Assembly (NCBI RefSeq): GCF_964204645.1
Contig: NC_134028.1
Coordinates: 8,928,001-8,992,000, forward strand
Direction of reading: 5' to 3'
Source: Tubulanus polymorphus
Lineage: Eukaryota; Animalia; Nemertea
DNA length: 64,000 nt
Shown: piece after piece, positions 1 through 64,000 of the stretch
Layout of the letters: every line of letters starts with the position of its first letter
How positions within the stretch are numbered: position 1 is the stretch's first letter
Translations under genes and position numbers: made by a program
The notes under the pieces: model-generated
What the model was told of the DNA's origin: nothing
The model's input: the letters and a program-made list of their open reading frames with translations, nothing else
The model's database searches: none

Positions 1-105
1 AAGGCATGAAAGTTGGAGATTTTGTGGCTTTTCGAAAGGATGATATATTGGTTGTTCAGTGGAAGGACAAAAGAGTTATCACCATGATAACCAATGGCCA
101 CAGAT
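1..105 (+). pseudogene. piggyBac (PGBD4-like) transposase internal fragment
   Basis: Reads GMKVGDFVAFRKDDILVVQWKDKRVITMITNGH, containing the W-x-D-K-R-x-I motif of piggyBac transposases. Cut off by the TIR at 106. Confidence 0.7.
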
Positions 106-902
106 CACGTTGACTGCCACTCAAAAAATTTTTTTTCTCAACATTGCCAATTTCACCAATCAACGAAAAGTAGGCGGAAACCACATACATTGATTTTTAT
201 TGCATTTAATGCATGTATTACACCTATTATATGGTGAAAACAGAGTTGAATCGAGTCTTGTAGTTGGCAGTGGGGGTAAACGTTTTATACCAGTTGCCAG
301 CTACGAGACTCGTTCCCCCTCCCCTAAACCCAGATGTTCCAGCAGCATTTCACTATCTTGCATGTGTTCCCCCATCAGATAGAAAGCAATACCCAACAAA
401 GCCATGTCGCATTTGCAGAAGAGATGGTAACCGCAAAGAAACACGTTACGTTTGTGATGTCTGTCCTGGAAAACCAGCATTATGTGTAACCCCTTGTTTC
501 AGGAGATACCATGTACAAAACTAAAGAAATGCCATGACAACAATGCTATAATTTCTATCGTACTATGTTTATTATCGATTCACAGTGAGGTGAATCATTT
601 CTTTCCACTTAGGAAAGGTATTTGATGCCTTATAAACTTTGATGTGAAAATAATCACGTAATATAATTTGATTTTTTAGATGTTCATAAATAAATAAAGA
701 ATTGATAAAAAAAGTTAGTTATTGATTTTTTAAAAATTACTTGTTTATCTGAGTTGCCAGACTTCGATTTATGTTGTTATCCACATTGCCAAACAGAAAA
801 AAAATGAATTCATTCACTCCGGGCTTACTACGAGATATCTCGTAGTGGCAAGGAGCGGTACACCTGCTACTACGAGATATCTCGTAGATGGCAGTCAACG
901 TG
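106..902 (+). mobile_element. Internally deleted non-autonomous piggyBac element
   Basis: Perfect 14-bp TIRs: CACGTTGACTGCCA (106-119) and TGGCAGTCAACGTG (889-902). TTAA at 903-906. Retains only the C-terminal Cys-rich domain CRIC..RKETRYVCDVC..LCVTPCFRRYH (to 524). Subterminal palindromes at 827-846 and 870-887. Confidence 0.8.
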
Positions 903-906
903 TTAA

Positions 907-1058
907 TGCAATTTCCAGGCACCTAAGACACAAAAATGACATTCTGCAACAATTCTTTAAGAGAAAAGAGAAACAATTTTTTCGCACTTTTTTAAAAAAG
1001 GCGCACAGAATTTACGACAGGAGCACGTGCTCCGCGTGCTCCCGTCTAGATCCGCCCC
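907..1058. mobile_element. Probable end fragment of a hAT-type MITE
   Basis: Ends in CTAGATCCGCCCC, the same terminus type as CCTGGATCCGCCCCTG at 58061-58076. Preceded by the GC-rich palindrome GGAGCACGTGCTCC (1020-1033). Confidence 0.35.
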
Positions 1059-1291
1059 GTACAGCTACACATATAATTGATAATTCAGTCAACAGATGGC
1101 AGCACGTCATAGACAATTGTACACATGTTTCTTTCAAGTTGTGCTTGTCCTACACGAAAGCCGAGATAGCTGAATAAAGGTAGGTTAAACTATTTATTTA
1201 GTGCAGTAATACCGGTGGCATGTAAAACAGTAGTTGTAGTAGTAAATAAAAAAATACAAAGATTACAGAGGTGCAATCATAATGATTATTC

Positions 1292-2821
1292 ATGCAGTAT
1301 GTTATGAGCTATGAGCGTGATCAACAAGATGATGATGAAGAATCAGCTCCAGTATCTCATGGAAATCAGGACAGTCGAGTGATGCTGATTCAACTGCATC
1401 GGATTCTGATGACGAAGTCCCACTTAATAACCTTTGATATGAATTCACAGACAACAGATTTGTGCCTCCAGCAGATATCGAATTTCGGGGAAATCAGCAG
1501 CCCCATGTGGCAAATCCTGGTAAAACACCATACATGTACTTCAAACATATTGTTACAAATGATATCATTGCATTGTTAGTCAATGAATCAAACCGATACT
1601 CTCTGGAAAAATATGGTAGATCAATCGAATAATCCAACGATGAACTTGAAAGTTTCATGGGTGTATTTTTCATCATGGGGCTAGTCCACATGCTTAGTAT
1701 GGTATCCTATTGGGAATGTGGCACACGGTATCTTGCAGTAGCTGACAATATGAGTCGTCAGCACTTTCAGAAAATTGCACGATACTTGCAAATCGTTGCC
1801 GAAAATACTGTGTCTAATGAAGAAAAGTAAAACGATCGTATCTGGAAAATGCGGCCATGGTTAGCTCATCTTTGGGACAGACTCGCTCTCGCTGAAGCTG
1901 AGGAATATCACAGCGTAGACGAAATCATGGTCGCCTTCAAGGGCCGGTCTCTACTTCGACAATATCTTCCCAAAAAACCAAAAAAGTTTGTGTTTCAGGC
2001 TGTATCTATGATTTTGATGTCTATCAGGGGAAAGGAACTGGAAGGAATCACCAACATTGCACAGCCGTCGAAAAACTGTAGTAGGGGGGCAATGTTGTGG
2101 TGCAGCTATGTTCAAAACTTGAATCTGCTCTGAACTACTAAGTGTTTGCAGACAATTTTTTCTCGAATTTTGAAGTGGTCAATCAGCTGAAGAAGAGGAA
2201 AATTTGGTACATCGGAACTGTTCGTTCTGATTGAAATCAGATAAAGCCATGAAGCAAAGTGAAAGAGGGAGCTACCACTGCATTGTTGAGAAGAATGGAA
2301 ACAACGCACTTGTGAAGTGGCAAGATAATAAAGCTGTCACATAGATTTCAAGCTTCATTGCAATTGGCCCAGTTTCAACAGTGTGGTGGTATGACCGCAG
2401 TAAGAAAGAGCATGTCAATGTGTACAGACCAGAGTGTGTTGCCACCTACAATAAATTCATGGGTGGCGTGGATCTTGGTGATATGATGTGCAGCCTCAGC
2501 AAGTTTCGGATGCGAAGCAAAAGATGGTATATGTACATATGGTACCATACTCTGACAATGGCTGTGACAAATGCATGGTTTCTTTATCACAGAGATATAG
2601 ATATACTAGAGGAGAGACACATGCCGAAGAAGTTGTTCCAGGCACAAGTGGCAGATGCACTGTGCAAGGCGGATAAAAAACCACGTGGCAGACCCCGAAC
2701 CGCTGTTGGCCCGGAAAACAGTTGCTGTGTCGGTGGATTTAGCTTCATTAAGTGTACAAAATGCAACATCCACTTGTGCCTTACCAAATCAAACAACTGT
2801 TACACTGAATATCATGGATAA
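1292..2821 (+). pseudogene. piggyBac (PGBD3-like) transposase pseudogene
   Basis: Motifs across frameshifts and stops: SVDEIMVAFKGRSLLRQYLPKKPKK, KWQDNKAVT, YNKFMGGVDLGDMM..RSKRWY, AVTNAWFLY, C-terminal CTKCNIHLCL..NNCYTEYH. Confidence 0.9.
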
Positions 2822-3280
2822 AAAGTTATTTCTGTATCAGATATACATAGGTATAAAATAAACTGCCTAGAATCATAAATAATGTGATTGTAATTTGTTT
2901 TTTTACAAAATTTTACCCCCTTAGACCATTGTAGCACTCCCGCTACAATTTGGAAATTAGGGGCCAATGTGATTTTTGACCTATCAGTTACTCTTTTTGT
3001 ACCTCCAGAACCAACATATCAAAAGGCCATATTTTTCCTGCTGCTTGATCTAGGTGTGGTAGAGATAGGGTGAAAGTGCCCACTCTGGGATGGGAAAGGT
3101 GCCATCACACACTCTCCTTTGACAAGTTTCCTAGATTGATCTGAGCTGTAAAGGGTTTAATTCCACTCTGGGACCAGTTCCACAGGTGAAGTGGTTTTGG
3201 GTATGACGATTAACTGCCCTCTTTTTGACTCGTTTTTTAATAACTTTATCACAAAATTTTATATGATTTTATTGTTTTAT

Positions 3281-6200
3281 AGCTAATCCACAGTGTGTGT
3301 ATTTTTTACTCTGGACCCAGTTTTGCAGTTCGTCAAACTTGGTTAAGTGTTTATGTGTTTTCAATGTGCTACATGTTATTCTTTATATAAATTTTTGTAA
3401 CTCCGGAATGGTACTAGTTCGGGGAGGGCTGCGGGGTTGGGGTTAGTTTAGGGTTCTTCCTTGATTACCTTCTTTAGCTCATCATCTGTACTGGTGGCGC
3501 TTACTCCCCTAGCCAATGTACCCCAACGGTTGTTTATTTATCTTTACATTTATAATCAAATATCGAGAACCACGATTAAACTACAAAACGGTCCAGTGTA
3601 ATTCAGTGTCGAGAACCGGAATCAAACGATGAACCAGACCAGTGTAATTTAGTGTCGAGAACCACAATGAAACTATGAACCGGACCAGTGTAATTCAGTG
3701 TCGAGAACCACAATCAAACAATGAACCAGACCAGTGTAATTAATTCAGTGTCCAGAACCGCAATCAAAAGATGAAACAGACTAGTGTAATTCAGTGTCGA
3801 GAACCACAATCAAGCGATGAACCAACAAACGTAATTCGGTGTCAAGGACTGTAATTAAACGATGAACCGCCCGATGTCATTTAGTGTCGAGAAACACAAT
3901 CAAACAATGAACTGGACCGGCGAAATTCTGTGGCATAATTAAAGGATTAACCCACCTATGTAATTCAGTGTCAAGAACCGGGATTAAACCATGAACCGGA
4001 CCAATGAAATTCCGTATGGGGAACCACTATTAAACGACGAACCGACCGATGTAATTCAGAGTAAAAAACCGCCATTAAACGATGAACCGGACCTATGTAA
4101 TTCAATGTCGAGAATCACTGATAAACAATATACTGGACCAATGTAATTTAGTATGGAGAACCACTATCAAACGACGAACCGGCCTGCGTTATTCAGTGTC
4201 AAGAACCACGATTATGGGATGATCTGGAGTTGTAATTGTGTTGAGCATTTGCATAGTGGATTGAGTGGAAATAGTTTAAAGGAGTTGAAACTGTTGTGAC
4301 TATCGTTTGTTCGCATCCAACAGAATCAACAAAGACATATCATATCATTCCTGTAGGCAAATGACCAAAGTGTTTCATAGCTAATCCACAGTGTGCGTAT
4401 TTTTTACTCTGGACCCAGTTTTGCAGTTCGTCAAACTTGGTTACGTGTTTTTGTGTTTTCAATGTGCTACATGTTATTTTTCATATAAATTTTTGTAACT
4501 CCGGAATGATACTAGTTCAACGCGGGGAGGGCTGCGGGGTTGGGGTTAGTTTAGGGTTCCTCCTTGATTACCTTCTTTACCTCGTCATCTGCACTGGTGG
4601 CGCTTACTCCTCTAGCCAATGTACCCCAAGGGTTGTTTATTTATCTTTACATTTATAATCAAGTATTGAGAACCACAATTAAACTATAAAATGGACCAGT
4701 GTAATTCAGTGTCGAGACCCGGAATCAAACGATGAACCGGACCAGTGTAATTCAGTGTCGAGAACCACAATGAAACTATGAACCCGACCAGTGTAATTCA
4801 GTGTCCAGAACCGCAATGAAACGATGAAACAGACTAGTGTAATTCAGTGTCGAGAACCATAATCAACCGATGAACTGGAAAAACTTAATTCGGTGTCAAG
4901 GACCGTAATTAAACGATGAACCGCCCGATGTCATTCAGTGTCGAGAAACACAATCAAACAATGAACTGGACGAGCAAAATTAGGTGGCAAGGACCATAAT
5001 TAAAGGATGAACCGACCTATGTAATTCAGTGTCAAGAACCGCGATTAAACCATGAACCGGACCAATGAAATTCCATATGGGGAACCACTATTTAACGACG
5101 AACTGACCGATGTAATTCAGAGTAAAAAAAAACGCCATTAAACGATGAACAAGACCTATGTAATTCAATGTCGAGAATCACTGATAAACAATATACTTGA
5201 TCAATGTAATTTAGTACATAGAACCACTATCAAACGACGAACCGGCCAGCGTAATTCAGTGTCAAGAACCACGATTATAGGATGATCTGGTGTTGTAATT
5301 GTGTTGAGCATTTGCGTAGTGGATTGAGTGGAAATAGTTTAAAGGAGTTGAAACTGTTAAAGTATTATTGGTGACTATCGTTCATTCGCCTCCAACAGAA
5401 TCAACAAAGACATATCATATCACTCCTGTAGGCAAATGACCAAAGTGTTTCATAGCTAATCAACAGTGTGTGTATTTTTTACTCTGGACCCAGTTTTGCA
5501 GTTCGTCAAACTTGGTTACGTGTTTTTGTGTTTTCAATGTGCTACATGTTATTTTTCATATAAATTTTTGTAACTCCGGAATGATACTAGTTCAACGCGG
5601 GGAGGGCTGCGGGGTTGGGGTTAGTTTAGGGTTCCTCCTTGATAACCTTCTTTACCTCGTCATCTGCACTGGTGGCACTTACTCCTCTAGCCAATGTACC
5701 CCAAGGGTTGTTTATTTATCTTTACATTTATAATCAAGTATTGAGAACCACAATTAAACTATAAAACGGACCAGTGTAATTCAGTGTCGAGACCCGGAAT
5801 CAAACGATGAACCGGACCAGTGTAATTCAGTGTTGAGAACCACAATGAAACTATGAACCCGACCAGTGTAATTCAGTTTCCAGAACCGCAATCAAACGAT
5901 GAAACAGACTAGTGTAATTCAGTGTCGAGAACCATAATCAACCGATGAACCGGAAAAACGTAATTCGGTGTCAAGGTACGTAATTAAACGATGAACCGCT
6001 CGATGTCATTTAGTGTCGAGAAACACAATCAAACAATGAACTGGACGAGCAAAATTAGGTGGCAAGGACCATAATTAAAGGATGAACCGACCTATGTAAT
6101 TCAGTGTCAAGAACCGCGATTAAACCATGAACCGGACCAATGAAATTCCATATGGGGAACCACTATTTAACGACGAACTGACCGATGTAATTCAGAGTAA

Positions 6201-8580
6201 AAAAAACCGCCATTAAACGATGAACCGGACCTATGTAATTCAATGTCGAGAATCACTGATAAACAATATACTTGATCAATGTAATTTAGTACGGAGAACC
6301 ACTATCAAACGACGAACCGGCCAGCGTAATTCAGTGTCAAGAACCAGGATTATAGGATGATCTGGAGTTGTAATTGTGTTGAGCATTTGCGTAGTGGATT
6401 GAGTGGAAATAGTTTAAAGGAGTTGAAACTGTTAAAGTATTATTGGTGACTATCGTTCATTCGCCTCCAACAGAATCAACAAAGACATATCATATCACTC
6501 CTGTAGGCAAATGACCAAAGTGTTTCATAGCTAATCAACAGTGTGTGTATTTTTTACTCTGGACCCAGTTTTGCAGTTCGTCAAACTTGGTTACCTGTTT
6601 TTGTGTTTTCAATGTGCTACATGTTATTTTTCATATAAATTTTTGTAACTCCGGAATGATACTAGTTCAACGCGGGGAGGGCTGCGGGTTTGGGTTAGTT
6701 TAGGGTTCCTCCTTGATAACCTTCTTTACCTCGTCATCTGCACTGGTGGCGCTTACTCCTCTAGCCAATGTACCCCAAGGGTTGTTTATTTATCTTTACA
6801 TTTATAATCAAGTATTGAGAACCACAATTAAACTATAAAACGGACCAGTGTAATTCGGTGTCGAGACCCGGAATCAAACGATGAACCGGACCAGTGTAAT
6901 TCAGTGTTGAGAACCACAATGAAACTATGAACCCGACCAGTGTAATTCAGTGTCCAGAACCGCAATCTAACGATGAAACAGACTAGTGTAATTCAGTGTC
7001 GAGAACCATAATCAACCGATGAACCGGAAAAACGTAATTCGGTGTCAAGGACCGTAATTAGACGATGAACCGCTCGATGTCATTTAGTGTCGAGAAACAC
7101 AATCAAACAATGAACTGGACGAGCAAAATTAGGTGGCAAGGACCATAATTAAAGGATGAACCGACCTATGTAATTCAGTGTCAAGAACCGCGATTAAACC
7201 ATGAACCGGACCAATGAAATTCCATATGAGGAACCACTATTTAACGACGAACTGACCGATGTAATTCAGAGTAAAAAAAACCGCCATTAAACGATGAACC
7301 GGACCTATGTAATTCAATGTCGAGAATCACTGATAAACAATATACTTGACCAATGTAATTTAGTACGGAGAACCACTATCAAAGGACGAACAAGCCAGCG
7401 TAATTCAGTGTCAAGAACCACGATTATAGGATGATCTGGAGTTGTAATTGTGTTGAGCATTTGCGTAGTGGATTGAGTGGAAATAGTTTAAAGGAGTTGA
7501 AACTGTTAAAGTATTATTGGTGACTATCGTTCGTTCGCCTCCAACAGAATCAACAAAGACTTATCATATCACTCCTGTAGGCAAATGACCAAAGTGTTTC
7601 ATAGCTAATCAACAGTGTGTGTATTTTTTACTCTGGACCCAGTTTTGCAGTTCGTCAAAGTTGTTTACGTATTTTTGTGTTTTCAATGTGCTACATGTTA
7701 TTTTTTATATAATTTTTTGTAACTCCGGAATGGAACTAGTTCAACGCGGGGAGGGCTGCGGGTTTGGGTTAGTTTAGGGTTCCTCCTTGATTACCTTCTT
7801 TAGCTCATCATCTGTACTGGTGGCGCTTACTCCCCTAGCCAATGTACCCCAAGGGTTGTTTATTTATCTTTACATTTATAATCAAGTATCGAGAACCACG
7901 ATTAAACTATAAAACGGACCAGTGTAATTCAGTGTCGAGAACCGGAATCAAACGATGAACCAGACCAGTGTAATTTAGTGTCGAGAACCACAATGAAACT
8001 ATGAACCCGACCAGTGTAATTCAGTGTCGAGAACCACAATCAAAGGATGAAACAGACTAGTGTAATTCAGTGTCGAGAACCACAATCAACCGATGAACCG
8101 GACAAACGTAATTCGGTGTCAAGGACTGTAATTAAATGGTGAACCGTCCGATGTCAGTGTCGAGAAACACATTCAAACAATGGACTGGACCAGCGAAATT
8201 CTGTGGCAAGGACCATAATTAAAGGATGAACCGACCTATGTAATTCAGTGTCAAGAACTGCGATTAAACCATGAACCGGACCAATGAAATTCCGTATGGG
8301 GAACCACTATTAAAAAACCGCCATTAAACGAGAATCGGACCTATGTAATTCAATGTCGAGAATCACTGATAAACGATATACTGGACCAATGTAATTCAGT
8401 ATGGAGAACCACTATCAAATGACGAACCGGCCAGCGTAATTCAGTGTCAAGAACCACGATTATAGGATGATCTGGAGTTGTAATTGTGTTGAGCATTTGT
8501 GCAGTGGATTGAGTGGAAATAGTTTAAAGGAGTTTAAAGAAGACATATCATATCACTCCTGTAGGCAAATGACCAAAGTG
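3281..8580. repeat. Higher-order tandem repeat: 5 x ~1.08-kb units, each holding ~13 diverged 46-bp subunits
   Basis: Unit starts (AGCTAAT) at 3281, 4379, 5454, 6529 and 7603. Subunit consensus CCAGTGTAATTCAGTGTCGAGAACCACAATCAAACGATGAACCGGA with period 46 (4696, 4742, 4788). Confidence 0.95.
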
Positions 8581-8654
8581 TATTATATGTATATAATTCT
8601 GAAAAAAGGTACTACTGGTTTAACCGATGTTGAACATAATCAAAATGTGTATTC

Positions 8655-8716
8655 TGATATAATGTATGTATAAGTTGATATAATGTATGTATAAGTTGAT
8701 ATAATATATGTATAAG
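8655..8716. repeat. 21-bp minisatellite x3
   Basis: TGATATAATGTATGTATAAGT repeated three times. Confidence 0.85.
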
Positions 8717-9560
8717 AATTTCAATTTTGTATTACGTGGTAAATCAAGTTTATGTAAATAATTTAATACGTTAAGGGGAGGGGAGATGTTGATAGATGTT
8801 TATGGATGCTTCAACTTCAGTTACTATGTGCCACATCTGGTAAACATATATTTATGTCTTGTTCTCATGAGAATAAAATCATCATCAGTCTAGTACCAAC
8901 TCTCGCCTTGTTTGGTTGCTATTAAAGGCCCACTGGAAGTATAAAAGCCCAATGTCAGAGGATGCCATATCATGTGCTGAGCTCCAGCTTAGGTACATAT
9001 TTTCCTTGTTTTCTCTAAAACTAGGTTCATTTTCACCATTGTTTTTGTCAGATAGATAAATGAATGTTGTGGGAGGCGTTATCCAATGTAATTTATACCT
9101 CAAATGCAACCAATCAGCAAAAAATTTGAATTTTGAAGTTGGATTTACTGATATTTTGAACCACTGATTGACATAAAGCTCCTTCCACTAGAGTTGGTTT
9201 CCGGTGCTGAGCCATACTTCATCAGTTGTTGTTATCAGTGTCTTGATAAACAAACCTGTCATCGCCTCAAGTGGTTCTCCATATGATGTAATGTGATCTA
9301 TCAGGCAAATATGATAATAAAGATTAAACTTTTTTTTAGCAATAATGATCAAAATGCTTTAGATATATCTTTCATTTTGTGAGCTTTTTAACGGTACCAA
9401 ATATGATATGAATATCTGGATACTAGCCTATAAAATGATCCATACAGCATTCCATAGAAAAAGTCGTGACATACCTTGAAACTATTTTATTCAATATCTA
9501 ATCCAATTCATTTAAACTACTAGAACAGAAATAATTTCCAAACTGTAATAATAAGATAAT

Positions 9561-10113
9561 TTACTTCCACTTGTGTCCCATATATGGTTGATCAGCTAAA
9601 TTTGGATACCATGCCATACCATGATGATACACATTTCAGCACACAGTCCGGTAACATATCTCTCCGTACTAAACAGCAATTTTATGATTTTCTAAAGCAT
9701 CCAGTTTTTTCGCCTTGTATCAATTGCCTGCAACTGCATCCCGGTGGAACAACATGGTCCAGAACTTTCTATACGCGATTTTTCTCGGGCGATGATTTGA
9801 TTCATTGGGGACTCCGGGCTCACATTCCCACCACATTTGTCGATGACTTTCGTCAGTTTCACACAGCCGACAATAAGTTTTCACATTCTATGGCAGACTG
9901 GTCTTGCATGATGAGAAAGTTTGTATATTCATCATCACCGCATTCCTTTGCGGAGGATGGTAGTTCATCAATATCCCAGCAGTTGAAATTGATGAAATGA
10001 CGTATGGATTCTTCCTGCACTGGTGTCGCCATTATAGCAAACTTACGCTTCTGTGAGCGATTTCCATTATTTTCTGTCTCCATATAATCATTTTCTTCGC
10101 TGGATCCTGTCAT
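9561..10113 (-). pseudogene. KolX-like accessory gene (P2X7 C-terminal ballast-like domain), degenerate
   Basis: Minus strand across frameshifts reads ECEN..CRLCETDESHRQMWW..NHRPRKIAYRKFWTML...RRDMLPDCVLKCV..WY..PN..QPYMGHKWK*. R-x-x-AYR-x-F and P-x-CV...YP...Y-x-G match the ballast-type motif as I recall it. Confidence 0.7.
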
Positions 10114-10186
10114 TATATGAATTTACGTTAGAACTTGAGCAATAAACTAACTTAGAAGGAGCAGTTATCATACGCACTGACTATAT

Positions 10187-13100
10187 GTGACCCGTGCTGG
10201 CCAAATGAGTCGGAAGTCGCAGATATACATTCTGCAGTACAGTCGATTTAACTTGAATGGCTTGAAATTTTCGAAATTTTTATTTTCACAGAATTGCATT
10301 ATTTAATAAGTTTTCCATCGGAAACACCAATCAAAACTCGTAAAATATTATTTGAAATACACTTAAATCGACTTTTAAATAGTGTCTTCATTAAATCTTT
10401 CTTAAACCAAAGCAAATTTTGTCCAAAAACCGCTATTTTCATTCGCAAAAATTTCAATCTTGCCATGGGAATACCCCAACGAAATAAATATCTACTGAAA
10501 GCTCTCGTTATCTAGTTTCTAATAATGATGCAAAGAAATTCCAAATGACATCACTGTCAGCCAATCAGAAGCGAGAATCGGGGGGATATCCCATAAACAT
10601 CTACGCTTTGTTGCTATGAAGAGGTCACCGGACGCGAATACTGCGTTCTGATTGGCCGAGCGCTCGCTTCCGTTGTAAACAGTAAGCCAATTTTACTTCC
10701 GTGTTTGAATCCTCGTGTTTATACTGAACAATTGCGCTATTAAAATGGTTTTTTTTCGCTGTTTATCATCAAGTTACGTTATCAAAAGGTCAACATCTGT
10801 CAAATCATTGTTTACAGTGACGTTTTTATTCATTATGGCGCTTTCAAAGCTACAAAATAACGACGCAATCGCCCGTCAATTGAATGAACTTTCTAGAATT
10901 AATTTGCGTGGTACTACCGGCGTGTCAGATGAACAGTTGTCGAATTTAGTAAGTGATTATTTCATTTTTGGCTCAGATGATGAGTGTTCCTCTGATGAAG
11001 AGGATGATGAGGGAGAGGAGGAAGTGTTGAACTATGATTTTTTAGCTGATGATAGTGATGATAGGACTAATGTTTTGACGGCATCTCTTCATGAAGATAA
11101 TTATCCTGTATCTGACGACGACAGTGACAGCAGCAGCACTGATGATGAAATAATTCCTCTCAACCCCGTCAATGAGGTTGCCGCAATTATTAAAAAAATG
11201 TACAGACTCCTGATTCTGTGTTCAATAACGAGGAAGAACGCATCAAAACATTTTCGTGTAATTCTAAAAGCAACAGGTGTTCGTTAGCAAATGGCGAGCC
11301 ATGTTATGGCAAACTAGACAATAACTTTGTACGGACAATGCGCATGAACATGATAAGTTTGAACGATTATGAAAAGGACTTAATTTTACTGGGGAAATTG
11401 AGCACCACAATGAATCTATCAGAAATGACGGCCAAATCCAAGCGCAAGGAGCAGTCCAAACGTAAACAGCAGCGAACTGTCTATCTAGTGGAAGGGAAAC
11501 GGCTATGCAGAGAATCCTTCAAATTTCTTCATAGGTAGGTTATTATTATTATTATCTTGTTAATCATGATGTTAAAATGTAGGCGAGAACCGATAGGCCT
11601 AAGACTAAGTTTAGGCCTACTAATTTTCTCAATTTTCAAATAAAGCTGTGCCTTGGGAATGGGAAGCCAGTAATTGATGCTAGTAATGGTTGACCGTTGT
11701 TAGAATTCAGATTCTCTAATCCGTGAATACCACTGGCTCTGGACTAAGAATGGACTAAATTTTTTGAGAGAGTGCATGAATTGAATTAGCGACGCCATTT
11801 AGGCCTAAATAGGATTTCAATGTTTTTCATGATTTAATTTGCTTTGTTTCTTTTTTCAGCATCAGCCAAAACAAACTGACGGCAGTGATAAAGTTTTACA
11901 AAGAAAACAGGCTCATTCCACGGATAAAAAAAACTATCAGCCGGCACAAGTCTAATCCGCACTACCTGAAATATGACATTCAGCGAGTAGTCTAGTTTAT
12001 CGTCAATTTCGCAGAGGCACACGCTTTAGTTCTTCCTGGTAGAGTTCCCGGATTTAAGAGATTCGACATCAAATTATTGCCATCGACAGAAACCAAGGCA
12101 TCTGTTTGGAGAAAGTATAAAGCGGCTATGGAAGTTTTGGATAAGTGTATCAAAATAAATTTCCATTATATTAGCAAACAGACTGTCCATACAAACTGTA
12201 TTCATTGTCACAGATTGCCATTAGCAACCGAAATTTTCCCATTGATGGTCAGATCTGGTCAAGCCGTGACACTAGAATTATTTATGATTGTAGGCTACAT
12301 GTATTAGTTGCGCTGTGCATAATGGTTATTATAAAAATATACTCTTTTTCAGTGGTTCTGATGCAACCTTTTTATTATTTTAAGCATTATTTACTTATCA
12401 CAACTATATGTTTGTAGGGCAACGTGCGGTGAGTGCTCACTCGTTCAGGAGATTATGGAGAAATCTTGTACCCTTCATTGTGAGAACACGTACTATGACA
12501 GATTTGTGCTGGGTCTGTCATAAAAACAACACAGCAGTGTACCATAGTGCTAACCTAGCAGAAAATCAAAAAACGCAGCGAATTAAAGAACAAGAACAGC
12601 ACCTCCTTACAGTCTCTAAGGAGCGATCAGTGTACCAGGGCTTGGTCGAGGATGCCAAACGTGCAGTTGAGGATAAAAATTGGGATCTGGGACAGCATGC
12701 GCCCTCCTCAAAAAATGTGTCGATGCACTATTCTTTTGACTACGCCCAACAAGTACATTATCCGTCGGACCCAATGCAGCCAGGGCCCATGTATTTTCTT
12801 GTACCAAGGAAGTGTGGTTTGTTTGGAACTTGCTGTGAAGCTTTCCCCAAACAAGTCAACTTTCTCATCGATGAATCTGTTTGTGTCAGCAAAGGTTCTA
12901 ATGCAGTGATCTCATATGTTGATTATTTCTTCCGTCACTATGGTTTAGGAGAGACCAGTGTTCATTTGAATTGCGACAATTGTTCCGGGCAAAACAAAAA
13001 CAATTATGTTGTGTGGTACTTCTTGTGGAGAGTAATGTGTGGTCTTCATTTCCATGTTGAGCTGCATTTTCTGATTACGGGCCATACGAAGTTCGCCCCT

Positions 13101-14440
13101 GATTGGTGTTTTGGTTTAGTGAAACAGCGATATCGGCGCGGACATTGGTATCCAGCCTTGGGGACATGGCACAGGTTGTGGAGGAAAGTACCCTTACAGG
13201 TGTGAACATTGCACAGCTAGTTGGTAATGAAGATGGCTCCGTGATAGTGCCTCTTCATAATTGGCAGGAGAAACTGGCGCCTTTCTTCAAGAAGATGACA
13301 GGAATCAAAAAGTACCATCACTTCAGGTTTGTAAAAATATCTTTGAAAATTGAAAAGAACCTTTGTTGTTGGAAATAATTTCATATACACATTAAACTGT
13401 TGGATTCTATATACTTTCTTCATATATAAATAAAGAGTTGGACCATAGAACACTAATACATGTAAATATCTATCTTGGAAAAATCTGATAAAAATTTTTC
13501 GGATGAATTTTTTATCACTGCATAATGGTTTAATGATTAACTAATGACAAGAATTCCTTACAGCTGACGATGCATTTAAACCTTTCCATGTTGTATGGTA
13601 CAAACTGTCATATTCTTTTTTGCAGGTTTGGTGCTGAGTCTCCGGGTACTGTATTTGTCCGTGAGTATTCCGATTCACAAGAAATTGCTGTCAATCTTCT
13701 CAAGAAAGTGAATGTTCATCCTTCCTTGGACTTACCTGCAGTTATACCACCACCAGGACTGGAAAATGCTAGGCAGACATACTTGTATCAAAAGATAAGG
13801 GAGTTTTGCACAGTTGAAACCCGTGACATTACGTGTCCTAGACCAGATGACATTGTGCTTCCAGTGAATGAGGACTCAGATGAGGATATTACACCCCCCT
13901 CAAAAAAGGGCTAGAGTTCAGTAAAGTGGCCTTTAGTGCATGGTGTGGATAATTAGACAATGTGTGTATAGTTAAACTGCATTTATAGTGCTACAAAAAC
14001 TTGTAAACTGTTTGTTAAATCATGCTCAGGTCAGGTGTAACACGTGGTAATTCGGCCTGATAAGTACCTGATAAGACCTGACAAGTACCTCAAAATAATA
14101 TTAGTTTGTAGAAAAAGTTTTTTATCTATGCATTTATAACTTTTGGATGTTTTATAATATAGTGTTTAATAACTCAGCCAAATTTCATGTATTTTGGAGG
14201 ATGGTTGCTAAGGAAATTTTTTGGACAAAAGTCGCCGGCTTTTAACCTTGATTTTCTCCACTTTTGGTAAGTTTTATCACAATATTTTCCGAAACTGGAA
14301 ATCTAATAACTTTTTCATTTTTCATCCAATCTTAATAATCTATACACCATTGGAAAGTTCATAAAAAGTACTTTAGAATATGTATGTATCACTTATATTG
14401 AGTTTTGGCCCAAGTGACTCATTTGGCCAGCACCGGTCAC
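10187..14440 (+). mobile_element. Sola1 DNA transposon, full length, with disrupted transposase
   Basis: 25-bp TIRs GTGACCCGTGCTGGCCAAATGAGTC / GACTCATTTGGCCAGCACCGGTCAC (1 mismatch). 4-bp TSD ATAT at 10183-10186 and 14441-14444, fitting the AWWT preference of Sola1. Confidence 0.88.
10836..13914 (+). pseudogene. Sola1 DDD transposase, 4 exons (approx. 10836-11534, 11860-12140, 12418-13327, 13626-13914)
   Basis: HYSFDYAQQVHYP, CDNCSGQNKN, GHTKFAPDWCFG motifs and GT-AG introns. Frameshifts near 11198 and 13140. The exon-2 donor appears mutated (G|ATAAG). Confidence 0.85.
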
Positions 14441-14655
14441 ATATGCACCCACACTGAAATTAAAGGCCAGTGACATAGCAACAGCACATAATACTCAAAG
14501 TTCCCTAAATAGCATTTTACAATGAGTCCATGGCCGAGTCCATAGTTTTTCTAACTGAAATTTAGGGATAGTGGATTTTGTGCCTATTCAGTCTTTTACG
14601 TTCACTCAAAGCAAAGACAACTGACATTTCAATTTCTGTGACCTGTTTTATCAAA

Positions 14656-17147
14656 ATGTAGAATATTGGGGATTCTGCAAAAAGAAGGCGATCGAAAAGT
14701 TTCAAACTCGAAATATCTGGAGATGATACCGTGAAAAAGAACATTTTAGAGAAAAACAAGAATGTTGAAGCAAATGATTAGATTAGCCAGTAATGCTACA
14801 GTAATGGAAAATATGTTGGATTACTGGCTTGCACACAATTCGCCAGATACTGTCAACATTGATGTAGCAAACTGTGTGAACACAGACAAGTGTGACGTCG
14901 ATCACATGGATTACTCACTTCAGGGATGATATACATAGCCTATCAACGTCTTACGGAAGGCAGTGGTATCGGCAAAATTTCGAAAGATTGAAAAAAATTC
15001 AAAGTAGTTATGTAGATGCCGCGCAAGAAGAACATGATAAAAGTATTGAAAACGCTCTTTTAGAAGAGATCGCAATATATGAGAACCCAGGCACCATCAA
15101 TATAATGACTGACGCACGGCACGGGTGGCACAAAAATGCCAAAGACAGCAGTGTTGTGGCAGTTGTTGGTAAAAAAAGTAACAAAGTTTTACGCTATGAA
15201 CATGTCACCAAATCGGATGATCTAGTGTCGCAGCGTCATGAGCGTTGAGCTACAGAGCGTATTTACGAGTACATTAGATCAACAAAAGACAACGAAGGTT
15301 TGAAGATCGGAATTCATAGCCATGATAATGGTGCATCAGTTAATAAATTCATGAGAGATCAAGGGGCTACGAACCAAAATGATACGTGTCACAAAATAAA
15401 AAATGCCTTGAGGGATTGAAAAAGTGTCAGCCGGTGCTCAGAAAAACCATGGAACTTGGCACGAGCAACTCCAAGATAAGTCCAAAGCAATTGGAACACA
15501 CATGCAGTGAGATATCAGAAATTGTAAACAGGATCCAAATAAACTGCCCATGGGCAAAGTGTGGTTTACCTTGAAAGCTAGAGGTTGTTTGGAGTAAGGG
15601 CATTGCTTGAAAAATCTTTTTAAATCGTGACTTCAAAGTTCTAGAAGTTTATATTGTATTTTATTTTTCTTAAAGAATTATTTTGTAGTCAAATAAGACC
15701 AAAGATAAACATTTGTTTATGGGCCAAAATTTCGTAGGGTACAGGAAGGCGCGGCATTGGAAACTATTTTATATTTTCAAAAAAATATTTTTCACAATAT
15801 GAAAAGATATTCAAATAAAATTCATATGATATCTAAACAAGCTAAAACACCGGGGCGTAGTATTAGATCGTTTTAAACCCTGGAATTTACCACTACAATA
15901 TTCAGACCTCGACCTATACCTATAGTTTGATGCTTAGTATTTTCAGGTCACAAGAAATTACAATTAATTACAAATTACAAACAGAAAACACAGTGCTCAT
16001 CTTCTGCTACGATGATTATTCAAGCCTGTTATCATACCAAACGTGCACGCGCCAAGCAGCGTTACGGCATCACCATATAGTAGTGTGTATGAGCGTGTTT
16101 GTGTTTGCAAGTCTTATGTTAGCGCCCCTCGCAACACGTGGAGGCCTAATGTAGTGAACGTTCGCTTCACTTCGATCTCTATCAACACAATCACCGGGTA
16201 TTAAAATGAAACAATACCTATGGCGCTGTGAAATAATTATATTTCTCCCCAGCAATGAGCATTTAAGATTCGCCCATATACGGCACCTACTCCAATGAAA
16301 CGTTCGCCATTAATGGCTTTCCCATAATTATTTTAGTAGTGCCGGAATTCCCCGTATATCCCAAAAACAGCCAATCACATTCGCTCGTAGAGACGACGCC
16401 CCCAATCGAGGTCATTGCAATTTTATACGCTAGAGCTAAGAATATTCCCGCCAAAAACAGTTTTTCGTTGAATTTTAACTCACCATGTCATGTTGACCAT
16501 GTCATGTTGACCATGTCATCGACGGAGGTTCGTCATGTCTTCAATTGCATTATACGTCGTTTAACCCGAGAACCAATGAAAAAAATGCTCACATAAAAAA
16601 AACGTACCGCGATTTTACATGAATTGACTCAATGCCAAGCTCATACTGCTGACAAAGGTAAACCAAAAACTCAAGAGACAACTTGGATAATCTCGTAGTT
16701 CATTATAAAAATGAACATCAAAACTGAAGTACAGAATCGCGCTGCACGACAGATCCGTATTACCAACCATCAATGGTAGTCATTATGTCAACAGTGGCGG
16801 AAAATCTGTTGAGAAATGTTTTCCGTAGTACTTATTTGTACAAACATCCAGAATGCTTCATCTACTGAAGGGACTCGTTTTATGTCGAATCCTTCAACAA
16901 TGTGATGAACTTGTTTCAGGACAAACGCATATCATTCAGCGATGAACAATACAACATGAGAGCAAATTTTGCTGTTTGCCACTAGAATGAAAACGTTGAC
17001 CGAGGTTACACCAGTATCAGAATTCGGCCAGGAGACAGTAAAAACTGTAAAAAACAGAAGAAAAGAGTTGCACATTTAACTATCGGAGAAATATATGGAA
17101 TCTTTACATAGACAAACTATTCTCGGATTATGATTATTGGAATTAGT
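14656..17147 (+). pseudogene. Kolobok-superfamily (KolobokP-like) DDE transposase pseudogene, split by an insertion at ~15547-16673
   Basis: 5' part: SAKRRRSKSFKLEISGD, IMTDARHGWHKNAKDSSVVA, DDLVSQRHE, HSHDNGASVNK, NQNDT, WHEQLQDK, IRNCKQDPNKL. Resumes at 16674 with RDNLDNLVVHYKNEH..YVESFNNVMNLFQDKRISF..AVCH*NENVDR. Family name is from recalled motifs. Confidence 0.7.
15547..16673. mobile_element. Non-coding ~1.1-kb insertion in the Kolobok transposase
   Basis: The host reading frame is contiguous across it (KL|RDNLDN). Degenerate inverted ends TGGTTTACCTTGAAAGC and GCTGACAAAGGTAAACCA. Contains a 14-bp tandem repeat (CATGTCATGTTGAC) near 16484-16519. Confidence 0.5.
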
Positions 17148-17726
17148 GTTAATAAAAATGGTTGAAACTTGATTACGGTAATTCTATTCTTTAATTCTCG
17201 TAGTCTGATATTAACGTGAGCAATTTAAATTGGCTGTGACAGTTTATTAGCCTGAGCTCAAATGGAAGTATAAACAAACACTACAGCATCACACTGCCTC
17301 CAGCTGTAGTGGGAAGTGCCGACTGTGCAGAATCCCAAGTGCTTACCACCCAGTTATCTACTGCTCATACCAATGGGCCTTTAAGGACGAAACAAGGCCA
17401 AAGATCTGGCAACTATGCGTTTTAGACTTTTGATCTTTTGATTGAGGAACTGACATACCTCAACCGGTAGTGGTTACATTTTGCCACCAAACAGGGTCTT
17501 TATTAAATGCTTTAACAAATTCAAGAAAATTAAGAAGTATTCATCGGGTTATACAAGTTGTTGCCTCTGGCTTCTTGTGGTGGAAAAGTGTACAGGGAAA
17601 ATTAGTTGCATGAATAAGACAATAAATTTTCAGTAGATTATTGTTTGTGTTTGTGAACTGTGAAAATTATAAACTTTCGAGAAACAAACAGGCCAGAACC
17701 CCAACCGGAACTGAAGTCGACGAAAA

Positions 17727-18068
17727 CTCCCGTGTGTCTGTCAGCAGAATTGTGTCGTCAGCATACATTAAAATCATTATGAGAGAAATCCCACAATAAC
17801 AAAGCCAAGATTGAAAAATTCTACATCAGAATGATTGTATTTGAGATGCGACGTTTCAGCCATCATCAGGCGTACTGAGAACAAAATCAAATAACAGGAT
17901 ATTCATACAAAAATATGAATAATCTTATTTGTTAGCCAAAACATCGCTCCTCAAATACAATCATTCTGATATAGAATTTTTCAATCTTGGCTTTGTTATT
18001 GTGGGATTTCTCTCATAATGATTTTAATGTATGCTGACGACACAATTCTGCTGACAGACACACGGGAG
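17727..18068. repeat. Fold-back inverted repeat, 119-bp arms, 104-bp spacer (copies at 25347-25688 and 32967-33308)
   Basis: 17727-17845 is the reverse complement of 17950-18068 with one visible mismatch. Confidence 0.92.
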
Positions 18069-18448
18069 GTTAAAAATCAACGTGGAGAAATCCAAAGTTG
18101 CAATTTTCTGGAAGTCCGAACGGTTAACAAAACCAATTTTTTATTCAAATGGAGAAACAATCGAATGTGTCACGGGTTATTGTATCTTGGGTACAGTATT
18201 ATCATCAAATGGATTCTAAGAGAAGAAAAGAGAAGACTTGAACAAGTCTTAAGGCTATGTACTGCTACAAAAAGGGTAAACTATTTGACCTATCCTTCCA
18301 CTTTTTGAGTCAACTATTTGATACAATGATTCTTCTAAAAGCATTGTATGGTGCAGAAATCTGGGCTCATGAATCCATCTCTATTTTGGAAAGGCTGCAA
18401 CTTGATTCCAACAAGTTCTGTTGGGATTCAATAAATATGTTCCCTTAG
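17990..18448 (+). pseudogene. Non-LTR retrotransposon (LINE) reverse transcriptase fragment (copies at +7620 and +15240)
   Basis: LMYADDTILL catalytic motif, YLG, and LFDTMI..ALYGAEIW. Frameshifted. Confidence 0.8.
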
Positions 18449-18775
18449 ATCATCATCAGCATCCTAAAGTGGACTTTTATATTTCACAGGTTTTTAATTT
18501 CATTGAGCATCCTGTAGTTGTGTCCCCTATTTCTATTTTTAAGATCAGCATTTTATACATTTAGTAATAGCAATTTATCTTTAAGCATCAATGCTTCACG
18601 TCATATACATACGCCAGTACATAAGTTTTCACCATTGACTTTTAATTAATTGGGAGTGCATTTCAGCTGACATGAGTAGACTTTGCTTTGTGGTTTTATT
18701 GTCTTCTCTGAAGTCGAATGGTCAATTCTACTACAGGGGTAACATTGAGCTGTTAGCCATAGTTATTTCCGCCAT

Positions 18776-19095
18776 TTGGGCGAGTTTGTGTCGGGGAACA
18801 GAGGTAGTCTCCCCTCCCTCATGGCCGATTGGAGTATTTCCGATATAGATATTGCTGCCTCCATTTTAATTGGTATCGGTGGTGCCACAATAGATAAATT
18901 TCATGACATGGGTATTACTTCATCCATAAAGATACATATGCCGCATATTGTCATTTTACAGGTTGGGGGGAATTTGGATAACCGATTTTTAACTCCGGCA
19001 TTCATTGGTATGAAAATTTTTCAATATGCCACCCATGTCACCAAAGTTACAGGTGCTATTGTGTATATTTGTGACCCCATAAGGAGGTTAAAATG
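18776..19095 (+). pseudogene. SGNH/GDSL-hydrolase-like ORF fragment of TE origin (copies at +7620 and +15240)
   Basis: GIGGATI..PHIVILQVGGN resembles SGNH blocks II and III. Such ORFs are often carried by retroelements. Confidence 0.55.
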
Positions 19096-19149
19096 GCGAA
19101 ATATCATCAAAATTGAGAAGAGGGTTCACCAGGCAGGGGAATTCTTAAC

Positions 19150-20137
19150 AGACATTGAACGCTTGGTATTGCGCTACAAACTATGTCTTGAAAAGAGAAA
19201 CGCACATCGCAAGGAACCATTAATTCCTCACGAAATGCCTGATCGTCCATGGGCTGAGGTGGCATGCGATTTATTTCATTTCAGACAACGGGATTATCTC
19301 ATCTGCGTTGACTTCTACTCCAGAAGTTGCATTACTGCCAGATGAACAGAGTAAATCAACGACTAACGCATTGAAGTCAATCTATGCTCGTCATGGAATA
19401 CCAGACATTACCTGAAGTGATAATGGACCGCAGTTTACTAGTAGAGACTTTCAGAACTTTGCCAGAGACTGGGGCTTTGTTCATGATACTAGCAGTCCAA
19501 CATTTCCACAATCAAATGGACAAGCTGAGCGTTTTGTACAAACAGTTGAAAACATGTTAACAAAAGCTGAGGAGTCTGGTGGAGACATCTACCTCGCTCT
19601 TATGGCATACAGAGATACACCTCTTGAGGGTGTGGGTAAAAGCCCATCGGAGTTATTGATGGGTAGACGTCTGAAAACCAGACTGCCAGTTGCCAAAGTT
19701 ATCCTAAAACCATCCAATTCTAATAGCGATCGCTTGCGTCTTCAGTCAAGGCAACAGTTGAACAAGAAATATTATGATAGAGCAGCTAAATCACTGCCTA
19801 CACTGAGGCCAGGTGAAATAGTGAGGTACAAAAAGTCTACCAAAGACACTTGGCAACTGGCAGGAGTAATAGCAGTTGCTGATAATTATGAAAGATCATA
19901 TTTTATTGATGTTAATGGTAAACAATTGCATCATAATCGTAGACACTTACTCTGCCTATACTGCCGGTATTAGTTCAAGGACTACCAGAAGTTGAACCTC
20001 CTCAACCGCCAGAATCTCCTGTAGTTTGCCTCCCTGACCCTTCTGAAACTCCTCAGGTTGTTAAGGATTCTAATGTTTCCACAAGGTCCGGTCTATTTGT
20101 GAAAAAACCAAGTTACTTGGGGGATTATGTTACTTAA
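19150..20137 (+). pseudogene. Ty3/Gypsy integrase fragment, copy 1
   Basis: KEPLIPHEMPDRPWAEVACDLF..YLICVDFYS, ARHGIP..SDNGPQF, SSPTFPQSNGQAERFVQTV, YRDTPL..SPSELLMGRRLKT, terminal STRSG..VKKPSYL.DYV*. No LTR. Confidence 0.9.
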
Positions 20138-20230
20138 TAACTGATAGTTTATTTACATCGCAAATCATTATGATAATGACTTACATTAACTACAGTATCG
20201 ATTTGCATTATTACATATTGATCTACTCAT

Positions 20231-20345
20231 TTTGTGCATGTTAGAAATTCTGTGCAGGTTGGAAATTTTGTGCATGTTAGACGTTTTGAGCATGTTAGAG
20301 ATTTGTGCATGTTAGATTAGAAACTTGTCCATGTTATATTAGAAC
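20231..20345. repeat. ~18-bp degenerate minisatellite TTTGTGCATGTTAGAAA (copies at +7620 and +15240)
   Basis: About six imperfect tandem copies just after the Gypsy ORF. Confidence 0.7.
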
Positions 20346-20399
20346 ACAAATGGTTTTCTGTCTTATTGAGCCGTGTGGTCTCTGGAGGAGTTACTGGAT

Positions 20400-20880
20400 C
20401 AGGATACAATAATCCCAAAAAAGGCTAGGACCTCAACATGACTGTCTCACGACCAGGCTTGCTCAATTTGATAAGAATCTTGGTCAGTGTCATGATCAGC
20501 CTCCAACAGGAATCTGAAGAGGTGGATAACCAAGTCTGAGGGATTGTTCATCCCATTGTCTGGAGGTTTTATGGCGTATTGCATTTCACGTGCAACATTT
20601 TACTCCAATTTTCAATACTATCAAAATGCATTTAGAAGTCATCGCTAAGTTACCAGATGAAGACAATACCAAAACCATCCTAGAGGCTTGCTAAATGGCA
20701 ACAGGAGAAAACTTCAAAAAATTTATCAATGGCTCTGCGTGCAAAGAGTTAAGAGACAGGAACTTAGTCGACCTGAAAGCAATAGATGGTGACATGAAAG
20801 ATCTGCATGATAATTGCATTGATATTATTATTCAGAGCTTGAAGTATTAGTTTCCAGATGGGAGAATTGTCTTCAGTTAA
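20400..20880 (+). pseudogene. hAT (ZNF862-like) transposase fragment, very degenerate (copies at +7620 and +15240)
   Basis: KKARTST*LSHDQA resembles the TRWLSH motif, followed by RFYGVLHFTCNILLQFSILSKCI. Confidence 0.45.
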
Positions 20881-22475
20881 TGCACTTAACCCATAACAGA
20901 TCGGGGGGCTGGGGTAAAGGATTTCAATTAATGGCTGCATTCATGAACCAGACAGCGATGGATCCAGCTTTGTCTGGCTTTTTAGCTCATTCAGATATGT
21001 AAGAATGGTCCAGGGTCTGAAAAATGCACCAGAAAAATATCAGAGGCCAACAGAGTTGTGCCTTGCGGCATGCTTTAGCTCCTCTTGATGATTTGATCGT
21101 TTACTATCATACTGTCGCTGAACATTTAGAAAACACCTCCAGAACGTCAGAACAAAAATAACAACTGTTTTTTGAATTTACATGTGGGTGAAACAAATCC
21201 AGACTGAAAAACCAACCAACGCCTATCTACTTGTATTTGTGAATACTGTTTAAAACATAGCTTAGATAAGTGTCAGTCTTTTAAAAGATTGGTTGCATAT
21301 ATCTTCTTACATATACCTTCCACCAGCCATACTGAAAATCTTTGAAACAATTTCATTCTCTCATGGATATAATACACGTAACAAAAATAACTCGACATTT
21401 AACTGGCTTGTTTCATAAATCCTTCCTTGGAAAAAACTCTGATTAAAAACCGGTAGAACTGACTTGTGTTTGCAGGCAGCAGAAACCGTTTCAGCATCAT
21501 ATTTTGGGGAAATTGCTACCAAAAAATAAACACTTCGGCTGATGCCCGAGACTCGCCGCGCATCTCTGGGAGGTCAGGAGAGCCTGTTCGTGGAAGCAGC
21601 ACCAACAAAGCCTCATTAACAATTGGGGAGGTGCCAGCATACAAATGAATGCCCCCACTGTGTCTCCTTGATAGACCTATAAAAATGGAAAACTGCGAAT
21701 CTCGATGATTGCCAAGTTAGATGAATGGGTGCTTAGTTATTCGGGGAAGCATATGAGGTGATCATACTTCACTGCGGAACAAAGAACTCAAGAGAGCGCA
21801 ACTACCTGGAACAAATGCCACGAAATGCATTCAGTTAAGTGGATATATATTGCAATTAAAATGATCCAGCACCACATGGTGAAGCACTACATGGTCTCAT
21901 ACTTAGTTGGGATTAGGATTTCAATATTTAAGTGTAGGATCTTAACAAGTGTGCCAAAAGTTTTATACGTGACTCACCAGTGTTCAGCAAAACTATTCAG
22001 AGACAGCATACACTGTGGAAGGCTCCGCAATTATTACCTTGAACACAATTGACTTTTCTATTCTGATGTTGCTCAGGACACTTGTGAAATAATTATCTTA
22101 AGCCACGACGAAAATCTCCGAGAAATCACCAAGTGTGCGGTCACTGGCAACCATTGTCAGGATCGGCAGCAAATCGCGTAGTGTGCAGCTACTAGCGACG
22201 AATCAGCGCCAAGGTAGAAATCATGTGCATTCACAAAATGGCAGCCCCGACAGACGAACAAGAATCGGCATGGGATATACCGAAAGAGGACAAATTGGTG
22301 GAAATGTGGTCGGAAAGCCATGTTTGTTCGACGTGTCCTGTGATTCTTATAGGGACCATGTAAAAAAAGCTAAGGCGTAACACGACATAGCTTTCGCGCT
22401 GGATATGACCAGTATTTATTCCACTTTTCCGCTATCAAGTTAAATTCAAATTCACTTCATTCAGCCAATTTCTTG

Positions 22476-22918
22476 AAGGAAGTGGTTATTTAGCCGGATC
22501 CGGTTACTGACGTTTATAAGATATTTTGCCCGATCCATATATTATGCAACAATAAAATCATTCTATTGGGTTTCGATAGGGTTACTAGTGTCAAGAGGGT
22601 GAGAAGAGGGTCCAGAGGGTTCCGTTTCACAACTAAGGAAGGGGTTAGGGTAAGGTGTGGCTATATGTAGTTAAAACATTCAGGTGGTTTTAAGCGAGCT
22701 CGGTGGTCTAGTGGTATGATGCTGCACTAGTAATTTACTGGCCTGGGTTCGAGTCTCGCTCTATCCGCTCTATTTTCTCTATGTTCTCCACACTTCCTTC
22801 GAATTTTCTAAGTCGTACACCTCTCTGCGCGCGGGGTCAATTAGCCAATTAGAGACAATATCCGGCAAAATATCGTTCAGAAGTCGGTGACCGGATCTGG
22901 CAAAATAACCACTTCCTT
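22476..22918. mobile_element. 443-bp TIR-bounded non-autonomous element containing a tRNA-like cassette, copy 1
   Basis: ~35-bp TIRs AAGGAAGTGGTTATTTAGCCGGATCCGGTTACTGAC / GTCGGTGACCGGATCTGGCAAAATAACCACTTCCTT (4 mismatches). Internal GGGGTTAGGGTAAGG tract. Confidence 0.75.
22697..22768 (+). pseudogene. tRNA-derived sequence with Pol III A and B boxes (copies at 30317-30388 and 37937-38008)
   Basis: A box TGGTCTAGTGG (22704-22714) and B box GGTTCGAGTC (22746-22755). CTAGTAA loop resembles Thr-AGT. Acceptor and anticodon stems do not pair. Confidence 0.65.
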
Positions 22919-22964
22919 TTTTGAAACGATATAAAACAGTTTTACGATTTTTGATATTTTTCAG

Positions 22965-23140
22965 TTGAACAGGTTCAAAAACACTTGATGAGCCTACAAA
23001 CCCAGTACACCAAGGACAAGAATCCGGCAGCAAGTGGCAGTAGTGCCACTAAAAAGTCAAGGAAAGCTGCATGGCTTTTGGAGAAACTCCAATTTCTCCA
23101 ACCACACATTGGAATGCGAACTACAATTTCCAATTTGGAG
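22965..23140 (+). pseudogene. MADF/Myb-SANT-like exon, probably PIF/Harbinger-associated (copies at 30585-30760 and 38205-38380)
   Basis: Open exon bounded by TTTTCAG| and |GTTAGT: EQVQKHLMSLQTQYTKDKNPAASGSSATKKSRKAAWLLEKLQFLQPHIGMRTTISNLE. Confidence 0.6.
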
Positions 23141-23758
23141 GTTAGTATGAAGTACTAAGATAAAGAAATAAGTTCACTCAATCTCATGGGATTTTATTTG
23201 ATTTTATCTTCAAAGAATATTATAATATGTATGTAACAATAATCATCTCTTACAAAATATTGCACTATATTGAATATTGAACTATATTTATTCTTTATTT
23301 TTCATACAGTGACTGATACAGGATCTATAACATTGATTGATCTATTTTTCTATAATTGCGTCCAGCCAAGAAACCGATCCTGCATCTGATAGGAAATAAC
23401 TTTTCAGGGCTTCCCACTGTTGTTTTGCTGATACTGACAAATTTCTATTATGGTTTGGTTGTTAACCGACTAAACCATCAGAATTTCTACAACTTCCAAG
23501 AATAACATTGTGATTATCATCCTCGGTGTCAATTAAACTTCCACTTGCGCTCACAAAGACTTGGTTATCGAAACATAGGCCAATGTGGTTATCAATTCAA
23601 ATGTTTTGATTTCCAATGACGATAAAGCCCTAGCTTGCTAATTTCTCAACTACCTAGTTGATGTAATTACTTTCATATGTAAGATGTAAATTAAAATTAT
23701 GTGAAACTGGACCCTTACAATTAGTTCGATGTTTAATTGATGTTTCTCTTGTTCTAGC

Positions 23759-25084
23759 ATGGAATAAATTTTCCGCCTAAAAAATTGTACGATTGACACG
23801 TTTGACACCGATGCCACCAAGAACCATGAAGCCACTAGTGGTTGGGCAACCCAAGACCCTGCGGAGAAAGTTTTGGCAGATGCGATGCGCCAGGTTGCCC
23901 AGTCCGGAGATCAAACCCGAAACATTTGTTAGGCCAGTATACACTTCAATTGGTAAGTTTAAGGGTATGAAATTTCAGTGGATACTCTCTAATGCTCTTG
24001 GCTTTGCAGTAAACCTCTACGTCATGGATGAATGTGAGAAGCAAAAACCACATCCCAAGAAAGACCACAAGACCCATGCTGACAACAAGAAAGCCCTCTT
24101 CAAATACATGAGGCTGTTTCCCGAAGCCAAGGAATGGATTGAGAGGAGGAGAGCTTTCCATCAAGAGCGTGTGAAACCTACGATTTCAAGACAAGTTTTC
24201 AATATACAGTCAGATTGATTGATATCAGGGTTGTTTTGTGCTTGTACTATTTATGAAAATTTCTTATCTTCACAGAAGCTTGTTAGACTCAACCAGCCGG
24301 GAGCCAACCAACTGTGACCACTAGGAGTCGGCCAACTGCTACAACCAGGAATCAACCAAGTTCAGCGACTACAACTGAGAACGTCTCGATGCCATCTGAT
24401 GATGATGATGATCTACTGACAAGTGTCATCACTCTTGAAGTGCAGTTATCTGGTGATATATCTTAATTCTACTGATATTTCTATTGTAGATTCAATTTAT
24501 ACATCATGATGACAATCAAATGAATTCTGGGCACATACCTTTCAAATTGTACTTCCTCAACACATCAATTTGGCTCACTTTTCTCAGTGTCACGGATCTA
24601 GTCGCACATGCCAACTATGCAACTCTACGTAATCTCATTTTTCCAGTGAGTCACTCTTATTCCTCATTTATAGCTATTTAGATGGTTACATTACGGTTTT
24701 CTATCATTCTGTTTTTTGTTTTATTTTTTCAGTGAAATTGAACCGGACTTTATGGTGATTTAAAATTCTTATTCTATAAACCTCAATCAGGAATGAGATA
24801 GTAAATTCATATTCTATTTTTCTCTATCTAGCCTTTCAGACAACACGGACTACAGCAACAACGTCTACGACTACTACAACACCGACTACGACAACTACAA
24901 CACAGACTAAATCAACTGCGATCGATAACGACCACCGCTTGCTTTTACCAGAATGGCGCAAAGCTCTGTCCGAATATGAACAGAACTGGATCACCAAAAC
25001 CCTCTTCATGAAGACCAAGAGTGGGAAGCTGGAGATGGATTTTAGCCGCGTCAATCAGCTTTGGTGGAATCCTCCACAGCCATT
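23759..25084 (+). pseudogene. 5' part of DUF6729-type gene, truncated by the triplication junction (copy 1)
   Basis: GKFKGMKFQWILSNALGF..NKKALFKYMRLFP and LLPEWRKAL..QLWWNPPQP. Matches the start of the longer gene at 38999. Confidence 0.7.
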
Positions 25085-26769
25085 CGGTAGTGGTTACATT
25101 TTGCCACCAAACAGGGTCTTTATTAAATGCTTTAACAAATTCAAGAAAATTAAGAAGTATTCATCGGGTTATACAAGTTGTTGCCTCTGGCTTCTTGTGG
25201 TGGAAAAGTGTACAGGGAAAATTAGTTGCATGAATAAGACAATAAATTTTCAGTAGATTATTGTTTGTGTTTGTGAACTGTGAAAATTATAAACTTTCGA
25301 GAAACAAACAGGCCAGAACCCCAACCGGAACTGAAGTCGACGAAAACTCCCGTGTGTCTGTCAGCAGAATTGTGTCGTCAGCATACATTAAAATCATTAT
25401 GAGAGAAATCCCACAATAACAAAGCCAAGATTGAAAAATTCTACATCAGAATGATTGTATTTGAGATGCGACGTTTCAGCCATCATCAGGCGTACTGAGA
25501 ACAAAATCAAATAACAGGATATTCATACAAAAATATGAATAATCTTATTTGTTAGCCAAAACATCGCTCCTCAAATACAATCATTCTGATATAGAATTTT
25601 TCAATCTTGGCTTTGTTATTGTGGGATTTCTCTCATAATGATTTTAATGTATGCTGACGACACAATTCTGCTGACAGACACACGGGAGGTTAAAAATCAA
25701 CGTGGAGAAATCCAAAGTTGCAATTTTCTGGAAGTCCGAACGGTTAACAAAACCAATTTTTTATTCAAATGGAGAAACAATCGAATGTGTCACGGGTTAT
25801 TGTATCTTGGGTACAGTATTATCATCAAATGGATTCTAAGAGAAGAAAAGAGAAGACTTGAACAAGTCTTAAGGCTATGTACTGCTACAAAAAGGGTAAA
25901 CTATTTGACCTATCCTTCCACTTTTTGAGTCAACTATTTGATACAATGATTCTTCTAAAAGCATTGTATGGTGCAGAAATCTGGGCTCATGAATCCATCT
26001 CTATTTTGGAAAGGCTGCAACTTGATTCCAACAAGTTCTGTTGGGATTCAATAAATATGTTCCCTTAGATCATCATCAGCATCCTAAAGTGGACTTTTAT
26101 ATTTCACAGGTTTTTAATTTCATTGAGCATCCTGTAGTTGTGTCCCCTATTTCTATTTTTAAGATCAGCATTTTATACATTTAGTAATAGCAATTTATCT
26201 TTAAGCATCAATGCTTCACGTCATATACATACGCCAGTACATAAGTTTTCACCATTGACTTTTAATTAATTGGGAGTGCATTTCAGCTGACATGAGTAGA
26301 CTTTGCTTTGTGGTTTTATTGTCTTCTCTGAAGTCGAATGGTCAATTCTACTACAGGGGTAACATTGAGCTGTTAGCCATAGTTATTTCCGCCATTTGGG
26401 CGAGTTTGTGTCGGGGAACAGAGGTAGTCTCCCCTCCCTCATGGCCGATTGGAGTATTTCCGATATAGATATTGCTGCCTCCATTTTAATTGGTATCGGT
26501 GGTGCCACAATAGATAAATTTCATGACATGGGTATTACTTCATCCATAAAGATACATATGCCGCATATTGTCATTTTACAGGTTGGGGGGAATTTGGATA
26601 ACCGATTTTTAACTCCGGCATTCATTGGTATGAAAATTTTTCAATATGCCACCCATGTCACCAAAGTTACAGGTGCTATTGTGTATATTTGTGACCCCAT
26701 AAGGAGGTTAAAATGGCGAAATATCATCAAAATTGAGAAGAGGGTTCACCAGGCAGGGGAATTCTTAAC

Positions 26770-27757
26770 AGACATTGAACGCTTGGTATTGCGCTACAAA
26801 CTATGTCTTGAAAAGAGAAACGCACATCGCAAGGAACCATTAATTCCTCACGAAATGCCTGATCGTCCATGGGCTGAGGTGGCATGCGATTTATTTCATT
26901 TCAGACAACGGGATTATCTCATCTGCGTTGACTTCTACTCCAGAAGTTGCATTACTGCCAGATGAACAGAGTAAATCAACGACTAACGCATTGAAGTCAA
27001 TCTATGCTCGTCATGGAATACCAGACATTACCTGAAGTGATAATGGACCGCAGTTTACTAGTAGAGACTTTCAGAACTTTGCCAGAGACTGGGGCTTTGT
27101 TCATGATACTAGCAGTCCAACATTTCCACAATCAAATGGACAAGCTGAGCGTTTTGTACAAACAGTTGAAAACATGTTAACAAAAGCTGAGGAGTCTGGT
27201 GGAGACATCTACCTCGCTCTTATGGCATACAGAGATACACCTCTTGAGGGTGTGGGTAAAAGCCCATCGGAGTTATTGATGGGTAGACGTCTGAAAACCA
27301 GACTGCCAGTTGCCAAAGTTATCCTAAAACCATCCAATTCTAATAGCGATCGCTTGCGTCTTCAGTCAAGGCAACAGTTGAACAAGAAATATTATGATAG
27401 AGCAGCTAAATCACTGCCTACACTGAGGCCAGGTGAAATAGTGAGGTACAAAAAGTCTACCAAAGACACTTGGCAACTGGCAGGAGTAATAGCAGTTGCT
27501 GATAATTATGAAAGATCATATTTTATTGATGTTAATGGTAAACAATTGCATCATAATCGTAGACACTTACTCTGCCTATACTGCCGGTATTAGTTCAAGG
27601 ACTACCAGAAGTTGAACCTCCTCAACCGCCAGAATCTCCTGTAGTTTGCCTCCCTGACCCTTCTGAAACTCCTCAGGTTGTTAAGGATTCTAATGTTTCC
27701 ACAAGGTCCGGTCTATTTGTGAAAAAACCAAGTTACTTGGGGGATTATGTTACTTAA
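26770..27757 (+). pseudogene. Ty3/Gypsy integrase fragment, copy 2
   Basis: Same as 19150-20137 (+7620). Confidence 0.9.
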
Positions 27758-30095
27758 TAACTGATAGTTTATTTACATCGCAAATCATTATGATAATGAC
27801 TTACATTAACTACAGTATCGATTTGCATTATTACATATTGATCTACTCATTTTGTGCATGTTAGAAATTCTGTGCAGGTTGGAAATTTTGTGCATGTTAG
27901 ACGTTTTGAGCATGTTAGAGATTTGTGCATGTTAGATTAGAAACTTGTCCATGTTATATTAGAACACAAATGGTTTTCTGTCTTATTGAGCCGTGTGGTC
28001 TCTGGAGGAGTTACTGGATCAGGATACAATAATCCCAAAAAAGGCTAGGACCTCAACATGACTGTCTCACGACCAGGCTTGCTCAATTTGATAAGAATCT
28101 TGGTCAGTGTCATGATCAGCCTCCAACAGGAATCTGAAGAGGTGGATAACCAAGTCTGAGGGATTGTTCATCCCATTGTCTGGAGGTTTTATGGCGTATT
28201 GCATTTCACGTGCAACATTTTACTCCAATTTTCAATACTATCAAAATGCATTTAGAAGTCATCGCTAAGTTACCAGATGAAGACAATACCAAAACCATCC
28301 TAGAGGCTTGCTAAATGGCAACAGGAGAAAACTTCAAAAAATTTATCAATGGCTCTGCGTGCAAAGAGTTAAGAGACAGGAACTTAGTCGACCTGAAAGC
28401 AATAGATGGTGACATGAAAGATCTGCATGATAATTGCATTGATATTATTATTCAGAGCTTGAAGTATTAGTTTCCAGATGGGAGAATTGTCTTCAGTTAA
28501 TGCACTTAACCCATAACAGATCGGGGGGCTGGGGTAAAGGATTTCAATTAATGGCTGCATTCATGAACCAGACAGCGATGGATCCAGCTTTGTCTGGCTT
28601 TTTAGCTCATTCAGATATGTAAGAATGGTCCAGGGTCTGAAAAATGCACCAGAAAAATATCAGAGGCCAACAGAGTTGTGCCTTGCGGCATGCTTTAGCT
28701 CCTCTTGATGATTTGATCGTTTACTATCATACTGTCGCTGAACATTTAGAAAACACCTCCAGAACGTCAGAACAAAAATAACAACTGTTTTTTGAATTTA
28801 CATGTGGGTGAAACAAATCCAGACTGAAAAACCAACCAACGCCTATCTACTTGTATTTGTGAATACTGTTTAAAACATAGCTTAGATAAGTGTCAGTCTT
28901 TTAAAAGATTGGTTGCATATATCTTCTTACATATACCTTCCACCAGCCATACTGAAAATCTTTGAAACAATTTCATTCTCTCATGGATATAATACACGTA
29001 ACAAAAATAACTCGACATTTAACTGGCTTGTTTCATAAATCCTTCCTTGGAAAAAACTCTGATTAAAAACCGGTAGAACTGACTTGTGTTTGCAGGCAGC
29101 AGAAACCGTTTCAGCATCATATTTTGGGGAAATTGCTACCAAAAAATAAACACTTCGGCTGATGCCCGAGACTCGCCGCGCATCTCTGGGAGGTCAGGAG
29201 AGCCTGTTCGTGGAAGCAGCACCAACAAAGCCTCATTAACAATTGGGGAGGTGCCAGCATACAAATGAATGCCCCCACTGTGTCTCCTTGATAGACCTAT
29301 AAAAATGGAAAACTGCGAATCTCGATGATTGCCAAGTTAGATGAATGGGTGCTTAGTTATTCGGGGAAGCATATGAGGTGATCATACTTCACTGCGGAAC
29401 AAAGAACTCAAGAGAGCGCAACTACCTGGAACAAATGCCACGAAATGCATTCAGTTAAGTGGATATATATTGCAATTAAAATGATCCAGCACTACATGGT
29501 GAAGCACTACATGGTCTCATACTTAGTTGGGATTAGGATTTCAATATTTAAGTGTAGGATCTTAACAAGTGTGCCAAAAGTTTTATACGTGACTCACCAG
29601 TGTTCAGCAAAACTATTCAGAGACAGCATACACTGTGGAAGGCTCCGCAATTATTACCTTGAACACAATTGACTTTTCTATTCTGATGTTGCTCAGGACA
29701 CTTGTGAAATAATTATCTTAAGCCACGACGAAAATCTCCGAGAAATCACCAAGTGTGCGGTCACTGGCAACCATTGTCAGGATCGGCAGCAAATCGCGTA
29801 GTGTGCAGCTACTAGCGACGAATCAGCGCCAAGGTAGAAATCATGTGCATTCACAAAATGGCAGCCCCGACAGACGAACAAGAATCGGCATGGGATATAC
29901 CGAAAGAGGACAAATTGGTGGAAATGTGGTCGGAAAGCCATGTTTGTTCGACGTGTCCTGTGATTCTTATAGGGACCATGTAAAAAAAGCTAAGGCGTAA
30001 CACGACATAGCTTTCGCGCTGGATATGACCAGTATTTATTCCACTTTTCCGCTATCAAGTTAAATTCAAATTCACTTCATTCAGCCAATTTCTTG

Positions 30096-30538
30096 AAGGA
30101 AGTGGTTATTTAGCCGGATCCGGTTACTGACGTTTATAAGATATTTTGCCCGATCCATATATTATGCAACAATAAAATCATTCTATTGGGTTTCGATAGG
30201 GTTACTAGTGTCAAGAGGGTGAGAAGAGGGTCCAGAGGGTTCCGTTTCACAACTAAGGAAGGGGTTAGGGTAAGGTGTGGCTATATGTAGTTAAAACATT
30301 CAGGTGGTTTTAAGCGAGCTCGGTGGTCTAGTGGTATGATGCTGCACTAGTAATTTACTGGCCTGGGTTCGAGTCTCGCTCTATCCGCTCTATTTTCTCT
30401 ATGTTCTCCACACTTCCTTCGAATTTTCTAAGTCGTACACCTCTCTGCGCGCGGGGTCAATTAGCCAATTAGAGACAATATCCGGCAAAATATCGTTCAG
30501 AAGTCGGTGACCGGATCTGGCAAAATAACCACTTCCTT
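30096..30538. mobile_element. tRNA-cassette TIR element, copy 2
   Basis: Same as 22476-22918 (+7620). Confidence 0.75.
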
Positions 30539-31378
30539 TTTTGAAACGATATAAAACAGTTTTACGATTTTTGATATTTTTCAGTTGAACAGGTTCAAAA
30601 ACACTTGATGAGCCTACAAACCCAGTACACCAAGGACAAGAATCCGGCAGCAAGTGGCAGTAGTGCCACTAAAAAGTCAAGGAAAGCTGCATGGCTTTTG
30701 GAGAAACTCCAATTTCTCCAACCACACATTGGAATGCGAACTACAATTTCCAATTTGGAGGTTAGTATGAAGTACTAAGATAAAGAAATAAGTTCACTCA
30801 ATCTCATGGGATTTTATTTGATTTTATCTTCAAAGAATATTATAATATGTATGTAACAATAATCATCTCTTACAAAATATTGCACTATATTGAATATTGA
30901 ACTATATTTATTCTTTATTTTTCATACAGTGACTGATACAGGATCTATAACATTGATTGATCTATTTTTCTATAATTGCGTCCAGCCAAGAAACCGATCC
31001 TGCATCTGATAGGAAATAACTTTTCAGGGCTTCCCACTGTTGTTTTGCTGATACTGACAAATTTCTATTATGGTTTGGTTGTTAACCGACTAAACCATCA
31101 GAATTTCTACAACTTCCAAGAATAACATTGTGATTATCATCCTCGGTGTCAATTAAACTTCCACTTGCGCTCACAAAGACTTGGTTATCGAAACATAGGC
31201 CAATGTGGTTATCAATTCAAATGTTTTGATTTCCAATGACGATAAAGCCCTAGCTTGCTAATTTCTCAACTACCTAGTTGATGTAATTACTTTCATATGT
31301 AAGATGTAAATTAAAATTATGTGAAACTGGACCCTTACAATTAGTTCGATGTTTAATTGATGTTTCTCTTGTTCTAGC

Positions 31379-32704
31379 ATGGAATAAATTTTCCGCCTAA
31401 AAAATTGTACGATTGACACGTTTGACACCGATGCCACCAAGAACCATGAAGCCACTAGTGGTTGGGCAACCCAAGACCCTGCGGAGAAAGTTTTGGCAGA
31501 TGCGATGCGCCAGGTTGCCCAGTCCGGAGATCAAACCCGAAACATTTGTTAGGCCAGTATACACTTCAATTGGTAAGTTTAAGGGTATGAAATTTCAGTG
31601 GATACTCTCTAATGCTCTTGGCTTTGCAGTAAACCTCTACGTCATGGATGAATGTGAGAAGCAAAAACCACATCCCAAGAAAGACCACAAGACCCATGCT
31701 GACAACAAGAAAGCCCTCTTCAAATACATGAGGCTGTTTCCCGAAGCCAAGGAATGGATTGAGAGGAGGAGAGCTTTCCATCAAGAGCGTGTGAAACCTA
31801 CGATTTCAAGACAAGTTTTCAATATACAGTCAGATTGATTGATATCAGGGTTGTTTTGTGCTTGTACTATTTATGAAAATTTCTTATCTTCACAGAAGCT
31901 TGTTAGACTCAACCAGCCGGGAGCCAACCAACTGTGACCACTAGGAGTCGGCCAACTGCTACAACCAGGAATCAACCAAGTTCAGCGACTACAACTGAGA
32001 ACGTCTCGATGCCATCTGATGATGATGATGATCTACTGACAAGTGTCATCACTCTTGAAGTGCAGTTATCTGGTGATATATCTTAATTCTACTGATATTT
32101 CTATTGTAGATTCAATTTATACATCATGATGACAATCAAATGAATTCTGGGCACATACCTTTCAAATTGTACTTCCTCAACACATCAATTTGGCTCACTT
32201 TTCTCAGTGTCACGGATCTAGTCGCACATGCCAACTATGCAACTCTACGTAATCTCATTTTTCCAGTGAGTCACTCTTATTCCTCATTTATAGCTATTTA
32301 GATGGTTACATTACGGTTTTCTATCATTCTGTTTTTTGTTTTATTTTTTCAGTGAAATTGAACCGGACTTTATGGTGATTTAAAATTCTTATTCTATAAA
32401 CCTCAATCAGGAATGAGATAGTAAATTCATATTCTATTTTTCTCTATCTAGCCTTTCAGACAACACGGACTACAGCAACAACGTCTACGACTACTACAAC
32501 ACCGACTACGACAACTACAACACAGACTAAATCAACTGCGATCGATAACGACCACCGCTTGCTTTTACCAGAATGGCGCAAAGCTCTGTCCGAATATGAA
32601 CAGAACTGGATCACCAAAACCCTCTTCATGAAGACCAAGAGTGGGAAGCTGGAGATGGATTTTAGCCGCGTCAATCAGCTTTGGTGGAATCCTCCACAGC
32701 CATT
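31379..32704 (+). pseudogene. 5' part of DUF6729-type gene (copy 2, truncated)
   Basis: Same as 23759-25084 (+7620). Confidence 0.7.
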
Positions 32705-34389
32705 CGGTAGTGGTTACATTTTGCCACCAAACAGGGTCTTTATTAAATGCTTTAACAAATTCAAGAAAATTAAGAAGTATTCATCGGGTTATACAAGTTG
32801 TTGCCTCTGGCTTCTTGTGGTGGAAAAGTGTACAGGGAAAATTAGTTGCATGAATAAGACAATAAATTTTCAGTAGATTATTGTTTGTGTTTGTGAACTG
32901 TGAAAATTATAAACTTTCGAGAAACAAACAGGCCAGAACCCCAACCGGAACTGAAGTCGACGAAAACTCCCGTGTGTCTGTCAGCAGAATTGTGTCGTCA
33001 GCATACATTAAAATCATTATGAGAGAAATCCCACAATAACAAAGCCAAGATTGAAAAATTCTACATCAGAATGATTGTATTTGAGATGCGACGTTTCAGC
33101 CATCATCAGGCGTACTGAGAACAAAATCAAATAACAGGATATTCATACAAAAATATGAATAATCTTATTTGTTAGCCAAAACATCGCTCCTCAAATACAA
33201 TCATTCTGATATAGAATTTTTCAATCTTGGCTTTGTTATTGTGGGATTTCTCTCATAATGATTTTAATGTATGCTGACGACACAATTCTGCTGACAGACA
33301 CACGGGAGGTTAAAAATCAACGTGGAGAAATCCAAAGTTGCAATTTTCTGGAAGTCCGAACGGTTAACAAAACCAATTTTTTATTCAAATGGAGAAACAA
33401 TCGAATGTGTCACGGGTTATTGTATCTTGGGTACAGTATTATCATCAAATGGATTCTAAGAGAAGAAAAGAGAAGACTTGAACAAGTCTTAAGGCTATGT
33501 ACTGCTACAAAAAGGGTAAACTATTTGACCTATCCTTCCACTTTTTGAGTCAACTATTTGATACAATGATTCTTCTAAAAGCATTGTATGGTGCAGAAAT
33601 CTGGGCTCATGAATCCATCTCTATTTTGGAAAGGCTGCAACTTGATTCCAACAAGTTCTGTTGGGATTCAATAAATATGTTCCCTTAGATCATCATCAGC
33701 ATCCTAAAGTGGACTTTTATATTTCACAGGTTTTTAATTTCATTGAGCATCCTGTAGTTGTGTCCCCTATTTCTATTTTTAAGATCAGCATTTTATACAT
33801 TTAGTAATAGCAATTTATCTTTAAGCATCAATGCTTCACGTCATATACATACGCCAGTACATAAGTTTTCACCATTGACTTTTAATTAATTGGGAGTGCA
33901 TTTCAGCTGACATGAGTAGACTTTGCTTTGTGGTTTTATTGTCTTCTCTGAAGTCGAATGGTCAATTCTACTACAGGGGTAACATTGAGCTGTTAGCCAT
34001 AGTTATTTCCGCCATTTGGGCGAGTTTGTGTCGGGGAACAGAGGTAGTCTCCCCTACCTCATGGCCGATTGGAGTATTTCCGATATAGATATTGCTGCCT
34101 CCATTTTAATTGGTATCGGTGGTGCCACAATAGATAAATTTCATGACATGGGTATTACTTCATCCATAAAGATACATATGCCGCATATTGTCATTTTACA
34201 GGTTGGGGGGAATTTGGATAACCGATTTTTAACTCCGGCATTCATTGGTATGAAAATTTTTCAATATGCCACCCATGTCACCAAAGTTACAGGTGCTATT
34301 GTGTATATTTGTGACCCCATAAGGAGGTTAAAATGGCGAAATATCATCAAAATTGAGAAGAGGGTTCACCAGGCAGGGGAATTCTTAAC

Positions 34390-35377
34390 AGACATTGAAC
34401 GCTTGGTATTGCGCTACAAACTATGTCTTGAAAAGAGAAACGCACATCGCAAGGAACCATTAATTCCTCACGAAATGCCTGATCGTCCATGGGCTGAGGT
34501 GGCATGCGATTTATTTCATTTCAGACAACGGGATTATCTCATCTGCGTTGACTTCTACTCCAGAAGTTGCATTACTGCCAGATGAACAGAGTAAATCAAC
34601 GACTAACGCATTGAAGTCAATCTATGCTCGTCATGGAATACCAGACATTACCTGAAGTGATAATGGACCGCAGTTTACTAGTAGAGACTTTCAGAACTTT
34701 GCCAGAGACTGGGGCTTTGTTCATGATACTAGCAGTCCAACATTTCCACAATCAAATGGACAAGCTGAGCGTTTTGTACAAACAGTTGAAAACATGTTAA
34801 CAAAAGCTGAGGAGTCTGGTGGAGACATCTACCTCGCTCTTATGGCATACAGAGATACACCTCTTGAGGGTGTGGGTAAAAGCCCATCGGAGTTATTGAT
34901 GGGTAGACGTCTGAAAACCAGACTGCCAGTTGCCAAAGTTATCCTAAAACCATCCAATTCTAATAGCGATCGCTTGCGTCTTCAGTCAAGGCAACAGTTG
35001 AACAAGAAATATTATGATAGAGCAGCTAAATCACTGCCTACACTGAGGCCAGGTGAAATAGTGAGGTACAAAAAGTCTACCAAAGACACTTGGCAACTGG
35101 CAGGAGTAATAGCAGTTGCTGATAATTATGAAAGATCATATTTTATTGATGTTAATGGTAAACAATTGCATCATAATCGTAGACACTTACTCTGCCTATA
35201 CTGCCGGTATTAGTTCAAGGACTACCAGAAGTTGAACCTCCTCAACCGCCAGAATCTCCTGTAGTTTGCCTCCCTGACCCTTCTGAAACTCCTCAGGTTG
35301 TTAAGGATTCTAATGTTTCCACAAGGTCCGGTCTATTTGTGAAAAAACCAAGTTACTTGGGGGATTATGTTACTTAA
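34390..35377 (+). pseudogene. Ty3/Gypsy integrase fragment, copy 3
   Basis: Same as 19150-20137 (+15240). Confidence 0.9.
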
Positions 35378-37715
35378 TAACTGATAGTTTATTTACATCG
35401 CAAATCATTATGATAATGACTTACATTAACTACAGTATCGATTTGCATTATTACATATTGATCTACTCATTTTGTGCATGTTAGAAATTCTGTGCAGGTT
35501 GGAAATTTTGTGCATGTTAGACGTTTTGAGCATGTTAGAGATTTGTGCATGTTAGATTAGAAACTTGTCCATGTTATATTAGAACACAAATGGTTTTCTG
35601 TCTTATTGAGCCGTGTGGTCTCTGGAGGAGTTACTGGATCAGGATACAATAATCCCAAAAAAGGCTAGGACCTCAACATGACTGTCTCACGACCAGGCTT
35701 GCTCAATTTGATAAGAATCTTGGTCAGTGTCATGATCAGCCTCCAACAGGAATCTGAAGAGGTGGATAACCAAGTCTGAGGGATTGTTCATCCCATTGTC
35801 TGGAGGTTTTATGGCGTATTGCATTTCACGTGCAACATTTTACTCCAATTTTCAATACTATCAAAATGCATTTAGAAGTCATCGCTAAGTTACCAGATGA
35901 AGACAATACCAAAACCATCCTAGAGGCTTGCTAAATGGCAACAGGAGAAAACTTCAAAAAATTTATCAATGGCTCTGCGTGCAAAGAGTTAAGAGACAGG
36001 AACTTAGTCGACCTGAAAGCAATAGATGGTGACATGAAAGATCTGCATGATAATTGCATTGATATTATTATTCAGAGCTTGAAGTATTAGTTTCCAGATG
36101 GGAGAATTGTCTTCAGTTAATGCACTTAACCCATAACAGATCGGGGGGCTGGGGTAAAGGATTTCAATTAATGGCTGCATTCATGAACCAGACAGCGATG
36201 GATCCAGCTTTGTCTGGCTTTTTAGCTCATTCAGATATGTAAGAATGGTCCAGGGTCTGAAAAATGCACCAGAAAAATATCAGAGGCCAACAGAGTTGTG
36301 CCTTGCGGCATGCTTTAGCTCCTCTTGATGATTTGATCGTTTACTATCATACTGTCGCTGAACATTTAGAAAACACCTCCAGAACGTCAGAACAAAAATA
36401 ACAACTGTTTTTTGAATTTACATGTGGGTGAAACAAATCCAGACTGAAAAACCAACCAACGCCTATCTACTTGTATTTGTGAATACTGTTTAAAACATAG
36501 CTTAGATAAGTGTCAGTCTTTTAAAAGATTGGTTGCATATATCTTCTTACATATACCTTCCACCAGCCATACTGAAAATCTTTGAAACAATTTCATTCTC
36601 TCATGGATATAATACACGTAACAAAAATAACTCGACATTTAACTGGCTTGTTTCATAAATCCTTCCTTGGAAAAAACTCTGATTAAAAACCGGTAGAACT
36701 GACTTGTGTTTGCAGGCAGCAGAAACCGTTTCAGCATCATATTTTGGGGAAATTGCTACCAAAAAATAAACACTTCGGCTGATGCCCGAGACTCGCCGCG
36801 CATCTCTGGGAGGTCAGGAGAGCCTGTTCGTGGAAGCAGCACCAACAAAGCCTCATTAACAATTGGGGAGGTGCCAGCATACAAATGAATGCCCCCACTG
36901 TGTCTCCTTGATAGACCTATAAAAATGGAAAACTGCGAATCTCGATGATTGCCAAGTTAGATGAATGGGTGCTTAGTTATTCGGGGAAGCATATGAGGTG
37001 ATCATACTTCACTGCGGAACAAAGAACTCAAGAGAGCGCAACTACCTGGAACAAATGCCACGAAATGCATTCAGTTAAGTGGATATATATTGCAATTAAA
37101 ATGATCCAGCACCACATGGTGAAGCACTACATGGTCTCATACTTAGTTGGGATTAGGATTTCAATATTTAAGTGTAGGATCTTAACAAGTGTGCCAAAAG
37201 TTTTATACGTGACTCACCAGTGTTCAGCAAAACTATTCAGAGACAGCATACACTGTGGAAGGCTCCGCAATTATTACCTTGAACACAATTGACTTTTCTA
37301 TTCTGATGTTGCTCAGGACACTTGTGAAATAATTATCTTAAGCCACGACGAAAATCTCCGAGAAATCACCAAGTGTGCGGTCACTGGCAACCATTGTCAG
37401 GATCGGCAGCAAATCGCGTAGTGTGCAGCTACTAGCGACGAATCAGCGCCAAGGTAGAAATCATGTGCATTCACAAAATGGCAGCCCCGACAGACGAACA
37501 AGAATCGGCATGGGATATACCGAAAGAGGACAAATTGGTGGAAATGTGGTCGGAAAGCCATGTTTGTTCGACGTGTCCTGTGATTCTTATAGGGACCATG
37601 TAAAAAAAGCTAAGGCGTAACACGACATAGCTTTCGCGCTGGATATGACCAGTATTTATTCCACTTTTCCGCTATCAAGTTAAATTCAAATTCACTTCAT
37701 TCAGCCAATTTCTTG

Positions 37716-38158
37716 AAGGAAGTGGTTATTTAGCCGGATCCGGTTACTGACGTTTATAAGATATTTTGCCCGATCCATATATTATGCAACAATAAAATCA
37801 TTCTATTGGGTTTCGATAGGGTTACTAGTGTCAAGAGGGTGAGAAGAGGGTCCAGAGGGTTCCGTTTCACAACTAAGGAAGGGGTTAGGGTAAGGTGTGG
37901 CTATATGTAGTTAAAACATTCAGGTGGTTTTAAGCGAGCTCGGTGGTCTAGTGGTATGATGCTGCACTAGTAATTTACTGGCCTGGGTTCGAGTCTCGCT
38001 CTATCCGCTCTATTTTCTCTATGTTCTCCACACTTCCTTCGAATTTTCTAAGTCGTACACCTCTCTGCGCGCGGGGTCAATTAGCCAATTAGAGACAATA
38101 TCCGGCAAAATATCGTTCAGAAGTCGGTGACCGGATCTGGCAAAATAACCACTTCCTT
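37716..38158. mobile_element. tRNA-cassette TIR element, copy 3
   Basis: Same as 22476-22918 (+15240). Confidence 0.75.
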
Positions 38159-41100
38159 TTTTGAAACGATATAAAACAGTTTTACGATTTTTGATATTTT
38201 TCAGTTGAACAGGTTCAAAAACACTTGATGAGCCTACAAACCCAGTACACCAAGGACAAGAATCCGGCAGCAAGTGGCAGTAGTGCCACTAAAAAGTCAA
38301 GGAAAGCTGCATGGCTTTTGGAGAAACTCCAATTTCTCCAACCACACATTGGAATGCGAACTACAATTTCCAATTTGGAGGTTAGTATGAAGTACTAAGA
38401 TAAAGAAATAAGTTCACTCAATCTCATGGGATTTTATTTGATTTTATCTTCAAAGAATATTATAATATGTATGTAACAATAATCATCTCTTACAAAATAT
38501 TGCACTATATTGAATATTGAACTATATTTATTCTTTATTTTTCATACAGTGACTGATACAGGATCTATAACATTGATTGATCTATTTTTCTATAATTGCG
38601 TCCAGCCAAGAAACCGATCCTGCATCTGATAGGAAATAACTTTTCAGGGCTTCCCACTGTTGTTTTGCTGATACTGACAAATTTCTATTATGGTTTGGTT
38701 GTTAACCGACTAAACCATCAGAATTTCTACAACTTCCAAGAATAACATTGTGATTATCATCCTCGGTGTCAATTAAACTTCCACTTGCGCTCACAAAGAC
38801 TTGGTTATCGAAACATAGGCCAATGTGGTTATCAATTCAAATGTTTTGATTTCCAATGACGATAAAGCCCTAGCTTGCTAATTTCTCAACTACCTAGTTG
38901 ATGTAATTACTTTCATATGTAAGATGTAAATTAAAATTATGTGAAACTGGACCCTTACAATTAGTTCGATGTTTAATTGATGTTTCTCTTGTTCTAGCAT
39001 GGAATAAATTTTCCGCCTAAAAAATTGTACGATTGACACGTTTGACACCGATGCCACCAAGAACCATGAAGCCACTAGTGGTTGGGCAACCCAAGACCCT
39101 GCGGAGAAAGTTTTGGCAGATGCGATGCGCCAGGTTGCCCAGTCCGGAGATCAAACCCGAAACATTTGTTAGGCCAGTATACACTTCAATTGGTAAGTTT
39201 AAGGGTATGAAATTTCAGTGGATACTCTCTAATGCTCTTGGCTTTGCAGTAAACCTCTACGTCATGGATGAATGTGAGAAGCAAAAACCACATCCCAAGA
39301 AAGACCACAAGACCCATGCTGACAACAAGAAAGCCCTCTTCAAATACATGAGGCTGTTTCCCGAAGCCAAGGAATGGATTGAGAGGAGGAGAGCTTTCCA
39401 TCAAGAGCGTGTGAAACCTACGATTTCAAGACAAGTTTTCAATATACAGTCAGATTGATTGATATCAGGGTTGTTTTGTGCTTGTACTATTTATGAAAAT
39501 TTCTTATCTTCACAGAAGCTTGTTAGACTCAACCAGCCGGGAGCCAACCAACTGTGACCACTAGGAGTCGGCCAACTGCTACAACCAGGAATCAACCAAG
39601 TTCAGCGACTACAACTGAGAACGTCTCGATGCCATCTGATGATGATGATGATCTACTGACAAGTGTCATCACTCTTGAAGTGCAGTTATCTGGTGATATA
39701 TCTTAATTCTACTGATATTTCTATTGTAGATTCAATTTATACATCATGATGACAATCAAATGAATTCTGGGCACATACCTTTCAAATTGTACTTCCTCAA
39801 CACATCAATTTGGCTCACTTTTCTCAGTGTCACGGATCTAGTCGCACATGCCAACTATGCAACTCTACGTAATCTCATTTTTCCAGTGAGTCACTCTTAT
39901 TCCTCATTTATAGCTATTTAGATGGTTACATTACGGTTTTCTATCATTCTGTTTTTTGTTTTATTTTTTCAGTGAAATTGAACCGGACTTTATGGTGATT
40001 TAAAATTCTTATTCTATAAACCTCAATCAGGAATGAGATAGTAAATTCATATTCTATTTTTCTCTATCTAGCCTTTCAGACAACACGGACTACAGCAACA
40101 ACGTCTACGACTACTACAACACCGACTACGACAACTACAACACAGACTAAATCAACTGCGATCGATAACGACCACCGCTTGCTTTTACCAGAATGGCGCA
40201 AAGCTCTGTCCGAATATGAACAGAACTGGATCACCAAAACCCTCTTCATGAAGACCAAGAGTGGGAAGCTGGAGATGGATTTTAGCCGCGTCAATCAGCT
40301 TTGGTGGAATCCTCCACAGCCATTGGTAGTTGCAGGCCAGGTACCCAACGTCGAGCAGAACTTTGCCCACCGCATGTTCTTGTGGATGCCTCGACGACTG
40401 TGGCAAATCCAACTTAGATGTCCAGTCGCAACGTGCCAAGGTAGAGAGTTGACATCAGGAGGATTATACAAGGGGTTGCGGCAAGTACTTGATATCGATT
40501 TGCACTACTTCATCGCAACAGAAAGTTTGGAATGTCAGAAGTAAGATTGTGCCCATGTTAAAGCGTGACTTGCAGATTACAGGTTGTGATTTTATGAATG
40601 ATTTTTTTTTTGTCTCGTATTTATAGATGCAAGGCGTAATATGTTGGAACGACTGCTGAGATCATCTCGCAACTAGCCGTCGGTTACCAGCTCAAGTTCC
40701 CGTGTATACTGACACAGAAGTACGCGTGCAATTATAAGGTTGTGCGACTGCTTTGTCAGAGAGGTCTGGGTAACAGCACTACTCAGATCCAGAAGAGGCT
40801 GCGGGAGCAACACGACAAAGCTTACCTCGAGCGTGTCCCACAGTACCTCAGCCACAGCCTTTGAGCATGGCTCATGCTTGAGCGTGGCTCATGCTTGTGT
40901 ACGTCATTGATGTGTTGTCGAGACTGGACGAGGTCAGGGCAGCCATGACTTCTCAGTTTGGTCAAGAAGTTGACTGGTCATGCCAAGGGGACCGCGGTGG
41001 TGTACCAATGTTGGGAACGAGCATGGCCAGGTCCTTATGTCTGTCCTTACTACTGGCAAGGGCTATGGTCTCAGTCAAATGATTGATGGCCTAATCAAAA

Positions 41101-42051
41101 GGTATGATACTGCTGGTGTGCCTGCCCCTGAAGTGATATACACTGATCGGGATTGTTGTGGCCACAGCGTACTGAAAACGAACCTAGCCCCCTGGACAGA
41201 TATCATCATCAGATTGGACGTTTGGCATTTAATGCGGCGGTTCTCTACAGGGTGTACTAGAGATTCACATCGGCTTTATGCGAGTTACAGAGAGGCCTTA
41301 GCCGATGAATCTTTGAGTGAAACCCTGAGGATCTTGACCGTCTAAAGAGAGCGAAGTGTGAGGAACTAGCCCTGAAAGCTATCACTGGTCTTAGTGACCG
41401 CCAGCTAGTTGAACAAATTTCCTCGGCTGAGTTGGCACGGCACTGTCAACGTACCACACGTGGAACAAATGCTATTGTCCCCCTACTAGGTCAGCTTGTC
41501 GCTTCCTTGTCGGGTGACAAAGAGAAAGACTCTTTGGGTGTTCCGCCCATGAACACTAAGCGCATGGCGGAGATCTATAAATCTCAAGCCAAGCATGTTG
41601 CCTGCCTGCAGGTTCCACCTGGCGTTCAGTTGTACACACAAAGAAGGGACAGACGACACTGCCTATCTATAGATGTGCCCGTGGTTCAATTGAATCATTC
41701 CACCTTCATCTAAACATATTCATTCCAGGTAAGATTAAAAATCACTTTCAACATATAAAATATTCTCTTGTACCTTTCTCTACCACAATTAGCTGATTTT
41801 ATGATTTCATATTTATATGTACTGTGGCTGGCGATGTCAGTTTCCAGATGTACCTGGTTGATGGTTTAGCACGTTGGAATAAGGATCGAGCTATTGCAGC
41901 TGTAACTCAAGACAAACAGATTTCCTGCTACAGTGGAAAGCTATGCCATCATATCAATGAGCTAAGTCAAACTGTCCTTGGAAAGAAGCTTTTACAAGCG
42001 TTCCAAGGGCCATTGCGTTACACTGGTGAACCTATAGGTATTGGTTATCTT

Positions 42052-42540
42052 TGTTAAGCTGGTGCTGCCCTCTGTGGCATTTCCGGTTAATTTACATAAA
42101 GATTGGTGGGAGTTTGGGAAGCAATGTTGCTTTGGATAGTTCAGAGATCTTGTTAACGTTACGGTTTTGTAAAGACAGGAGCTTTAATGTGTCTGTAAGT
42201 AGGCTTAAGTTTATTTCTCTTGTAATTTTTAGCTGGGTCTTTTCTAAGATTTGTTTTTAACTCTTTTATAGAAACCTCGTTGCTCGTTTGTAAGGTTTAT
42301 GATGTACTATTAATTCGGTTCAGTATCGTCGATGATTGACGATTTTAAGCAGATAAGAGTATAAGCTGTAAGATGTCTCCGGTCAAGCCGGTGGTTATGT
42401 GTTATCGAAGAAAGTTATGATGATGATGAACAATAAAGAATCGAGCGTTTAACTCAGATCAAGCTCCTCCGTTTCGTCTATAAAGTTTATTTCATTCCGG
42501 ATTCGTAGTCAGCAGTCAGTGGTTTGCGGTGTAGCTTATA
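42052..42540 (+). repeat. 5' LTR
   Basis: TGTTAAGCT...AGCTTATA, direct repeat of 47726-48214. AATAAA at 42432. Confidence 0.97.
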
Positions 42541-42551
42541 GTTTAGACACA

Positions 42552-45500
42552 ATGGATGCTGCTGAAACCAGTCCTCGTGAAGTTCCCGAAGACGAAGCTA
42601 CAATCGCGTACCCCCGTAAAGAAGAGGTTGATCCTCAGCAGCCGTGTAATGATGACGTTGGACCGAACGACTCGGCTAGTCAAACTAGCTCAACACGTAG
42701 CAGTAATATATCGATGCGCCGTATTGATGCAATCGCCTCCCGTCGAGGTCTGGAAGCGAAGCTTCAGCGCCTTAAAGAACTGGCTAATATCGAGAAAGAA
42801 CGATTAAACGCCGAAATCCGATTTAAACAGCAGACATTAGAACTCAGTAGTAAATCGTCGATGTTGGAAGCGGAAGCGGAGCTTGCCGAAGCTGTTGCGA
42901 AACAGCAAGTTTACGAAGAGGCTGAAATGGAATCGAACCTCGCCGAAAGTTCAGCGCAAAAATCGTTGCGACCAGATGTACCTCCGTGGGTGCCTCGGTC
43001 TGCGAATGTATGTACAGAAGCGTCTGTATTGACTCCGCTCGTTCAGAACAGTACACCGAATGATAAAAGTCAGTTTAATAATTTAATGCAACATTTCGAG
43101 GATACGGCTGCGATGCAGCGCGAGACCACGCTGAGTCTCACTCTACCGAAACCCGAGATGCCGACGTTTAACGGTGACGTTACTGAATATTTCTCGTTTA
43201 TGCGTGCATTTGAAACGTTAATATTGAATAAGACTAATAATAATGGTACTAAGCTTTATCTGCTGTTGCAGCACACCAGTGACAGTCCTCGTGAATTAGT
43301 GAACAGCTTCTTGAGCATGCCCCCCGATGAGGGTCTGCCACTTGCTCTGAAAGCACTGGAACGTCGATACGGACAGAGTTACAGGATTGCAGCTGCGTTC
43401 GCTAGCAAGCTGACAGATGGTCCACCGATTAAATCCGAAGACGCTGTAGCTCTTCAGAAATTTTCCGTTTTAGTTACTAGTTGTGCGAACACTTTATCTC
43501 AGATCGGATACCTCAGCAAAATCGACAACCCCGATGCACTTTGTAAATTAGTTTTTCGGTTGCCGATTCATATTCGTAGACGTTGGCGCAGTCGTGCAGA
43601 TGCAATTGGCGAACAGGAAGCTAGAGAAGCAACGGTTCATGACATCGCTCGCTTCATCGAAGATGAAACACGTATTTTGACGCATCCGGTTTACGGAGAT
43701 CTGTCCGCTGGTGGAAGTACAGAGAAAGATCAGACGAAAGTTAAATCAGCACCTCGAAAGTCATTTGCTACTGGCGCTCAGGAGAAACTTACCGACAAGA
43801 AGCCCCTGAGGACGTGTAATGCTTGCGCGAGTCACGATCACTGGACCGACCAGTGCAAAGACTTTATCGAAAAATCGTTGGATGATAAAAACCGATTCGT
43901 AATGGAGAAGAGACTTTGCAAAAATTGTCTTGACGGAAATGATAACAGCAAGGTGTTAGAACCATTCGACGTTCGGAAACGGGATAGATATGGCCCGTTC
44001 GCGATTAGAACTCGATACGGATGGACCATAAATGGGCCTGTGAAGAGAACTGTGAATCATGTTGAAAAAACCGTTAACTGTATAAGAACCGATCGCACGC
44101 TTCAGGAACAGTTCGAGCAGTATTGTAATCGCGAATTTGAAGATAGTAGTACCGATGTCGCTATGTCCCGAGACGATTCCGTAGCGATTGATAAGATTAG
44201 CGGTTCTATGCGTTACGTTAACGACCGTTATGAAATTGGTTTACCCTGGAAGCTAGCCACGTTGCCTAATAACCGAGAACTGGCCGAACAACGATTAAAG
44301 AGACTCCGGAATAAACTTCAGAGAGATGGTATCATGGAAAGGTACACCGAGTACATGAATGATTTAATTGCGAAATCATTTTGCGAACGTATACCAGACG
44401 ACGAGCTTAACGGACCGCAAGGTACCACGTGGTACCTGCCGCATCATTCGGTAATGCAGCCAGAGAAGAATAAGTTACGCGTCGTGTTCGACTGTTCGGC
44501 GAAGTACCAGAACGTCAGCCTGAATGATGCCCTCTATCAGGGTCCAGACCTGACAAATTCGTTAGTAGGAGTTCTCACGAGATTTCGAGAAGGTCCAGTC
44601 GCGTTTACGGCGGATATAACCGCGATGTTTCATCAGGTGAACGTTTCGAAACCTGATCGGGATGCGCTGCGATTCTTGTGGTGGCCGAACGGCGACACAG
44701 AACAAGACGCGGGTGATTATCGCATGAACGTCCATGTGTTCGGAGCTGTATGCTCACCGACTATCTGTAACTTTGCGCTCCAAAAAACGGCGAAAGACTT
44801 CGGGCATGAATTTGGTCAAGATGCAGTTAATGTAATTATGAAAAACTTTTACGTCGACGACTGTTTGAAATCTTCGCGTGGCGAAACGGAATCTGTTCAG
44901 TTATTATACGATGTGCGAAGACTTGCGAAGCGAGGTGGTTTCACTCTAGCTAAGGTGTCAAGTTCGGTGCGAGAACTCGGTGCGAATCAACTTCCTCGAG
45001 AAAAAACCCTTGGTTGTTTGTGGGACATGCAAGACGATATGTTTAAGTACGAATTTAATTCGAAAGAAAGACCGTTGACGCGTCGCGGCTTGTTATCGGT
45101 GGTCAGCTCTATTTTTGACCCCCTCGGTTTGGTGTCTCCGATGCTGCTGCCTGGTAAAATGATCTGTCAAGAACTCTGTAGAATCGGTCTCGGTTGGGAT
45201 GATGAGATCCCACACTACCATCAAGAGAAGTGGTCGCGATGGTTAACAGAAGTATCAAAACTCGTTGATGTTTCGATCCCTAGATGCGTGATTCCTGCAG
45301 AATTCGGAAAACCTGTAACGGCTCAGCTGCATCATTTTTCAGACGGTTGCGAGACAGGTTACGGATCGGCATCTTATTTACGTCTGGAAAATGAAGCAGA
45401 GGAGGTTCATGTCAACCTGATGATGTCTAAGTCTCGTTTAGCGCCTATGAAAGGTTGTACGATTCTGAGGTTAGAACTCTCTGCTGCAGCCCTCTCGGTG

Positions 45501-47303
45501 TCATTAGATAATGTACTTCGGAAAGAACTAGAAATACCACTCAGTGAATCGGTATTTTGGACGGACAGTACGGCTGTCATTAAGTATGTGAATAACTCGG
45601 ATAAGCGGTTTAAAACCTTTGTGGCGAATAAGCTCACTTATATACACAACAGTACAAAACCGCATCAGTGGCGATTCGTACCTGGAAAGCTAAATCCGGG
45701 TGATGACGCGTCTAGAGGCTGTAACGTTCAATCAGTGATTGATGATTCCCGTTGGTTACACGGACCCGAGTTTTTACGTGAACGTGAGGAAAATTGGCCG
45801 AGCCAAACAGTCTCGTGTAAATTACCACAGAAAGATCCCGAAGTGAAGTCCTGTCAGCTAGTTTCAACTCCGTCCGAGAAATCTAAATTAATCGTGAAGC
45901 CCGGGAAGATATTTGTAGAATTAGCCAGTAAATATTCTTCCTGGTTCAAAGCTAAGGCTGTAGCAGCCTGGGTAATTCGTTTTGCCCACGTTATGAAACA
46001 TGTAGTGAAGAAGGCGCCAGCTGTCGACAAGTTGAAACAGATATCCGTCGGAGAATTAAGGCAAGCGGAAAATATTATCTTGCAATCGGTACAACGTCAG
46101 GAATTCTCGAAAGAATTCTCCGCTCTCGAGAAATCACGTGTCGTTCAGAAGTCTAGCTATCTTCGTCGATTAAGCCCTTTCGTACATGAAGGGCTCTTAT
46201 GCGTAGGCGGGCGTTTGAATAATTCGTACCTGGATTATCCGGTCAGACACCCGATTATACTGCCGAAGAATAACTACATTACAAGCCTTATAATATCGCA
46301 TTATCATCGTTTTATTGCGGGTCACTCGGGGATGAATCACGTCCTTAGTTTGTTACGTGAACAATACTGGATAATTCACGGAAAAAGTCAAGTCCGGCGT
46401 TTGCTACGCAAATGCGTCGATTGTCTTAAACGTCAGGGAGCCGTTGGCGAACAGCTGATGTCCGATTTGCCAGCTGATCGACTAACGCCCGATAAACCCC
46501 CCTTTTCTGCGGTTGGAATAGACCTGTTCGGTCCTTACTTTGTAAAGCAGGGGCGCAGTCAAGTGAAACGTTACGGATGCATCTTCACTTGCATGGCGAG
46601 TAGAGCGGTGCATATTGAAATAGTCCATAGTATGGACACCAGTTCATTCATAAATGCGTTACGTAGATTTATTGCTCGTCGTGGGCAGCCCGAGATTATC
46701 CGTTGCGATAACGGCGGAAACTTCGTGAGCGCCGAAAAGGAATTACGAGATGCGATCAACGCGTGGAATCAATCCCATATACAGTCGTTTCTGTTGCAAA
46801 AGGAAATTACTTGGTCGTTTAATCCTCCTTGCGGATCTCATCACGAAGGAATATGGGAGCGATGTATTCGTACTATCCGTAAAGTACTAAGTTCGATTAT
46901 AAGACAGCAGGTTCTCAATGATGAGACGCTGGCGACTCTTATGTGCGAAACTGAGAATATCGTGAATAGTCGTCCGCAGACTAGTATGTCCGATGATCCG
47001 TCAGATTTCCGGGCGGTGACGCCAAATCATATTTTATTGTTGCGTAATGTAGGTTCGCTACCTCCTGGTGTATTTGAGAAAACAGATATATTTGTAAAAC
47101 GTAGGTGGCGACAAGCCCAATATTTAGCTAATGTATTTTGGCTTCGTTGGTTAAAGGAATACCTGCCGTCACTACAGGAGAGACAAAAATGGCAAAAACC
47201 CCATCAGAATATGAAGGTGGGCGATTTGGTTTTAGTGTGTGATCAAAAATGCACCAAGATGTTCGTGGCCTTTGGGACGCATAATGGAGGTTTTTCCTGG
47301 TAG
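42552..47303 (+). CDS. BEL/Pao gag-pol polyprotein (gag, RT, RNase H, integrase; protease missing; frameshift near 47250, native end at 47400)
   Basis: Gag FNGDVTEY..F and knuckle CNACASHDHWTDQC; RT WYLPHH, LRVVFDCS, ADITAMF, FYVDD; RNase H HHFSDG, FWTDS; integrase GHSG..C..C, GIDLFGP, CDNGGNF, GIWER. The other frame continues WPLGRIMEVFPGSDGRVR. Confidence 0.93.
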   Translation: MDAAETSPREVPEDEATIAYPRKEEVDPQQPCNDDVGPNDSASQTSSTRSSNISMRRIDAIASRRGLEAKLQRLKELANIEKERLNAEIRFKQQTLELSSKSSMLEAEAELAEAVAKQQVYEEAEMESNLAESSAQKSLRPDVPPWVPRSANVCTEASVLTPLVQNSTPNDKSQFNNLMQHFEDTAAMQRETTLSLTLPKPEMPTFNGDVTEYFSFMRAFETLILNKTNNNGTKLYLLLQHTSDSPRELVNSFLSMPPDEGLPLALKALERRYGQSYRIAAAFASKLTDGPPIKSEDAVALQKFSVLVTSCANTLSQIGYLSKIDNPDALCKLVFRLPIHIRRRWRSRADAIGEQEAREATVHDIARFIEDETRILTHPVYGDLSAGGSTEKDQTKVKSAPRKSFATGAQEKLTDKKPLRTCNACASHDHWTDQCKDFIEKSLDDKNRFVMEKRLCKNCLDGNDNSKVLEPFDVRKRDRYGPFAIRTRYGWTINGPVKRTVNHVEKTVNCIRTDRTLQEQFEQYCNREFEDSSTDVAMSRDDSVAIDKISGSMRYVNDRYEIGLPWKLATLPNNRELAEQRLKRLRNKLQRDGIMERYTEYMNDLIAKSFCERIPDDELNGPQGTTWYLPHHSVMQPEKNKLRVVFDCSAKYQNVSLNDALYQGPDLTNSLVGVLTRFREGPVAFTADITAMFHQVNVSKPDRDALRFLWWPNGDTEQDAGDYRMNVHVFGAVCSPTICNFALQKTAKDFGHEFGQDAVNVIMKNFYVDDCLKSSRGETESVQLLYDVRRLAKRGGFTLAKVSSSVRELGANQLPREKTLGCLWDMQDDMFKYEFNSKERPLTRRGLLSVVSSIFDPLGLVSPMLLPGKMICQELCRIGLGWDDEIPHYHQEKWSRWLTEVSKLVDVSIPRCVIPAEFGKPVTAQLHHFSDGCETGYGSASYLRLENEAEEVHVNLMMSKSRLAPMKGCTILRLELSAAALSVSLDNVLRKELEIPLSESVFWTDSTAVIKYVNNSDKRFKTFVANKLTYIHNSTKPHQWRFVPGKLNPGDDASRGCNVQSVIDDSRWLHGPEFLREREENWPSQTVSCKLPQKDPEVKSCQLVSTPSEKSKLIVKPGKIFVELASKYSSWFKAKAVAAWVIRFAHVMKHVVKKAPAVDKLKQISVGELRQAENIILQSVQRQEFSKEFSALEKSRVVQKSSYLRRLSPFVHEGLLCVGGRLNNSYLDYPVRHPIILPKNNYITSLIISHYHRFIAGHSGMNHVLSLLREQYWIIHGKSQVRRLLRKCVDCLKRQGAVGEQLMSDLPADRLTPDKPPFSAVGIDLFGPYFVKQGRSQVKRYGCIFTCMASRAVHIEIVHSMDTSSFINALRRFIARRGQPEIIRCDNGGNFVSAEKELRDAINAWNQSHIQSFLLQKEITWSFNPPCGSHHEGIWERCIRTIRKVLSSIIRQQVLNDETLATLMCETENIVNSRPQTSMSDDPSDFRAVTPNHILLLRNVGSLPPGVFEKTDIFVKRRWRQAQYLANVFWLRWLKEYLPSLQERQKWQKPHQNMKVGDLVLVCDQKCTKMFVAFGTHNGGFSW

Positions 47304-47725
47304 TGATGGCAGGGTTCGTTCTGTAATGGTGAAAACTAAAGCAAATATGTTAAAACGACCAATTGATAAATTGGTGTCTCTTGAGTGTCCGGAAGACTAG
47401 TTTCAGTGTATTAAGTATTTGAAGATTCTGATGGTAAAATTTTGTATTATTGTATTTTCAAAGATGATATATTATAGCTGCACATGATTTATCTTAGGTG
47501 TTAACTAATTAATTAATTATAATAGGCAAAAGGTTTAGTTAAGGAATCTGCGTATTATTTAGTTGATTATGTGTATAGTTTTTCTGACAAATTGTTCAGT
47601 GAGAGACATTATCGAATTTTATACTTATTCTGTTTCTGCTTATCGGTTTAATGTGATTTGAATTACGGTGATTATGTAAGTTAGTGGATAAGTTAAGGTC
47701 CTTTTAGTGCCCTTAAGGCGGAGGG

Positions 47726-48214
47726 TGTTAAGCTGGTGCTGCCCTCTGTGGCATTTCCGGTTAATTTACATAAAGATTGGTGGGAGTTTGGGAAGCCATG
47801 TTGCTTTGGATAGTTCAGAGATCTTGTTAACGTTACGGTTTTGTAAAGACAGGAGCTTTAATGTGTCTGTAAGTAGGCTTAAGTTTATTTCTCTTGTAAT
47901 TTTTAGCTGGGTCTTTTCTAAGATTTGTTTTTAACTCTTTTATAGAAACCTCGTTGCTCGTTTGTAAGGTTTATGATGTACTCTTAATTCGGTTCAGTAT
48001 CGTCGATGATTGACGATTTTAAGCAGATAAGAGTATAAGCTGTAAGATGTCTCCGGTCAAGCGGGTGGTTATGTGTTATCGAAGAAAGTTATGATGATGA
48101 TGAACAATAAAGAATCGAGCCTTTAACTCAGATCAAGCTCCTCCGTTTCGTCTATAAAGTTTATTTCATTCCGGATTCGTAGTCAGCAGTCAGTGGTTTG
48201 CGGTGTAGCTTATA
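47726..48214 (+). repeat. 3' LTR
   Basis: Direct repeat of 42052-42540, preceded by the PPT and followed by the TSD. Confidence 0.97.
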
Positions 48215-51129
48215 ATCTTTACAGCCAAACAGGAGAGGGACCAGTGTCTAACACTTGGTTGCGTCTAGCCGAGGAGGAACGCTTGCTGGACTATGCTTCT
48301 GACCAGGAATCTAGTGAAAGCCCTGTTGATGAGCCGCTGCCTCTGTATGATGTGGGTAACTTGACAATAGCTGAACCAACTGATGAGGATAACGACTTCT
48401 GTAAGTCACAATGTTTTTAGAAAATTGTTTCAATAATAATTCTATTTCAGTTCTGTTAAGTTCATTCCTGTAATTGATTCCTCTGATTACTGTTGACTTC
48501 ATGAAATGCCCTCAGGCAATCACTGAATCCATTACATTTTGATTAAGGGATAATGATTTTTGTGTATTATTTTTCATTGTAGTTTTTCCGACTGACACCA
48601 ACTACACCAGTTCTTCCCGTTGACACCGTGTCCATTGATACTCCGTTGCCGATGGAAACTGAGGAGGTCACTGAGCTTGAACCCGATGATGCTGTGCCAG
48701 AATTTCGCTTAGCGACCCTTGATACTCCAGAGCTGCAGCCCTTTGAACTATTGAATGTTCCATCTATTGAATCTCCTCCGGAGGATTCGGATGAGCATGT
48801 AAGTTTTCTATAAAAAAAGTTTTCGTTCGATTTGTGTTGATGTTGTTAAAGACAAATTGCTCAGAACTGGTGACAGTTCAATTACTACCATTGTACACTA
48901 CATTTTCAGATTCATGGAATTTAATTTCAAATATCTATTTTATTCAGGATTCTTTGGGACCAGACGGTATTGCTGGATATGGAAAGCTTGATGTCTTGGC
49001 TGAGAAACTGGTAAACTTAGATGAGAATTCACTGGCTCTTACAAACAACGAAGCTCGTGAAATCATTGATTTGTGGCAGAACTTGGACGACTATGACAAG
49101 AGGTCCATCATCAAACCACGCCATCAACCAACTCTCAGTCAAGGTAGATTTCGAGGTACAAAGAAACGTGCTGGCTTGGCTCCAGGAGTTGAAAGTTCAC
49201 AGAGGTAAGCCTAATCTACTGTGTTTTTCATTTCAAAATAAATGTACTAATTAGTCGAAATTGCCAAATGAATATTAAATGGCAATATAATCGTAGAGCT
49301 CAATTTAACCCAACAATAGAGGTTACATGGTTTTACCTAAATAAACTGTTAAAGGTAATCAAGTATTTATGAAAATTTTCAGAGCTTTTCTGGGACCAAA
49401 TTCGGCACCTGCTCAGTAGTCAGCTTGTAATCGCTATGTCAAGACAACCATGGTGAAGCTGTGTGCGAAGTATCCAGCACCAAAAATGGTTTCAGGAGTG
49501 CGAGTTACGTGATGGATCCTTATCTCCCGCATATACAAGCACATAAGAGAAGCCGTCATCGGAAATCCTGTGGTTATGCATCATTCAAACATTCAGCTTC
49601 CAGAGTTGAATATTACGACTATAACCCAATGGTTAGTTAACCTTTAATGCCCCACCTCTTCACCAACTAAGTTATTATTAATCATATTGAGATGATGTTC
49701 ATAAAATGTTTTTTTTTTTCATTTAAGGTGGAATCGACATTCTAAGAAGCAAGAGGAAATGGTTCGTAGGCAGGGAATTCAAATCCCGAATCCTCCTTTG
49801 GCAAGCCAGCAACCATTGCTTATTGCTTGTCAAAAGCCTTCTGTGCTGCCGAGAGGATCCACTGATGATCGCCATACCTTTGTGCTTCCTACGAACACTG
49901 CTGGAATGGCAAAAATAAAGCGGCGAAGAACAACTGCTTCTGCAACTGCGACTCTCGCACCAGTAGCTGCGGCAGCAACTAGTACGCGGACTGCACCGCA
50001 GATTCCTCAGAATGTTATTGGTTTGTCAGGCGCTCATCAGTCCCTCAATGCATGTACTACCACATATACTACTGGACTGATTGGTTGCTCACAAATCATG
50101 ACAGGACCTGTTGAGTCTAAGGAGCTGAAAGTTTGCAGTCAGCCACTACCCAGCTGATTATTGTTGCAGCGCCATAAGACCAGAGCGTTCTGCCTAAGGT
50201 CATCCATTCTGAATCGATGGGTAATATACAGGTTGTTCCTTACACAACCCATATGCACAGATTACACACGAAGGTACGTCTAAAGGCAAATGCAACCAAG
50301 TCGAACAATATGATGTTGTGCGCACCTATTGGTTCATTCAATTGTTGCACCTGCACAGCACGACTTGCTGCATGCTGACTGAATACGGAACGGAACCCGG
50401 ACTAATGTCACGTTTTTAGGTACAGAATAAATGGGATTCGAACCGAAACCTAAATAGAACGCAAAAAAAAAGTCATTTTGCGTTTAGCTATGTCACAACA
50501 TTCTTCCTTTTTGACCTTATCGCGAGCAGACGGCTAGTCTAAAAACCGGGAAATGTATCGAGCATTTTTGATGTTTACGGCCTCAAAAACCTCTCGATTT
50601 TGAAGGAATCCAAGGTAGATCACACGCTATCATTAAATGAAAACGTAGTTGGTGAAGCACTCGATAATGATTGAAACGATGTATCATATACCTATATTCC
50701 TTCGGGATTGAAATGAGTAATCATCGATCTTCGTTGTTGGTAACACCCACAACATTTATCGCTGATTTGCTTTAAATTTTGATGTATAATTCATCTATTC
50801 ACCTCAAGAGTATACAATTGAAATCCTGTCATCCATGGCGCTGACCGTCGTATGATGGTGTGAAGGCCTAATATAACAGTTAGTGGCTACTCACAAAATA
50901 CTTGAGCCTAGCCTCACAAATACAAACGCTTCAAATACAGATTTAAAGCCAACGAATAGGCCTTTATTCATTGAACTTGTCTTTGGTAAGTGAATAAGGC
51001 CTAGATGTGGTTATCAAGTACCTAGTACTAAGGCCTAGTACAGGCCTAGTACTAAGGCTAGGTCGCCAGAGCCGTATGACATAGGCCTAGACCCAGACCA
51101 TGGAGCCTAGTTTTAAAGTCACTCAGTTC

Positions 51130-52330
51130 TTTTTTTTCCAGGGGCAGGGTCGATTGGTAATTCAATTCAACTCTAAATTGTTGTTTTGCACCTGTGGTGT
51201 TCGCCTAGCCTAAGTTACACATTGCCACTCCCCCCCAAATACCCAAATCTAATGGCTCCGTCCATGCCTGAAAGTATTAGACCGGCCAGTATAATATGAC
51301 AATATCTTCATATTTTAGGGTCGTGTTGTGGCTGATTGGTCACTAGAGTGCTTGTGGATCCCGCCGTTTAATATGCACTTGTGGTGCTCGTGGTAAATTA
51401 CTCATTGCTCCCCCTTAGAAATGTGGATCAAAGCTTGTAAGTATTAGACCGGCCAGTATAATCAGACAATATCTTCATATTTTAGGGTCGTGTCAAAGTC
51501 GATTGGTCTCTGTCCGTGGATCCAGCCATTTTTTTCGCACCTGTGGTGCTTGCTGTAAGTTTCACAGTGCTCCTCCCCCTTTATTATAAACAAAAACACC
51601 TCTAGTAAGATCTTTTTTTAGGGTCACTTCGTCTGTTCGGTTGCTTTTCCTGAGGATCCCGCCGTTTATGTTGCACTGTGGTGCTCGCGGTAAGTTTACA
51701 CATTGCCCCCACCCTAAATATGTGGATAAGCTTACATGCCTGATATTATAGGAATAAAAACACCTCTAACAAGACTTTTATTTGTTTTTTAGGGTCGCTT
51801 CACCTGTTCAGTCGCTGATCTCTTGGATCCTTTTCGCATTCAGTCGATAATTTCTCATATTGTACCCTTACAACAGGACATTCTTTTCTTTCTACTTAGA
51901 GTAAATTCATAGGCTTTGATGTTAGCGGCGGATCCGGCCATTTATTTTGCACCAGTGGTGCTCGCGTTAAGTTACACATTGCTCTTACCCACCCCTAAAT
52001 ATGTTGATCCATGTTGAAAGTATTAGACCGGCCAGTATAATGAGACAATATCTTCATATTTAAGGGTCGTGTTGTAGCTGATTGGTCTCTGCTCTTGGAT
52101 CCCGCCGTTTATTTTGCAACTGTGGTGCTCGCGTGAAGTTACACATTGCTCCTCCCCCTAAATATGTTGATCCATGCCTGATAAGTATAAGACCGGCCAG
52201 TATAATGAGACAATAACTTCATATTTGAGGTCGTGTTGTAGCTGATTGGTCGCTGCTCGTGGATACCGCCGGGTATTTTGCACCTGTGGTGCTTGGGGTA
52301 AGATATACATTGCTCCTCCCCCTAAAAATT
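51130..52330. repeat. ~165-bp diverged satellite, about 7 units
   Basis: AAGTATTAGACCGGCCAGTATAAT-type motif at 51272, 51439, 52018 and 52183. A GCACCTGTGGTG-like motif recurs seven times. Confidence 0.85.
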
Positions 52331-52528
52331 TGCCTGCAATGCACCTAAAACCAGTTTTGTATATTTTTTCAGTACCCGTTTTTGTCATGAAGTGGTCGCC
52401 TTAATTAAGATCTTCAGATATCTATTAACAACAAAAGTAAGTAGCTTCGGCAATTATTTAGTGCGATAATGTATCAAGAATCACTTATGCAACTGCTTTC
52501 TAATCGTTGTCATGTTTTCATTGTGTAG

Positions 52529-52967
52529 ATGGCTAGTACACCAACCATAGGCTCCAAGGGAAAATCAGGAAAAAGGAAATTGTATTTCAGTTCTCGGTCT
52601 AAGTCAGCAAAGTGCAAAGTTAAAATGGATAAATTGTTAAAACTACATCTTCGTCTTCCATCAAAACGATTTTTACGGATGAAAAGTATTCTTGATTCCA
52701 TGGGGTTCCCTATTTTCACGCCTGTTGCCCATATCCGTCAAGAACTGAATAACTGCAGTAAGGAACTTGTGCCCTATATTGAAGCAGGAGAAACTATTTT
52801 AGAGGAATACCGCCGAATGCATGAGAAGAAATTAGCACCCTTTGTTGTACTGAATGAACCAAACAAGCAAATTGAAAGAGCTTGTATTCATTTATCTGAA
52901 AACAATCGGCTGCATGATTATGATCAATTCAAGAATGAAATCTTGATGAAAATCGAAGCAGCAACCG
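52529..52967 (+). pseudogene. Unidentified ORF fragment, probably the N-terminus of a transposase
   Basis: Open for ~146 codons with a basic N-terminus, then runs directly into Copia gag. Weak RAG1/Transib-like pattern. Confidence 0.3.
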
Positions 52968-54610
52968 ATCTTCGATGGAAATGAACAGAAGTATGAACTT
53001 TGGGAGGAAAAATTCTTCAGGTTTATGCGTATCTTAAAGTTGCATGATGTCGTGACAATGAATACCGTGGTGACCGCAGAACCCGAGAAGAATAAAGATG
53101 CGTATTAGTCCAGTGTGTGGATGACCGAAGCCTTTCGTTAATAATGCCGGATGCGAAAGATGATGGATATAGCGTGTTAAAGATTTTACGACCGCATGAT
53201 TTGAGTACCAGGAAACTGAAGATAATTTCGCTCTATACAGTACTTACAACGCTCAGCAAGAAACTCGATTCGGAAGAGACAGTAACGGATTATATCCTGA
53301 CAGCGGAGACTGCTGCTGCCTTGTTAAAATCGGCAGGTGAAACCGTAAGTGACGCTCTGTTAATTTCTATGACTATTGAAGGTCTACGAGTAGACGAGTA
53401 TAAATCTTTTTGTACCGTTATTACACAAAAAGAGTTAACGACATTTGCAGAATTCAAAGTAGCGTTACGTAATTATGAGGAAACCAATAAAACTGCTGTA
53501 AGGAATGACAATATTTTAACCGTTGATGTACGACCACAAAATAACAAGAACCAGCAGGGAGATCGGCAGATGACATGTTATAACTGCGGAAAACGTGGCC
53601 ACCTGGCTGCAAATTGTCGTCAACCAAAAACCGGTCAAAATAATCGGTTGTGTACTACATGTCGCAGTACCCCACACGATACTAAATACTGTCACAAAAA
53701 TAACGGTGCAGCGGCTAAATCAGTGGAAACGGAATCCGAGGAAAATGTTGGCGGTGCTTTTGTCTTTCAAGCAAGCGTCGATAATGGATATAGTGTGGGT
53801 ACTGTTATCGATCGAATGCTCGTCGACTGTTATCGAAGTTTAATAATTTGGATACTACATTTAATCCGCAAGAACACTATATCGAACTGGCGGATGGTAC
53901 ACGAGAAAATGGACTAGCCGTGAAATGTGGCGATGCGAAAATATTGTTGACGGACGATAAGGGAGTAGTTTACGTTATTACTCTCAAAAATGGTTATGCG
54001 TTCCAAAATTCAAACAGAACATTTTTTCTGTACAAGCGGCGACAGAGGAGGGAGCAACTATTAGTTTTAAGAACAATTCTGGAACTCTCATTACCACCGA
54101 TGGTACTACGTTTTATATAGTTAGAGAAGGACGATTGTACTAACGTATTATGTCATTTCGGGTAAACAGAGAAATCATAGCCTACAGGAATGGCACCGTA
54201 TTATGGGCCACTTTAATACTTCTGACATCAAAAAACTTAAGAAAGTAGTTAATGGTATGAAGATACAAGGGTCGAAACTGGACTTTAAATGTGAAAAATG
54301 CACATTAGGTAAGATGTCCCAATATAGAATTAGAGATCCAGATGAACAGGCTAACGTGCCATTTGATGTCATTCATTGTGATCTTGCCGGCCTGATTACA
54401 CCTGAAGGAATGGGTGGCTATAAATATGCTTTATGCTGTGTAGATGATTATTCAGGTACTATTGCTATTTACTTCATTAGAAATAAAAGTGATACTACAC
54501 AGGCATTTCGAATCTTCTTAGCAGATAGTTCCCCCTATGGCAAGGTCAACATAGTTAAATGTGTAAGAAGTGAAATTACCTCCAAAGAGTTTACCTCCGC
54601 TTTCGTCATC
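52968..54610 (+). pseudogene. Ty1/Copia gag-protease-integrase fragment, no LTRs
   Basis: IFDGNEQKYELWEEKF; VQCVDDRSLSLIM..AKDDG; knuckles CYNCGKRGHLAANC and CTTCRSTPHDTKYC; LVDC; WHRIMGH..CEKCTLGK; IHCDLAG..VDDYSG. Integrase directly follows protease, the Copia order. Confidence 0.9.
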
Positions 54611-54699
54611 AGATAGGCCTAGGTTAAAACATTAACAAAATCTTAGCGATGTTAACTTAGCTGCGGCCGCTGCAAATTCACTGCCGCTGGTTAGGCCTA

Positions 54700-55025
54700 C
54701 ATGTAATCGGCAGTTATTAAGTGATGATGAGAATTCTGATGATGATAGGCTTTCTTTCATGCGCGATGAAATTGGGGATGTTTTAAAGCATGTCACGACA
54801 GCAACATCGTCTGCAGATGATGAAATGATCCGTATAAGTTTTTTTGCGTCAGTTAATCGTCGAAAAACACCTGTCGATTAAATGATGGAGAGCCGTGCCA
54901 CACTGCCTTTGAAAAGAAGGATATTAGAGACCTCAGGATGTCTATGAGCGCTCTACCAGAGTATGAAAAGGACTTGATTATCTTGGGCAAAATCAGTTCA
55001 TTCATGTTCAATGAGAAAATGACAG
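54700..55025 (+). pseudogene. Second Sola1 transposase fragment (N-terminal region)
   Basis: SKNTCRLNDGEPCH..LRMSMSALPEYEKDLIILGKIS aligns with SKSNRCSLANGEPCY..MRMNMISLNDYEKDLILLGKLS at 11260-11410. Confidence 0.8.
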
Positions 55026-55544
55026 TTACCTGTATGGACTGGTGTGTTGTTTTAAGGAGGGGTGCTCCTATCCTGTTTGTGCTGAAGATATGGTGGATCA
55101 TAGTATGGTATGGTATGAAAATGGCCCGCCCATAACTTTTATTCCTTGGCCATGTGTAGATGAGCTACAAAAACCATGCAAAGATTGTGAAATGTGTCTT
55201 GGGACATTTTCGTCCATATGAGAAATTACTCGAAATGCTTTAATATGTCTGAAACTAATGTTGACCCTGGAAATTGCCCGCCAACATTGGTTATTGGCTC
55301 TGTATTTGGAAAGAAGAGGGCTGAAGTAAATAAAGGTTCAGAAATGGCACGTGCTGGTCTCGTTCCTGAACTTGATGAACTCACTGCAAAAGATCTTTCA
55401 GCGAAGTTAAGCTTATCAACTGATCGTATCTATTATCATTACACCCATTTGGCACAGGTCCATAAGTCCCGAGTTTTTGGTGCACAAAAAGCTGCAGCAA
55501 CGTGTAGATCTTATCGAGCCCCTGAAAATGCTTATGTAGAATAA
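55026..55544 (+). pseudogene. C-terminal fragment of a Cys-rich transposase-type protein (possibly Zator-related)
   Basis: YLYGLVCCFKEGCSYPVC..WYENGPP..FIPWPCVD..CKDCEMCLGHF..HLAQVHKSRVFGAQKAAAT. Family assignment is tentative. Confidence 0.35.
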
Positions 55545-55613
55545 CCTGAAATTTGGGTACTGGCATACTTGAATTTGCATTTGGGCATGAAAAGAGAAAT
55601 ATCTATTTGTACC

Positions 55614-55819
55614 CATCCTCGCTTGTCAGGGTTTGATCGCCACACGAAGCTCACACCAACACTGTGCGCAAAGCCTTCATTTGTCTATAACAATGCCCAT
55701 AATTCCTTGCATCTGATTGGCTAGATACATAGACTGGTAGGCGCCAAGCCCAAGGAATTGTGGCTTTGTATTGGCGTGAGCTTCAGTGGGCGGCAATCAA
55801 ACCCTGGCAAGTGAGGATG
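55614..55819. mobile_element. 206-bp MITE with 9-bp TSD
   Basis: Imperfect ~45-bp TIRs CATCCTCGCTTGTCAGGGTTTGATCGCC... / ...GGCAATCAAACCCTGGCAAGTGAGGATG. TSD ATTTGTACC at 55605-55613 and 55820-55828. Confidence 0.88.
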
Positions 55820-56589
55820 ATTTGTACCTAAAAAGTGTAAACTTTGAATTGTGTTATAATCGCTTTTGGACAATTTCATTCTGATGCGAACAGCCATCAA
55901 GGGAATTTGTATTGCATCTTACATGTTGTTTTTTTTCCTTCAGGAATGAAACTGAAAACTAGAAGGTTGTAGACTGCTGGTAATCACTGAATGGTTTCAG
56001 TGTATTCATCATTCCATCAACGTTTGTAATACCAGTACATTATATTTGTTCTTCAGATTCAATCCCAAATGGATGCTATAGAAAGTAATTAGATTTTAAT
56101 AGTTTTATTGCTAAATATGAAGAAAAATTGTCTTTGTGTCAGATTTGACCTTGAAATTACTTAACGTTTTATAAATTTGCCAAGAAAAACATCTTAAAGA
56201 CAATGAATCCTTGATATCTCGGAAATGGGAATGTATATCAAAATAGAATTTGGCACTGCCATTTAATACAATTTTTCTTCAAATTTTATAGCAGTATAAG
56301 ATTCTGAAATCCGTGAAACTTCTTCTTAAATATAATCTGCATCATCTATCTGGGACTCACTTTAAAACAATGTCTGTACTGTTTAAGGTCTTGTACTGAC
56401 GGCTTGGTGTGTTATACATTTTAATTTTGGTAGACAATTATTAACACCTTTTTTTTTGGTCAAATATGGACAGACGTTCTCAAGTATGTTATTTCATGAT
56501 TTTCCACTTCATGTCATTGGAGGATTTTATGAAAAGCACCACTGCTAGAGCACCTTTTAATAGTTATACATTGTAAATTCAATAATGTT

Positions 56590-58076
56590 TGTTCACGTTC
56601 GCAATATACTATCATTGTGCGTCGCATGATTTAAACCTTGTGCTCTCTAAAGCCTGCGCCGTTCCTGAATTGCATAACATGGTATGTCTGTTGCAGTCTG
56701 TCGGTGCATTTTTTAGATATTCACCGAAGCGCTCACGTGAACTGGAGAAATGCGTTGATGAGATGAATGAAGATCCAACCAGAATAGAAAAAATTCAGAA
56801 ATCAAAAATAAAACTACCGTGTGAAACACATTGGGTCGAAAGGCATACTGCACTAGACGACTTTGCGGTATTGTGTGAACCACTGGTGAACTGCTTGGAA
56901 AGGATGAAACTAAACGAAAACTGGAGTTGGAACCCAAAAACTGGGACAGAAGCATATGGATTGCATGCTCAGATACAAACTTCTGGATTCATTGCAGCTT
57001 TTCAAATATGTCATCACATCTTCGGCTACACGAAAATCTTGTCGAAATTGCTCCAAGAACGAAAGATCGACATCGTCCGGGCGAAAGAACACATTGACCT
57101 AGCACTTACGAAAATAAAGAAGATTCGATCAAATGCTGAACCAGAGTTCAGAGTAGTGTTCACAAAGGCAGGGAAACTGGGCGTCACACTCGCAATACCC
57201 CGTCATTGTTCTAGGCAGACATTTAGGAATAATGTTGATGGTGAAACACCAGAAGTTTACTACAGACGCGCCTTCTTGCCTTTTATCGACACAGTGATCA
57301 GACAAATGACTGAACACTTTGGGCAGCTGTGGAAAACAGCCACGCAGGCGATGCATCTCATTCCAAGTTACTTGGAGAAAGTCAAACCGACAAGATACTC
57401 AACGAGATATATTCGTTTTACAAAGACGACATGCCTTCACCCAGTAGCTTCAAGCAAGAGGTTTGCTTATGGAAGCAATTCTGGGTTAGTGAGCCGGCTA
57501 AGTCATCAACGATCAGTGAAACGATCAGACACCCGAAGACACTGCCATTCGAGAATGTTTCTGCTGTAATGCATCTGCTCCTTGTCACTGCGTCCACGAG
57601 CGTGGAAGTTGAGAGGGCTAACTCGTCTCTCAAGTTCGCCAAAAATGACCATAGGTCGACGATGAATGAAGAACGCCTGAATGCTCTCGTATTGTTGTTT
57701 GTGCACCGTTACATAAAACTTGACTACAAGGTGATTATTGACAGTTATGCAAGGAAAAACACAAATGCTCATGTTGGATCCGCTCATGTTGGAGCAGATA
57801 AGAAAATATCTTTGATTGTAGGACAAGCGGCCTTTTTATTGTAAATAAACACACGCAGAACTTTCGTACTTCGTAGTTTATTACCTTATTTTATTATGTT
57901 AAAGATTTAAAAGAGAAAACGGTCAGTTTTTCAGACACATTATTTGAATTTTGGGTCTTTAGATTGTCTCAGAAAGAGTGTGTGAAGCAGAAACTTCGAA
58001 AATTTCGCGCTTCGGCAGGTAAGGAGATTGTCGAGATGGGCGCCCCCTCTTTCCTAGAAACCTGGATCCGCCCCTG
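56590..58076 (+). mobile_element. 5'-truncated hAT transposon (THAP12/ZMYM1-like transposase pseudogene plus right terminus)
   Basis: YYHCASHDLNLVL, FFRYSPKR, CETHWVERH; dimerisation domain VERANSSLK..RSTMNEERLNALVLLFVHR; one frameshift near 57380; terminus CCTGGATCCGCCCCTG at 58061-58076. Confidence 0.88.
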
Positions 58077-59538
58077 CTCTCCCCCCCCATTCTGCATTTA
58101 AATTGCCTTCAAACCCCAAAGGTATGGTTATTGTTATTCTTTTACTTTAATTGTTAGAAGGATATAAGAAAATTGTGCTAATACCCGTAATAATATGTAC
58201 CGCTATTTACATTTAATAATGGTAAAGCTCGGAAAAAAGCCAAAAACTTCCTAAATGGATATACCCTTTCCTCTGACCCTGGATCCGCCCCAAGCAAAGT
58301 TATTACTAACTACATTCTAGATAATCAGAAACTTAGCATTGCAGAACTTTGGGTTTTAGTAGTCTCTACAAATGTATCTTGGTATTATACCAAACGAACC
58401 TGCAAAAAACCCAGAGACAAGTTTTATCTCAAGGTTCAGCACTAGTGAAAATCTAGTGACATCGACGAGCGAAATCTCTGATACGGATTATTTTGATCAC
58501 AAGTAATGATTTTCGGCACATTTCTTGTAGTGTTACTTAGTTGCCAAGACCCTGCTATATTATATATTTTTGTAATTACTAGTCGTACCGATTTCTATTC
58601 AATATCTATCATTTATTGTATACGCACAGTTCGGAAGTTTACGGTAAATATCCGGAGATGTCGGCAAGTCGAACACGCGACACCTCTCATACGGTAAATT
58701 ATTTAGTTCCCAAGACTCTGTTCTTGTGTTAGAGAAAACTGATTTTCTACCCACTATTCGTACCGATCTTCATTCATTATCTTACATTTCTTTTAGATGC
58801 ACAGTTCGGAAATCAAGATCCATATTCTACAAACGGTAGATGCGATTGAAAGGAAACCAAAACCGCATCCTCATCAGCGTAATTTGAAATTGGATTGGGT
58901 AATTTCAAATATTGCTTAGGCAGTCACACTAAAGAAATGTGTCCAGCTTATGGCCAAAATTGTGGTTGTTAAACTCATTTCAAAGTTGCGTGGCACGGTA
59001 AAGCGAGAAATGATGGCCGAAGTCAAAGCCGTGTACTGAAACTGAATGAAGCAGTCTAGTATTGTCGATGGCTGAGATCGGATGTTGTGTTATTTGTCTC
59101 AGGATTGAGCATAAGGATCTAGAAGCTCGCTCAGACATCACATATGTGATACCCTGTATATCACATGTGTGAATTTTTTGTAAGAGTTCGCACACACACT
59201 TCGTTATTGCATAGATTTTCATGCCATTGCGTGAGGCTAATAAAGACAAAATCCTACTTGAAGTCCAATAGACTTTCTCCTTATCTCTCTCTTATGAACA
59301 AGCCTTAGTGCAGAGGGCTGAGTGTGTAATGACTTAGCTGATAAAAGATCCTCTTTAACTTGGCGATTGACTGTCCTAGCTCAAGCGACATTGTTATTGT
59401 TGGGCTTTCGAAAGTATTTCCTACACCTCAGGAGAATGTACATGGAAAAATACCCGGGCAAACTGAAAATGGCTGCATCAAGATTGGGTATGGTGATATG
59501 CAACTAGTGCACAAATTGCTACAGACCCTGCCACTGGA

Positions 59539-59773
59539 CTGTCAGAAGGCAGTCGTCATGGCCACTCCTGCAGATGCAGCTGCCAAGGACATGGCAGAAA
59601 GAGAACAATATTTTCTAGATATTACGGTCTCTAACCAAAAGTCCATTCCACTCTGGGCTGTCAGAAGGCAGTCGTCACGGCCACCCCTGCAGATGCAGCT
59701 GCCAAGGACATGGCAAAAAGAGAACAATGTTTTCTAGATGTTACGGCGTCTAACCAAAAGTCCATTCCACTCT
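59539..59773. repeat. 119-bp tandem duplication (2 copies)
   Basis: CTGTCAGAAGGCAGTCGTCA...AAGTCCATTCCACTCT starting at 59539 and 59658, with a few substitutions. Confidence 0.9.
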
Positions 59774-59798
59774 AAATAATACAGAGTTAATTGAAAAA

Positions 59799-59999
59799 TT
59801 GTGTAAAATGGTTGATTCTACTCAGATGTCCACATCTAGGGATAACACAGGGGTTGAAGGGAATTATCGGTCACGGGATCTATCCTTTAGGGATAATAGA
59901 CGAAAGCGGTCAAATGAAGGGAATGATCGCAATAGGTCTATTGTATGCAATTTCTGCAACAAGAAAGGGTATGAAGAAAGTGCTTTAGAACACCTATGA
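59799..59999 (+). pseudogene. Retroelement gag zinc-knuckle remnant
   Basis: An R/N-rich stretch followed by VCNFCNKKGYEES, a degenerate CCHC knuckle. Confidence 0.4.
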
Positions 60000-61013
60000 T
60001 TAGTTCAGGCAAGAGAAGGTCAGCACCAACCACATACGTTCCAACAACAATCGTATCGCCGAGGCCAGAGCCCATTTCGCCAACAGACTGTTCGATCATA
60101 TAACTGCAATTACTCGAATTAGAGTTGCCAATAAGACTAAGAAATTGAGAAAACTGAATTAAAATAGCGTGTTTGAGAAGTTTTTACTTGTTGTGCATTG
60201 AACTGTTTTTTGGCAAATCCCCAAAAAAAACTTGCAATAGAAAACAAACTACCAATGCATCAAACATTCCGTCAAATGATTGTGGTAAATGTACGTTAAC
60301 GACTGTCTCTTCAACAGCGTCACAACATTATAACACCAAGGATTGAGTTGTTCCAGTTACAAAAGTGGAACAGCAAAAAAGCGTAATAGTCTTTGACCAA
60401 AAGTTAGAGAGAAAGGAAGCGACTATACACAAGTAAAAATATCGTATAGGCATACTGGAAACAGATGATAAGATAATAAGAAAGAGAAGCCTTGTTCGCA
60501 TCACAAATTTCGCATGTCTCAAGACAACTGATACGTCGTTTTATCATATCTGTACAAAAATTGTTGACAAACAAAAATCAAACAACATGCCCACCAGCCT
60601 GGCAGTACCCATGGCATAACACAGTTCTATGATAAGCAGGTCGAGGACGACCGCTGATTGAAGTACGTACTTCGATTAATGCACGACCGTCGATCGGTGT
60701 ACGGCGTACTTCGTTCCAAGGACGATTGCTTCATACTAAACTACTAACTTTTAATTGTCCACAACACAATTAATACGATGAATTTCATTGGTTGATCAGG
60801 TGGAGACTAACCAATGAGAAGTCTTATTACAAATACACCTATTTCCAGCTCTCGGGATGAAATGAGGAAGTAAATTCAAGTAAATATCGATACATTTTTT
60901 GGAGTTTCGTCAGTAGAAGGTTCGTATATCATGAAATTGCACCATGAACCAAATATTTGGCAATTTAATTTGTTAGTTTTAGCTGTTGAGTTATAAGTTT
61001 GTCACACTTTTAC

Positions 61014-64000
61014 CAAGCTGAATTGTCTTTTTTATGTCAGGAAATGATTTTATAGCCGGTTTTTTCAACATACCTTGCATGCGTACTTGGATTGACGTAC
61101 ACCGTACTACAAAGCAAAGACGCTTAGCGTACTTAAAACGAAGGACGTCTTGGCTCAGTCCTTTATGAAATATTTACTTTTCTCTATACCAATTACAATT
61201 ATATCTATTTTCATTGTTTACAGTTGTTGATCCAGCGTTTGAAATGCCGTTTACAAAGAAGTGCGCTTCAGACTTGATGCATGTCGAATGGTCGTGTCCA
61301 GGCAATGAAAAATTGATATCGAAAGTACAATCAAATGTGAAGAAAAAACTTCTTGAGCTTGTGAACAAAGAAGAAAAAAGGCACTTCTCCAAATCGTTGC
61401 CCAGATTTTGCGAGAGTTGTATAAAAAATGTTAAAAAACATTATCCAAATTTGGTAGTGGAAGAATATGAGGGGATTCCTCACGGTGAAACAAATGAAGA
61501 TTTTGGTGACTAAGATTTGGGCGAGTCATCCCCGAAGCGCCAAAAGCAAAATGACACTATAAGCACTACTGAACATGCAGAAAGTATACCGACTGCTGGC
61601 ACTAGTACTGCTGGCACTAGTACTACTGGCGACTATTGTGCTTCCACCGTAAGTGAACTAGCCTATGACCTGGCCAAATCCCTACACAATGACGCCAAGT
61701 CATATGCATTAAGCCAAAGAAGACTAGGAGACTTAGAAGCTTATATATCATTGGATACAAAGGATGGACACACTGGAAGTGCATGTGACGTTATACAATC
61801 ATTCGTTAAAGGTATCGCATCCAGAAATGTTGAGAAAATGGACGAAAAATCTTTGCGTGCGCATTTGTATCGGATTTATAAAACTGTGGAGTGTATATTA
61901 AACTTAAGTGGTGTCAATTTCACATTACCTGCTCATTTAAGGGAATCAGTACTTATATACACCCTTACTGGGAGCAAACTAGCACTGAACATTCTTTCCT
62001 CTGGAGGCGCCCATGCCTCGTACCAAGCAGTTAAGTCTTGGTTGGCCAGCCTGGCTGCAACACCTCCTGGAATGTCAAATGATGACACAATCATAGCATT
62101 TGACAATAATCAGGTACTCCAAAGGAGGTGGAAAGTTAAGCTGAAAAACGATGTCACATGCAATATAGTTACTGTTGTTGTGAGCTTTAGTTTACATGAA
62201 GGCAGGTTACAATATCAAACCGAATTCAAGCCTGATAAGTGGTCAGATGTTGTACTACATCAATCAAAGTACAATAGAATTAAATTCTACGACCAGCAAG
62301 ATGATATTAAAGAAGCACATTATGAGCACCTCAGTTTATTCTTGCATTGACAAATTATGATTGTCAACAATGAGCATATGGAAGGTGAGGTGGACAACAT
62401 TGATGAAAAAGTTGAACTTAGGAAAAAATCAAGGTTATTCAAAAAATGTTATCAGTGTAAATTTGATGAAATACCAAAATCAAAGCATATTTGTACTCGG
62501 TGCAAGACAAATGTTACTAAAGGAAAAATGAAGGCCATGGGTCTTGACGAAAATGGAATGATTAACGAAAGTTCACTAGCATCAACACCCCATGGTAAAG
62601 AATATCGCGTTCATATTGAGCCAAGCCCGGCAGAAAGGCATGCTGAAAGACTTATTTCGAATAAAGAGCCTGCACAGGTTAGCCAAGAATATATTGATTT
62701 CGAAAAACTTGTAGCTGATTCCATAGATGCCCCATCTGTTCAAGTGTTGGAACCAGTTTATATGAACCCCTGTTCGTATGAAGCTGTAGCAGTCGTTCTG
62801 CGTAATATTGGACAAAGGTGTGGAATAAAACAGTATGGGGAGAGCGTGAGTGGGTTATTATAGCCTGTGATGGGGTTCCTTACACCCTTGCTTGCAGACT
62901 TATCAAATCGATGCACGTGTGTTCAATTTGTAATGATTCTATTAATGGACTTGAAAACTGTGCAAAGCATCACACAGATCAGCATCCAGGTGAACAAGTC
63001 TTATTTAAACCAGAATTCAGCTGGGTTTTGCTGAGACCAGGTACGGGACATATTTAAATGAATATGTTAAAAGGTCTTGTTGAATTTACATGGGATGTAT
63101 TTTGGAAAGATTTGGCAATATGCCTAAATTTTCGCTCTGAAGCAGCTTTGACTGGTGCAAAAAAAGTGTCTGATCATCATAAAGGTTGGACTCTACTCAG
63201 GATTGCGCGCTATGCTATTGCACGTGAATTAATTGTTCCGTTTGTAAGAGAACAGCGTAAAAAGGAAGTTGCAGATCTATCTGTTGCTGCTTTCATGAAG
63301 TTCATTATGCATTCAAAAGACCCTAATTACTCTTTCATGGCAGACGTTCTTTTTGAACTAGTTGATGCGATATTTATTTTCAGAGTAGGTATACGCGGAA
63401 GTATTTCAAAATACATTGAAGCTGGTAGAGCCAAATTTGCTAAGCTGTGGTGTGCACGAAACCACCCGCTCTACAGGGAACTTGAAATGTCAGACAGTTT
63501 ACTGTTAGCAAGAATGCCACAAGAAATTAGTGATGAGGTCCTATTAGCAGATTCAATGAACATGACAGGGAATAAGTTTACAGGGGAAGGAGCAGACTTC
63601 CGCCTGGAAGAAGTCAACAGGCAGGTGCAGCATTGGCTGCCTAACATTCCAACAAGCAAGGATTGGAAAATTGCATGTTGCAATTATGGTAGCTTGTCTC
63701 AGTTCAGAACAACAGTTTTTCAGCAAATTGGAATTGAAGATCCCAAAACGAATAGAAAGAAAAGTATTCAACCCATAAATGATGAAATACTAGCATTCAG
63801 GACCATAATTAGAGAGGCAGAGTACCTCATAAGGCCAGCAATCTATCGTCCGCATGTCTCACTTGATGGGAAGCCACTTACAACTGATTTAGTCAGCTTT
63901 TGCAAATTGGCAAGAGAAAAACGTGCACTATTTACTGATACATATTTGGCATTCGAGAAATCGGCAAAAACGGGTAACGCAGGTCCACCTTCATTTAGGG
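61014..64000 (+). pseudogene. Academ-like large transposase pseudogene, running off the window end
   Basis: IIAFDNNQV; EPVYMNPCSYEAV..VLRNIG; WVIIACDGVPY; LRPGTGHI*MN; SDHHKGW; NHPLYRELE; GEGADFRLEEVNR; Cys4 motif CYQC..CTRC. Stops at 61511, 62348 and 63055, frameshift near 62840. Confidence 0.6.

What the first reader, a model, noticed from the sequence alone, without database searches (positions are those of the whole stretch)
1..64000. Nearly all transposon fragments face the same strand: candidate uni-strand (flamenco-like) piRNA cluster rich in DNA transposons
Seen: counting the triplicated unit once, at least 15 TE coding fragments all read on +. They are piggyBac x3, Sola1 x2, Kolobok, LINE RT, SGNH, Gypsy, MADF, DUF6729-type, BEL, Copia, hAT and Academ-like. 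The only minus-strand gene is the KolX-like partner of Kolobok. If insertions were independent and random, 15 of 15 on one strand has a two-sided probability of 2 x 0.5^15 (about 6e-5). Known: strong antisense bias of nested, decayed TE fragments marks uni-strand piRNA clusters such as Drosophila flamenco, which is LTR-dominated. Inference: this locus may be a TE trap transcribed from the - strand, covering about ten superfamilies including many cut-and-paste DNA transposons.
Basis: partly seen in the sequence, partly recalled or inferred. Interest (0 to 1): 0.85.

Follow-up and report, generated by a model that had tools for sequence, protein, structure and literature searches.

The report
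One-way transposon pile, likely piRNA source
In this 64-kb stretch of what is likely a marine invertebrate genome, all eleven jumping-gene remnants whose direction could be confirmed point the same way, a layout already known from loci that make transposon-silencing small RNAs (piRNAs), which this one likely does from the opposite strand, although no RNA data were available to test it.

Summary
The polarity is real. Eleven separate elements confirmed by profile or homology read on +: two piggyBac, two Sola1-like, Kolobok, hAT, Academ-like, a DUF6729 element, Gypsy, BEL and Copia (two-sided p about 1e-3). Two weak Pfam hits and five motif-only pieces agree (18 of 18, about 8e-6). No transposon family was found among 150 of 161 minus-strand ORFs of 50+ aa. 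The only minus-strand gene is the Kolobok's own partner, also present in 4 of 9 related loci. Target-site duplications show that Kolobok, Sola1, BEL and a MITE each came by their own transposition; old and young copies share the direction. About 79% of the non-redundant sequence is transposon or tandem repeat, with no host gene found. Best reading (0.6): a uni-strand piRNA source transcribed from the minus strand. No RNA run or genome was available, so function and genome background are untested; a giant intron or a scan-selected chance run remain possible. The layout is known from slug clusters, and snail clusters rich in Kolobok/hAT are published, so this is a new member of a known kind, not a flamenco homologue. 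The scan noted similar loci in other genomes.

The parts
1..521 (+). piggyBac-type transposase, 3' part (element A)
   Evidence: Pfam zf-Tnp_2 E 1.2e-8 on 264-521; C-terminal cysteine motif
1438..2818 (+). piggyBac-type transposase, broken (element B)
   Evidence: Pfam DDE_Tnp_1_7 on four ORFs, best E 2e-10; no terminal repeats found
3273..8587 (.). Five tandem copies of a ~1075-bp unit holding a 46-bp minisatellite
   Evidence: Self-blast, TRF; copies 94-98% identical
8926..17380 (+). Whole Kolobok element with two nested insertions; transposase 14677-17122 on +
   Evidence: TTAA on both sides, AG...CT ends, 10/11-nt terminal repeat; HMM positions 4-526 of 527; several stops
9549..10092 (-). 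Kolobok partner gene (KolX-like), broken; the only minus-strand gene
   Evidence: tblastx to partner ORFs in 4 of 9 related Kolobok loci, 41-44% over ~60 aa in three of them; divergent from the transposase in L002, L004, L008, downstream same-strand in L001. No Pfam hit; the name KolX is by analogy with PMC9587614
10187..14440 (+). Whole Sola1-like DNA transposon inserted between the two Kolobok genes
   Evidence: 29-nt inverted repeat, 97%; ATAT duplication; DUF7869 E 4.7e-9. The label Sola1 is recalled, from no call
15547..16673 (.). 1127-bp unidentified insertion splitting the Kolobok transposase; direction unknown
   Evidence: Homologous coding resumes exactly across it; no Pfam hit on minus read-through
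17465..40330 (.). Recent tandem triplication, 3 x 7620 bp
   Evidence: 99.97% identity; 1-2 substitutions; exact-match contigs at depth 99-120 here vs 34-43 in single-copy parts of run X1
17724..18071 (.). 348-nt foldback: high-copy MITE-like core (about 17781-18014) plus a 57-bp mirrored RT stretch
   Evidence: 142-nt arms, 94% complementary; -250.7 kcal/mol, z -34; very high contig depth
18015..18400 (+). LINE reverse-transcriptase fragment (motif only)
   Evidence: YADD, LKINVEK and YxLG-type motifs in order on +; motifs recalled; not confirmed
18749..19149 (+). SGNH-like fragment fused to the Gypsy piece (motif only)
   Evidence: Motif at 18950; no Pfam or PDB hit
19150..19970 (+). Gypsy-type integrase fragment
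   Evidence: Pfam rve E 1.3e-5; SDNG motif; Gypsy label from recalled domain order
20640..21000 (+). Second SGNH-like fragment (motif only)
   Evidence: Motif at 20839 and codon score 6.1; no Pfam hit
22476..22918 (.). High-copy inverted-repeat element holding a tRNA-like (SINE-type) head on + at 22704-22770
   Evidence: 59-nt arms; A-box/B-box pattern; contig depth about 5000
22955..23155 (+). MADF-like fragment (weak)
   Evidence: Pfam MADF E 0.0072
23781..50266 (+). DUF6729 element, cut by the triplication and by the BEL insertion; transposon class uncertain; ends approximate
   Evidence: Pfam DUF6729 E 6e-39; related copies and an empty BEL site in X1 contigs, loose end at 50266; no paper held names DUF6729
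42052..48214 (+). Young BEL/Pao retrotransposon; one long ORF that ends early in its last domain; no leader between LTR and ORF
   Evidence: Seven Pfam domains; 489-bp LTRs with 4 differences, ATCTT duplication
51181..52332 (.). 164-bp tandem repeat array
   Evidence: TRF, self-blast
52529..52964 (+). DUF1280-like ORF (weak), abutting the Copia piece
   Evidence: Pfam E 2.5e-4; codon score 0.085 per codon
52965..54850 (+). Copia-type gag-integrase fragment
   Evidence: Pfam zf-CCHC, Retrotran_gag_2, gag_pre-integrs E 2.7e-8, rve
54857..55024 (+). Second Sola1-like fragment
   Evidence: 46% identity over 56 aa to the first
55191..55541 (+). Unidentified coding-like ORF
   Evidence: Codon score 0.105 per codon; only a doubtful Pfam hit
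55614..55819 (.). MITE with 28-nt inverted repeats and a 9-bp target duplication
   Evidence: contig depth about 940
56586..57841 (+). hAT transposase fragment
   Evidence: Pfam Dimer_Tnp_hAT E 4.9e-4
58880..59990 (+). Two gag-like remnants (motif only)
   Evidence: Zinc-knuckle-like motifs at 58940 and 59946, codon scores up to 7.8; no Pfam hit
61169..64000 (+). Academ-like transposase, few lesions, runs off the window
   Evidence: 32 homologues, best E 6e-121, five carrying PF20231; HMM 1-908 of 1005; 3 stops and one frame change. The label Academ is recalled

Best explanation
The window is a dense pile of transposon insertions whose coding strands all face one way, and it is likely part of a uni-strand piRNA source locus that would be transcribed from the minus strand, from a start beyond position 64000, so that its RNA would be antisense to these elements and would be cut into silencing piRNAs. 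Shown: the polarity, the density, the nested insertions with target duplications, the mix of decayed and young copies, deletion-joined fragments and local tandem amplification. Inferred: transcription, its direction, processing into piRNAs, and that polarity arose because antisense insertions were kept (they add silencing guides and carry no sense polyadenylation or splice signals) while sense ones were lost.
For: 11 of 11 tool-confirmed elements on +; p about 1e-3, or 8e-6 with weak and motif-only pieces. A strand-symmetric codon model agrees: outside confirmed coding, 14 plus vs 4 minus of 245 overlapping windows score above 4 (shuffle means 1.8 and 0.9), and three of the four minus windows lie in the Kolobok's own partner gene or left end. 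Separate enzymes made the insertions: duplications TTAA, ATAT, ATCTT and a 9-mer. Young (BEL LTRs 4/489 differences) and decayed (Kolobok) copies agree. 79% of 48,754 non-redundant bases are transposon or tandem repeat; no host gene family found. 7 of the 11 are cut-and-paste elements, the class least biased inside human genes (PMC1391917, passages), so intron-type selection fits poorly. A top slug cluster makes piRNAs from the minus strand over dense plus-strand TE fragments (PMC11615739, passages).
Against: No direct evidence of transcription or small RNA. No depletion of AATAAA or ATTAAA on the minus strand (35 vs 30.8 and 36 vs 29.8 expected), so the sequence gives no sign of the direction. 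No genome background, and the window was chosen from a very large scan, which weakens p of 1e-3. Seven of the 18 pieces are weak or motif-only. Nested and deletion-fused pieces may not be fully independent. About 21% of the non-redundant sequence and the 1127-bp insertion have no assignable direction. The Kolobok partner gene would be read in sense. Large clusters are not universal: none over 20 kb was found in the annelid Capitella (PMC8915122, passages).
Confidence: 0.6

Rival explanations
1. The window lies inside a very long intron or read-through tail of a minus-strand host gene; sense insertions were purged because they disturb transcription, and the region is not a notable piRNA source.
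For: Repeats inside genes are biased to antisense in human and mouse (PMC1391917). CpG transitions among the five in-place tandem copies, 17 of 82 CpG positions vs 13 of 299 other C/G positions (p 1e-5), point to germline methylation, which in invertebrates is concentrated in gene bodies (PMC8857917, passages). With a 70% bias, 11 of 11 has probability 0.02.
Against: [quoted passage not shown] No exon was recognised in 64 kb. With 18 pieces the probability at 70% is 0.0016. The same methylation paper finds intergenic transposons methylated in some cnidarians, so the CpG signal does not prove a gene body.
Confidence: 0.2
2. An ordinary heterochromatic transposon graveyard whose one-way look is a chance run, picked out by a large scan and helped by nesting and deletions.
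For: Only 11 elements are confirmed (p about 1e-3; 10 and 2e-3 without the two-gene Kolobok), and the scan covers some 250,000 windows by the look-up tool's description. No genome background was available.
Against: Every further weak, motif-only and unidentified coding-like piece, and a SINE-type head, also falls on +; polarity holds from base 1 to base 64000.
Confidence: 0.12
3. Polarity is mechanical: insertion direction set by a nearby replication fork or transcription, or the pile is cargo of one large composite mobile unit.
For: Several fragments are fused end to end without spacers (SGNH-like to integrase, DUF1280-like to Copia, Copia to Sola1-like).
Against: Four different target duplications show separate insertions. 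Long junction-spanning contigs lie at single-copy depth in X1 (58000-60666 at 42.8; 60641-64000 at 43.1), so the mosaic is not a repeated unit. I know of no shared orientation mechanism for DDE transposases of five superfamilies and LTR integrases (own knowledge).
Confidence: 0.08

Closest known systems
Uni-strand piRNA clusters of slugs (Arion vulgaris, PMC11615739; Deroceras laeve, PMC12506671; passages read)
   Same: Densely packed transposon fragments on one strand with piRNAs made from the other (stated for a top Arion cluster); unidirectional clusters are typical.
   Different: Those are defined by mapped small RNAs; here none could be mapped. The passages read do not give the superfamily make-up.
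piRNA clusters of Lymnaea stagnalis and Crassostrea gigas (PMC6128900; passages read)
   Same: Enriched in Gypsy and DNA transposons such as Kolobok and hAT (Lymnaea, 59% transposon), and in BEL and Academ (oyster cluster classes); young copies favoured.
   Different: The main text holds no statement on the strand of insertions ('strand' 0 occurrences); supplements were not read and may bear on it.
Drosophila flamenco and flam-like clusters (PMC10643416; passages read)
   Same: One-way transposon fragments opposite to the inferred transcript; detected from genome strand bias alone.
   Different: [quoted passage not shown]
Read-through piRNA clusters: mosquito core clusters (10.1101/2022.08.22.504762) and mammalian piC-DoGs (PMC11615739); passages read
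   Same: Uni-strand precursor capturing antisense foreign fragments.
   Different: They start from an upstream host gene; no gene or edge lies in this window, and no virus-derived fragment was identified.

Membership tests
Uni-strand piRNA cluster | High density of uniquely mapping 24-32-nt, 1U small RNAs | not testable with these tools
   No RNA holder listed
Uni-strand piRNA cluster | Small RNAs and long precursor from one strand | not testable with these tools
   No RNA; polyadenylation and splice-motif counts gave no direction
Uni-strand piRNA cluster | Transposon fragments co-oriented | tested here: met
   11 of 11 confirmed on +
Uni-strand piRNA cluster | Transposon density and bias above genome background | tested here: inconclusive
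   79% repeat in the window; no genome for the background
flamenco / flam-like cluster | Strand bias driven by Gypsy-family LTR elements | tested here: not met
   1 Gypsy among 11 confirmed elements, 7 cut-and-paste; definition from PMC10643416
flamenco / flam-like cluster | Expression in ovarian somatic cells of Drosophila | not testable with these tools
   No RNA; CpG hypermutability and bivalve-named homologues argue against a fly host
Read-through cluster (piC-DoG) | Begins at the 3' end of a co-oriented expressed gene | not testable with these tools
   Polarity runs off both ends; no flanking sequence held
Kolobok superfamily (element 8926-17380) | TTAA target duplication, RR...YY ends, DDD/E transposase | tested here: met
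   definition from PMC9587614
Kolobok superfamily (element 8926-17380) | Second gene is KolX (P2X7 ballast fold) | tested here: inconclusive
   A shared partner gene in 4 of 9 related loci, but no Pfam hit for it or for those partners

The most novel reading that the evidence does not exclude
This is a piRNA trap in which selection has polarised cut-and-paste DNA transposons of five or more superfamilies as strictly as flamenco polarises Gypsy elements, and which grows by local tandem amplification (a fresh 7.6-kb triplication that also triples a 348-nt hairpin). If so, one-way DNA-transposon piles would mark piRNA source loci in animals that have no small-RNA data.
Probability: 0.25. Interest if true: 0.6.

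Novelty: new member of a known kind. Interest (0 to 1): 0.4.

Why it matters
If confirmed, it is a readable record of which transposons this animal's piRNA system has captured, and a test case for whether antisense retention acts on cut-and-paste elements, which ordinary intron selection hardly polarises. The general kind of locus is already published for slugs, snails, mosquitoes and flies, so the gain is one more example and a clean test, not a new system.

Tried and rejected
No whole genome held: no background, edges or promoter. No RNA holder listed; the four runs are contigs from one study and X1 may be the source sample, so they are not independent support. Polyadenylation and splice-site counts against 200 local dinucleotide shuffles: no strand signal. 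Pfam on short ORFs (30-49 aa) in gaps: no transposon family in 146 minus or 147 plus ORFs, so the test is insensitive there. Third piggyBac, LINE RT, SGNH and gag pieces: not confirmed by Pfam read-through, PDB or viral contigs; Gypsy, piggyBac-B and DUF1280-like queries also found no viral-contig relatives. Plus ORF 9560-9997: no homologue among 74 candidates; it is the shadow of the minus-strand partner gene. Minus ORF 8888-9187 looked coding-like, but it crosses the Kolobok's left end and its one hit among 1.84 billion proteins is a repetitive fibronectin-type protein at 30% over 63 aa; rejected as a gene. My first guess of a KolX remnant at 17130-17470 had no support. No tRNA gene; only a chance hairpin match in Rfam. 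The protein Atlas gave no answer. No earlier notes on this genome or look-alike DNA. Paper searches; others (five terms together; DUF6729) returned nothing. I saw passages only, no whole texts and no supplements.
Full report
What was checked. The window is 64,000 bases, about 40% G+C. No genome is held. Self-comparison shows a 7620-bp unit repeated three times at 17465-40330, five copies of a ~1075-bp unit at 3273-8587, a 489-bp LTR pair and a 164-bp array. Later counts use one copy of the triplication.

Strand test by profile. Of 152 plus-strand stop-to-stop ORFs of 50 aa or more I scanned 150; 13 hit transposon families at E<=1e-3: piggyBac, DUF7869, integrase, DUF6729, BEL domains, Copia gag and integrase, hAT. 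Of 161 minus-strand ORFs I scanned 150, leaving out 11 opposite the BEL ORF; none hit a transposon family. Shorter ORFs in the gaps gave nothing on either strand (146 minus, 147 plus), so very decayed pieces would be missed on both strands alike.

Strand test by homology. Homologues were fetched for two elements without Pfam hits: 32 for the last ORF, five carrying PF20231, and 25 for the Kolobok ORF, the named ones from Mytilus and Ruditapes. Against the window they gave 148 segments on + and none on -. A second Sola1-like piece matches the first. The confirmed set is 11 elements, all +: two piggyBac, two Sola1-like, Kolobok, hAT, Academ-like, DUF6729, Gypsy, BEL, Copia. The labels Sola1, Academ and Gypsy are recalled from domain and repeat features, not from a call. 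The bivalve names suggest a marine invertebrate host but transposases cross phyla, so the host is not identified.

Weaker pieces. MADF and DUF1280 are weak + hits. LINE RT, two SGNH-like and two gag-like remnants match recalled motifs on + only, apart from a mirror copy of YADD; a loose zinc-knuckle pattern also matched twice on minus, opposite confirmed + coding. A tRNA-like head lies on + at 22704; one weaker A/B-box match lies on minus at 50435. A third piggyBac was not confirmed. A codon model trained on confirmed ORFs picked the true frame in all 21 held-out ORFs. Outside confirmed coding it scored 14 plus and 4 minus of 245 overlapping windows above 4, against shuffle means of 1.8 and 0.9.

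The minus-strand items. One minus window falls in a broken gene at 9549-10092. Nine related Kolobok loci were fetched; four carry a homologue of this gene, three divergent from the transposase as here and one downstream. The element runs 8926-17380 with TTAA on both sides and AG...CT ends, as Kolobok is defined (PMC9587614, passages). Two minus windows belong to an ORF that crosses the element's left end and has no credible relative. The fourth lies in a non-coding repeat. The mirror YADD is a 57-bp inverted copy beside a MITE-like core; together they form a 348-nt foldback.

Independence and age. Target duplications remain for Kolobok (TTAA), the Sola1-like element nested in it (ATAT), BEL nested in the DUF6729 element (ATCTT) and a MITE (9 bp). 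These are separate transposition events, though a nested element could have entered its host before the host arrived. BEL is young (4 differences in 489 bp) while Kolobok has several stops and two insertions. Other pieces are fused end to end, as after deletions. In run X1, exact-match contigs lie at depth 99-120 in the triplicated unit and 34-43 in single-copy parts, which fits a real triplication; the tool warns that depth is no copy number and X1 may be the source sample.

Statistics. Two-sided p is 9.8e-4 for 11, 2e-3 for 10 without Kolobok, 7.6e-6 for 18. The window was selected from a very large scan and no genome background exists, so chance is reduced but not excluded. About 79% of 48,754 non-redundant bases are transposon or tandem repeat; no host gene family was found.

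Mechanism. Shown: polarity, density, in-place insertion, mixed ages, local amplification. Inferred: a long minus-strand transcript starting beyond 64000, antisense to the transposase, gag and pol sequences, processed into piRNAs, with antisense insertions retained. Sequence tests for direction failed: polyadenylation and splice motifs match shuffles on both strands. CpG transitions in the tandem array (17 of 82 vs 13 of 299) show germline methylation here, which fits a transcription unit in a mosaic methylome but also methylated intergenic transposons (PMC8857917, passages). No RNA holder was listed, which is no evidence either way. The main rival is a long intron or gene tail with purifying selection only. 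[quoted passage not shown]

Comparison. A top Arion slug cluster makes piRNAs from the minus strand over dense plus-strand fragments (PMC11615739); Deroceras clusters are typically unidirectional (PMC12506671); 402 of 457 Nematostella clusters are unistranded (PMC5731801); many top Aedes clusters hold co-oriented transposons (PMC3259105). Lymnaea clusters are enriched in Kolobok and hAT and oyster classes in BEL and Academ, without a statement on strand in the main text (PMC6128900). flam-like clusters owe their bias to Gypsy alone (PMC10643416), a feature not met here. All papers were seen as passages; supplements were not read and may give cluster make-up by strand. My ten searches did not turn up a report of strict polarity specifically among cut-and-paste elements in such a cluster, but they were few and the library is partial. 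The scan's notes list 46 similar findings in at least 5 genomes; they gave leads to papers and are not support.

Verdict. Observation largely confirmed with a smaller firm count; likely a uni-strand piRNA source (0.6); new member of a known kind; interest 0.4.

Noticed in passing
window 18805-23339: A contig of run X2 (another sample) joins 18805 to 23339 with nine letters between, possibly an allele or paralogue lacking 4.5 kb, which would mean structural polymorphism.
   Followed up: no
window 42052-48214: In X1 the BEL internal region lies at single-copy depth (37) while the LTR lies near 144 with three contigs ending at its edge: this may be the family's only full copy, with a few lone LTRs elsewhere. 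Depth is a rough guide only.
   Followed up: partly
window 17724-18071 (and 25344-25691, 32964-33311): A 348-nt near-perfect foldback, tripled with the unit; it would give long double-stranded RNA on either strand.
   Followed up: partly
window 17465 / 25085 / 40330: The triplication joint shares a 6-base stretch (GGTAGT) between its two ends, suggesting microhomology-driven duplication.
   Followed up: partly
window 3273-8587: Five ~1075-bp copies, each with a 46-bp minisatellite; differences are enriched at CpG. Origin and direction unknown.
   Followed up: partly
window 15547-16673: Unidentified 1127-bp insertion in the Kolobok transposase, with an 11-nt inverted repeat near its ends and no clear target duplication.
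   Followed up: partly
L001 vs L002, L004, L008: The Kolobok partner gene is divergent and upstream in three related loci but downstream and same-strand in L001; neither arrangement's partner hits Pfam.
   Followed up: no
window 23781-50266: The DUF6729 element is multi-copy and decayed like a transposon, yet no held paper names the domain; its superfamily is open.
   Followed up: partly
window 55191-55541: 117-aa coding-like plus-strand ORF with the highest codon score of the unknowns and no credible family.
   Followed up: partly
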